From: Malacoraja senta
Taxonomy: Eukaryota
Assembly: GCA_038087875.1 (NCBI GenBank)
Contig: CM075993.1
Location: 6,698,001-6,762,000, forward strand
Direction of reading: 5' to 3'
Length of the DNA: 64,000 bases
Position 1 is the first letter of the stretch. Each line of letters starts with the position of its first letter. Under the pieces are notes generated by a model, which was given only the letters and a program-made list of their open reading frames with translations, searched no databases and had not been told where the DNA came from. Of this stretch, positions 1-64,000 are shown one piece after another. The position numbers were made by a program, and so were the translations under genes.

Positions 1-441
1 TGCGTGGGTTTTCTCCGAGATCTTCGGTTTCCTCCCGCGCTCCAGAGACGCACAGGTGTGTAGGTTAAGTGTTTAGGAAGGAACTGCAGATGCTGGAAAA
101 TCCCAGGTAGACAAAAATGCTGGAGAAACTCAGCGGGTGCAGCAGCATCTATGGAGCGAAGGAAATAGGCAACGTTTTGGGCCGAAACCCTACCGGGTTT
201 CGTCCCGAAACGTTGCCTATTTCCTTCAGGGTTTCGGCCCGAAACGTTGCCTATTTCCTTCGCTCCATAGATGCTGCTGCACCCGCTGAGTTTCTCCAGC
301 ATTTTTGTGTACCTGGTGTGTAGGTTAATTGATTTGGTGTGTGTAGGGTTAGCGTTCGTGTGTGGGGATTGCTGGTCGGTGCGGACTTGATGGGCCAAAG
401 GGCCTGTCTCCGCACTGTATCTCTAAACTAAACTAAACTAA
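1..441 (+). mobile_element. HE1-like V-SINE (5' part outside window; full copy at ~31979-32543) interrupted by a Penelope hairpin insertion
   Basis: V-domain tgggttttctccgaga...ggtttcctccc, 3' tail gggcc(g/a)aagggcctgt...gtatctc(taaac)n. Copy 2 shows the tRNA-derived head (tggcgcagcgg A box, ggttcgatcc B box). Confidence 0.85.
69..314. mobile_element. Inverted (fold-back) Penelope-like terminal repeat insertion with 14-bp TSD
   Basis: GGTGTGTAGGTTAA is duplicated at 55-68 and 315-328. The arms aaaatgctggagaaactcagcgggtgcagcagcatctatggagcgaagg / ccttcgctccatagatgctgctgcacccgctgagtttctccagcatttt are reverse complements. Copy 2 at 32171-32416. Confidence 0.85.
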
Positions 442-865
442 AGATGGCTTGACTATGCCCCTGGAACATGAAGGGTATCTTCATGCGCGGTTTCCAAAGG
501 CAAGTGTTAAAGAGAAGCTCGACTTCACTTCTAATGAGCTGATATCCTCCTGGCATTTGTTCTCCTTTAGATGTTGTGGTGTCGTATGTACCCGGTATGG
601 ATGACGACCTGGTTTTTGCCTCCCATTCTGGAGGTCACCTACTGTCGCTAGCAGCAGCATCAGCTGCAACAGATGTCATCATATGCAACTCCTGTCAAAC
701 AGTGCTTGCTTAATGCTTCTCTAAATAGGCGGCGAGTGACACACGCCTTACTCTCCCGCTCAACCAGAACGCTGTCCTCCATGAGGTCAGAGAGTCAGAG
801 TGCCGAGCAGCACGGAAACAGACCCATGTCCCTCTATCCATGTACCTGTCCACATATCTTCTAGA

Positions 866-1172
866 TGGCGCAGCGGTAGAGTTGCTGCCTTACAGCGCTT
901 GCAGCGCCAGAGACCCAGGTTCGATCCCGACTACGGGTCCTGTCTGTATGGAGTTTGTACGTTCTCCCCGTGACCTGCCTGGGTTTTCTCCAAGATCTTC
1001 GGTTTCATCCCACACTCCAAAGACGTACAGGTTTGTAGGTTAATTGGCTTGATATAAGTGTAAATTGTCCCTAGTGTGTGTGGGATAGTGTTAATGTGCG
1101 GGGATCGCTGGTAGGTGCGGACTCGGTGGGCCGAAGGGCCTGTTTCCACGCTGTATCTCCAAACTATACTAA
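866..1172 (+). mobile_element. HE1-like tRNA-derived V-SINE
   Basis: A box tggcgcagcgg, B box ggttcgatcc, V-domain, CR1-like 3' tail. Confidence 0.85.
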
Positions 1173-1300
1173 AAATATTGCGGTAGTTCCAGTCTCAAAT
1201 ACCTCCACTGGCAGTTCCCTCCATGTACCCACCACCCTCTGTGTGAAAAAGTTACCCCTCAGGTTCTTATTAAATCGTTCCTCTCTCATCTTAAACCTAA

Positions 1301-2073
1301 CGGGCCTGTCACACTTGGGCGACCTAACCCGCGAGTCCAGAAGAGTGTCTTCGACCTTCAAGCTCAAGGGGCACTCGCCTGGAAAGCCTCGAGCTGGATC
1401 GACCGGCCACGTTGAAACCGCGAGCTGGATCGAGCGAACCGCGAGCTGCATCTACCGCACGCACACACACACACAAGCACATCGTGAAGGTGGGGGCCAG
1501 GGAAAGCGGAGGAGCGTTGTCTGCGCGATGAAGAGGCAGGAAAACGGCTGCCACAGTAACGGTAAGTCCTTTGGAGAGCGCGGAAGGGGGGGGAGAGAAG
1601 GGGGGGGGAGAAGGGGAGGAGAAAGGGGGGGAGAAGGGGGGGAGAAGGGGGGGGGGGGAGAAGGAGTGGAGACACTTTTAAGAAGTATAATAAAGTTTAG
1701 CGGGCATTTTACCTTCCGGTAGGTCTTCCTTGGTCCTGAAAACTCCAATGAGCCAATCAAAATGCCCGGTCAGCGAAGGAGATTGCCCTCGACTGCCTGT
1801 AAGTAAATAGCGACCCCACTCCACTGCACTACGAGTTAAAAAGACCCATGCCCACCAAATTTTACTTGCGGAAAATTTTTCAATATCCGGGAAAATCTTT
1901 CCGCGACCTAGCTGAGGCCGCGTGTAGGCGGGAACTTCCCTCGAGCATGCAGGAGAGTTCCAGCGAACTCATAGGACCTCCTAGGACCACGTGTCGACCA
2001 TGCTGCGAGTTTGACGGTCGAGGACAAACTCTTCTAAACCCGCAGATTAGGTCGCCGTGGTGGGACAGGCCCT
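1301..2073. mobile_element. PIF/Harbinger-like non-autonomous element (MITE) inserted in a CR1 fragment; copy 2 at 33403-34288
   Basis: TIRs cgggcctgtcacacttgggcgacct / aggtcgccgtggtgggacaggccct, flanked by taa and caa (TWA-like 3-bp TSD). It splits the CR1 sequence ttaaaccta|gtcctctggttcttg. Confidence 0.7.
1585..1662 (+). repeat. (GGGGGGAGAA)n G-rich tandem repeat with G-quadruplex potential; expanded at ~33685-33880
   Basis: Visible directly; the offset between the two copies grows by ~113 nt across this region. Confidence 0.9.
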
Positions 2074-2247
2074 CAAGTCCTCTGGTTCTTGATTCCAATA
2101 CTCTGGGTAAAAGATTCTGCGCATTCACCCCATCTATTCTCATCATGATCTTCCCTTTATCCTGTATCTGTACACTGTGGACAGCTTGATTGTAATCAGG
2201 TATACTAAGTCTTTATGCTTTTAATGATAATAATAACGAGGGGGAGA

Positions 2248-2410
2248 TCTCTCTCTCTCCCTCTTTCTCCCTCCCCTCTCTCTCTCTCTCACCCTCCCGC
2301 CCTCTCTCCCTCCCCTCTCTCTCTCTCTCCCTCCCACCCTCTCTCCCTCCATCTCTCTCTCCCTCCATCTCTATCTCCCACCCTCCCTCTCTCTCTCCCT
2401 CTCCCCGCTT
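2248..2410 (+). repeat. CT-rich polypyrimidine microsatellite
   Basis: (CT)n/(CCCT)n run visible directly. Confidence 0.9.
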
Positions 2411-2914
2411 TCCATCTCATCAGGGCTGCCAACTCTCACGCATTGAGCGTGAGAATCACGCATTCGGCCAAATTTTCACGCACTCACGCTGATCACAAAT
2501 TTCTCACGCTCTGTTGTGAGAAATACTGTGATCAACGCAAATTTCAAAACTCATATCCACTGCATGGGCCGCGGGTGTTGGAGAGCCGGGGCTGAGGAAG
2601 TGATGGAAGGAGAAGCAGCTGCGGGGACAGATGCGGACGGAGAGCCGGGGCTGGTGAGTGTTTGCCGGGCTGGCGAGTCGTTCGCTGCAGTTCCGGCCAT
2701 GGAGCAGCCTCAGTGCAAGAGTCCCGGGCCATAGGAAGCGTTACGCCGCTGCCGTGAGAGTCTCTGTGCCGAATTGGCCCTGGTGACTGGGATGGACCAG
2801 GCTGCGGCTCGGTGCATCCTGGAGGACAACCAGGGGCTGCTGGAAGTAAGTACCAAGCACTGGGGGTGGTTGGAGAAAGCATCCTGCTTGCTTGCTAGAT
2901 TTTTACTTACTGTA

Positions 2915-3255
2915 ACTACAGGAAATATGTTCCCGATGTTGGAGGAGTTCAGAGCCAGGGGTCACAGTTTAAGAATAAAGGGTAGGACAGTTAGGACTGA
3001 GATGAGGACAAACTTTCTTCACCCAGAGAGTTGTGAATCTGTGGAATTCTCTGCCACAGAAGGCAGTGGAGGCCAATTCATTGGATGTTTTCAAGAGAGT
3101 TACATTTAGATCTTGGGGCTAGCGAAATCAAGGGATATGGGGAAAAAACAGGAAAGAGGTACTGATTTTAGATGAACAGCCATGATCATATTGAATGGCT
3201 GTGCTGGCTCGAAGGGCCGAATGGCCTATTCCTGCACCTATTTTCTATGTTTCAA
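2915..3255 (+). mobile_element. CR1 LINE 3' end (nested in the TIR element)
   Basis: Encodes GNMFPMLEEFRARGHSLRIKG (CR1 ORF2 C-terminal TRGH-type motif); 3' UTR gggccgaatggcct and ctatgttt tail. Confidence 0.85.
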
Positions 3256-3324
3256 TGCTTGAGTATATGGCAATAAAACTCGACCACTTGATTTTGAAGC
3301 ATTCATGCATGGTGGAGGTATAAT

Positions 3325-3560
3325 ATAGTCATAGAGTGATACAGTGTGAAAACAGGTCCTTCAGCCCAACTTGCCCACACCCGCCAACATGTCCCAGCTA
3401 CACTACCTGCTTTTGGTCCATATCCCTCCAAACCTGTCCTATCCATGTATCAGTCTAACTGTTTCTTAAATGTTGGGATAGTCCCAGCCTCAACTACCTC
3501 CTCTGGCAGCTTGTTCCATACACCCACCACCCTTTGTGTGGAAAAAGTTACCCCTTAAAA
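3325..3560 (-). mobile_element. CR1 LINE 3' end, second subfamily
   Basis: Reverse strand shows acacaaagggtggtgggtgtatggaacaagctgccagaggagg and the gggctgaaggacctgttt tail. Confidence 0.75.
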
Positions 3561-4769
3561 AGTTACCTCTTAAAAATACTTCAAACAAAAAACATTGAAA
3601 TCATACTTCTACAATGCACTAAAACATGATTTTAATACATCAAATTTCAAAAAGTCCCTACCCCCACTCAGTTGGTCCACTCCCTCGCCGGGTACCCCCA
3701 AGGCCGGTGATCAGTGATCGCTCAGCCTCCCCACTTTCAAAAACGCTCCGCGGCCCCCTGGTTCAGACGGAGAACACTGCCAGATGTGAGCGGGGAACTG
3801 AGGCCAGTTGACCATGATGTCTGGATCCCAATGCTCAGCGCTTCGTGTTTTGGAGTTGCCTAATGTTATTGATTTGTAATTAGCCTGATTTGTAATTAGT
3901 TGACAAAACCTTAATTTATTAATCCGGAATATCCAGGGGGGTGGGATAGTGTAATATTAAAATGATATGCAAGGTTTCAGGCTGTCTGTCACAACATACA
4001 GCCCCGATAACCCATTATTTCCTTCAGTTAAATATTGGGAAGGTAGCACTATTGTCATTTGCCACTATTGTCAACTATTATGTTTGTTTACCTCACTGAC
4101 TATTTCCAACCCCACCCCCCTAAATTCCTTTGACAGGTTGAATAGAAATGTCCCCAATCTTGTTGTTTTATTAATTGAACACGTAGATGAACATCCTCAA
4201 GCAGTGTAATCAGATGGAAACTGATTCAGATGCGATGTTTAAGAGCTTGTTCAACGAAGGGCATATTTTAAAGGAGTGACAGAGATACTCGCAGGGGAAT
4301 GTGTGAGGAGGTTATTATTTGTCTTTAGTTTTAGCTTGAACCAGGACATCTGAAGATTCAAAGTTTAATATAGTGATTGTGCTGATACTGACTCCAACCA
4401 ACCACATAATGAATATCATCCATTCTGGAAGTTTTATTTTTCTGATGCCATATAAACTTCACTTGGATTTCAATCTCTTCAATGTAAAAGTAATTGGGAA
4501 TGGGGAGCATTGGAACAAACATTTGCCCAAGGTACATATTAACGTAATATAATAATGTATGCATGTTGGTAGGTGCAATCAAAACAAAGATATTTTATCA
4601 TTGTTGTGTTATGAATACCACAGATAATATTATGTATTCTCAAGATCACATTTAATAGAATAATATTGCTTAAATATATAGTTATTGGACTTTGCATTTC
4701 GGAAAAGTCCCAGCTGAGAGGAAGATAGCAAAATACTGAAAATATTGGGGGTGAAAATGACTTCAGGAG

Positions 4770-4990
4770 AGTTTGTTAGGAAAATGAAGGAAATGGTAAC
4801 CGAATACATACAGCTGAGTGAGTATAATTTTATGGATGAGAAATTGTGTTCAACCAATTGATGACTTCTTTGACAAAGTAACTAGCATGTTAGATAACAA
4901 GGAAGCCAATGGTTGTAGCAAATTTTGTTATGCAAAATTTGGTCTGTGAAGTGCCCCAATTAAGATTACCGCATTAGATAAGCACCTATT
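4770..4990 (+). mobile_element. Highly decayed internal CR1 RT fragment
   Basis: Degenerate resemblance to the QHGF..KSCLTNLLEFF..VT..D...VD region (compare 58568-59046). Confidence 0.4.
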
Positions 4991-5731
4991 GACTTAATAG
5001 GTGCTTAACGTAATAGGTTAAGTAATAGGTTAAGTCCAGGGTGTCAGATATGGGGCTTTATGCGTGGGCCAGACATATTGTCAGTGCAGAGGGGCTAGGA
5101 GCAAGGTCAAGTGTGCTTCCAGAGTCAAGGTCTGGAATAGTACGAGGTGTGCAGTCAAAGCTGGGACAATGGGAGTGTTCAGCACCGGGAACCTAAGCAG
5201 GTAAGCAGCTATGATCAGGGTAGAATAAGGGTCAGGTGTAAGGCTGGACTCGGGGTCAGGAATGAGAGAAGGTATGCAACTGGTGTCAGGGTCAGGAGTA
5301 GTACTAGGTGTGCAGTGAGACCCAGGTTGGTCAACATGGGCCAAGTGTTTGATTATAATCTGATTTCCATACATGAATGTACTTAGATCATTCATGTGCT
5401 CCACCTGTTGACCAGAGCCTGGCTCTACTGTGGAATGTAATTAGGAATGTAATTTAGCCCAACCTTATTCATAGCTAATCCAATTTAAAGCATAAATATT
5501 GCATTCAAGTGTAAGGTAAAAGACTCGCTACAGTATGCACCAGATTGCACAATTTCAAGCTGAAAAATGCAAATGCAAAGGGAGGTTGTGGGAGGGGGAC
5601 CCTCCTCCCACACCCCCCCCCCTGCCTCAGTCGCTACGCTCCCCTGGGCTTGGTCTCTCGCAATTTCTCACTCCCAACTGTCACCCAATGTTGGCAGCCC
5701 TGATCTCATTCACCACCAAGACAGCACTCAC

Positions 5732-7325
5732 CTCGGGAAGAGTTGGGTAGTCCAGCTGCTCTGTTGACAAGGCCAAGGGTGGGTATTTTGGCGGGTACTC
5801 TTGCCCACATGGTGCCGAGGCCTCCAGGATGTCCTCGGTCTGAACCGCCACCGACGAGTATGAGACTTGGAACGCAGGCTGCGGCACTGTATTCACAGGT
5901 GAGACAGGAGATTTAAAGCCTTCTTGCGCTGCATTCCCGGGCATGTCCACCGTACAAATGCCCCCCTTTCTGGGCTTGTTATCTCCGGCATCCTCCGTCA
6001 CTTCACAAGATGGCTGCACCTTGTCGAACGTGTCCACCTTTTGCGTCTGCGAACGGGCTTGAGGTGTCCGAGCGTCCACTTCTGTCCTCGACATCTCCAT
6101 CTTTTGTAACTCATCGCTGGTCTTCATCGGTTCGCCATCGTTTCCCGACCTCACCTCCATCTGATCTGGCGCATGATCAGCAAACCCACTCGGTGGCACT
6201 TTCTGACCGTCGGGTTCGGGTTGGGGTTGGGCGTCAACCTCGATGTTCTCCTCCGAAGCCTGAGTTAATTGTCGCTGCCTGAGTGTCTCTGGTCCCGAAA
6301 TGGTTTCGAGGTACATATCCTTCATGGAGAAGTACATATCTTTGGCAGGAGATTGGGGGCTGGAGAACGTGGGCTCTTGGTCATCGGATTTGACGCCGTT
6401 TGTAAACGTTGTCACCTCAGATTGGGCTTCCTCGTGTGACTGGCGACCAAAGTCACTTTGTATCTCGGTTCTCTCGTTCTTTGGACTGGAAGGCCTCTGC
6501 CTGTGTCCCAACACCACTGATGACACCTGCTCATCAATCCCCATGTAGTCCTCGGATTGGGAGCGCTGGGGATCCCTGCGCAGGTTGCTTCTCCTCAGAG
6601 TGTCCCTGAGGTAACGAGATAAGATGCCGGAGTCGCTGCCCTGGTCGACGCCATTCAGCGCGGTCTCGTCGCCCTCGACTTTCTTCGACGACACCCCGCC
6701 TTTGTCTCCTGAAATCTTCCTCTTTTTCTTCCTCGCCGCAAACTCCTTGTCCGACGGATGAGGCGAAACGAGAGGCTCCACTTCGTAGATGCCGCTGCTG
6801 AACAAGAGGCACTTCTCCAAGTCGTCCAGCGAATCGTTAGCTGGCAGCTTCCCCTCCGTCATGGCGGCAAGCTCGGCCCCTTGGGGACCGGTGATGTAGC
6901 CGTTGTGAATCTCGGCTCTCGACGCAGTGTCTTTCTCAGTCTGCTCGACGCTCTTGCTCAACGTCGTGTCTGGGTCAGGGATGTGCACTTTGAACCCATC
7001 CTCTTTGTCCCTCCAAGAGTCGAGAGAGCCCGCTTTGGCTTCGAGCTGGGACTTGCGTTTGCGCTGGGCTCTCTCTGGACTCAACATCCTCTGGAGGTTG
7101 CGATCTTGGACATTGGCCATGGAGGCGATGTTCTCCTTGCCCCTCATCCTGGACTCCTCCAACTCGCGCCTCTTGGCGTCTGCTTTCTGCTTCAGCCTGG
7201 AGAACCACCGCTGATGGATCTTGTACTCGTTCATGGTGCCCACCTCCAGGACGCCAGAGCACGAGACGATCCCTTTGCTGTTCCTGGCCGAAGCTTGGTA
7301 AATGGCGGCATCGTCCTCCGTACAT
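5732..7325 (-). CDS. ALPK3: ALPK3 large exon (equivalent to human exon 5), copy 1
   Basis: Acceptor tgcctgcag| and donor GAG|gtgagt; 1594 nt, phase 2 to 0. Starts CTEDDAAIYQASARNSKGIVSCSGVLEVGTMNEYKIHQRWFSRLKQKA, which I recognise as ALPK3 (human ...EEDAAIYQASAQNSKGIVSCSGVLEVGTMTEYKIHQRWFAKLKRKA), then a low-complexity linker. Confidence 0.95.
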
Positions 7326-8110
7326 CTGCAGGCACAAACCGTTCTTGGTTACAAGCGACGCTACTCGAGGCTAAACCAGTCAACCTACTCAACACATTTC
7401 AATAGCAATTTGGCAACTTGGTTTTGAAAAGGATAGATGCCCAGGAAAAGGGCTTAGAAACGGAGTTATTGTCCAAAAATAACTCCATGAAAAGATCTTC
7501 AGCACAAGCTTGAAATTCCTCGAATTTCCCATCTTAAATACCTGAATGTTTTCAGATATTAAATAAAAACTAAAGACACTGCAAAGACTCAGCAGGTCAG
7601 CCAGCATCTATGGATAGAGACACAAAGTCAATGTTTCAGGTCAAGGACTGTCACACAAAGGGTTTTGAAAGATGTAGAAACAAGAAACTGCAGATGCGGT
7701 TTACAAAAACAAGACACCTTGCCTCACCTGGGGGACAGGGATGTACGGCCAATGTTGTGCCTATCCACTGCCTCCAGAACATTGCCCATGATGTGTGTTG
7801 TTGGAACAACTGAGGGACGTTGCAGGACCAGACCAGAGCAAAAGCTTTTCTTACCTGACCTTACCTTGGACAGGTAGAAACAAGGATCTGCAGGTGCTGG
7901 TTGACAAAAAAAGACGTCATATGCTGGAGTAACTCAGCGGGCCAGGCAGCATCTCTGGTAGATATGGATAGGTGACATATTGGACAGGTATATGGGTAGG
8001 AAAGGTTTAGAGGGATATGGGCCAAATGCATGGGAAGGAACTGCTGATGTAGCACCAAGCTGTAGTAAGCTCAGCGGGTCAGACAGCATCTCTGGAGAAA
8101 AGGAATAGGT

Positions 8111-8138
8111 GACGTTTCGGGTCGAGACCCTTCTTCAG
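8111..8138 (-). ncRNA. Minimal hammerhead ribozyme motif in Penelope terminal repeat; copy 2 at 40326-40353
   Basis: CUGAAGA-A-GGGU(CUCG)ACCC-GAAAC-GUC, with 5' GGU and 3' ACC able to form a short stem I. Confidence 0.7.
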
Positions 8139-8169
8139 ACCATAAAAACCAAATGCAGGCAAGTGGGTA

Positions 8170-8485
8170 ATAGACAATAGACAATAGGTGCAGGAGTAGG
8201 CTATTTGGGCCTTCGAGCCAGCACTACCATTCAATGTGATCGTGGCTGATCATCCCCAATCAGTACCCCGTTCCTGCCTTCTCCCCATATCCCCTGACTC
8301 TGCTTTTTTTTTAAAAGCCCTATCTAGCTCTCTCTTGAAAGCATCCAGAGAACCTGCCTCCACCGCCCACTGAGGCAGAGAATTCCACAGACTCACCACT
8401 CTCTGTGAGAAAAAGTGTTTCCTCGTCCCCGTTCTAAATGGCTTACTCCTTATTCTTAAACTGTGGCCCCTGGTTCTGGACTCCT
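8170..8485 (-). mobile_element. CR1 LINE 3' end with (CTATTGT)n tail
   Basis: ESRTRGHSLRIRSKPFRT...FSQRVVSLWNSLP...FKRELD in ORF 8250..8678. Confidence 0.85.
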
Positions 8486-8582
8486 TGGTGGACTTTGGGG
8501 TACCTTGGTGGGCATGGGCAAGTTGGGTGTGCTTCTGTGCTGTATGACATAGACTGTATGACTCCATGGCTCCGTCACTTAC

Positions 8583-8700
8583 TTGTACAGCTGAAGTGAG
8601 TGTTTCTTTCCGTATTGGAATATTTGATACTTGGGAAGGCCGCAATATCGGTCCATCTCCTTGTCGTCTTTGTACCATGTGATCTCCGGCGCTGGATGTC
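8583..8700 (-). CDS. ALPK3: ALPK3 Ig-domain exon (118 nt), copy 1
   Basis: ctattcctag|GACATCCA...CTGTACAA|gtaagt. Encodes (G)HPAPEITWYKDDKEMDRYCGLPKYQIFQYGKKHSLQLY(K), matching ALPK3 GYPEPEVTWYKDDTELDRYCGLPKY; phases join both neighbouring exons. Confidence 0.95.
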
Positions 8701-9104
8701 CTAGGAATAGAACATATTCAGGTCAGCCACAGGGTCATTTACATTCAAAATAAGAGATACAACATGGTTAGTCAGAAAGCCCAAAGCATCTCAGTGCTGG
8801 TGCACCCATTGTATTCATTAGTATTAATTTTAAGGAAAGACACAAAGTGGTGGAGTGACTCAGTGGGTCGGGCAGCATCTCTGGAGAAAATGGATAGGTG
8901 ATCTTTCGGGTTGGGACACTTCTTCAGACCTGGTTACTCCAGCACTTTGTGGCTTTTTATGCAGTTCCTTCATATTACGGTGATTGAAGGATGTACTGAA
9001 GGGCGATACGTGGGCAGCGGGTAGTGCCACTGTCACACAGTTCCAGTGACACTCAGGGTATTTACAATGGCTGATTATCCCACCAAGTTGCACATCCTTG
9101 AGAT

Positions 9105-9395
9105 TTTAGTTTAGTTTAGAGATACGGCATGTAAAATAGGCCTTTCGGCCCACCGAGTCCACACTGACCAGCGATCCCCGCACATTAGCAATACCCTACA
9201 TTGCACTATTTTACATTTATGCCAATTACAAACCTGTATGCCTTTGGAGTGTGGGAGGAAACCAAAGATCTCAGAGAAAACCCACGCAGGTCACGTGGAG
9301 AACGTACAAACTCCGTACAGGCAGCGCCCGTAGCGAGGATCAAACCCGTGTCTCTGGCGCTGCACGGCAGTAGCTCTGCCGCTGTGGCACCGTGA
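9105..9395 (-). mobile_element. HE1-like SINE
   Basis: Reverse-complement head, V-domain and (taaac)n tail. Confidence 0.8.
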
Positions 9396-9745
9396 TCTGG
9401 GAGGAAACGGTGGACAGCACCCCGGAGGAATCCCACGCGGTCACAAGGCGAACGTGCAAACTCCACACAGACAGCACCAGAGATCAGGATCGACCCAGAC
9501 ATAGGAGACATTGAATTTGAAAGACGACAACTCTACCAGCTGCGCCACTGAGCTGAATAATTCCCAGAGGAACAGTGATCTCAGAGGCAAGGATAAAGTG
9601 AATACCTATTGTCTTTTTCCCCCAAGCAAAGGACAGCCCAGAACTAGAGGGCACAGGTTTATGGTGAGAGGGGAAAGATTTAAAAGCCACCTGGAGAACA
9701 AATTCTTCACACAGAGGCTGGTGGATAAACAGAACGAACTGCCTG

Positions 9746-10022
9746 AGGGTGGCACAGTGGTGCAGCGGTAGAATTGCTGCCTTACAGCATCAACGACCCT
9801 GGTTCGATCCTGACTAGGGGTGCTGTCTGTAACATTGTAGACTTTCTCCGAGCGGTTTCCTCCCACATTCAAAAGAACTGCAGGTTTGTGGGTGAATTGG
9901 CTTCTGTAAACTGTCCCTAATGTATAGGATAGGACGAGTGTATGGGGAACGCTGGTCGGCACGGACTCGGTGGGCCGAAGGGCCTGTTTCCATGCTGTAT
10001 CTCTAAACTAAACTGAACTAAA
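9746..10022 (+). mobile_element. HE1-like SINE
   Basis: gggtggcacagtggtgcagcggtag head, ggttcgatcc B box, tail. Confidence 0.8.
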
Positions 10023-10651
10023 GGAATGAGTAGAGGCAACTTTTAAAGGGCATTTGGAAAGGTGCACGGACTGGAAACGTTTAGAGGGAATGTGTAGGAC
10101 GGAACACAAAGGTAGACACAAAAATCTGGAGTAACTCAGTGGGTCAGGACCTCTGGAGATAAGGAATGCTGTAGGTGACGTTTTGGATTGAGAAGTCTGA
10201 AGAAGGATCTCGACCCGAAACATCACCTATTCCCTTTCTCCAGAGAAGCCGCCTGTCCCGCTGAGTTACTCCAGCTTTTTGTGTCTATCTAAGGATTAGA
10301 AGCATATGGGCCAAATGCGGGAAGTTGGGACTAGCATAGATGGGGAATCTCAGGTGGCAAGGACAAGTTGTAAAACCCATTTCTGTTGTAAAACCCAGTC
10401 GGCGTGGACGAGAGTGGCTGAAGGACCTGTGTCCCTGGGGTAAGGCTCTATGAGGGTGGCAGACTTTGAATGTCCTTGAAGGGGAGAGGGGAAGGGCTGG
10501 AAGTGAAGGAGCAGATTTATTTTTAAACGCAGCAAGGATCTTGGAGCCTTTACAGCTCCAGACTCTACAAGCAAGGACAGAGTGTTAAGCAGCATCCAGC
10601 ATTGGTGGTATCCCTTCACAGATTGCCTCCATATTCTGGCTGGTGGTTTTC

Positions 10652-10955
10652 AGTTTAGTTTCGTTTAGTTTAGAGATGCAGCACGAAAACAGGCCCTTCG
10701 GCCCACCCAGTCCGCACCGACCAGCGATCCCCGCACATTAACACTATCCTACACACGCTAGGGACAATATTACAATCAATTAACCTACAAACCTAAACGT
10801 CTTTGGAGTGTGGGAGGAAACCGAAGATCTCGGAGAAAACCCACGCAGGTCACGGGGAGAACGTACAAACTCCGTACAGACAGCACCCGTGGTCAGGATC
10901 GAACCTGGGTCACCGGCGCTGTAAGGCAGCAGCTCTACCGCTGCGCCACCGTGCC
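10652..10955 (-). mobile_element. HE1-like SINE
   Basis: Near full-length reverse copy. Confidence 0.85.
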
Positions 10956-10986
10956 GTTATTGTCATGTGTACCGAGGTACAGTGAA

Positions 10987-11290
10987 AACATAGAAACATA
11001 GAAAATAGGTGCAGGAGTACCATTCAATATGATCATGGCTGATCATCCAACTCAGTATCCTGTACCTGCCTTCTCTCCATACCCCCTGATCCCTTTAGCC
11101 ACAAGGGCCACATCTAACTCCCTCTTAAATATAGCCAATGAACTGGCCTCAACCACCCTCTGTGGCAGAAAATTCCACAGATTCACCACTCTGTGTGTGA
11201 AAAACAATGTTCTCATCTCGGTCCTAAAAGACTTCCCCCTTATCCTCAAACTGTGACCCCTTGTTCTGGACTTCCCCAACTTCCCCATCG
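10987..11290 (-). mobile_element. CR1 LINE 3' end
   Basis: ORF 11052..11288 SRTRGHSLRIRG...HRVVNLWNFLP; (ctatgttt) tail. Confidence 0.85.
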
Positions 11291-12397
11291 GGAAGGTTTT
11301 TGTTGCGTGCTAACCAGTCAGCGGAAAGGCAGTACATGATTACAATCGAGCCATTGACAGCGTATAGATACATGATAAGGGAATAACATTTACAAAGGGA
11401 ATTAACTTTGGGCAGCAACTTAGATTAGAAGTGCTCACAGCATTATTGCATGACCCCAACTTGCCTCTGGGTAGAATTAAACTGAAGCTTTGAACACCAA
11501 ACCGGTCATAGAACAGATTCATAGGTTGACGCAAAATACTGGAGTAACTCAGCGGGTCAGGCAGCATCTCTGGAGAACATGCACAGGTGACTTTTCATGT
11601 CGGGATTGGGAAGAGCCTGAGGAAAGGTCCAGACCCAGAACATCACCTATTCATGTTCTCCAGAGATGCTGCTAGGAGACGTTTCAGGTCAGGACCTATC
11701 TTCACACTCTTGTTATAACAGCAGGTACATGGATAGGCAAGGTTTAGAAGGATATGGGCCAAACGCAGGGAGATGGGACTAGTGGAGATGGGTCATCTTG
11801 TGGGAAATTTGGGGCAAAAGTTATGGATCCGTGCAGTATGACTCAGTCTGAAGAAGGGTCCCGACCCAAATCTTCACATATCCATGTTCTCCGGAGATGC
11901 TGCCTGGCCCACTGAGTATTCCTGTGTTACAGCAGTGTCTACAATTCAGAAATATCACCTTGGCTGTAAAGAGCATTGGAACAGTCTGTGGTTATAAGGG
12001 GCACGAAACAAATGTGAGACTTTTTCTTTCTTTGTTAAATCTTGAAAATTAAAATTCTCTTAGTTTTTTCCGTTCTTTTATCAGGCTGAAGAAGGGTCTC
12101 GACCAGAAACATCACCATCACCTATCACCTTTCACCTATCCAAAGGTCAGGACCTTTCCTCAGACTCTTCTCAGACCCAACCTGAAAAGTCACCTGTCCA
12201 TGTTCTCCAGAGATGCTGAGTTACTCCAGCACTTTGTGTCTTTTTGTAAAGTGAACCTGCATCTGCAGTTCCTCGTGTCTACCAGTCATAGGGTGCATTT
12301 GTAAGTTTGGTGCCAGTAACATCCTGTTTTCAGGCAGATGCTAAGCAAGAGTTGCCCGAGCACTATTGCAGGGTCGAGGAGAAGGGGCCCAGAGTTA

Positions 12398-13035
12398 AAC
12401 ATAGAAACATAGAAAATAGATGCAGGAGGAGGCCATTCGGCCCTTCGAGCCAGCACCGCCATTCATTGTGATCATGGCTGATTGTCCCCAATCAATAACC
12501 CGTGCCTGCCTTCTCCCCATATCCCTTGATTCCACTAGCCCCTAGAGCTCTATCTAACTCTCTCTTAAATCCATCCAGTGATTTGGCCTCCACTGCCCTC
12601 TGTGGCAGAAAATTCCATAAATTCACAACTCTCTGGGTGAAAACGTTTTTTCTCACCTCAGTCTTAAATGGCCTCCCCTTTATTCTAAGACTGTGGCCCC
12701 TGGTTCTGGACTCGCCCAACATTGGGAACATTTTTCCTGCATCTAGCTTGTCCAGTCCTTTTATAATTTTATATGTTTCTATAAGATCCCCACCTCATCC
12801 TTCTAAACTCCAGTGAATACAAGCCTAGTCTTTTCAATCTTTCCTCAAATGACAGTTCCGCCATCGCAGGGATCAATCTCGTGAACCTACGCTGCACTGC
12901 CTCAATCACAAGGATGTCCTTCCTCAAATTAGGAGACCAAAACTGTACACAATACTCCAGATGTGGTCTCATCAGAGCCCTATACAACTGCAGAAGAACC
13001 TCTCTACTCCTATACTGAAATCCTCTTGTTATGAT
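12398..13035 (-). mobile_element. CR1 LINE 3' fragment
   Basis: ORFs [18 protein letters not shown] and ESRTRGHSLRIKG; ctatgttt tail. Confidence 0.9.
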
Positions 13036-13179
13036 GAGTTGGATGAATCAGATCAAAAGCACCCGTTTTGTACAGTGGGGTGAAAGGGGTAAAGAGATAT
13101 GATCCAAAGGAAGATATGGAGGGATATGGGCCTACGATAGGTTTCGGGGAATATGACCCAAAGAAGGTTTTAGAGGGAA

Positions 13180-14835
13180 ATAAGTTCTTAAGTCATAGCA
13201 ACAGAATTAGGCCATTCTGCCCATCGACTATACTCTGCGATTCAATCATGGCTGATCTATCTTTTCCTCTCATCCTCATTCTCCTGCCTTCTCCCCATAA
13301 CCTTTGACACCCGTTATTAATCAAGAACCTATCAATCTCCGTCTTAAAAATACCCCGTGACTTGGCCTCCACAGCCATCTGTGGCGATAAATTCCACAAA
13401 TCAACCACCCTCTGACTAAATAAATTCCTCCTCATCTTCTTTCTAAAGGTACGTCCTTTTATTCTGAGATATGGGCCAATAAAAGGTTTATAGGGATATG
13501 AGCCAAACGCAGGCAGGTGGGGCTTGTGTGGTTGGGGTAGCTTGGTCAGCATAGGCAAGTTGGGCCGAAGGGCCTGCTTCCATGCCGATTGACTCAATGA
13601 TTCTATGACTGAGTCTCCTTAAGGCAGAGATAGAGATTCTTGATTAGTACGAGTATCGGAGGTTATGGGGAGAAGGCAGGAGAATGGGGTTAGGAGGGAT
13701 AGATAGATCAGCCATGATTGATTGGCGGAGTAGACTTGATGGGCCCAATGGCCTAATTCTGCTCCGGTTCCTTATGACCTTGTGAACTTCTGCAGTTTAT
13801 GACATCAAGACAAACACGGGGAAGGTATTGCCATTATGGACTCTCCCTCCTTGAGTTCGTCTCTTGATCTCTTGTCAACCTGTTTTGTTCTAGCTATTTC
13901 TTGACTCCTAATCACCCCGCTCCACCCCAATCATTTAGTCTGAAGAAAGATTCCGACCCAATAGACAATAGGTGCAGGAGTAGGCCATTTGGCCCATCGA
14001 GGCAGCACCGTCATTCAATGTGATCATGGCTGATCATCCCCAATCAGTACCCCGTTCCTGCCTTCTCCCCACATCCCCTGCCTCCACTATCTTTAAGAGC
14101 CCTATCTAGCTCTCTCTTGAAAGTATCCAGAGAACCGGCCTCCACCGCCCTCTGAGGCAGAGAATTCCACAGACTCACAGCTCTCTGTGTGAAAAAGAGA
14201 CCCGAACTGTCACCTATTCCTTTTCTCCAGAGATGCTGCCTGATCCATTGACATTCCAGCATTTTATGTCTATTTTGATCATATGGCCAAATGTGAGAAT
14301 GTTTAGTCTAGTTTAGTGTCACGTGTACCGATGTTACAGTGAAAAGCTAACCAGTCAACGGAGGGACAATACATGATTACAATCGAGCCAACTAGAGTGT
14401 ACAGATACATGCTAAAGGGAACACTTAGTGCAAGATAAAGTCAGATTAAAGATAGTCGATGGGTCCCCAAAGAGGCAGAATAGTGAACGGCCTGGATAGA
14501 GTGGGTATGGGGAGATTGTTTCCACTAGTGGGAGAGTCTCGGACCAGATGTCATAGCACAGAATTAAAGGACATTCCTTTAGGAAGGAGATGAGGAGGAA
14601 TTTCTTTCGTCAGAGGGTGGTGAATCTGTGGAATTCATTTCCACAGAAGTTTGTGGAGGCCGAGTCAGTGGATATTTTTAAGGCAGAGATAGATAGATTT
14701 TTGATTAGTACGGGTGTCAGGGATTCTGGGAAGAAGGCAGGAGAATGGGCTTAGGAGGGAGAGATAGATCAGCCATGATTGAACGGCGGAGTAGACTTGA
14801 TGGGCCGAAGGGCCTAATTCTGCTCCTATCACTAA
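13180..14835. mobile_element. Cluster of CR1 3' ends in both orientations with Penelope and Rex-like tail fragments
   Basis: Repeated FSQRVV.LWN.LP..VEA motifs and gggccgaa(t/g)ggcct tails at ~13180-13470 (-), 13610-13785 (+), 13960-14195 (-), 14485-14835 (+). Confidence 0.75.
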
Positions 14836-15144
14836 CGGACAAGAATCTCCACAAAGTGCGGTGCACTGCACCGGTGATGCCATCACGTTGACATGGAATG
14901 CCTGACAGACCGAGTGACCCGGCCTCTCGAGAGAAGTTTGACAACAACCAGAGTCAAAGCACTTCAGTATACACACACACTGTTCATGTGATCCTATCTC
15001 ACATGTCCCTGCCCGCTTCTTCCTTTTGTGAGTCATGAGTCAGGTTACAGAAATAACACTGAATTGATGTGTAACATCATTTTATATTATTGTGCAAAGT
15101 GTAAGCTGAGAGTGTGATGTTGCAGAGTCTTATAGCATGGCAGT

Positions 15145-15607
15145 AACGGGACTGTCGTATGAGGAAAGATTGAAAAGACTAGGCTTGTATTCACTGGAGT
15201 TTAGAAGGATGAGGGGGATCTCATAGAAACATATAAAATTATAAAAGGACTGGACAAGCTAGATGCAGGAAAAATGTTCCCAATGTTGGGCGAGTCCAGA
15301 ACCAGGGGCCACAGTCTTAGAATAAAAGGGAGGTCAATTAAGACTGAGGTGAGAAAAAACGTTTTCACCCAGAGAGTTGTGAATTTGTGGAATTCCCTGC
15401 CACAGAGGGCAGTGGAGGCCAAGTCACTGGATGGATTTAAGAGAGAGAGTTAGATAGAGCTCTAGGGGCTAGTGGAGTCAAGGGATATGGGGAGAAGGCA
15501 GGCACGGGTTATTGATAGGGAACGATCAGCCATGATCACAATGAATGGTGGTGCTGGCTCGAAGGGCTGAATGGCCTCCTCCTGCACCTATTTTCTATGT
15601 TTCTATG
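15145..15607 (+). mobile_element. CR1 LINE 3' end, near-identical inverted partner of 12398-12860
   Basis: Same subfamily sequence (gatgcaggaaaaatgttcccaatgttgggcgagtccagaaccaggggccacag). Confidence 0.9.
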
Positions 15608-15931
15608 GCCAGCTCTTTAGGCAGGGCTGTCTCATTGATCTCTGATTTATCATTCGTTCTAATTATTGTTTTTTTACTGTCAACATTTATTTTTTTCATT
15701 TGCATATGCCACACAATGTGCCAGTCGACTGGACATTGCCGCACCATCCGTTCTTCCGAACCAACACCTTTGACCACAAGGGCATTGGTCAGCACGGATC
15801 GTCCTACCGGCACTGCAGGGAAATGACTCCATGGATCCTGTGGCGTGGTTCCCAGACTGCCCAGCTTGCCTGGCAAAATGCCTCATCGTCAGAACTCACC
15901 AACCATCAGGGGGAATAGATAGAATCTCTTT

Positions 15932-16702
15932 GAGGCACAAAATGCTGGAGTAACTCAGCGGGACAGGCAGCATCTCTGGAGGGAAGGAATGTTTGACTTA
16001 CAGGTCGAGACCCTTCTTCAGACTGAGAGTCAGGGGGGGGGAGATACAGAGATAAGGAAGTGCAAGGTGTAAGGTCGAGACATCAAAGGGGGGTGGAGAT
16101 CATGGAAAATGTAGAATGGATCATTGTTAGCTAGGAGATGGTGACAATCTCCTAGCTAAGGAGATAGGAGCGAATGCAGCGCCAGAGACCCTGGTTCAAT
16201 CCCAACCACGGGTGCTGTCTGTACGGAGTTTGTACGTTCTCCCCATGACCTGCATGGGTTTTCTCCGAGATCTTTGGTTTCCTCCAACACTCCAAAGATG
16301 TACAGGTTTGTAGGTTAATTGGCTTGGTAAATTGTCCCTAGTGGGTGTAGGATAGTGTTAATGTGCGGGTATCGCTGGTCGGCGCGGACCCAGTGGGCAG
16401 AAGAGCCGGTTTCCGCGCTGTATCTCAAAACTAAACTAAATGAAGCAAACAGAGATAGAATGTACTCGGAGACAGTCAGACTGGTGGGAGAACTGGGAAG
16501 GGAGAGGGATGGAGAGGGAGGGAAAGCAAGGGTTACTTGAAGTTAGAGAAGCCAATGTTCATACCGCTGGGGTGTAAGCTGCCCAAGCAAAATATGAGAT
16601 GCTGTTCCTCCAATTTGCGCTGGGCCTCACTCTGACAATGGAGGAGGCCCAGGACAGAAAGGTCAGTGTGGGAATGGGAGGGGGAGTTAAAGTGTTTGGC
16701 AA
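15932..16702 (-). mobile_element. Penelope-like element 3' end: GIY-YIG endonuclease C-terminus, 3' UTR and hammerhead-bearing terminal repeat, interrupted by an HE1 SINE (~16170-16440); copy 2 ~48140-48910
   Basis: Minus strand 16700-16533 reads AKHFNSPSHSHTDLSVLGLLHCQSEAQRKLEEQHLIFCLGSLHPSGMNIGFSNFK*, the HF...E..I..L..L.P.G.N signature of PLE GIY-YIG domains. It is followed by a pyrimidine-rich UTR and the ctgaagaagggtctcgacc repeat. Confidence 0.85.
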
Positions 16703-16724
16703 ACGGAGGTTTGTTTAGCTGAAG

Positions 16725-16975
16725 TTTGTTTAGTTTAGATTAGTTTAGTTTCATTTCGTTTAGAGATACAGCGCGGAAACAGGCCCTTCGGCCCACCGAG
16801 ACCCAGCCAACCAGCGATCCCCGCACATTAACACTATCCTACACACAGTAGGGACAATTTACATCTATACCAAGCCAATTAATTGACAAACCTGTACGTT
16901 TTTGGTGTGCGGGAAGAAACTGGAGATCCTGGAGAAAACCCACGCAGGTCACGAGGAGAACGTACAAACTCCATA
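16725..16975 (-). mobile_element. HE1-like SINE (5'-truncated)
   Basis: V-domain and (taaac)n tail. Confidence 0.8.
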
Positions 16976-17034
16976 CATGCCTTTTATATTTTACTTCCTG
17001 TGCCGTTTGTGTCTCAGGAACTTTCTTTAGATTT

Positions 17035-17314
17035 TGACTAACTTCGGGAAAATTGGACACCGAATAGTGGAGAGTGAAGACGACCTCCTTCAACCTCCTT
17101 TCGACTATCATGAAGACTACGTACGACTACCTTCGACTTCCCTCGATTACCTACGACTAACAAGACTAAACCTACGAGCAAAAAAGTATCGATTTTTTCC
17201 ATGGCAACCTTTTTTTACTCGTCCTACGACCTCGTGTCGACCATGCTGCGAGTATGAGTCGAGGGCAAACTCGCCAGAACTCGCGGATTAGGTCGCCCAA
17301 GTGGGACAGGCCCT
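17035..17314 (-). mobile_element. Half copy of the Harbinger-like MITE seen at 27014-27522
   Basis: Ends attaggtcgcccaagtgggacaggccct|taa; the interior is the reverse complement of ~27014-27425. Confidence 0.75.
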
Positions 17315-17429
17315 TAACTCAGCAGGTCAGGCAGCATCTCTGGAGAACATCCATTGGTGGCATTTTGGATCGGTACCCTTCTTCTGACTCTTCACATTGA
17401 GCCCTTGCATTGCTTTCCTCCCTTTAGGC

Positions 17430-17727
17430 TTTAGAGACGCAGAGTGGAAACAGGCCCTCTGGCCCACCGGGTCCACGTCAACCAGCGATCACCCCGTACT
17501 CTAGCACTATGCTACACGCCAGGGACAATTTACAATATACAGAAGCAAAATTAACCTACAAACCTGTACGCCTTTGGAGTGTGGAGGGAAACCGGAGCGC
17601 CCGGAGAAAACACACGCGGTCACACACGGTAAACGTCCAAACTCTGTACAGACAGCACCCGTAGTCAGGATGGAACCTGGGTCTCTGGTGCTGTAAGGCA
17701 GCAACTCTACCGCTGTTCCACTGTGCC
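17430..17727 (-). mobile_element. HE1-like SINE
   Basis: Reverse head, V-domain and tail. Confidence 0.8.
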
Positions 17728-17799
17728 GACTCATATTGGTATCTGCTGCCAATTTATCATTGATTCAGGTTTAGGTGGAAGTGGAACTTCGTGCATTTA

Positions 17800-18176
17800 A
17801 GAGGTGACATTGAAACATATAAGATTATTAAGGGTTTGGACACGCTTGAGGCAGGAAACATGTCCCCGATGTTGGGGGAGTCCAGAACCAGGGGCCACAG
17901 TTTAAGAATAAGGGGTAAGGCATTTAGAACGGAGATGAGGAAACACTTTTTCCACACAGAGAGTTGTGAGTCTGTGGAATTCTCTGCCTCAGAGGGCGGT
18001 GGAGGCCGGTTCTCTGGATACATTCAAGAGAGAGCTAGATAGGGCTCTTAAAGATAGCGGTCAGGGATATGGGGAGGAGGCAGGAACGGGGTACTGATTG
18101 CGGATGTTCAGCCATGATCACATTGAATGGCAGTGCTGGCTCGAAGGGCCGAATGGCCTGCTCCTATTGTCTATTG
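17800..18176 (+). mobile_element. CR1 LINE 3' end
   Basis: ORF 17791 [14 protein letters not shown]...ESRTRGHSLRIRG; ctattgt tail. Confidence 0.85.
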
Positions 18177-18518
18177 TGACCGAGGGCCTTTGCCTGGCCC
18201 ACCGTGGGTCGCTCCCTGCTAACCCACCCTTACTGCTTACCTTCAATTAAAGCCGCAGGTCACGCAGCCTACAACTAGGTCCCTGCTCCACAACCCAGAG
18301 GGATGGTCTGTAACTCAATATCTCTCACATGTCCTATCTTGCCGCAAGCACAGCCCGGCGTGCTGGATGGTTAAAATAGCTTGAAGTTAACAACATAAAA
18401 ATGTATCATGTGACAGAGAGCAGTGAAGCTGGACACTAACTGGACCTAAAGGAGAAGAATCAATCCGGGACAACATCACGTCATCGTCTTCCTTGATCAA
18501 CGTCTGTGCAGTAATAAT

Positions 18519-18897
18519 ATGAAGGAAGGAACTGCAGATGCTGGTTTAAACTGAAGATAAAGACACAAAATGCTGGAGTAACTCAGTGGGCCAGGCAGCA
18601 TCTCTGGAGAGAAGGAATGGGTGACGTTTCGGGCCGAGACCCTTCTTCAGTCTGAGAGTCAGGGGAGAGGGTAGGACACGGAGATAAGGAGGGGTAAGGT
18701 GTGAAAACGGGACATAGCTTCCAGCTATGTCCCGTTTTCACACCTTACCCCTCCTTATCTCCGTGTCTCTGAGCTGGTCTCCACCCGAAACGTCACCCGT
18801 TCCTTCTCTCCAGAAATGCTGCCTGTCCCGCTGAGTTACTCCAGCATTTTTATGTCTATCTTCAGTTTAAACCAGCATCTGCAGTTCCCTGCCACAC
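18519..18897. mobile_element. Fold-back Penelope terminal-repeat insertion with a central perfect 45-bp palindrome
   Basis: Outer arms ggaactgcagatgctggtttaaactgaagata / tatcttcagtttaaaccagcatctgcagttcc; inner arms 18675-18719 and 18723-18767. Confidence 0.85.
18623..18650 (-). ncRNA. Minimal hammerhead ribozyme motif; copy 2 at 50831-50858
   Basis: CUGAAGA-A-GGGU(CUCG)GCCC-GAAAC-GUC. Confidence 0.65.
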
Positions 18898-19394
18898 AAA
18901 TGTTTAAAAGAGTTGTTTAAAGGAGTGTGCGGGGTAAGTTAAAGTTTAAAGGAGATGTACAGGCAACTTTTCTTTTTACACAGAGGGTGTTGGGTGCCTG
19001 GACTGTACATATGCGGCCTGACACACTGAAAGTTTCTACCATTTAATTTTGCTTTTACTACAAAGGAACGCTTCTTTATCCATTGAAAGATTGAATAATG
19101 GTTTTGAGGGAGCTTCCAAGGAGAAGGGTCTCGACCCGAAACGTCACCCGTTCCTTCTCTCCAGAGATGCTGCCTGTCCCGCTGAGTTACTCCAGCATTT
19201 TGTGTCTACCTTCCAAGAAGGATCTCACAAATTAATCTCATCCTCTGTATCGGAGTTCAGTGCCGAACTACTATCTACCTCTTTGATGACCCTCGGACTA
19301 TCCTTGATCGGACTTTGCTGGCTCTACCTTGTACTAAACGTTATTCCCTTAACATGTGTCTATACAATGTAAATGGATCGATTGTAATCATGTA

Positions 19395-20267
19395 TTAGAC
19401 AATAGACAATAGGTGCAGGAGTAGGCCATTCGGCCCTTTGAGCCAGCACCGCCATTCAATGTGATCATGGCTGATCATCCCCAATCAGTACCCCGTTCCT
19501 GCCTTCTCCCCATATCCCCTGACTCCGCTATCTTTAAGAGCCCCATCTAGCTCTCTCTTGAAAGTATCCAGAGAACTGAGGCAGAGAATTCCACAGACTC
19601 ACCACTCTCTGTGAGAAAAAGTGTTTCTTCGTCTCCGTTCTAAATGGCTTACCCCTTATTCTTAAACCGTGACCCCTGGTTCTGGACCCCCCCAACATCG
19701 GGAACATGTTTCCTGCCTCTAGCGTGTCCAAATCCTTAACAATCTTATATGTTTCAATAAGATTCCCTCTCATCCTTTTAAACTCCAGAGTGTACAAGCC
19801 CAGCCGCTCCATTCTCTCAGCATATGACAGTCCTGCCATCCCGGGAATTAACCTTGTAAACCTACGCTGCACTCCCTCAATAGCAAGAATGTCCTTCCTC
19901 AAATTAGGGGACCAAAACTGCACACAATACTCCAGGTGCGGTCTCACTAGGGCTCTGTACAACTGCAGAAGGACCTCTTTGCTCCTATACTCGACTCCTC
20001 TTGTTATAAAGGCCAACATGCCATTCACTTTCTTCACTGCCTGCTGTACCTGAATGCTTACTTTCATAGACTGATGAACAAGGACCCCCAGATCCCGTTG
20101 CACTTCCCCTTTTCCCAACTTGACGCCATTTAGATAGTAATCTGCCTTCCTGTTTTTGATACCAAAGTGGATAACGTCACATTTATCTGCATTAAACTTC
20201 ATCTGCCATGCATCTGCCCACTCCCCCAACCTGTCCAAGTCACCCTGCATTCTCAAAGCATCCTCTG
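19395..20267 (-). mobile_element. CR1 LINE 3' ~870 bp with RT C-terminal ORF (19534-20256); copy 2 frameshifted (~51603-52459)
   Basis: QGDLDRLGEWADAWQMKFNADKC...DLGV...[18 protein letters not shown]...TRGH, typical CR1 ORF2. Confidence 0.92.
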
Positions 20268-20467
20268 CTATTGTCTCTCTGCTGACCGGTTAGCAGGCAA
20301 CAGAAAGCTTTTCACCGTGCCTCAGTACACCTGACAATAAACTAAACTGAAGTGAGTTGAACTTGCCTGATCTGGAGCTCTTGATGGTTTCCACTGTAGC
20401 TTGGAAATACATGGTACATTATAGCCACTGGGCCTCTGACACCAGCACATCTTGTTTTATTGTTTCT

Positions 20468-20730
20468 TAGTTTAGAGATACAGCACGGAAACAGGCCCTT
20501 TGGCCCACCGGGTCCGCTCCGACCAGCGATCCCCGCACTATCCTACACACGGTACAATTTACCAAAACCAAACCAATTAACCTCTTTGGAGTGTGGGAGG
20601 AAACCGATGATCTCGGAGAAAAGCCACGCAGGTCACGGGGAGAATGTACAAACTCCGTACAGAACACACCCGTGGTCAGAATCGAACTAGGGTCCCTGGC
20701 GCAGTCAGGCAGCAACTCTACCATGCCGCC
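20468..20730 (-). mobile_element. HE1-like SINE
   Basis: Reverse copy with V-domain. Confidence 0.8.
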
Positions 20731-20947
20731 GTTGTGTTTGTAACAGGCTGTTAACATGACCCAGGATCACTCAGAGAACCGTGAAGCAGCAGCCAATTAC
20801 AAAGTAGCATCAAGGTACACAGCATAAAAGATTTAATTTCAGGTTTCAAAGTTCTCAAGTTTTTGTCTGCTTCTTAAAGCCACGTCATTTATTGAGCTTA
20901 CTCCGAAAATGCAGATAATCGGGATTTGAGCCTGTTCTCCCCTAATA

Positions 20948-21350
20948 CAGGTCCACCACCAATTTCCCAACATCCTTGCTTCCAGGGCCTTGCTGGACTG
21001 TCCATTTTGCTAGACCAACACAGGCCACGGCCTCTAAGAGGAGTCGAACTGGAGCAGAACGTTCCGCCTAGCCGCCGGGGGGCCGAGATGCCGGCCTCGG
21101 AAGTCGGCTATGGGAACGGATCTGCCAACTGCAGCTGGGTCGGAGTACCAGAGCCCCGGCCACAGGGGGGGGGGAAACAAAACCACAGATTGGCCGCGGA
21201 GGTCCCGATCAATGGGGAGAAGGCCCGCCTCACCCGGCCTAGATGCCACATTTTTGGGGGAAACTGTGATTTCAAGTGCACGCTCGTAATTTTGTCCGGA
21301 TTAAAGGAAGTGCCGGATATTTATTTGCCAGAAAATTGTTGGTGGACCTG
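20948..21350. mobile_element. Tc1/mariner (Tigger/pogo-like) MITE, 403 bp; copy 2 at 53139-53541
   Basis: TA|CAGGTCCACCACCAATTT ... AAATTGTTGGTGGACCTG|TA: ~18-bp TIR with one mismatch and a TA TSD. Confidence 0.8.
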
Positions 21351-21394
21351 TAGTAATAACACTCTCAATGCCGGGATTCATGCCAGGATTCCGT

Positions 21395-21690
21395 TCAGAG
21401 ATACAGCGATGAAACGGGCCCTTCCAACAGACCTCACCGACAAACGATCACCCGCACCCAGGTTCTATATTATCCCAGAGTAACATCCAACACACTAGGC
21501 ACAAATTTAGAGAAGCCAATTCACCTACAAACCCTGCACGTTTTTGGATTGTGGTAGGAAACTGGAGTATCCGGAGAAAACCCACGCGGTCACAGGGAGA
21601 ACGTACAAAGTCGCTACAGACAGCGCCCGGAGTCAGGATCGAACCCGGGTCTCTGGAGCTGATACGCAGCAACTCTACTGCGGCGCCACT
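21395..21690 (-). mobile_element. HE1-like SINE
   Basis: Reverse copy with B box and V-domain. Confidence 0.75.
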
Positions 21691-22494
21691 TCTCAAGAGA
21701 TTACTCTAGTCGTTTGTCATCTGAAGTTTCAACTTTAGTTTTACGTTTAATTTTAGAGATACAGCATAGAAACCAGCACTTTGGCCCACCGAGTCCACAT
21801 TGGCCAACGGCCACCCATTCACATGAATTCTATCTTTTATCTTTAGTCTGAAGATGGGTCCCAACTTGAAACATCATCTATTGATCTGAAGGGTCCTGTC
21901 GTGAAACGTCACCTATCCATGTTCTCTAGAGATACTGCCTAACCCGTTAAGTTACTCTAGCACTTTGTGTTGGTGTTGTAAACCAGCATTTGCAGTTCCT
22001 TGCGTATAAATTTTACCGCACTACTGAAAGATCTCCTCAAGATATGTCTACATTGAAGATTTTCTCCCAGTCTGAAGGAGTCCATCCTGAAAAGTCACCT
22101 ATCCATGTCCTCCAGAGATGCTGCCTGACCCACTGAGTTACTCCAGCACTTTGTGTCTTTTTTCCTATCATGTCCCACTTTCACATCCACTCCCTACAAC
22201 TTAGTGTACACTTGTTTGGCATTGTTCTCAAGACTAATGTCAATCCTGGAGTCTGAAAAAGGGTCCCGACACAAAACGTCACCTCTTCATGTTCTCGAGA
22301 GATGCCGCCTGACCCCACCCCCCCCCCCCCCCCATAAACTAGCATCTGCAGTTCCTTCTATCACCGTCAAACCCGCAGTTCCTTTTGGGGGCTCCAAAGT
22401 TATAGTTTTGATGCAATTAACGAGTGTATATCAGCAATGGAGCCAGAAAATCATGGTGGTATCATCCCCAGAAAAGAATAAGTGAGTTCCATAC

Positions 22495-22616
22495 CTGAAA
22501 CTATGCAAGTGAACTTGATATCAGAGTCTTCAGATACTGAATGGGATTTCAGTGTGGTTTCAAAACCTGGCTGGGTCTCTTCCGTTATCTGAGCAATGAT
22601 AGTGCAAAAAGTTTGT
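22495..22616 (-). CDS. ALPK3: ALPK3 Ig-domain exon (122 nt), copy 1
   Basis: ttttctctttcag|ACAAACT...GTTTCAG|gtatgg. Encodes QTFCTIIAQITEETQPGFETTLKSHSVSEDSDIKFTCIVS(G), matching ALPK3 STFCSIIAQLTEETQPLFETTLKSRSVSEDSDVRFTCIVTG. Confidence 0.95.
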
Positions 22617-22680
22617 CTGAAAGAGAAAATAATCGGCAGTGCTCAAATTAGTTTAGATTAGAGATACAGCGCGGAAACAA

Positions 22681-23252
22681 GAGTCAAATCAAGAGTGTTT
22701 TATTGTCATATGTCCTGGATGGGACAATGACATTCTTCCTTGCTGCAGCACAACAGAATATGTGAATATGTAAACATTGTATATAACAGGGGAAAAAAGA
22801 AAAAATTCAATAAATAACAAATATAGTGCAAATAACAAATAATAATATAGTCTTTTGCAGTTCAGAGCTCAGAGCTTATTCGTTGTGTTTAATAGCCTGA
22901 TGGCTGTGGGGAAGAAGCTGTTCCTGAACCTGGACGTTACAGTTTTCAGGCTCCTGTACCTTCTTCCTGATGACAATGGTGAGATAAGTGTGTGGCCAGG
23001 ATGGTGAGGGTCCTTGATGATTTTGGCTGCCTTTTTGAGGCAGCGACTACGATAGATCCCTTCGACGGAGGGGAGGTCAAAGCTGATGATGGACTGGGCA
23101 GTGGTCACAACTTTATGTAGCCTTTTTCGCTCCTGGACGTTCAAGTTGCCGAATCAGGCCACGAGGCAACCAGTCAGAATGTTCTCTACGTGCACCTGTA
23201 GAACTTTGGGAGAATCCTCCTCGACATGCCGAATCTCCGTAATCTTCTCAGG
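22681..23252 (-). mobile_element. Rex1/Babar-type LINE 3' end
   Basis: ORF 22869..23144 RKRLHKVVTTAQSII...KAAKIIKDPHHPGHTL...SGRRYRS...RFRNSFFPTAIRLLN. Confidence 0.8.
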
Positions 23253-23360
23253 AAACAGGCCCTTCAGCCCACCGCGTCCGCACCGACCAGCGATCCCCGC
23301 ACACTAACACGATCCTACACACGCTAGGGACAATTATACATTCATACCAAGCCAATTAAC

Positions 23361-23457
23361 GTCTGAAGAAGGGTTTCAGCCCGAAACGTTACCTATTTCC
23401 TTCGCTCCATAGATGCTGCTGCACCCACTGAGTTTCTCCAGTATTTTTGTGTACCTT
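23361..23457 (+). mobile_element. 97-bp Penelope mini-insertion (hammerhead plus downstream arm) inside an HE1 SINE, 8-bp TSD
   Basis: CAATTAAC at 23353-23360 and 23458-23465; the insert begins GT-CTGAAGA. Confidence 0.8.
23363..23390 (+). ncRNA. Minimal hammerhead ribozyme motif; copy 2 at 55551-55578
   Basis: CUGAAGA-A-GGGU(UUCA)GCCC-GAAAC-GUU. Confidence 0.65.
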
Positions 23458-23544
23458 CAATTAACTAACAACCCTTGAAGAGTGGGAGGAGATCGAAGAT
23501 CCCGGAGAAAACCCACGCAGGTCACAGGGAGAACAATATACAGT

Positions 23545-23770
23545 AGACATTAGGTGCAGGAGTAGGCCATTCGGCCCTTCGAGCCAGCACCGCCATTCAA
23601 TGTGATCATGGCTGATCATCCGCAATCAGTACCCAGTTCTTGATTTCTCCCCATATCCCCTGACTCCGCTATCTTTAAGAGCCCTATCTAGCTCTCTTTT
23701 GAAAGTATCCGGAGAACCGGCCTCCACCGCCCTCTGAGGCAGAGAATTCCACAGACTCACAACTGTGTGA
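23545..23770 (-). mobile_element. CR1 3' end inserted in the same SINE
   Basis: VVSLWNSLPQRAVEAGS..FKRELDRAL in ORF 23626..23913. Confidence 0.8.
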
Positions 23771-23938
23771 AAGAACGTACAAACTCCATACAGACAGCAC
23801 CCGTAGCCGGTATCGAATCCAGGTCTCTGGCGCTGTAAGGCAGCAACTCTACCACCGCGCCACCATGCCGCCCACAGGATAAAGATCCAATCAAGCCCAA
23901 TTCTGAGGAGCACATTCAGGCATTTGTAATGAAGTCGT

Positions 23939-24385
23939 GAATCAAGAGTGTTTAATTGTAGTATGTACGGACAATTGCAATGAGAGTCTTCCTTGCTGCA
24001 TCTTATAGGCCCGTAAACTCAATAACACACTGATAAATATGTAATAGTCATAATACATTATATTAATAACCGTAATTCTGGGTAACCATATTAATGCAAA
24101 ACTAAAGTCCATAGCACAACCAACGGCACAGTCCATAGAAGATCATAGTTGCTGTGGTTAGTGTTGTGTTGTGTTCAAGAGCCTGGTGATTACTGGAAGG
24201 AAGCTGTTCTTGAACCTGGTGGTCACGGTTTTCAGGATCCCCCTCCCCCCCCCACCCCCCCCGATGGTGATAACAGATTGATTAGTGAGATGAGAGCGTG
24301 GACAGGGTGGTGAGGAATTTAGATGATTTTTGGCTGCCTTTTTGAGGCAGCAACTCCTGTAGATCCCTTCAAAAGTGGAGAGCAG
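23939..24385 (-). mobile_element. Decayed Rex1/Babar-type 3' end
   Basis: Similar to 22681-23252 (gaagctgttcttgaacctg, gatttttggctgcctttttgaggcagc). Confidence 0.65.
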
Positions 24386-24824
24386 GTGATGGTGACATGT
24401 TTAAGAAAGATTTTATTTTGCCAGCACTCCCATTAAATTGTTGTGCAAGATGTTACAACATGCTACAAGGTCAGTTATTGCCATGGAAAGATTTAAGACT
24501 AGCCTTAAAAGTGTAGAGTCATTGACCCATAGAGCGTGGAAACAAGCCCTTCGCCCCAACTTGCCCACCGGCCAACATGTCCATTCTGCACTAGTCCCTG
24601 CATTTGGCCCATATCCCTCTAAACCTGTCCTATCCATGTACCTGTCCAATTATTGTTTACACATTATGATAGTCCCTGCCACATCCCACAACTACCTCCT
24701 CCGGCAGCTCGTTCCTTACACCCACCAACCCTTTGTGTGCACGAGTTACCCCTCAGCTTCCGAACATGATTGATGTCACCAAAGAAATATTTTACCATTG
24801 CAGATGAATTCTGGAAAAGATTAC

Positions 24825-24869
24825 CTCGGTGAATGACAGGAGTTCAGAAGTGGGACGCAAGTCACGAAA
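24825..24869 (-). CDS. ALPK3: Candidate ALPK3 small upstream exon (exon 2 equivalent), uncertain
   Basis: cttggtcag|TTTCGTG...CACCGAG|gtaatc; 45 nt, phase 2-2, FVTCVPLLNSCHSP(R) joins in frame to the 122-nt exon. Copy 2 (57030-57073) is only 44 nt. Confidence 0.35.
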
Positions 24870-24900
24870 CTGACCAAGCAGCAAGGTGGCACCACAGATA

Positions 24901-25112
24901 GACCTCCAATTTCAGGTAGTCCCTGCTTTCTCCTTCTTTCCCCTCCCCTTCCCAGCTCTCCCACAGCCCACTGTCTCCGCCTCTTCCTTTCTTCTTCCCG
25001 CCCCCACCCCCGCATCAGTCTGAAGAAGGGTCTCGACCCGAAACGTTGCCTATTTCCTTCGTTCCATAGATGCTGCCTCACCCGCTGAGTTTCTCCAGCA
25101 TTTTTGTCCACC
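24901..25112 (+). mobile_element. Penelope-like 3' end (SNFR* + UTR + hammerhead repeat)
   Basis: tccaatttcaggtag = SNFR*, the same C-terminus as the GIY-YIG fragment, then a pyrimidine UTR and terminal repeat. Confidence 0.8.
25020..25047 (+). ncRNA. Minimal hammerhead ribozyme motif (absent from copy 2)
   Basis: CUGAAGA-A-GGGU(CUCG)ACCC-GAAAC-GUU. Confidence 0.7.
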
Positions 25113-26205
25113 ATAGGTAGACTGTTGTCTTACGGATCTAGGGTTCGATCCTAACCTTGGGCGCTGTTTGTGAGGAGTTTGCACATTCTCCATGTGACCG
25201 CATGAGTGTCCTCCCACATTCCAAAGCTGTACGGCTTGGTAAAATGGCCGTTGCGTGGTAAGGGGCAAAAATAAATAAATAAATGGGCACGTGTCAGAGA
25301 CAATAATTTGAATGCTACAGGGAATTAGCAGAGGGAGAATATGATTTCTCTAATGGGAGCCTGTACAGATTCGATGGGCTGAATGGCCTCCTTTGCGCCG
25401 TAATGAATTAGCGAATACAAAGAGTTTTCATATTAATGTGAAATGAGTTGGTGGAAATAATGGCAGCAATAAACACACAATGTGCGGATTATGTGGATAC
25501 ACGGGAGATAAAAGGAACTGCAGGTGCTGGTTTACGTAAAAGAATAAAAAGTGCTGGAGTAACTCAGCGGGTCAGGCAGCATCTCTGGAGAACAACATGG
25601 ATAGGTGACGTTTCTTGGCTGCCATCTCTTTGGCAGGTTAAAAATGGATTCCGCACAGTAATAGTATCTGAGTCCGCTATAAACTGTAATGGCCGCCGTG
25701 AGGGGAGAGGGGACGAACTTTGGACAATGGGGGGGGGGGGAAACAAGAGGGAGAGCCGGTGTGCTTTGTAACTGTCAGTACCGTAGGTGGCTGCTATTTG
25801 TATACATTGTGTATACAACCAGAGCGTCTCTCTGCACATATCACAATAAAGTATTCCTATTCCTAACAAAACTCGGACCATATATATTAAAAAACTACAT
25901 ATGGGGCAATAAAATGAAAATGTAATTTCTATGACATTCCTCTGCTACATTAAGATGTCCAGATAGTTGTGTTAATACTTTGTTGAAACAGCAAGCAAAA
26001 AAGATTATAGATGTAGGAAGGAACTGCAGATGCTGGTTTACACCAAAGATAGACACAAAATGCTGGAGTAATTCAGCGGGACAGGCAGCATCACTGGAGA
26101 AAAGGAATGGGAGTACTGTATGCCAACATCAACAAGTACATTTCACAATGGACCAACAGATGGCTGTGAGGCAAGGTGAAGGTCCTATTTCTGTACATGC
26201 ATGAC

Positions 26206-26405
26206 NNNNNNNNNNNNNNNNNNNNNNNNNNNNNNNNNNNNNNNNNNNNNNNNNNNNNNNNNNNNNNNNNNNNNNNNNNNNNNNNNNNNNNNNNNNNNNN
26301 NNNNNNNNNNNNNNNNNNNNNNNNNNNNNNNNNNNNNNNNNNNNNNNNNNNNNNNNNNNNNNNNNNNNNNNNNNNNNNNNNNNNNNNNNNNNNNNNNNNN
26401 NNNNN
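26206..26405. other. Assembly gap, 200 N
   Basis: Run of N visible directly; the round length suggests an arbitrary scaffolding spacer. Confidence 0.99.
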
Positions 26406-26689
26406 AAACTAAACAAAGTATTAATGCAAGCTGGGAGAAGCTGTAATCTGTACACTGTGGACGGCTTAATTGTAATCAAGTGTAGTCTTTTTAGCTGACC
26501 GGATAGCACGCAACAAAAAGCTTTTAACTGTACCTCAGTACATGTGGCAATAATAAACTAAAACTAAACTCTTTCAAATGTGCAGGCCAATAAATAAATA
26601 CATTGTTGTCATAGCAACCGAGAAAAACGTAAGTGCATCAAATTGTTTGCAATTATCCTGCAGGGGCCAAGGTGATGTCTTCCCACTTA

Positions 26690-26990
26690 TTTTAGTTCAG
26701 TTTAGTTTTAGTTTAGAAATACAGCGTGGAAATAGGCCCTTCGGCCCACCGAGTGCTTACCAGCCATCCATCAGCCATTCACACTAGTTCCGTGTTATCC
26801 CACTTTTGCATGCCACAGTCTTGGGGAAATTTACAGAAGCCAAATTAATCCACAAACCCGCACGTCTTTGGAATATGGGAGGAAACCGGAGCAGTCGGAG
26901 GAAGCCCACGCGGTCACAGGGAGAACGTGCAAACTCCATAGAAACGGCACCCATAGTCAGGATTGAACCGGGTTTCTGGCGCTGTGAGGC
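26690..26990 (-). mobile_element. HE1-like SINE
   Basis: Reverse copy with tail (taaac)n. Confidence 0.75.
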
Positions 26991-27013
26991 TACAGCTGAT
27001 CATTGTTAAGTTA

Positions 27014-27522
27014 AGGGCCTGTCCCACTTGGGCGACCTAATCCGCGATTTCTGGCGAGTTTGCCCTCGACTCATACTCGCAGCATGGCCGACACGAGGTC
27101 ATAGGAGGTCTTCGTAACTCTCCTTCATGCTCCAGAGTGGTCTCCGCGTACTCGAGGCCTCAGCTACGTCGCGGCGTTTTTTTCAATATGTTAAAAAATG
27201 CCCGTGGGTAAACAAAGGTCGCCATGGAAAAATCTATACTTTTTTTACTCGAAGGTTTAGTCAAAGTAGGTCGTAGTAGGTCGGCATGTTAGTCGTAGGT
27301 AATCGAGGGTAGTCGAAGGTAGTCATAGATAGTCTTCATCATAGTCGAAGGGAGGTCGAAGGAGGTCGAAGGAGGTTGTCTTCACTCTCCACCATTCGGT
27401 GTCCAATTTCCCCGAAGTTAGTCGTAGCTAGTCTTCAACATCGTCGAAGGAGGTCGAAGGAGGTCTTCTACATGTCATTTTTTCAAACTCGCCAATTAGG
27501 TCGCCCAAGTGGGACAGCCCCT
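27014..27522. mobile_element. PIF/Harbinger-like MITE, complete
   Basis: TIRs AGGGCCTGTCCCACTTGGGCGACCTAAT / ATTAGGTCGCCCAAGTGGGACAGCCCCT (27/28 match); flanks tta / tca; internal (GTCGAAGGAG)n and GTCGTAG repeats. Confidence 0.8.
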
Positions 27523-27984
27523 TCACTGGGTTGGGATTGTGTATTGTTGTTGACTGAATGAAAGATGCAATGGAGGAGACTGCTTTAGATTATTTCATGG
27601 CTATGAAGGATGCAGGAAGGATGCGTTCCTTACTACCGATTTACTTTCCTGACCATTGCTTTTCCTACATCAACATGAACTTATGAATACACCAAAATAT
27701 AAATGTTTGTTAGAAATATGAAGAAAAATTCCAAGATGCCTTCATACATTTGGCAGTATATTTTGACCAGTAAAACAATACACAAATCTAACTCATAAAT
27801 ATAATACGTAATTGAAAACATTATGTAAATGATGATGAGAAGCATGTAAGGGGTTTCAAGAGAAACCAGGGAAGGAATGGAACTGCCTGAGAGCTAACAT
27901 ATTTACGGGCCAAATGGCCTCCTTCTGTGTCGAGAGAAAATCTCTGGATTGGTGACATTTCAGCCAGCTGTCCGTAATTCTTAT

Positions 27985-28179
27985 GGTGCAGGAGGGAACT
28001 GCAGATGCTGGTTTACACCGAAGATAGACACAAGATGCTGGAGTAACTCGGCGGGACAGGCAGTATCTCTGGATAGAAGGAATGGGTGAAGTTTCAGGTC
28101 GAGACCCTTCTTCAGACAACCATTCCTTTTATCCAGAGATGCTGCCTGTCCCACTGAGTTACTCCAGCATTTTGTGTCT
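27985..28179. mobile_element. Fold-back Penelope terminal-repeat insertion
   Basis: Inverted arms gacacaagatgctggagtaactc / gagttactccagcattttgtgtc. Confidence 0.75.
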
Positions 28180-28360
28180 TCATTTTTCAGCCCTTGTCCT
28201 GATTTTCTTTATCAACAGGTTGGGAAATACATTCCAAAGTGGTTACAAACGTCTATTCATAGCTGCAGTTTATTTGTGACCCTCTAGCATTTTTTATTCT
28301 TATTTGGGTAATTGTTGATGAAAGGTGCTGGTCCAACAGTTGCAAGGAGAATCATGTTAT

Positions 28361-28625
28361 GTGTGGGAAAGAACTGCAGATGCTGGTTTAAATCAAAGGT
28401 AGACCCAAAATGCTGGAGTAACTCAGCGGGACAGGCAGCATCTCTGGAGAGGAGGAATGGGTGACATTTCGGGTCGAGACCCTTCTTCAAGTCTGAAGAA
28501 ATCTGGATTGGTGACACTTCAGCCAGCTGAAGAAAGGGTCTCGACCCAATGCATCACCCATTCCTTCTCTGCAGAGATGCTGCCTGTCCCGCTGAGTTAC
28601 TCCAGCATTTTGTGTCTATCTTTGG
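28361..28625. mobile_element. Fold-back Penelope terminal-repeat insertion with captured spacer
   Basis: Inverted arms with degenerate hammerhead cores facing outward; spacer 28502-28529 matches 27943-27970. Confidence 0.8.
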
Positions 28626-28717
28626 TCTCTGGAGAAAATGGATCACCTGAAGAAGGGTCCTGACCCAAATCGTCACCTATCTGTTATCTCCAAAGATGCT
28701 GCCTGACCCGCTGAGTT

Positions 28718-29160
28718 AGAGTCATAGAGTGATACAGTATGGAAACAGGCCCTTCGGCCCAACTTGCCCACACTGGCCAACATGTCCCAGCTACCCTAGT
28801 CCCACTTGCATGCACTTGGTCCATAACCTTCCAAACCTGTCCTATCCATGTACCTGTCCAATTGTTTCTTAAACGATGGGATAGTCCCAGCCTCAACTCC
28901 CTCCTCTGGCAGCTTGTTCCATACACCCACCACCCCTGTGTGAAAAAGTTCACCCTCGCATTCCTATTAAATCTTTTCCCCTTCACTTTGAACCTATGTC
29001 CTCTGGTCCTCGATGCCCCTACTCTGGGTAAAAGACTGTGCGTCTACCCGATCTATTCCTCTCATGATTTTGTACACCTCTATAAGATCTCCCCTCATCC
29101 TCCTACGCTCCATGGAATAAAGTCCCAGTCTACTCAACCTCTCCCTATAGCTCACACCCT
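28718..29160 (-). mobile_element. CR1 LINE 3' end
   Basis: KGKRFNRNARVNFFTQ in ORF 28684..28986; tail gggccgaagggcctgtttcc. Confidence 0.8.
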
Positions 29161-29273
29161 CTTCATTTTGTGTCTGTCGGGTTATCTCCCTGCTTCAGCA
29201 ACCTGGAGGTGCAGTGCATTGGAGATTCCGATATCCCATTTACTAAGTGGACTGCATTGTTCTCTGTGACATT

Positions 29274-29570
29274 GGGTGGCACGGTGGCACAGCTGGTCGA
29301 CCTGCTGCCTCGTAGCACCAGAGACCCGAGTTTGATCCTGACCTTAGGTGCTGTGTGTGTGGAGTTTGCACGTTCTCCCTGCGACTGCGTGGGTTTCCTC
29401 TGGTTTCCTCCCACAGTTCAAACCCGTGCGGGTTTGTAGGCTAATTGGCCCTCTGTAAATTACCCCCCGTGTCTAGGGAGTGGATGAGAAAGTGGGATAA
29501 CATAGAACTAGTGTGAATGGGTGATCGATAGTTGACGTGGGCCAAAAGCCCTTTATTCTAGCAGTATCTC
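29274..29570 (+). mobile_element. HE1-like SINE
   Basis: gggtggcacggtggcacag head and V-domain. Confidence 0.8.
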
Positions 29571-30430
29571 CATCAGACCAGTTATATCTTTGCTACAAAT
29601 GTTGTACCCTTTAACCTTTAACTGTGCGCTGTGATCAACCGGGTTGTATTCATATATAGTCTGTTCTTTGGTTGAACAGCACACAAACAAAAGCTTTACA
29701 CTGTACCTCGGTGACAATAATAAACCTTAATTAAACTATCTTTCAATCGATCAAGTTGTGAGGGTGACAGAGATGGCTATCTTTGTAACACTTGATGAAT
29801 GACTCTCTATTTCATTGTTAAGCTTGAAACGCCTGGCGTTATGAGCTGCCAGAGGAGGTGGTTGAGGCAAGTACTATAACAATATTTAATAGATATTTGG
29901 ACAGGATCATGGATAGGGAAGGTTTAGAGTGATTTGGCCAAATATGGGCAGGTGGGACTAGTGTAGATGAGGCATCTTGGTTGGCATGGGCAAGTTGGGC
30001 CGAAAGGCCTATTTCCGTGCCGTATGACACAGTAGTGTCATGGAGCTAGCTGAGATAATGCCAATCCTGACCTCCAGTGCTGTCCAAGTGGAGTTTGCAG
30101 GTTCACCCTGTCTCCTCTGGGTGCTCCAGTCTCTCCCCCCTTCCCCCCCCCCCCCCCCACATGCCAAGGATGAGCATGTTGATCGATTAATCAGCCAGTG
30201 TAATCTGCTCCAACCGTGCAGGAGAAGGCAGGAACCCAGGGGGGAAATGTGTGGGGATTGACGGATTACAGGAAAGGTTAGCGGGGAACGGGACCACTGT
30301 GTGTGTCAGCATAGACTCGATGGGCCGAAAGGTCAGGAGGAAAAATGGAGGTCACTATTTACTGATCTCAAAGTAGGAAGTCCTGCGTGGTTCCTTATTG
30401 TCAACCTGGACTTTCCCTTGGGACTGGGCT

Positions 30431-30922
30431 ATAACCTATCGGTGTGAACATTGAATTCTCCAATTTTAGGTAATATTCACCTCTATTTTTCCTCCCTTCT
30501 GTTTTTCCATTATCCCTCCCGCAATTCCCATCCATTGCTCCCGCTATTCTGCCCCTCTCCCCCCCCCCCCCTCCTCCCACCCACCCTCCATCCACTTCCA
30601 CGTTTATCCCTCTGGCTTTAAATTGCACTTCTCTGCTTTATCTGACACCCTTTAGTCTCCTTTTTATTTCTAGTCTTTGTCTACCCATTTACCAGTCAAT
30701 CCCTCCTCACCTGTATCCACCTATCACTTGCCTGCCTTTGTCCTGCCCCCAAGTCTCCTTTCCAGCATTCTTCCCCCCAACTACAATCAGTTTGAAGAAG
30801 GGTCTCGACGTGAAATGTCACCCATTTCTTCTCTCCAGAGATGCTGCCTGGAGATGCTGCCTGGAGATGCTGCCTGATCCAGCATGTTGTATCTATCTTC
30901 GATTTAAATCAGCATCTGCAGT
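30431..30922 (+). mobile_element. Penelope-like 3' end (GIY-YIG tail PIGVNIEFSNFR*, UTR, decayed hammerhead repeat)
   Basis: cctatcggtgtgaacattgaattctccaattttaggtaa, then a pyrimidine UTR and tttgaagaagggtctcgacgtgaaatgtc. Confidence 0.8.
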
Positions 30923-31237
30923 TTAGTTTAGTTTAGTTTACAGATACAGCACGGAAACAGGTCCTTCGGCCCACCGGGTCCGCGCCGACCAGCGATCCCC
31001 GCACATTAACTCTATCCTACACCCACTAGGGACAATTTTTATATTTACCAAGCCAATTAACCTACAAACCTGTATGTCTTTGGAGTGTGGGAGGAAACTG
31101 AAGATCTCGGAGAAAACCCACGCAGGTCACGGGGAGAACGTACAAACTCCGTACAGGCAGCACCCGTACTCGGGATCGAACCCGGGTCTCCGGCGCTGCA
31201 TTCGCTCTAAGGCAGCAACTCTACCGCTGCGCCACAC
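30921..31237 (-). mobile_element. HE1-like SINE
   Basis: Full reverse copy with (taaac)n tail. Confidence 0.85.
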
Positions 31238-34200
31238 TGACTGCCCTACACATGCTGCCTAACCCGCTGAGTTCCTCCAGCACTTTGTGTTTTGCTCAGA
31301 TTCCAGCACCTGCAGTTCCTGGAGTCATAGAGCCAAACAGTGTGGAAACCGGCCCCTCGGCCCAGCCTGGCCCGCATTGACCAGCCCATACCCCATCTAC
31401 ACTAGTCCCACCTGCCTGACCCCGCTGAGTTACTCCAGCACTTTGTGTCTATCTTTGGTGTAAACCAGTTCTTTGTTTCTACATTTTATATATATTTCAG
31501 AGTCCGTGTCCCCATAGTAACTACTTGTACTGTGCAGGTAGACACTGGGGGGGTTTGTGTGTGAAACTGATGCTCATTTAATACACATCTCAGTGTCGTT
31601 CTTCCTTAAGGATGGTCCAGGAACGGAACCGTGATGAGAGGCCCTGGGGTTAAATCACTCCATCAGTTTTTTAGGATGATCTGGTCATTTAGAGTCATGG
31701 AGTCATACAGAGTGGAAACAGGCCCTTCAGCCCAACTTGCCCATGCCGACCAACATGCCCCATCTACACCTGTCCCACCTGCCTGCGTTTGGTCCACGTC
31801 CCTCTAATCCTGTCCTATCCGTCTACCTGTCGAAATGTTTCTTCAACGTCCGTGCCTCCTATCCCAGGGCACGATGCGTACTGAAGAATAAAAAGATCTG
31901 AAGAATACAAAGGAAATGCTGGGCAGCTAATCTACTGATTCATTCTCTCTGTAACTGAGACACCGAAAAGAAAACCGTGGGCAGCCACGGTGTGGCGCAG
32001 CGGTAGAGTTGCTGCCTTACAGCGCTTGCAGCGCCGGAGACCCGGGTTCGATCCCGACTACGGGTGCTGCCTGTACGGAGTTTGCGCGTTCCCCTCGTGA
32101 CCTGCGTGGGTTTTCTCCGAGATCTTCGGTTTCCTCCCGCGCTCCAGAGACGCACAGGTGTGTAGGTTAAGTGTTTAGGAAGGAACTGCAGATGCTGGAA
32201 AATCCCAGGTAGACAAAAATGCTGGAGAAACTCAGCGGGTGCAGCAGCATCTATGGAGCGAAGGAAATAGGCAACGTTTTGGGCCGAAACCCTACCGGGT
32301 TTCGTCCCGAAACGTTGCCTATTTCCTTCAGGGTTTCGGCCCGAAACGTTGCCTATTTCCTTCGCTCCATAGATGCTGCTGCACCCGCTGAGTTTCTCCA
32401 GCATTTTTGTGTACCTGGTGTGTAGGTTAATTGATTTGGTGTGTGTAGGGTTAGCGTTCGTGTGTGGGGATTGCTGGTCGGTGCGGACTTGATGGGCCAA
32501 AGGGCCTGTCTCCGCACTGTATCTCTAAACTAAACTAAACTAAAGATGGCTTGACTATGCCCCTGGAACATGAAGGGTATCTTCATGCGCGATTTCCAAA
32601 GGCAAGTGTTAAAGAGAAGCTCGACTTCACTTCTAATGAGCTGATATCCTCCTGGCATTTGTTCTCCTTTAGATGTTGTGGTGTCGTATGTACCCGGTAT
32701 GGATGACGACCTGGTTTTTGCCTCCCATTCTGGAGGTCACCTACTGTCGCTAGCAGCAGCATCAGCTGCAACAGATGTCATCATATGCAACTCCTGTCAA
32801 ACAGTGCTTGCTTAATGCTTCTCTAAATAGGCGGCGAGTGACACACGCCTTACTCTCCCGCTCAACCAGAACGCTGTCCTCCATGAGGTCAGAGAGTCAG
32901 AGTGCCGAGCAGCACGGAAACAGACCCATGTCCCTCTATCCATGTACCTGTCCACATATCTTCTAGATGGCGCAGCGGTAGAGTTGCTGCCTTACAGCGC
33001 ATGCAGCGCCAGAGACCCAGGTTCGATCCCGACTACGGGTCCTGTCTGTATGGAGTTTGTGCGTTCTCCCCGTGACCTGCCTGGGTTTTCTCCAAGATCT
33101 TCGGTTTCATCCCACACTCCAAAGACGTACAGATTTGTAGGTTAATTGGCTTGATATAAGTGTAAATTGTCCCTAGTGTGTGTGGGATAGTGTTAATGTG
33201 TGGGGATCGCTGGTAGGTGCGGACTCGGTGGGCCGAAGGGCCTGTTTCTGCGTTGTATCTCCAAACTATACTAAAAATATTGCGGTAGTTCCAGTCTCAA
33301 ATACCTCCACTGGCAGTTCCCTCCATGTACCCACCACCCTCTGTGTGAAAAAGTTACCCCTCAGGTTCTTATTAAATCGTTCCTCTCTCATCTTAAACCT
33401 AACGGGCCTGTCACACTTGGGCGACCTAACCCGCGAGTCCAGAAGAGTGTCTTCGACCTTCAAGCTCAAGGGGCACTCGCCTGGAAAGCCTCGAGCTGGA
33501 TCGACCGGCCGCGTTGAAACTGCGAGCTGGATCGAGCGAACCGCGAGCTGCATCTACCGCACGCACACACACACACAAGCACATCGTGAAGGTGGGGGCC
33601 AGGGAAAGCGGAGGAGCGTTGTCTGCGCGATGAAGAGGCAGGAAAACGGCTGCCACAGTAACGGTAAGTCCTTTGGAGAGCGCAGAAGGGGGGGGAGAGA
33701 AGGGGGGGAGAAGGGGAGGAGAAGGGGGGGGAGAAGGGGGGGGAGAAGGGGGGGAGAAGGGGGGGAGAAGGGGGGTAGAAGGGGGGAAGGGGGGGAGAAG
33801 GGGGGGAGAAGGGGGGGAGAAGGGGGGGAGAAGGGGGGGAGAAGGGGGGGAGAAGGGGGGGGAGAAGGGGGGGGAGAAGGAGTGGAGACACTTTTAAGAG
33901 TATAATAAAGTTTAGCGGGCATTTTACCTTCCAGTAGGTCTACCTTGGTCCTGAAAACTCCAATGAGCCAATCAAATTGCCCGGTCAGCGAAGGAGATTG
34001 CCCTCGACTGCCTGTAAGTAAATAGCGACCCCACTCCACTGCACTACGAGTTAAAAAGACCCATGCCCACCAAATTTTACTTGCGGAAAATTTTTCAATA
34101 TCCGGGAAAATCTTTCCGCGACCTAGCTGAGGCCGCGTGTAGGCGGGAACTTCCCTCGAGCATGCAGGAGAGTTCCAGCGAACTCATAGGACCTCCTAGG

Positions 34201-37200
34201 ACCACGTGTCGACCATGCTGCGAGTTTGACGGTCGAGGACAAACTCTTCTAAACCCGCAGATTAGGTCGCCGTGGTGGGACAGGCCCTCAAGTCCTCTGG
34301 TTCTTGATTCCAATACTCTGGGTAAAAGATTCTGCGCATTCACCCCATCTATTCTCATCATGATCTTCCCTTTATCCTGTATCTGTACACTGTGGACAGC
34401 TTGATTGTAATCAGGTATACTAAGTCTTTATGCTTTTAATGATAATAATAATGAGGGGGAGATCTCTCTCTCTCCCTCTTTCTCCCTCCCCTCTCTCTCT
34501 CTCTCACCCTCCCGCCCTCTCTCCCTCCCCTCTCTCTCTCTCTCCCTCCCACCCTCTCTCCCTCCATCTCTCTCTCCCTCCATCTCTATCTCCCACCCTC
34601 CCTCTCTCTCTCCCTCTCCCCGCTTTCCATCTCATCAGGGCTGCCAACTCTCACGCATTGAGCGTGAGAATCACGCATTCGGCCAAATTTTCACGCACTC
34701 ACGCTGATCACAAATTTCTCACGCTCTGTTGTGAGAAATACTGTGATCAACGCAAATTTCAAAACTCATATCCACTGCATGGGCCGCGGGTGTTGGAGAG
34801 CCGGGGCTGAGGAAGTGATGGAAGGAGAAGCAGCTGCGGGGACAGATGCGGACGGAGAGCCGGGGCTGGTGAGTGTTTGCCGGGCTGGCGAGTCGTTCGC
34901 TGCAGTTCCGGCCATGGAGCAGCCTCAGTGCAAGAGTCCCGGGCCATAGGAAGCGTTACGCCGCTGCCGTGAGAGTCTCTGTGCCGAATTGGCCCTGGTG
35001 ACTGGGATGGACCAGGCTGCGGCTCGGTGCATCCTGGAGGACAACCAGGGGCTGCTGGAAGTAAGTACCAAGCACTGGGGGTGGTTGGAGAAAGCATCCT
35101 GCTTGCTTGCTAGATTTTTACTTACTGTAACTACAGGAAATATGTTCCCGATGTTGGAGGAGTTCAGAGCCAGGGGTCACAGTTTAAGAATAAAGGGTAG
35201 GACAGTTAGGACTGAGATGAGGACAAACTTTCTTCACCCAGAGAGTTGTGAATCTGTGGAATTCTCTGCCACAGAAGGCAGTGGAGGCCAATTCACTGGA
35301 TGTTTTCAAGAGAGTTACATTTAGATCTTGGGGCTAGCGAAATCAAGGGATATGGGGAAAAAACAGGAAAGAGGTACTGATTTTAGATGAACAGCCATGA
35401 TCATATTGAATGGCTGTGCTGGCTCGAAGGGCCGAATGGCCTATTCCTGCACCTATTTTCTATGTTTCAATGCTTGAGTATATGGCAATAAAACTCGACC
35501 ACTTGATTTTGAAGCATTCATGCATGGTGGAGGTATAATATAGTCATAGAGTGATACAGTGTGAAAACAGGTCCTTCAGCCCAACTTGCCCACACCCGCC
35601 AACATGTCCCAGCTACACTACCTGCTTTTGGTCCATATCCCTCCAAACCTGTCCTATCCATGTATCAGTCTAACTGTTTCTTAAATGTTGGGATAGTCCC
35701 AGCCTCAACTACCTCCTCTGGCAGCTTGTTCCATACACCCACCACCCTTTGTGTGGAAAAAGTTACCCCTTAAAAAGTTACCTCTTAAAAATACTTCAAA
35801 CAAAAAACATTGAAATCATACTTCTACAATGCACTAAAACATGATTTTAATACATCAAATTTCAAAAAGTCCCTACCCCCACTCAGTTGGTCCACTCCCT
35901 CGCCGGGTACCCCCAAGGCCGGTGATCAGTGATCGCTCAGCCTCCCCACTTTCAAAAACGCTCCGCGGCCCCCTGGTTCAGACGGAGAACACTGCCAGAT
36001 GTGAGCGGGGAACTGAGGCCAGTTGACCATGATGTCTGGATCCCAATGCTCAGCGCTTCGTGTTTTGGAGTTGCCTAATGTTATTGATTTGTAATTAGCC
36101 TGATTTGTAATTAGTTGACAAAACCTTAATTTATTAATCCGGAATATCCAGGGGGGTGGGATAGTGTAATATTAAAATGATATGCAAGGTTTCAGGCTGT
36201 CTGTCACAACATACAGCCCCGATAACCCATTATTTCCTTCAGTTAAATATTGGGAAGGTAGCACTATTGTCATTTGCCACTATTGTCAACTATTATGTTT
36301 GTTTACCTCACTGACTATTTCCAACCCCACCCCCCTAAATTCCTTTGACAGGTTGAATAGAAATGTCCCCAATCTTGTTGTTTTATTAATTGAACACGTA
36401 GATGAACATCCTCAAGCAGTGTAATCAGATGGAAACTGATTCAGATGCGATGTTTAAGAGCTTGTTCAACGAAGGGCATATTTTAAAGGAGTGACAGAGA
36501 TACTCGCAGGGGAATGTGTGAGGAGGTTATTATTTGTCTTTAGTTTTAGCTTGAACCAGGACATCTGAAGATTCAAAGTTTAATATAGTGATTGTGCTGA
36601 TACTGACTCCAACCAACCACATAATGAATATCATCCATTCTGGAAGTTTTATTTTTCTGATGCCATATAAACTTCACTTGGATTTCAATCTCTTCAATGT
36701 AAAAGTAATTGGGAATGGGGAGCATTGGAACAAACATTTGCCCAAGGTACATATTAACGTAATATAATAATGTATGCATGTTGGTAGGTGCAATCAAAAC
36801 AAAGATATTTTATCATTGTTGTGTTATGAATACCACAGATAATATTATGTATTCTCAAGATCACATTTAATAGAATAATATTGCTTAAATATATAGTTAT
36901 TGGACTTTGCATTTCGGAAAAGTCCCAGCTGAGAGGAAGATAGCAAAATACTGAAAATATTGGGGGTGAAAATGACTTCAGGAGAGTTTGTTAGGAAAAT
37001 GAAGGAAATGGTAACCGAATACATACAGCTGAGTGAGTATAATTTTATGGATGAGAAATTGTGTTCAACCAATTGATGACTTCTTTGACAAAGTAACTAG
37101 CATGTTAGATAACAAGGAAGCCAATGGTTGTAGCAAATTTTGTTATGCAAAATTTGGTCTGTGAAGTGCCCCAATTAAGATTACCGCATTAGATAAGCAC

Positions 37201-37946
37201 CTATTGACTTAATAGGTGCTTAACGTAATAGGTTAAGTAATAGGTTAAGTCCAGGGTGTCAGATATGGGGCTTTATGCGTGGGCCAGACATATTGTCAGT
37301 GCAGAGGGGCTAGGAGCAAGGTCAAGTGTGCATCCAGAGTCAAGGTCTGGAATAGTACGAGGTGTGCAGTCAAAGCTGGGACAATGGGAGTGTTCAGCAC
37401 CGGGAACCTAAGCAGGTAAGCAGCTATGATCAGGGTAGAATAAGGGTCAGGTGTAAGGCTGGACTCGGGGTCAGGAATGAGAGAAGGTATGCAACTGGTG
37501 TCAGGGTCAGGAGTAGTACTAGGTGTGCAGTGAGACCCAGGTTGGTCAACATGGGCCAAGTGTTTGATTATAATCTGATTTCCATACATGAATGTACTTA
37601 GATCATTCATGTGCTCCACCTGTTGACCAGAGCCTGGCTCTACTGTGGAATGTAATTAGGAATGTAATTTAGCCCAACCTTATTCATAGCTAATCCAATT
37701 TAAAGCATAAATATTGCATTCAAGTGTAAGGTAAAAGACTCGCTACAGTATGCACCAGATTGCACAATTTCAAGCTGAAAAATGCAAATGCAAAGGGAGG
37801 TTGTGGGAGGGGGACCCTCCTCCCACACCCCCCCCCCTGCCTCAGTCGCTACGCTCCCCTGGGCTTGGTCTCTCGCAATTTCTCACTCCCAACTGTCACC
37901 CAATGTTGGCAGCCCTGATCTCATTCACCACCAAGACAGCACTCAC

Positions 37947-39540
37947 CTCGGGAAGAGTTGGGTAGTCCAGCTGCTCTGTTGACAAGGCCAAGGGTGGGTA
38001 TTTTGGCGGGTACTCTTGCCCACATGGTGCCGAGGCCTCCAGGATGTCCTCGGTCTGAACCGCCACCGACGAGTATGAGACTTGGAACGCAGGCTGCGGC
38101 ACTGTATTCACAGGTGAGACAGGAGATTTAAAGCCTTCTTGCGCTGCATTCCCGGGCATGTCCACCGTACAAATGCCCCCCTTTCTGGGCTTGTTATCTC
38201 CGGCATCCTCCGTCACTTCACAAGATGGCTGCACCTTGTCGAACGTGTCCACCTTTTGCGTCTGCGAACGGGCTTGAGGTGTCCGAGCGTCCACTTCTGT
38301 CCTCGACATCTCCATCTTTTGTAACTCATCGCTGGTCTTCATCGGTTCGCCATCGTTTCCCGACCTCACCTCCATCTGATCTGGCGCATGATCAGCAAAC
38401 CCACTCGGTGGCACTTTCTGACCGTCGGGTTCGGGTTGGGGTTGGGCGTCAACCTCGATGTTCTCCTCCGAAGCCTGAGTTAATTGTCGCTGCCTGAGTG
38501 TCTCTGGTCCCGAAATGGTTTCGAGGTACATATCCTTCATGGAGAAGTACATATCTTTGGCAGGAGATTGGGGGCTGGAGAACGTGGGCTCTTGGTCATC
38601 GGATTTGACGCCGTTTGTAAACGTTGTCACCTCAGATTGGGCTTCCTCGTGTGACTGGCGACCAAAGTCACTTTGTATCTCGGTTCTCTCGTTCTTTGGA
38701 CTGGAAGGCCTCTGCCTGTGTCCCAACACCACTGATGACACCTGCTCATCAATCCCCATGTAGTCCTCGGATTGGGAGCGCTGGGGATCCCTGCGCAGGT
38801 TGCTTCTCCTCAGAGTGTCCCTGAGGTAACGAGATAAGATGCCGGAGTCGCTGCCCTGGTCGACGCCATTCAGCGCGGTCTCGTCGCCCTCGACTTTCTT
38901 CGACGACACCCCGCCTTTGTCTCCTGAAATCTTCCTCTTTTTCTTCCTCGCTGCAAACTCCTTGTCCGACGGGTGAGGCGAAACGAGAGGCTCCACTTCG
39001 TAGATGCCGCTGCTGAACAAGAGGCACTTCTCCAAGTCGTCCAGCGAATCGTTAGCTGGCAGCTTCCCCTCCGTCATGGCGGCAAGCTCGGCCCCTTGGG
39101 GACCGGTGATGTAGCCGTTGTGAATCTCGGCTCTCGACGCAGTGTCTTTCTCAGTCTGCTCGACGCTCTTGCTCAACGTCGTGTCTGGGTCAGGGATGTG
39201 CACTTTGAACCCATCCTCTTTGTCCCTCCAAGAGTCGAGAGAGCCCGCTTTGGCTTCGAGCTGGGACTTGCGTTTGCGCTGGGCTCTCTCTGGACTCAAC
39301 ATCCTCTGGAGGTTGCGATCTTGGACGTTGGCCATGGAGGCGATGTTCTCCTTGCCCCTCATCCTGGACTCCTCCAACTCGCGCCTCTTGGCGTCTGCTT
39401 TCTGCTTCAGCCTGGAGAACCACCGCTGATGGATCTTGTACTCGTTCATGGTGCCCACCTCCAGGACGCCAGAGCACGAGACGATCCCTTTGCTGTTCCT
39501 GGCCGAAGCTTGGTAAATGGCGGCATCGTCCTCCGTACAT
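37947..39540 (-). CDS. ALPK3: ALPK3 large exon, copy 2
   Basis: Same splice sites; translation identical to copy 1 (three synonymous differences seen). Confidence 0.93.
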
Positions 39541-40797
39541 CTGCAGGCACAAACCGTTCTTGGTTACAAGCGACGCTACTCGAGGCTAAACCAGTCAACC
39601 TACTCAACACATTTCAATAGCAATTTGGCAACTTGGTTTTGAAAAGGATAGATGCCCAGGAAAAGGGCTTAGAAACGGAGTTATTGTCCAAAAATAACTC
39701 CATGAAAAGATCTTCAGCACAAGCTTGAAATTCCTCGAATTTCCCATCTTAAATACCTGAATGTTTTCAGATATTAAATAAAAACTAAAGACACTGCAAA
39801 GACTCAGCAGGTCAGCCAGCATCTATGGATAGAGACACAAAGTCAATGTTTCAGGTCAAGGACTGTCACACAAAGGGTTTTGAAAGATGTAGAAACAAGA
39901 AACTGCAGATGCGGTTTACAAAAACAAGACACCTTGCCTCACCTGGGGGACAGGGATGTACGGCCAATGTTGTGCCTATCCACTGCCTCCAGAACATTGC
40001 CCATGATGTGTGTTGTTGGAACAACTGAGGGACGTTGCAGGACCAGACCAGAGCAAAAGCTTTTCTTACCTGACCTTACCTTGGACAGGTAGAAACAAGG
40101 ATCTGCAGGTGCTGGTTGACAAAAAAAGACGTCATATGCTGGAGTAACTCAGCGGGCCAGGCAGCATCTCTGGTAGATATGGATAGGTGACATATTGGAC
40201 AGGTATATGGGTAGGAAAGGTTTAGAGGGATATGGGCCAAATGCATGGGAAGGAACTGCTGATGTAGCACCAAGCTGTAGTAAGCTCAGCGGGTCAGACA
40301 GCATCTCTGGAGAAAAGGAATAGGTGACGTTTCGGGTCGAGACCCTTCTTCAGACCATAAAAACCAAATGCAGGCAAGTGGGTAATAGACAATAGACAAT
40401 AGGTGCAGGAGTAGGCTATTTGGGCCTTCGAGCCAGCACTACCATTCAATGTGATCGTGGCTGATCATCCCCAATCAGTACCCCGTTCCTGCCTTCTCCC
40501 CATATCCCCTGACTCTGCTTTTTTTTTAAAAGCCCTATCTAGCTCTCTCTTGAAAGCATCCAGAGAACCTGCCTCCACCGCCCACTGAGGCAGAGAATTC
40601 CACAGACTCACCACTCTCTGTGAGAAAAAGTGTTTCCTCGTCCCCGTTCTAAATGGCTTACTCCTTATTCTTAAACTGTGGCCCCTGGTTCTGGACTCCT
40701 TGGTGGACTTTGGGGTACCTTGGTGGGCATGGGCAAGTTGGGTGTGTTTCTGTGCTGTATGACATAGACTGTATGACTCCATGGCTCCGTCACTTAC

Positions 40798-40915
40798 TTG
40801 TACAGCTGAAGTGAGTGTTTCTTTCCATATTGGAATATTTGATACTTGGGAAGGCCGCAATATCGGTCCATCTCCTTGTCGTCTTTGTACCATGTGATCT
40901 CCGGCGCTGGATGTC
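40798..40915 (-). CDS. ALPK3: ALPK3 118-nt Ig exon, copy 2
   Basis: Same splice sites; one synonymous TAC/TAT difference. Confidence 0.93.
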
Positions 40916-43900
40916 CTAGGAATAGAACATATTCAGGTCAGCCACAGGGTCATTTACATTCAAAATAAGAGATACAACATGGTTAGTCAGAAAGCCCAAA
41001 GCATCTCAGTGCTGGTGCACCCATTGTATTCATTAGTATTAATTTTAAGGAAAGACACAAAGTGGTGGAGTGACTTAGTGGGTCGGGCAGCATCTCTGGA
41101 GAAAATGGATAGGTGATCTTTCGGGTTGGGACACTTCTTCAGACCTGGTTACTCCAGCACTTTGTGGCTTTTTATGCAGTTCCTTCATATTACGGTGATT
41201 GAAGGATGTACTGAAGGGCGATACGTGGGCAGCGGGTAGTGCCACTGTCACACAGTTCCAGTGACACTCAGGGTATTTACAATGGCTGATTATCCCACCA
41301 AGTTGCACATCCTTGAGATTTTAGTTTAGTTTAGAGATACGGCATGTAAAATAGGCCTTTCGGCCCACCGAGTCCACACTGACCAGCGATCCCCGCACAT
41401 TAGCAATACCCTACATTGCACTATTTTACATTTATGCCAATTACAAACCTGTATGCCTTTGGAGTGTGGGAGGAAACCAAAGATCTCAGAGAAAACCCAC
41501 GCAGGTCACGTGGAGAACGTACAAACTCCGTACAGGCAGCGCCCGTAGCGAGGATCAAACCCGTGTCTCTGGCGCTGCACGGCAGTAGCTCTGCCGCTGT
41601 GGCACCGTGATCTGGGAGGAAACGGTGGACAGCACCCCGGAGGAATCCCACGCGGTCACAAGGCGAATGTGCAAACTCCACACAGACAGCACCAGAGATC
41701 AGGATCGACCCAGACATAGGAGACAATGAATTTGAAAGACGACAACTCTACCAGCTGCGCCACTGAGCTGAATAATTCCCAGAGGAACAGTGATCTCAGA
41801 GGCAAGGATAAAGTGAATACCTATTGTCTTTTTCCCCCAAGCAAAGGACAGCCCAGAACTAGAGGGCACAGGTTTATGGTGAGAGGGGAAAGATTTAAAA
41901 GCCACCTGGAGAACAAATTCTTCACACAGAGGCTGGTGGATAAACAGAACGAACTGCCTGAGGGTGGCACAGTGGTGCAGCGGTAGAATTGCTGCCTTAC
42001 AGCATCAACGACCCTGGTTCGATCCTGACTAGGGGTGCTGTCTGTAACATTGTAGACTTTCTCCGAGCGGTTTCCTCCCACATTCAAAAGAACTGCAGGT
42101 TTGTGGGTGAATTGGCTTCTGTAAACTGTCCCTAATGTATAGGATAGGACGAGTGTATGGGGAACGCTGGTCGGCACGGACTCGGTGGGCCGAAGGGCCT
42201 GTTTCCATGCTGTATCTCTAAACTAAACTGAACTAAAGGAATGAGTAGAGGCAACTTTTAAAGGGCATTTGGAAAGGTGCACGGACTGGAAACGTTTAGA
42301 GGGAATGTGTAGGACGGAACACAAAGGTAGACACAAAAATCTGGAGTAACTCAGTGGGTCAGGACCTCTGGAGATAAGGAATGCTGTAGGTGACGTTTTG
42401 GATTGAGAAGTCTGAAGAAGGATCTCGACCCGAAACATCACCTATTCCCTTTCTCCAGAGAAGCCGCCTGTCCCGCTGAGTTACTCCAGCTTTTTGTGTC
42501 TATCTAAGGATTAGAAGCATATGGGCCAAATGCGGGAAGTTGGGACTAGCATAGATGGGGAATCTCAGGTGGCAAGGACAAGTTGTAAAACCCATTTCTG
42601 TTGTAAAACCCAGTCGGCGTGGACGAGAGTGGCTGAAGGACCTGTGTCCCTGGGGTAAGGCTCTATGAGGGTGGCAGACTTTGAATGTCCTTGAAGGGGA
42701 GAGGGGAAGGGCTGGAAGTGAAGGAGCAGATTTATTTTTAAACGCAGCAAGGATCTTGGAGCCTTTACAGCTCCAGACTCTACAAGCAAGGACAGAGTGT
42801 TAAGCAGCATCCAGCATTGGTGGTATCCCTTCACAGATTGCCTCCATATTCTGGCTGGTGGTTTTCAGTTTAGTTTCGTTTAGTTTAGAGATGCAGCACG
42901 AAAACAGGCCCTTCGGCCCACCCAGTCCGCACCGACCAGCGATCCCCGCACATTAACACTATCCTACACACGCTAGGGACAATATTACAATCAATTAACC
43001 TACAAACCTAAACGTCTTTGGAGTGTGGGAGGAAACCGAAGATCTCGGAGAAAACCCACGCAGGTCACGGGGAGAACGTACAAACTCCGTACAGACAGCA
43101 CCCGTGGTCAGGATCGAACCTGGGTCACCGGCGCTGTAAGGCAGCAGCTCTACCGCTGCGCCACCGTGCCGTTATTGTCATGTGTACCGAGGTACAGTGA
43201 AAACATAGAAACATAGAAAATAGGTGCAGGAGTACCATTCAATATGATCATGGCTGATCATCCAACTCAGTATCCTGTACCTGCCTTCTCTCCATACCCC
43301 CTGATCCCTTTAGCCACAAGGGCCACATCTAACTCCCTCTTAAATATAGCCAATGAACTGGCCTCAACCACCCTCTGTGGCAGAAAATTCCACAGATTCA
43401 CCACTCTGTGTGTGAAAAACAATGTTCTCATCTCGGTCCTAAAAGACTTCCCCCTTATCCTCAAACTGTGACCCCTTGTTCTGGACTTCCCCAACTTCCC
43501 CATCGGGAAGGTTTTTGTTGCGTGCTAACCAGTCAGCGGAAAGGCAGTACATGATTACAATCGAGCCATTGACAGCGTATAGATACATGATAAGGGAATA
43601 ACATTTACAAAGGGAATTAACTTTGGGCAGCAACTTAGATTAGAAGTGCTCACAGCATTATTGCATGACCCCAACTTGCCTCTGGGTAGAATTAAACTGA
43701 AGCTTTGAACACCAAACCGGTCATAGAACAGATTCATAGGTTGACGCAAAATACTGGAGTAACTCAGCGGGTCAGGCAGCATCTCTGGAGAACATGCACA
43801 GGTGACTTTTCATGTCGGGATTGGGAAGAGCCTGAGGAAAGGTCCAGACCCAGAACATCACCTATTCATGTTCTCCAGAGATGCTGCTAGGAGACGTTTC

Positions 43901-46900
43901 AGGTCAGGACCTATCTTCACACTCTTGTTATAACAGCAGGTACATGGATAGGCAAGGTTTAGAAGGATATGGGCCAAACGCAGGGAGATGGGACTAGTGG
44001 AGATGGGTCATCTTGTGGGAAATTTGGGGCAAAAGTTATGGATCCGTGCAGTATGACTCAGTCTGAAGAAGGGTCCCGACCCAAATCTTCACATATCCAT
44101 GTTCTCCGGAGATGCTGCCTGGCCCACTGAGTATTCCTGTGTTACAGCAGTGTCTACAATTCAGAAATATCACCTTGGCTGTAAAGAGCATTGGAACAGT
44201 CTGTGGTTATAAGGGGCACGAAACAAATGTGAGACTTTTTCTTTCTTTGTTAAATCTTGAAAATTAAAATTCTCTTAGTTTTTTCCGTTCTTTTATCAGG
44301 CTGAAGAAGGGTCTCGACCAGAAACATCACCATCACCTATCACCTTTCACCTATCCAAAGGTCAGGACCTTTCCTCAGACTCTTCTCAGACCCAACCTGA
44401 AAAGTCACCTGTCCATGTTCTCCAGAGATGCTGAGTTACTCCAGCACTTTGTGTCTTTTTGTAAAGTGAACCTGCATCTGCAGTTCCTCGTGTCTACCAG
44501 TCATAGGGTGCATTTGTAAGTTTGGTGCCAGTAACATCCTGTTTTCAGGCAGATGCTAAGCAAGAGTTGCCCGAGCACTATTGCAGGGTCGAGGAGAAGG
44601 GGCCCAGAGTTAAACATAGAAACATAGATGCAGGAGGAGGCCATTCGGCCCTTCGAGCCAGCACCGCCATTCATTGTGATCATGGCTGATTGTCCCCAAT
44701 CAATAACCCGTGCCTGCCTTCTCCCCATATCCCTTGATTCCACTAGCCCCTAGAGCTCTATCTAACTCTCTCTTAAATCCATCCAGTGATTTGGCCTCCA
44801 CTGCCCTCTGTGGCAGAAAATTCCATAAATTCACAACTCTCTGGGTGAAAACGTTTTTTCTCACCTCAGTCTTAAATGGCCTCCCCTTTATTCTAAGACT
44901 GTGGCCCCTGGTTCTGGACTCGCCCAACATTGGGAACATTTTTCCTGCATCTAGCTTGTCCAGTCCTTTTATAATTTTATATGTTTCTATAAGATCCCCA
45001 CCTCATCCTTCTAAACTCCAGTGAATACAAGCCTAGTCTTTTCAATCTTTCCTCAAATGACAGTTCCGCCATCGCAGGGATCAATCTCGTGAACCTACGC
45101 TGCACTGCCTCAATCACAAGGATGTCCTTCCTCAAATTAGGAGACCAAAACTGTACACAATACTCCAGATGTGGTCTCATCAGAGCCCTATACAACTGCA
45201 GAAGAACCTCTCTACTCCTATACTGAAATCCTCTTGTTATGATGAGTTGGATGAATCAGATCAAAAGCACCCGTTTTGTACAGTGGAGTGAAAGGGGTAA
45301 AGAGATATGATCCAAAGGAAGATATGGAGGGATATGGGCCTACGATAGGTTTCGGGGAATATGACCCAAAGAAGGTTTTAGAGGGAAATAAGTTCTTAAG
45401 TCATAGCAACAGAATTAGGCCATTCTGCCCATCGACTATACTCTGCGATTCAATCATGGCTGATCTATCTTTTCCTCTCATCCTCATTCTCCTGCCTTCT
45501 CCCCATAACCTTTGACACCCGTTATTAATCAAGAACCTATCAATCTCCGTCTTAAAAATACCCCGTGACTTGGCCTCCACAGCCATCTGTGGCGATAAAT
45601 TCCACAAATCAACCACCCTCTGACTAAATAAATTCCTCCTCATCTTCTTTCTAAAGGTACGTCCTTTTATTCTGAGATATGGGCCAATAAAAGGTTTATA
45701 GGGATATGAGCCAAACGCAGGCAGGTGGGGCTTGTGTGGTTGGGGTAGCTTGGTCAGCATAGGCAAGTTGGGCCGAAGGGCCTGCTTCCATGCCGATTGA
45801 CTCAATGATTCTATGACTGAGTCTCCTTAAGGCAGAGATAGAGATTCTTGATTAGTACGAGTATCGGAGGTTATGGGGAGAAGGCAGGAGAATGGGGTTA
45901 GGAGGGATAGATAGATCAGCCATGATTGATTGGCGGAGTAGACTTGATGGGCCCAATGGCCTAATTCTGCTCCGGTTCCTTATGACCTTGTGAACTTCTG
46001 CAGTTTATGACATCAAGACAAACACGGGGAAGGTATTGCCATTATGGACTCTCCCTCCTTGAGTTCGTCTCTTGATCTCTTGTCAACCTGTTTTGTTCTA
46101 GCTATTTCTTGACTCCTAATCACCCCGCTCCACCCCAATCATTTAGTCTGAAGAAAGATTCCGACCCAATAGACAATAGGTGCAGGAGTAGGCCATTTGG
46201 CCCATCGAGGCAGCACCGTCATTCAATGTGATCATGGCTGATCATCCCCAATCAGTACCCCGTTCCTGCCTTCTCCCCACATCCCCTGCCTCCACTATCT
46301 TTAAGAGCCCTATCTAGCTCTCTCTTGAAAGTATCCAGAGAACCGGCCTCCACCGCCCTCTGAGGCAGAGAATTCCACAGACTCACAGCTCTCTGTGTGA
46401 AAAAGAGACCCGAACTGTCACGTATTCCTTTTCTCCAGAGATGCTGCCTGATCCATTGACATTCCAGCATTTTATGTCTATTTTGATCATATGGCCAAAT
46501 GTGAGAATGTTTAGTCTAGTTTAGTGTCACGTGTACCGATGTTACAGTGAAAAGCTAACCAGTCAACGGAGGGACAATACATGATTACAATCGAGCCAAC
46601 TAGAGTGTACAGATACATGCTAAAGGGAACACTTAGTGCAAGATAAAGTCAGATTAAAGATAGTCGATGGGTCCCCAAAGAGGCAGAATAGTGAACGGCC
46701 TGGATAGAGTGGGTATGGGGAGATTGTTTCCACTAGTGGGAGAGTCTCGGACCAGATGTCATAGCACAGAATTAAAGGACATTCCTTTAGGAAGGAGATG
46801 AGGAGGAATTTCTTTCGTCAGAGGGTGGTGAATCTGTGGAATTCATTTCCACAGAAGTTTGTGGAGGCCGAGTCAGTGGATATTTTTAAGGCAGAGATAG

Positions 46901-49900
46901 ATAGATTTTTGATTAGTACGGGTGTCAGGGATTCTGGGAAGAAGGCAGGAGAATGGGCTTAGGAGGGAGAGATAGATCAGCCATGATTGAACGGCGGAGT
47001 AGACTTGATGGGCCGAAGGGCCTAATTCTGCTCCTATCACTAACGGACAAGAATCTCCACAAAGTGCGGTGCACTGCACCGGTGATGCCATCACGTTGAC
47101 ATGGAATGCCTGACAGACCGAGTGACCCGGCCTCTCGAGAGAAGTTTGACAACAACCAGAGTCAAAGCACTTCAGTATACACACACACTGTTCATGTGAT
47201 CCTATCTCACATGTCCCTGCCCGCTTCTTCCTTTTGTGAGTCATGAGTCAGGTTACAGAAATAACACTGAATTGATGTGTAACATCATTTTATATTATTG
47301 TGCAAAGTGTAAGCTGAGAGTGTGATGTTGCAGAGTCTTATAGCATGGCAGTAACGGGACTGTCGTATGAGGAAAGATTGAAAAGACTAGGCTTGTATTC
47401 ACTGGAGTTTAGAAGGATGAGGGGGATCTCATAGAAACATATAAAATTATAAAAGGACTGGACAAGCTAGATGCAGGAAAAATGTTCCCAATGTTGGGCG
47501 AGTCCAGAACCAGGGGCCACAGTCTTAGAATAAAAGGGAGGTCAATTAAGACTGAGGTGAGAAAAAACGTTTTCACCCAGAGAGTTGTGAATTTGTGGAA
47601 TTCCCTGCCACAGAGGGCAGTGGAGGCCAAGTCACTGGATGGATTTAAGAGAGAGAGTTAGATAGAGCTCTAGGGGCTAGTGGAGTCAAGGGATATGGGG
47701 AGAAGGCAGGCACGGGTTATTGATAGGGAACGATCAGCCATGATCACAATGAATGGTGGTGCTGGCTCGAAGGGCTGAATGGCCTCCTCCTGCACCTATT
47801 TTCTATGTTTCTATGGCCAGCTCTTTAGGCAGGGCTGTCTCATTGATCTCTGATTTATCATTCGTTCTAATTATTGTTTTTTTACTGTCAACATTTATTT
47901 TTTTCATTTGCATATGCCACACAATGTGCCAGTCGACTGGACATTGCCGCACCATCCGTTCTTCCGAACCAACACCTTTGACCACAAGGGCATTGGTCAG
48001 CACGGATCGTCCTACCGGCACTGCAGGGAAATGACTCCATGGATCCTGTGGCGTGGTTCCCAGACTGCCCAGCTTGCCTGGCAAAATGCCTCATCGTCAG
48101 AACTCACCAACCATCAGGGGGAATAGATAGAATCTCTTTGAGGCACAAAATGCTGGAGTAACTCAGCGGGACAGGCAGCATCTCTGGAGGGAAGGAATGT
48201 TTGACTTACAGGTCGAGACCCTTCTTCAGACTGAGAGTCAGGGGGGGGGAGATACAGAGATAAGGAAGTGCAAGGTGTAAGGTCGAGACATCAAAGGGGG
48301 GTGGAGATCATGGAAAATGTAGAATGGATCATTGTTAGCTAGGAGATGGTGACAATCTCCTAGCTAAGGAGATAGGAGCGAATGCAGCGCCAGAGACCCT
48401 GGTTCAATCCCAACCACGGGTGCTGTCTGTACGGAGTTTGTACGTTCTCCCCATGACCTGCATGGGTTTTCTCCGAGATCTTCGGTTTCCTCCAACACTC
48501 CAAAGATGTACAGGTTTGTAGGTTAATTGGCTTGGTAAATTGTCCCTAGTGGGTGTAGGATAGTGTTAATGTGCGGGTATCGCTGGTCGGCGCGGACCCA
48601 GTGGGCAGAAGAGCCGGTTTCCGCGCTGTATCTCAAAACTAAACTAAATGAAGCAAACAGAGATAGAATGTACTCGGAGACAGTCAGACTGGTGGGAGAA
48701 CTGGGAAGGAGGAGGGATGGAGAGGGAGGGAAAGCAAGGGTTACTTGAAGTTAGAGAAGCCAATGTTCATACCGCTGGGGTGTAAGCTGCCCAAGCAAAA
48801 TATGAGATGCTGTTCCTCCAATTTGCGCTGGGCCTCACTCTGACAATGGAGGAGGCCCAGGACAGAAAGGTCAGTGTGGGAATGGGAGGGGGAGTTAAAG
48901 TGTTTGGCAAACGGAGGTTTGTTTAGCTGAAGTTTGTTTAGTTTAGATTAGTTTAGTTTCATTTCGTTTAGAGATACAGCGCGGAAACAGGCCCTTCGGC
49001 CCACCGAGACCCAGCCAACCAGCGATCCCCGCACATTAACACTATCCTACACACAGTAGGGACAATTTACATCTATACCAAGCCAATTAATTGACAAACC
49101 TGTACGTTTTTGGTGTGCGGGAAGAAACTGGAGATCCTGGAGAAAACCCACGCAGGTCACGAGGAGAACGTACAAACTCCATACATGCCTTTTATATTTT
49201 ACTTCCTGTGCCGTTTGTGTCTCAGGAACTTTCTTTAGATTTTGACTAACTTCGGGAAAATTGGACACCAAATAGTGGAGAGTGAAGACGACCTCCTTCA
49301 ACCTCCTTTCGACTATCATGAAGACTACGTACGACTACCTTCGACTTCCCTCGATTACCTACGACTAACAAGACTAAACCTACGAGCAAAAAAGTATCGA
49401 TTTTTTCCATGGCAACCTTTTTTTACTCGTCCTACGACCTCGTGTCGACCATGCTGCGAGTATGAGTCGAGGGCAAACTCGCCAGAACTCGCGGATTAGG
49501 TCGCCCAAGTGGGACAGGCCCTTAACTCAGCAGGTCAGGCAGCATCTCTGGAGAACATCCATTGGTGGCATTTTGGATCGGTACCCTTCTTCTGACTCTT
49601 CACATTGAGCCCTTGCATTGCTTTCCTCCCTTTAGGCTTTAGAGACGCAGAGTGGAAACAGGCCCTCTGGCCCACCGGGTCCACGTCAACCAGCGATCAC
49701 CCCGTACTCTAGCACTATGCTACACGCCAGGGACAATTTACAATATACAGAAGCAAAATTAACCTACAAACCTGTACGCCTTTGGAGTGTGGAGGGAAAC
49801 CGGAGCGCCCGGAGAAAACACACGCGGTCACACACGGAAAACGTCCAAACTCTGTACAGACAGCACCCGTAGTCAGGATGGAACCTGGGTCTCTGGTGCT

Positions 49901-52900
49901 GTAAGGCAGCAACTCTACCGCTGTTCCACTGTGCCGACTCATATTGGTATCTGCTGCCAATTTATCATTGATTCAGGTTTAGGTGGAAGTGGAACTTCGT
50001 GCATTTAAGAGGTGACATTGAAACATATAAGATTATTAAGGGTTTGGACACGCTTGAGGCAGGAAACATGTCCCCGATGTTGGGGGAGTCCAGAACCAGG
50101 GGCCACAGTTTAAGAATAAGGGGTAAGGCATTTAGAACGGAGATGAGGAAACACTTTTTCCACACAGAGAGTTGTGAGTCTGTGGAATTCTCTGCCTCAG
50201 AGGGCGGTGGAGGCCGGTTCTCTGGATACATTCAAGAGAGAGCTAGATAGGGCTCTTAAAGATAGCGGTCAGGGATATGGGGAGGAGGCAGGAACGGGGT
50301 ACTGATTGCGGATGTTCAGCCATGATCACATTGAATGGCAGTGCTGGCTCGAAGGGCCGAATGGCCTGCTCCTATTGTCTATTGTGACCGAGGGCCTTTG
50401 CCTGGCCCACCGTGGGTCGCTCCCTGCTAACCCACCCTTACTGCTTACCTTCAATTAAAGCCGCAGGTCACGCAGCCTACAACTAGGTCCCTGCTCCACA
50501 ACCCAGAGGGATGGTCTGTAACTCAATATCTCTCACATGTCCTATCTTGCCGCAAGCACAGCCCGGCGTGCTGGATGGTTAAAATAGCTTGAAGTTAACA
50601 ACATAAAAATGTATCATGTGACAGAGAGCAGTGAAGCTGGACACTAACTGGACCTAAAGGAGAAGAATCAATCCGGGACAACATCACGTCATCGTCTTCC
50701 TTGATCAACGTCTGTGCAGTAATAATATGAAGGAAGGAACTGCAGATGCTGGTTTAAACTGAAGATAAAGACACAAAATGCTGGAGTAACTCAGTGGGCC
50801 AGGCAGCATCTCTGGAGAGAAGGAATGGGTGACGTTTCGGGCCGAGACCCTTCTTCAGTCTGAGAGTCAGGGGAGAGGGTAGGACACGGAGATAAGGAGG
50901 GGTAAGGTGTGAAAACGGGACATAGCTTCCAGCTATGTCCCGTTTTCACACCTTACCCCTCCTTATCTCCGTGTCTCTGAGCTGGTCTCCACCCGAAACG
51001 TCACCCGTTCCTTCTCTCCAGAAATGCTGCCTGTCCCGCTGAGTTACTCCAGCATTTTTATGTCTATCTTCAGTTTAAACCAGCATCTGCAGTTCCCTGC
51101 CACACAAATGTTTAAAAGAGTTGTTTAAAGGAGTGTGCGGGGTAAGTTAAAGTTTAAAGGAGATGTACAGGCAACTTTTCTTTTTACACAGAGGGTGTTG
51201 GGTGCCTGGACTGTACATATGCGGCCTGACACACTGAAAGTTTCTACCATTTAATTTTGCTTTTACTACAAAGGAACGCTTCTTTATCCATTGAAAGATT
51301 GAATAATGGTTTTGAGGGAGCTTCCAAGGAGAAGGGTCTCGACCCGAAACGTCACCCGTTCCTTCTCTCCAGAGATGCTGCCTGTCCCGCTGAGTTACTC
51401 CAGCATTTTGTGTCTACCTTCCAAGAAGGATCTCACAAATTAATCTCATCCTCTGTATCGGAGTTCAGTGCCGAACTACTATCTACCTCTTTGATGACCC
51501 TCGGACTATCCTTGATCGGACTTTGCTGGCTCTACCTTGTACTAAACGTTATTCCCTTAACATGTGTCTATACAATGTAAATGGATCGATTGTAATCATG
51601 TATTAGACAATAGACAATAGGTGCAGGAGTAGGCCATTCGGCCCTTTGAGCCAGCACCACCATTCAATGTGATCATGGCTGATCATCCCCAATCAGTACC
51701 CCGTTCCTGCCTTCTCCCCATATCCCCTGACTCCGCTATCTTTAAGAGCCCCATCTAGCTCTCTCTTGAAAGTATCCAGAGAACTGAGGCAGAGAATTCC
51801 ACAGACTCACCACTCTCTGTGAGAAAAAGTGTTTCTTCGTCTCCGTTCTAAATGGCTTACCCCTTATTCTTAAACCGTGACCCCTGGTTCTGGACCCCCC
51901 CAACATCGGGAACATGTTTCCTGCCTCTAGCGTGTCCAAATCCTTAACAATCTTATATGTTTCAATAAGATTCCCTCTCATCCTTTTAAACTCCAGAGTG
52001 TACAAGCCCAGCCGCTCCATTCTCTCAGCATATGACAGTCCTGCCATCCCGGGAATTCCCTCAATAGCAAGAATGTCCTTCCTCAAATTAGGGGACCAAA
52101 ACTGCACACAATACTCCAGGTGCGGTCTCACTAGGGCTCTGTACAACTGCAGAAGGACCTCTTTGCTCCTATACTCCTATACTCGACTCCTCTTGTTATA
52201 AAGGCCAACATGCCATTCACTTTCTTCACTGCCTGCTGTACCTGAATGCTTACTTTCATAGACTGATGAACAAGGACCCCCAGATCCCGTTGCACTTCCC
52301 CTTTTCCCAACTTGACGCCATTTAGATAGTAATCTGCCTTCCTGTTTTTGATACCAAAGTGGATAACGTCACATTTATCTGCATTAAACTTCATCTGCCA
52401 TGCATCTGCCCACTCCCCCAACCTGTCCAAGTCACCCTGCATTCTCAAAGCATCCTCTGCTATTGTCTCTCTGCTGACCGGTTAGCAGGCAACAGAAAGC
52501 TTTTCACCGTGCCTCAGTACACCTGACAATAAACTAAACTGAAGTGAGTTGAACTTGCCTGATCTGGAGCTCTTGATGGTTTCCACTGTAGCTTGGAAAT
52601 ACATGGTACATTATAGCCACTGGGCCTCTGACACCAGCACATCTTGTTTTATTGTTTCTTAGTTTAGAGATACAGCACGGAAACAGGCCCTTTGGCCCAC
52701 CGGGTCCGCTCCGACCAGCGATCCCCGCACTATCCTACACACGGTACAATTTACCAAAACCAAACCAATTAACCTCTTTGGAGTGTGGGAGGAAACCGAT
52801 GATCTCGGAGAAAAGCCACGCAGGTCACGGGAGAATGTACAAACTCCGTACAGAACACACCCGTGGTCAGAATCGAACTAGGGTCCCTGGCGCAGTCAGG

Positions 52901-54682
52901 CAGCAACTCTACCATGCCGCCGTTGTGTTTGTAACAGGCTGTTAACATGACCCAGGATCACTCAGAGAACCGTGAAGCAGCAGCCAATTACAAAGTAGCA
53001 TCAAGGTACACAGCATAAAAGATTTAATTTCAGGTTTCAAAGTTCTCAAGTTTTTGTCTGCTTCTTAAAGCCACGTCATTTATTGAGCTTACTCCGAAAA
53101 TGCAGATAATCGGGATTTGAGCCTGTTCTCCCCTAATACAGGTCCACCACCAATTTCCCAACATCCTTGCTTCCAGGGCCTTGCTGGACTGTCCATTTTG
53201 CTAGACCAACACAGGCCACGGCCTCTAAGAGGAGTCGAACTGGAGCAGAACGTTCCGCCTAGCCGCCGGGGGGCCGAGATGCCGGCCTCGGAAGTCGGCT
53301 ATGGGAACGGATCTGCCAACTGCAGCTGGGTCGGAGTACCAGAGCCCCGGCCACAGGGGGGGGGGAAACAAAACCACAGATTGGCCGCGGAGGTCCCGAT
53401 CAATGGGGAGAAGGCCCGCCTCACCCGGCCTAGATGCCACATTTTTGGGGGAAACTGTGATTTCAAGTGCACGCTCGTAATTTTGTCCGGATTAAAGGAA
53501 GTGCCGGATATTTATTTGCCAGAAAATTGTTGGTGGACCTGTAGTAATAACACTCTCAATGCCGGGATTCATGCCAGGATTCCGTTCAGAGATACAGCGA
53601 TGAAACGGGCCCTTCCAACAGACCTCACCGACAAACGATCACCCGCACCCAGGTTCTATATTATCCCAGAGTAACATCCAACACACTAGGCACAAATTTA
53701 GAGAAGCCAATTCACCTACAAACCTGCACGTTTTTGGATTGTGGTAGGAAACTGGAGTATCCGGAGAAAACCCACGCGGTCACAGGGAGAACGTACAAAG
53801 TCGCTACAGACAGCGCCCGGAGTCAGGATCGAACCTGGGTCTCTGGAGCTGATACGCAGCAACTCTACCGCGGCGCCACTTCTCAAGAGATTACTCTAGT
53901 CGTTTGTCATCTGAAGTTTCAACTTTAGTTTTACGTTTAATTTTAGAGATACAGCATAGAAACCAGCACTTTGGCCCACCGAGTCCACATTGGCCAACGG
54001 CCACCCATTCACATGAATTCTATCTTTTATCTTTAGTCTGAAGATGGGTCCCAACTTGAAACATCATCTATTGATCTGAAGGGTCCTGTCGTGAAACGTC
54101 ACCTATCCATGTTCTCTAGAGATACTGCCTAACCCGTTAAGTTACTCTAGCACTTTGTGTTGGTGTTGTAAACCAGCATTTGCAGTTCCTTGCGTATAAA
54201 TTTTACCGCACTACTGAAAGATCTCCTCAAGATATGTCTACATTGAAGATTTTCTCCCAGTCTGAAGGAGTCCATCCTGAAAAGTCACCTATCCATGTCC
54301 TCCAGAGATGCTGCCTGACCCACTGAGTTACTCCAGCACTTTGTGTCTTTTTTCCTATCATGTCCCACTTTCACATCCACTCCCTACAACTTAGTGTACA
54401 CTTGTTTGGCATTGTTCTCAAGACTAATGTCAATCCTGGAGTCTGAAAAAGGGTCCCGACACAAAACGTCACCTCTTCATGTTCTCGAGAGATGCCGCCT
54501 GACCCCACCCCCCCCCCCCCCCATAACTAGCATCTGCAGTTCCTTCTATCACCGTCAAACCCGCAGTTCCTTTTGGGGGCTCCAAAGTTATAGTTTTGAT
54601 GCAATTAACGAGTGTATATCAGCAATGGAGCCAGAAAATCATGGTGGTATCATCCCCAGAAAAGAATAAGTGAGTTCCATAC

Positions 54683-54804
54683 CTGAAACTATGCAAGTGA
54701 ACTTGATATCAGAGTCTTCAGATACTGAATGGGATTTCAGTGTGGTTTCAAAACCTGGCTGGGTCTCTTCCGTTATCTGAGCAATGATAGTGCAAAAAGT
54801 TTGT
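54683..54804 (-). CDS. ALPK3: ALPK3 122-nt Ig exon, copy 2
   Basis: Same sequence and splice sites as 22495-22616. Confidence 0.93.
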
Positions 54805-57800
54805 CTGAAAGAGAAAATAATCGGCAGTGCTCAAATTAGTTTAGATTAGAGATACAGCGCGGAAACAAGAGTCAAATCAAGAGTGTTTTATTGTCATATG
54901 TCCTGGATGGGACAATGACATTCTTCCTTGCTGCAGCACAACAGAATATGTGAATATGTAAACATTGTATATAACAGGGGAAAAAAGAAAAAATTCAATA
55001 AATAACAAATATAGTGCAAATAACAAATAATAATATAGTCTTTTGCAGTTCAGAGCTCAGAGCTTATTCGTTGTGTTTAATAGCCTGATGGCTGTGGGGA
55101 AGAAGCTGTTCCTGAACCTGGACGTTACAGTTTTCAGGCTCCTGTACCTTCTTCCTGATGACAATGGTGAGATAAGTGTGTGGCCAGGATGGTGAGGGTC
55201 CTTGATGATTTTGGCTGCCTTTTTGAGGCAGCGACTACGATAGATCCCTTCGACGGAGGGGAGGTCAAAGCTGATGATGGACTGGGCAGTGGTCACAACT
55301 TTATGTAGCCTTTTTCGCTCCTGGACGTTCAAGTTGCCGAATCAGGCCACGAGGCAACCAGTCAGAATGTTCTCTACGTGCACCTGTAGAACTTTGGGAG
55401 AATCCTCCTCGACATGCCGAATCTCCGTAATCTTCTCAGGAAACAGGCCCTTCAGCCCACCGCGTCCGCACCGACCAGCGATCCCCGCACACTAACACGA
55501 TCCTACACACGCTAGGGACAATTATACATTCATACCAAGCCAATTAACGTCTGAAGAAGGGTTTCAGCCCGAAACGTTACCTATTTCCTTCGCTCCATAG
55601 ATGCTGCTGCACCCGCTGAGTTTCTCCAGTATTTTTGTGTACCTTCAATTAACTAACAACCCTTGAAGAGTGGGAGGAGATCGAAGATCCCGGAGAAAAC
55701 CCACGCAGGTCACAGGGAGAACAATATACAGTAGACATTAGGTGCAGGAGTAGGCCATTCGGCCCTTCGAGCCAGCACCGCCATTCAATGTGATCATGGC
55801 TGATCATCCGCAATCAGTACCCAGTTCTTGATTTCTCCCCATATCCCCTGACTCCGCTATCTTTAAGAGCCCTATCTAGCTCTCTTTTGAAAGTATCCGG
55901 AGAACCGGCCTCCACCGCCCTCTGAGGCAGAGAATTCCACAGACTCACAACTGTGTGAAAGAACGTACAAACTCCATACAGACAGCACCCGTAGCCGGTA
56001 TCGAATCCAGGTCTCTGGCGCTGTAAGGCAGCAACTCTACCACCGCGCCACCATGCCGCCCACAGGATAAAGATCCAATCAAGCCCAATTCTGAGGAGCA
56101 CATTCAGGCATTTGTAAGGAAGTCGTGAATCAAGAGTGTTTAATTGTAGTATGTACGGACAATTGCAATGAGAGTCTTCCTTGCTGCATCTTATAGGCCC
56201 GTAAACTCAATAACACACTGATAAATATGTAATAGTCATAATACATTATATTAATAACCGTAATTCTGGGTAACCATATTAATGCAAAACTAAAGTCCAT
56301 AGCACAACCAACGACACAGTCCATAGAAGATCATAGTTGCTGTGGTTAGTGTTGTGTTGTGTTCAAGAGCCTGGTGATTACTGGAGGAAGCTGTTCTTGA
56401 ACCTGGTGGTCACGGTTTTCAGGATCCTGTACTTCCCCCCCCCCCCCCCCCCCCCCCCCCCCGCCCGATGGTGATAACAGATTGATTAGTGAGATGAGAG
56501 TGTGGACAGGGTGGTGAGGAATTTAGATGATTTTTGGCTGCCTTTTTGAGGCAGCAACTCCTGTAGATCCCTTCAAAAGTGGAGAGCAGGTGATGGTGAC
56601 ATGTTTAAGAAAGATGTTTATTTTGCTAGCACTCCCATTAAATTGTTGTGCAAGATGTTACAACATGCTACAAGGTCAGTTATTGCCATGGAAAGATTTA
56701 AGACTAGCCTTAAAAGTGTAGAGTCATTGAGCCATAGAGCGTGGAAACAAGCCCTTCGCCCCAACTTGCCCACCGGCCAACATGTCCATTCTGCACTAGT
56801 CCCTGCATTTGGCCCATATCCCTCTAAACCTGTCCTATCCATGTACCTGTCCAATTATTGTTTACACATTATGATAGTCCCTGCCACATCCCACAACTAC
56901 CTCCTCCGGCAGCTCGTTCCTTACACCCACCAACCCTTTGTGTGCACGAGTTACCCCTCAGCTTCCGAACATGATTGATGTCACCAAAGAAATATTTTAC
57001 CATTGCAGATGAATTCTGGAAAAGATTACCTCGGTGAATGACAGGAGTCCAGAAGTGGGACGCAAGTCACAAACTGACCAAGCAGCAAGGTGGCACCACA
57101 GATAGACCTCCAATTTCAGGTAGTCCCTGCTTTCTCCTTCTTTCCCCTTCCCTTCCCAGCTCTCCCACAGCCCACTGTCTCCGCCTCTTCCTTTCTTCTT
57201 CCCGCCCCCACCCCCGCATCAGTTTCTCCAGCATTTTTGTCCACCATAGGTAGACTGTTGTCTTACGGATCTAGGATTCGATCCTAACCTTGGGTGCTGT
57301 CTGTGAGGAGTTTGCACATTCTCCATGTGACCGCATGAGTGTCCTCCCACATTCCAAAGCTGTACGGCTTGGTAAAATGGCCGTTGCGTGGTAAGGGGCA
57401 AAAATAAATAAATAAATGGGCACGTGTCAGAGACAATAATTTGAATGCTACAGGGAATTAGCAGAGGGAGAATATGATTTCTCTAATGGGAGCCTGTACA
57501 GATTCGATGGGCTGAATGGCCTCCTTTGCGCCGTAATGAATTAGCGAATACAAAGAGTTTTCATATTAATGTGAAATGAGTTGGTGGAAATAATGGCAGC
57601 AATAAACACACAATGTGCGGATTATGTGGATACACGGGAGATAAAAGGAACTGCAGGTGCTGGTTTACGTAAAAGAATAAAAAGTGCTGGAGTAACTCAG
57701 CGGGTCAGGCAGCATCTCTGGAGAACAACATGGATAGGTGACGTTTCTTGGCTGCCATCTCTTTGGCAGGTTAAAAATGGATTCCGCACAGTAATAGTAT

Positions 57801-58554
57801 CTGAGTCCGCTATAAACTGTAATGGCCGCCGTGAGGGAGAGGGGACGAACTTTGGACAATGGGGGGGGGGGGAAACAAGAGGGAGAGCCGGTGTGCTTTG
57901 TAACTGTCAGTACCGTAGGTGGCTGCTATTTGTATACATTGTGTATACAACCAGAGCGTCTCTCTGCACATATCACAATAAAGTATTCCTATTCCTAACA
58001 AAACTCGGACCATATATATTAAAAAACTACATATGGGGCAATAAAATGAAAATGTAATTTCTATGACATTCCTCTGCTACATTAAGATGTCCAGATAGTT
58101 GTGTTAATACTTTGTTGAAACAGCAAGCAAAAAAGATTATAGATGTAGGAAGGAACTGCAGATGCTGGTTTACATCAAAGATAGACACAAAATGCTGGAG
58201 TAATTCAGCGGGACAGGCAGCATCACTGGAGAAAAGGAATGGGAGTACTGTATGCCAACATCAACAAGTACATTTCACAATGGACCAACAGATGGCTGTG
58301 AGGCAAGGTGAAGGTCCTATTTCTGTACATGCATGACTCCATGCATCTAACGTTTCCTGGATTGATGGAGAAGAACTTGAAAATTGCAGGCACAGATGCT
58401 GCAAAGATATGGGTCTCTACCGGAAATGTCACCCAGTCCTTCCCTCCGGAGATGCTGCCTGTCCCGCTGAGTTACTCCAGCACTTTGTGTCTATCTACAG
58501 GTTATCGGTGTCCACTGGAGAGCAACCCATGGTACCACTGATGTTATGAAACTC

Positions 58555-59046
58555 AACCTACAGGCATTTGGATGGGCAAGGGCTGATTAGGGATAGTCAG
58601 CATGGTTTTGTACATGGGAGGTCGTGTCTCACAAATCTGATTGAGTTTTTTGAAGACGTGACCAAAAAGGTTGATGAGGGCAGAGCTGTAGATGTTGTGT
58701 ACATGGACTTCAGTAAGGCATTTGACAAGGTTCCTCATGGTCGGCTCCTCTGGAAGGTTAGATCACATGGGATCCAAGGAGAGATAGCTGAATGGATAGC
58801 AAATTGGCTCCATGGAAGGAAGCAGAGGGTGATGGTGGAAGGCTGCTTCTCGGACTGGAGGCCTGTGACTAGTGGTGTACCTCAGGGTTCGGTGCTGGGC
58901 CCGTTACTGTTTGTCATCTACATCAATGATTTGGATGAGAACCTACAGGGCAAGATTAGCAAGTTTGCTGATGATACAAAAGTTAGTGGTTTTACAGACA
59001 GTGAAGATGGTCGTGAAAGATTGCAGCAGGATCTGGATCGATTGGG
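58555..59046 (+). mobile_element. Internal CR1 reverse-transcriptase fragment, truncated at both ends
   Basis: [19 protein letters not shown]...[14 protein letters not shown]...[20 protein letters not shown]...FADDTK...LQQDLDRL, then an abrupt switch to G-rich sequence. Confidence 0.92.
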
Positions 59047-59169
59047 GTGGAGGAGGGAGGGGGGTGGAGCAGAGAGGGTGGAGAGTGGAGGGAGAGGAGG
59101 GGGAGACAGATGGGGGTGTCTTCATTCACTAGCGGCCGGTGCCGGTCACTGAAACAGGCAGGTGAGATT

Positions 59170-59875
59170 TCACATCCACCTTGTGTGTGTGTGTCTCTCT
59201 CTCCCTCCCTCTCACACAGGCTGAGAGACTCTGCCTCTGTGAGTGTACGTCTCTTTCTCCCCCTCTCCCACACACAGCAAGACCGAGGTAAGTCCATCTG
59301 TGTAAGTCCATCTGTGTCTCCCACATACACAGTAAAATTCTGCTTTGTGTGTATGTCTCCCCCCATTTCTCTCTTCCCCCCCCCCACCTCTCTTTCTCCC
59401 CCCCCACCTCTCTCTTTCTCCCCCACACACAATAAGACCGATGTATTCTGCTTAGTCTCTCTCCCCTCCCACACACACAGATAGACCGAGGTCCTGTGCG
59501 CTCTTTCTCTCTCCCCCACAGTCACGCCGAAGTACACCACACTGCCTCTGTGCCTCTCTCCCCCTCTCTCCTTCATACACAGAGGTCCACACTGTCTCTG
59601 TCTCTCTCTCTCCCCCCTACACACACACACAGACTCACTGAGGTACACACTGCCCATTGTGTGTGTGTGTCTGCCTCTGTCTCTCTCTCCCACACACACA
59701 GTTAAAGGTACTCCACGCTGCCTATGTGTGTGTGTGTGTCTCTCTCTCTCTCTCTCTCTGTCCCACCCCCCACACCCACACACAGTTAGTCAGTCAGAGG
59801 AACTCCATACTGTGTGTGTGTGTGTGCGCCTCTGTCTCTCCCTATCACAGTCAGAATGAGGAACTCCCCCCGCAG
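59170..59875 (+). repeat. Degenerate compound tandem repeat (TG)n-(CT)n-(CA)n-CAG..GAGGTA, ~11 units
   Basis: Visible periodic structure of about 45-100 nt per unit. Confidence 0.7.
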
Positions 59876-60044
59876 TCTCTCCGCGGCCTCTCCCCGGGCA
59901 GGGTGCATCTGCCTCCCTCAGGCTGCCCAGGCAGTCAGACACGACTCCGGTGGCGGGCTCCATGCACAGCTCCTGCCGGCCGGCTGGGAGCGGCGACGGA
60001 GGACAGGGGGAAGTTGGCCACCAGCGGGGCAGTCTCGGCTCTCC

Positions 60045-60096
60045 ATGCAGTCCGAGTCTCGCTGGATCCTCGTAATCCTCTACCTCTGTCAAATGG
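60045..60096 (+). CDS. Candidate first coding exon (signal peptide) of an unidentified gene
   Basis: ATG...CAAATGG|gtgagt; MQSESRWILVILYLCQM(G), 52 nt, phase 1, hydrophobic core, in a GC/CpG-rich non-repeat patch. Confidence 0.45.
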
Positions 60097-60499
60097 GTGA
60101 GTTTAACCTGATCCCCCCCCCCCTCCCCCCCCAACCTCCCTCCACCTCAACTCACGCCTGGGCACCAAAGCAGCTCAGGAGGCAAACCCTGAGCTCCGTC
60201 CCCCAACAATCTGATGTGCGCATCCGTGCACATTCAAAAATTTCATCTCCAGTCTCCCCGCAGTGTGTAGACCTGGCAGTAAATTCAATTAAAATATAGC
60301 AAACCTCCGCCTGCTGGTCTTCTAACTACGTGATGTGTGTTTCAAACAAATCATCAGTATAACTGCTCTGGCACTGGACGGTGCGCATTTTCCCTTTGTA
60401 GGTCACATCAATAGATGCGGCCGCGCTGAATTCTATCTTTAACTCAAAGCCGCAGGATGGAGATGTTGCTTATTAAAACAGACCTTCATTGAAGGTTGG

Positions 60500-60700
60500 C
60501 TCAAGGGTAACTCGGGAAAGGAACTTGTTAACTCGGGAGACGAACTTGGAACATCGCAGAAATGACAGTTAACGGCAAACTTGAGTCATACCCGTGGGAA
60601 CTCGGTTAAACTCTTGATCATACACTTGGAATCTCGTGTACAACCACGAGTCTTTCGCTCGGGGTGCCTCGTGGGTCAACTCGCACCGTGAGACAGGGCT
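60500..60700. mobile_element. Partial Harbinger-like MITE end with AACTCG repeats
   Basis: Ends caactcgcaccgtgagacagggct|ataa, resembling the ...gtgggacaggccct termini of the other MITEs. Confidence 0.45.
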
Positions 60701-61564
60701 ATAAGGCAGCAACTCTACTACTGTATCAGAATCACTATTTCCCAAGCTTATACGTCCTAGTCTGTTATAAACCCAACACAGCCTTTCATCTCATGGATTA
60801 GTGGACAGTCACACAGCCATTTCAAGAGTCTTTCTAAGATGGGCACTGAAGGTTTTCTCATTGCAGCAGGCTTACTTGGGAAATGTGTATACTCCCTATA
60901 GAGGTGACACGGTGACACTGATGGTGGATCTGATGTCTCACAGTTCCAGTGAACCAAGGTTCAATCCTGCTCTCAGATACTGTCTGTAACTGTGTGGGTC
61001 CCCCCCCCCCCCCCATGCTCAGGTTCTTTCCCACATCGAAAGACGTACAGGGTGCCTGGTTGGTTAATTAAATAAGCGTCAGAATCTGGGAGGAATTGAT
61101 AGGAATGTGGGGGGGAATACAATGGGAATTGTGTAAATGGATTTAGACTTCAGACATACAGTGTAAAAACAGGCACTTCAGCCGACCGAGCCCGTACACC
61201 ACCCCCCCCCCCCCCCCCCCGCACAATAGCACCATCCTACACACGAACAAACAATGGCCCCATAGCACAAGCGTCCACGTCGCGGGGCTGGAAACTGGAA
61301 GTATCCCGAGCTAATTCTGCTACCACCATCATCTACTGCGACAAGTGATGGCTCCCACTGATTGCACGCTCCAGCTCCATCTTGATATAGTCCGTTTTTG
61401 TAATTTTAGGTTAATTTAAAGGGAAATAGTTTGTAGGAAATTAGAATGGGCGCAAGTACAGTTAAAGAGACAGCTACGATAAAGGTCACCAAAGGTCATT
61501 TTGTCTTGAAAGCCCAATGATAATGTTTACCGTAAAGATCCCAAAAGTCTACTTACTTTTAATT

Positions 61565-61840
61565 TAGCTAAAAAATTGTCTACCGAGTCCATGCGGACCA
61601 GCGATCCCTGTACACCAGCACAATCTTACACACACAGGCGGCAATTTACAATTATTCCAAGCCAAATAGCCTACAAACCTGTAAGTCTTTGTAGTGTGGG
61701 AGGAAACTGGAGCACCCGGAGAAAACCCACGCAGGCCACGGGGAGAATGTACAAACTCCATGCAGACAGCACCCGTTGTCGGGATCGAACCACGGTCTCT
61801 GGTGCTGTAAGGCAGCAACTCTACCACTGTGCCACCATGC
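61565..61840 (-). mobile_element. HE1-like SINE
   Basis: Reverse head, B box and V-domain. Confidence 0.8.
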
Positions 61841-62400
61841 TGCTCTGTCTATTCAAATTCAGTTCCATGTTAAATGCTACTTCATTAATAATGTCTGTAG
61901 CTTATAACATGTTTGTCACTCTCAGTTACCCATGGTTCTATTAGCTTTAAAATAGTTACGGATAAAGACAGGGTGAGCCCATGAGTTCAAATTGTGCATT
62001 GGGGCAAGGCCAGCTTTGATGGTATTAAACAGGAACTTGCCCAAGTAGATTGGGGCAGGTTGCAAGCATTGACTGACATCTTGCATCTGTTATACGATGT
62101 CCGAACACGCCGAATATTTCACTCGTATTATAAAACAGAGAAACTGTGATATTCCTGTATTTATCAACAAATTCATTTTTCCCTACAAAGTGTGATATGT
62201 TTCACTATCAATATAAGTGATAAAATCTCAAATAAAGGACATTGAGATTCTAAAAAGAAGCAGAGTTCAGATTGGTAAGATTGGTACGAAGTGAAAGGAA
62301 ACACACAAGGCTGTATGTTATGGTTATATCTGGACCGTACAAAACAGCTCAGCACAACTCACGTTTTGCCAAGAGCAAAAGTAGATGGGATATTGTACAG

Positions 62401-62616
62401 GAAGGAACTGCAAATGCTGGTTTAAACCGAAGATGGACACAAGAAGCTGGAGAAACTCAGCGGGTCAGGTAGCATCTCCGGAGAAAAGGAATAGGTGACG
62501 TTTCAGGTCTTCAGACAGTCTGAAGAAGGGTCTCGACCTGAAACGTCACCTATGCCTTTTTGCCAGAGATGCTGCCTGACCCGCTGAGTTACTCCAGCTT
62601 CTTGTGTTTATCTTCG
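62401..62616. mobile_element. Fold-back Penelope terminal-repeat insertion
   Basis: Inverted arms cgaagatggacacaagaagctggagaaactcagcgggtcagg / cctgacccgctgagttactccagcttcttgtgtttatcttcg. Confidence 0.8.
62520..62547 (+). ncRNA. Minimal hammerhead ribozyme motif
   Basis: CUGAAGA-A-GGGU(CUCG)ACCU-GAAAC-GUC (G-U closes stem II). Confidence 0.6.
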
Positions 62617-63016
62617 ATGTAAATTCTCCCTTGTGTGTAAGATAGTGTAAGTGTGTGGGGATCGCTGTTGGCAGGGACTCGGTGGGCTGAATGGCCTGTT
62701 TCCATGCTGTATCTCTAAACTGTACGTCTGACCTGCTGAATCACTCCAGCTTTTTGTGTCTCTCTATGGATGGGATATTGCCTGTAGATTCTCATCGCTC
62801 ACAGGTCAGATATTAATATCGCAGCATTTACACATTGGTCTTGCCCTTTCATCTTCACCAGGTCAACAGGATCAGTCTGGTATCAGCCACCAAAATGGAT
62901 GGTCGTTGGATGCCAGACAAATGCACGAACGTCACGCGCTTGAAGGCGGTAATTTGGCCTTTGAGTGAAGGAAGGTGGGCTTTGAATGTCCGATGTTTGG
63001 ACAATCGACCTCCACG

Positions 63017-63026
63017 TTAAAAATAG
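63017..63026. promoter_or_regulatory. MEF2 consensus site
   Basis: TTAAAAATAG matches YTAWWWWTAR in non-repeat sequence 5' of the visible ALPK3 exons; motif match only. Confidence 0.3.
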
Positions 63027-63157
63027 GTAACTGCTCAGGTTCCACCACCCTTAGGGGAAGAGAATACCCAAGAATCGCCATGTTCCTGAGGGGAAAGGTT
63101 TCACCCATCTGTCTCTAATGTGGGACCCCTATTTTGTAAGCAGTTGTAGATCGTAAC

Positions 63158-63777
63158 CTGTGGAAAACGCCACAAGATTTGCCTATCTTGGCAGCATGTT
63201 CACAACAGATGGAGATGCAGAGGTCGACACAAACTCCCAAATTGGTAAAGTTGCATCAGTCTTCAGAAGAATGCAGCCAATATGGCGGGATATCCAAGAT
63301 GCTAAAAGTCAAACTCTTCCAATCCGTAGTCCTCCCAACAGCCCTCTACGCCAGTGAGACATGGAAAATCAATGTGAAGATGAAAAATAAATTGGATGCG
63401 TTCCAACAACGCTGTTTGAGGAAGATCCTGAAGACTAGCTACAGGGACCACATCACAAACGAGGAGATCTACGGGGAAACTGCAACAAGGCCTCTCAGCC
63501 AGGACATAGAGGGACACAGGATGAAATTTGCAGGGCATGTACTCAGAATGTCACCAGAACGTGCATCTAAGATAGCAAAGACATGGCAACCTGACGGAAG
63601 AAGGATAAGAGGCCGACCAAAACACACATGGAGGCGAACATTCCAGAAGGATTTGGAAGCCCGGGACACAAGCCTATCGAGGGTGGAAGACGTCACACAT
63701 GACCGAACAGAATGGCGAAAGCTTGCTGCCCAATGCACTCAACAGTGTGGGAGGAACTAAGTCTAAGTCTAAGTAAG
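63158..63777 (+). mobile_element. RTE-clade LINE 3' end with (CTAAGT)n tail, one frameshift
   Basis: FAYLGS...IGKVASVF, then LFQSVVLPTALYASETW...LDAFQQRCLRKIL...FAGHVLRM...RGRPKHTWRRT...DRTEW; stop followed by gtctaagtctaagtaag. Confidence 0.88.
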
Positions 63778-64000
63778 ATTCACCCACCAGAAAAAACATC
63801 TGCTCCAGACCCTCAAGACCTTCAATCAAGTCACCTCTCGCCCTTCTGAATTCCACCAGATGCAAGTCTACCTTTTATCACAAGTCAACCCTCCCATTCA
63901 ATACATTGAAGATAGACACAAAATGCTGGAGTAACTCAGTGGGACAGACAGCATCTCTGGAGAGAAGGAACGGGTGATGTTTTGGGTCGAGACCCTTCTT

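Follow-up and report, generated by a model that had tools for sequence, protein, structure and literature searches.

Minimal hammerhead ribozymes in the pLTRs of metazoan Penelope-like elements (PLEs) were described in 2014 (Cervera and De la Pena, PMC4209133). In the Poseidon element of Anolis, the hammerhead depends on protein, and insertion can do without the ribozyme (Frangieh et al. 2024, PMC11167929). Non-LTR retrozymes, too, are hammerhead-bearing sequences derived from pLTRs, and have been reported in one chondrichthyan genome (bioRxiv 10.64898/2026.07.22.740005). Ribozymes of another type, the HDV-like ones, sit at the 5' ends of Ingi and RTE elements (PMC5786205).

We analyzed a stretch of 64,000 nucleotides from Malacoraja senta, called the window below. 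Its hammerhead family is a very high-copy case of a kind known since 2014: about 68,000 strict cores are expected genome-wide by extrapolation, versus 4,000-9,000 for coelacanth and Xenopus (PMC4209133). The family is a natural experiment on whether Penelope hammerheads cut transposition RNA: young copies by the tens of thousands have their 5' ends at the 5' edge of the motif rather than at the cut site. Of greater novelty is a separate element with a predicted CPEB3-like ribozyme.

Copies of the repeat in the window and in the genome

The initial annotation described one short repeat with dozens of copies in both orientations. A profile search (nhmmer) confirmed this with 69 pLTR matches in the window. 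They amount to 41 independent copies (hand count), because half of the window is duplicated: positions 1-26205 recur at 32103-58337 with 99.1-99.5% identity, beside a 200-N gap. All five cores that had been called intact were found where they had been reported and with the reported stem II sequences, and every one of ten positions called decayed lies inside a profile match. The main features are:

106..313, mixed strands: inverted and partial-tandem pLTR cluster, 5'-truncated within the core
7574..31453, both strands: pLTR-rich span with 34 of the 41 independent matches, mostly decayed or truncated (profile search)
8057..8140, minus strand: solo pLTR copy, intact core 8111-8138; the flank supplies the third stem I pair
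16539..16733, minus strand: remnant of a Penelope-like endonuclease C-terminus (tblastn, 66% identity over 67 aa)
18560..18855, both strands: head-to-head inverted pLTR pair; in the minus copy the core (18623-18650) is intact and stem I has zero pairs
23361..23458, plus strand: young solo pLTR copy, core 23363-23390, predicted cut after 23390
24900..25112, plus strand: pLTR copy (core 25020-25047) preceded by about 120 nt of the element, namely the end of the ORF and a pyrimidine tract
61256..61364, plus strand: separate element, the 5' 109 nt of a retroposon of about 195 bp, with a predicted CPEB3-like HDV-type ribozyme at 61256-61323
62434..62612, both strands: head-to-head inverted pLTR pair; plus core 62520-62547 with G-U at pair 10.1-11.1

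The young solo copy begins 2 nt ahead of its core, ends at the first tail site and is flanked by an 8-bp target duplication (23353-23360 and 23459-23466). In the copy at 24900..25112 stem I has 2 bp (25018-25019 paired with 25048-25049); the core of its counterpart in the duplicate segment, near 57223, is deleted. The G-U at the conserved 10.1-11.1 pair of the 62520 copy is CpG-type decay.

A descriptor scan, which the initial annotation had proposed, was run with a strict definition (exact core, G-C-closed stem II and palindromic stem III). It gave 7 matches in the window, i.e., 4 independent copies (8138, 18650, 23363 and 25020), and 0 in 100 Markov controls. Exact cores number 42,315 genome-wide. 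An Rfam search of the window yielded zero hammerhead matches; its miRNA matches there are in fact inverted pLTR pairs and a palindrome. The copies resemble non-LTR retrozymes in being hammerhead-bearing pLTR-derived sequences. Retrozymes, however, are tandem arrays of short units (bioRxiv 10.64898/2026.07.22.740005), while in the window the sequences are scattered, either singly or as inverted pairs, and have target duplications, and we rejected this identity.

The hammerhead motif and its parent element

The motif has the minimal type I hammerhead core (CUGANGA, GAAA and UH), the G10.1-C11.1 pair and a palindromic stem III, as well as the extra base after A9, ahead of stem II, found in minimal type I hammerheads. 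In these features, in the palindromic positions 15-16 without loop 3 and in the mostly solo state of the genomic copies it agrees with the hammerheads described earlier (PMC4209133). It differs from them in its helix II of 4 bp. Helix I has 2 bp, in contrast to 4-5 bp in S. mansoni; among the systems of that study only D. virilis has 2 bp. In particular, 62 of 86 strict cores have a two-pair stem I, the third pair is A-C in 254 of 372 copies, and folding predicts a stem I pairing of about 0 in locus L070 and in the window copy at 25020.

Clustering of 381 copies resulted in 6-9 subfamilies that span 4-22% divergence. The subfamilies are thus more than two, where at least two had been proposed. 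None of the 11 invariant core positions varies across the subfamily consensuses at K=6 and K=8, compared with 20-24 of 65 downstream positions (Fisher p 0.057 and 0.014, respectively); at K=10 the figures are 1/11 and 23/65 (p 0.16), and the contrast is inflated, since the clusters were built from the downstream region. The constancy at K=6 and K=8 supports the minimal-hammerhead assignment. All changes at 11.4, 17 and 1.1 are of the tolerated type. The claim of a stem II that stays paired while its sequence varies stood as to the sequences but not as to covariation: no two-sided change between subfamilies was found, only one-sided wobble and loop changes, among subfamilies so close that power is low. 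The loop-closing pair, for example, is U-A in 235 and U-G in 100 of 371 copies.

We identify the repeat as the pseudo-LTR of a PLE that is young, endonuclease-positive and present in very high copy number. In 16 of the 16 long-ORF loci examined, an ORF with reverse transcriptase (RT) and GIY-YIG stops about 117 nt before the core, which bears out the proposed Penelope origin. This single ORF, with RT followed by a C-terminal GIY-YIG, has an architecture common to relatives. Pfam RVT_1 and GIY-YIG score below the gathering threshold and lie in the same order as in PLEs; the motifs DKG, YIDD, C-x4-C-x2-C and YIGET are present. There are 112 scored genomic matches with 97-100% identity and open frames of up to 1224 aa. 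The next ORF has its first ATG 163 nt downstream of the core, exceeds 1220 aa and contains the Cys linker, whereas the Poseidon ORF starts inside the hammerhead. Tandem units were found in loci L070 and L077, with cores 3.9-4.1 kb apart, and inverted pairs in L065, L069 and L080. Among the loci fetched, no pLTR-ORF-pLTR unit is free of frameshifts; L070 and L077 are both frameshifted.

The C-terminal GIY-YIG, the Cx2-5CxxC linker between RT and endonuclease (a criterion of the Neptune clade), the DKG motif and the inverted 5'-truncated partners are shared with Neptune elements (PMC8557442). The element is likely of Neptune type by one linker motif, the likeness being one of motifs and Nematis having a similar linker. 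Because a young ORF-bearing element with tandem units exists, we regard the short copies as truncated insertions and not as a separate non-autonomous family. The term "non-autonomous" used in the initial annotation is therefore unsupported, given the young ORF-bearing copies and head-to-tail tandems.

Ends of the copies and RNA cleavage

The 5' ends of 89 copies include 33 at -6 to +1, 4 at -100 to -7 and 2 at +26 to +29, where the cut site lies; loci L031-L080 and the centre copies of L001-L030 and L141-L200 were left out of this count as biased. By hand count, with 82 independent copies among the matches listed, 36 of 38 truncated copies end at 0 to -6. Genome-wide, 5' ends at the cut site show a small excess, about 0.9% versus 0.5% at one control site, which may reflect rare cleavage. 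The HDV-headed element of the same genome served as a control and begins exactly at its predicted cut site. The 3' ends (n = 96) fall mainly at +93 to +96 (56 copies) and at +127 to +135 (21 copies), i.e., at two fixed points about 35 nt apart. They match the two internal RT starts and the 30-40-bp tail of Poseidon, which likewise has tandem units and gives no indication of copies ending at the cut site (PMC11167929). Direct repeats of 8 nt or more flank 13 of 24 solo copies. A G, looked at as possibly cap-derived, precedes 3 of the 8 copies that start at -3, a small sample. In contigs of four runs, presumed to be of RNA, loose ends occur at -6, +94 and +129; these are repeat boundaries and uninformative on expression.

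We consider it probable that the short copies of this pLTR are RT run-offs from uncleaved RNA that starts a few bases before the motif. An internal promoter would begin transcription at TCAGT just ahead of the core. From one of two internal starting points (94 or 129 nt in), RT would copy to the RNA 5' end, which would give solo copies of 100-135 bp; read-through RNA of tandem units would give the long copies. The hammerhead would be at most a slow, dimer- or protein-dependent ribozyme, unnecessary for new insertions. Efficient cleavage of its RNA is improbable. The activity implied by the initial annotation is not supported, in view of the short predicted stem I and of copies that are not piled up at the cleavage site.

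Alternatively, an active dimeric ribozyme could cut tandem read-through RNA in vivo and leave little genomic trace, the cut RNA then not serving as a template for RT. The core that stays invariant over divergent subfamilies with tolerated changes only, the tandems that place two cores on one RNA, and the low dimer activity measured for such motifs (PMC4209133) are all consistent with this reading. We nevertheless find it unlikely: the core contrast is inflated and fades at K=10, position N7 and the extra base, which a hammerhead leaves unconstrained, vary no more than the core does, stem I is short and the tandem cores are kilobases apart. The double hammerhead is predicted at -6.5 kcal/mol and the best dimer fold at -29.8 kcal/mol, energies that ignore tertiary contacts and protein. 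A predicted ground state other than the hammerhead fold would also suit a catalytically dead relic, in which the 35 nt would owe their conservation mainly to a role as internal promoter or protein-binding site. Conservation without a break from -5 to +11, across the boundary where copies start, points the same way, and the Penelope element of D. virilis is known to contain an internal promoter that includes Inr and DPE (PMC2377424). From a promoter alone, however, one would not predict that two stem I pairs and NUH should be kept along with a full core, stem II and the palindromic stem III, and we hold this explanation to be quite improbable. It overlaps with the run-off explanation and differs from it only on residual catalysis.

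Least credible of all, in our estimation, is that a 3' splice site accounts for the 5' boundary and that splicing lengthens stem I. A pyrimidine tract and CAG do lie ahead of the core in all subfamilies, and in D. virilis Penelope the intron ends at helix I (PMC4209133). However, the flanks upstream of solo copies are unrelated, with target duplications in place of a shared exon, and no GT..AG joint into the boundary occurs among 15 of 35 joints (contigs only).

The CPEB3-like ribozyme element

To our knowledge, the CPEB3 ribozyme, present in human, has been reported only from mammals. HDV-like ribozymes are also found at the 5' ends of R2 elements. The window copy at 61256 lacks the 3' half of the element and has a mismatch in P2. 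The predicted ribozyme occurs genome-wide in several families, including 3.1-kb Vingi-like LINEs, and 39 of 51 genome-wide matches exceed the Rfam cut-off (RF00622). It is predicted to form a nested double pseudoknot with the catalytic C in J4/2, with strong covariation support: among 18 hand-picked copies, kinship ignored, 15 of 25 pairs show two-sided change and 84% of cells are paired, while 0 of 500 shuffles reach the covariation score and slid controls are 34-48% paired.

Target duplications of the short retroposon abut G1 of the predicted ribozyme, which lends indirect support to self-cleavage 5' of G1. Like the ribozymes of Ingi and RTE, it heads a retroelement (PMC5786205). Vingi LINEs measure about 3.1 kb, have one APE-RT ORF that lacks RNase H, and give rise to short bipartite derivatives. 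The LINEs of this genome would suit that clade by their length, their domains and the shared GAA tail; their 5' end was placed on contigs of one of four runs, the blanks being uninformative. Local BLAST found no LINE partner of the short element beyond the ribozyme core and tail, the only parts that it has in common with the LINE locus L311.

That CPEB3-like ribozymes occur in several families and are borne by LINEs suggests a retroelement origin of the mammalian CPEB3 ribozyme. We lean, by a narrow preference, towards placing the 61256 ribozyme in a group of recently mobile Vingi-like LINEs that begin with a ribozyme, together with the short elements derived from them; the mammalian CPEB3 intron ribozyme would then have been exapted from the 5' end of one of these elements. 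If true, the CPEB3 ribozyme would gain outgroups that were previously missing. One genome would also hold two fates of ribozymes: the HDV type makes the 5' end of its element, whereas the Penelope hammerhead, at a capped RNA start, does not. Since the mobile families match the CPEB3 consensus in freely variable stems, a retroelement origin is directly testable.

In comparison with the mammalian ribozyme (RF00622), P2, P3, L3 and J4/2 match the consensus letter by letter, as do P1 and P4 in some of the families. Unlike it, the predicted ribozyme is multi-copy, mobile and located outside mammals, and the window family has a P1 of 6 bp and a P1.1 of two pairs.

Penelope-like pseudo-LTRs in the window and in the genome

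All five intact hammerhead cores listed in the initial annotation are found in the window as described. A profile of the repeat made from 30 genomic copies has 69 matches in the window and 316 matches in an unselected genome sample (60 loci of 10 kb, 599 kb), i.e., approximately one per 1.9 kb. Extrapolation from the unselected loci gives roughly a million pieces genome-wide. The exact 27-mer core pattern has 42,315 matches in the genome, and the reversed control has none.

The 69 matches reduce to 41 independent ones, since window segment 1-26205 is present twice. It is repeated at 32103-58337 with over 99% identity and adjoins a scaffold gap of 200 N (26206-26405). The duplication reaches 5.7 kb upstream of the window and covers at least 32 kb in total, with 98.6-99.5% identity. 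The second copy is likely an uncollapsed second haplotype, i.e., a false duplication. The hammerhead core of the repeat copy at 25020-25085 is deleted from the duplicate at about 57223, and the deletion connects two short similar sequences. The duplicated segment also includes a 555-codon open frame similar to vertebrate alpha-protein kinase 3 (ALPK3) at 5684-7348 and 37899-39563, both on the minus strand; it is likely a large exon. Judging by its repeat families, the genome is likely that of a cartilaginous fish.

Coding sequence for a reverse transcriptase (RT) or a GIY-YIG domain lies immediately upstream in four of the first 30 genomic copies. A protein search of the genome (112 scored out of 115,407 candidates) gave only sequences that are 97-100% identical, with open frames of up to 1224 aa. 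The ORF stops about 117 nt upstream of the core in all 16 fetched loci with long ORFs, and the next ORF starts 163 nt downstream of the core. Among the Penelope loci there are head-to-tail tandems (L070, 4.1 kb; L077, 3.9 kb) and inverted pairs (L065, L069, and L080). The repeat is thus the pseudo-LTR (pLTR) of a Penelope-like element. Its short copies represent insertions that were truncated, and target duplications flank 13 of 24 solo copies. The protein contains the motifs DKG, YIDD, and YIGET and a C-x4-C-x2-C linker, a kind that PMC8557442 ties to Neptune and Nematis. One solo pLTR insertion has been multiplied about 19 times within a tandem array of 2-2.5 kb (G000:C1:3.87-4.04 Mb).

The hammerhead motif and the ends of pLTR copies

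Four features of the motif agree with the minimal hammerhead of PMC4209133: the core itself, an additional base following A9, the pair G10.1-C11.1, and the palindrome ACGU. Hammerheads in pLTRs are already known, and the present family is a further member; our literature searches found no publication on this particular family. We regard its self-cleavage, implied in the initial annotation, as doubtful. When 381 pLTR copies are split into six or eight clusters, none of the 11 invariant core positions varies; with ten clusters, one does. The contrast with downstream positions, 20-24 of 65 of which vary across clusters, has p-values of 0.057, 0.014, and 0.16 for six, eight, and ten clusters, respectively, and should be read with regard to the clustering itself, which favours differences in the downstream region. 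Stem II, described as staying paired while its sequence varies, shows only wobble changes between these clusters. In 62 of the 86 strict cores, stem I is 2 bp long, and neither monomer nor dimer is predicted to adopt the hammerhead as its ground state. These three observations count against activity.

In an unbiased set of 89 young copies, the 5' ends are distributed as follows (positions are counted from the core start, the predicted cut is +28): 13 beyond -100, four at -100 to -7, 33 at -6 to +1, 25 at +2 to +12, 10 at +13 to +25, two at +26 to +29, and two at +30 to +31. A genome list shows the same edge. It comprises 82 copies once the 19 copies of a single amplified insertion are merged; 44 of these continue upstream, and of the remaining 38, 36 end at 0 to -6 (hand count). 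The 5' edge of older subfamilies looks alike by eye. Genome-wide, two foreign bases occur at the cut site in 161 of 29,890 copies; the count for a control site 3 nt off is 136. After normalisation the shares are 0.9% and 0.5%, respectively, and many of these cases are inversion junctions. Ends at the cut site thus show a small excess over the control and no peak.

Read against the initiator consensus, the TCAGT preceding the core is the most likely start of the element RNA. RT would begin internally and copy to the RNA 5' end, leaving solo copies of 100-135 bp, and long copies would derive from read-through RNA. With such a start and such a run, the RT template would most likely be mostly uncleaved RNA. 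An internal promoter has been demonstrated for D. virilis Penelope (PMC2377424). The 3' ends of pLTR copies fall at two sites, +93 to +96 (56 of 96) and +127 to +135 (21 of 96), which corresponds to Poseidon of Anolis, where RT starts at two internal sites (PMC11167929).

Elements with CPEB3-like ribozyme heads

The model of the mammalian CPEB3 ribozyme (RF00622, Rfam cut-off 35 bits) matches window positions 61244-61321 with 37.4 bits. The element lies within the span of the hammerhead finding, yet it belongs to a different family:

61256-61364, plus strand: retroposon with a predicted CPEB3-like HDV-type ribozyme head, RF00622 match; further copies at genomic loci L231-L280

The full retroposon is about 195 bp long. 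Its exact 23-mer occurs in at least 229 copies, and upstream flanks are unrelated in the 100 listed ones. The P1 sequence forms the start of 35 among 43 distinct copies, and in 20 copies a target duplication of at least 10 nt ends exactly before G1 (hand counts); the duplications are 10-13 bp long. Thus a ribozyme that shapes the 5' end of its element leaves a sharp genomic mark here, whereas the hammerhead does not.

Searching the whole genome with RF00622 (59 candidates scored) gave 51 matches, 39 of them above the cut-off, with a best score of 64 bits; there were no matches in 14 control genomes. The matches fall into several families.

Genomic loci of families with CPEB3-like heads
L281-L284, L286, L287, L290, L291, L297, L300, L311-L317: 3.1-kb LINE, young, up to 64 bits
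L292, L294, L296, L302, L305: further family; P1 and P4 also match the mammalian consensus
L295, L298, L304, L306: further family
L301, L303, L307-L310: further family; L301-type nearly without P4
L285, L289, L293: further family

The LINE encodes one APE-RT frame, roughly 1000 aa long, whose start lies no more than about 100 nt from the ribozyme. In three of seven copies, target duplications directly adjoin G1, and the element shares its GAA tail with the short retroposon. Its named relatives come from lancelet, sea urchin, insects, fish, and Anolis. In length, domains, and tail it fits Vingi as described in PMC13708176 and PMC5786205 and is a candidate Vingi-like element. The latter source also reports HDV-like ribozyme heads on Ingi and RTE elements. 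In the literature covered here, mostly listings and the beginnings of abstracts, no publication connects Vingi or a fish retroposon with the CPEB3 ribozyme; such a link may be in print. The LINE with its head was also matched in one sequencing run from another organism.

Across 18 copies, 15 of the 25 pairs have changed on both sides, which supports the double pseudoknot predicted for these heads. Agreement with the CPEB3 consensus extends to freely variable stems, including P4 in the family of L292, L294, L296, and L302.

Other repeats in the window include a LINE 3' remnant, which we take to be RTE-like (63140-63780, plus strand), with a short tandem repeat as its tail. Further ones, at 9134-9400, 10650-10950, 16740-16980, 30920-31240, and elsewhere, comprise a SINE-like family of high abundance (D8-D10, D12, D14, and D15 among the repeat families) and CR1/L2-like 3' fragments (D1, D2, and D4).
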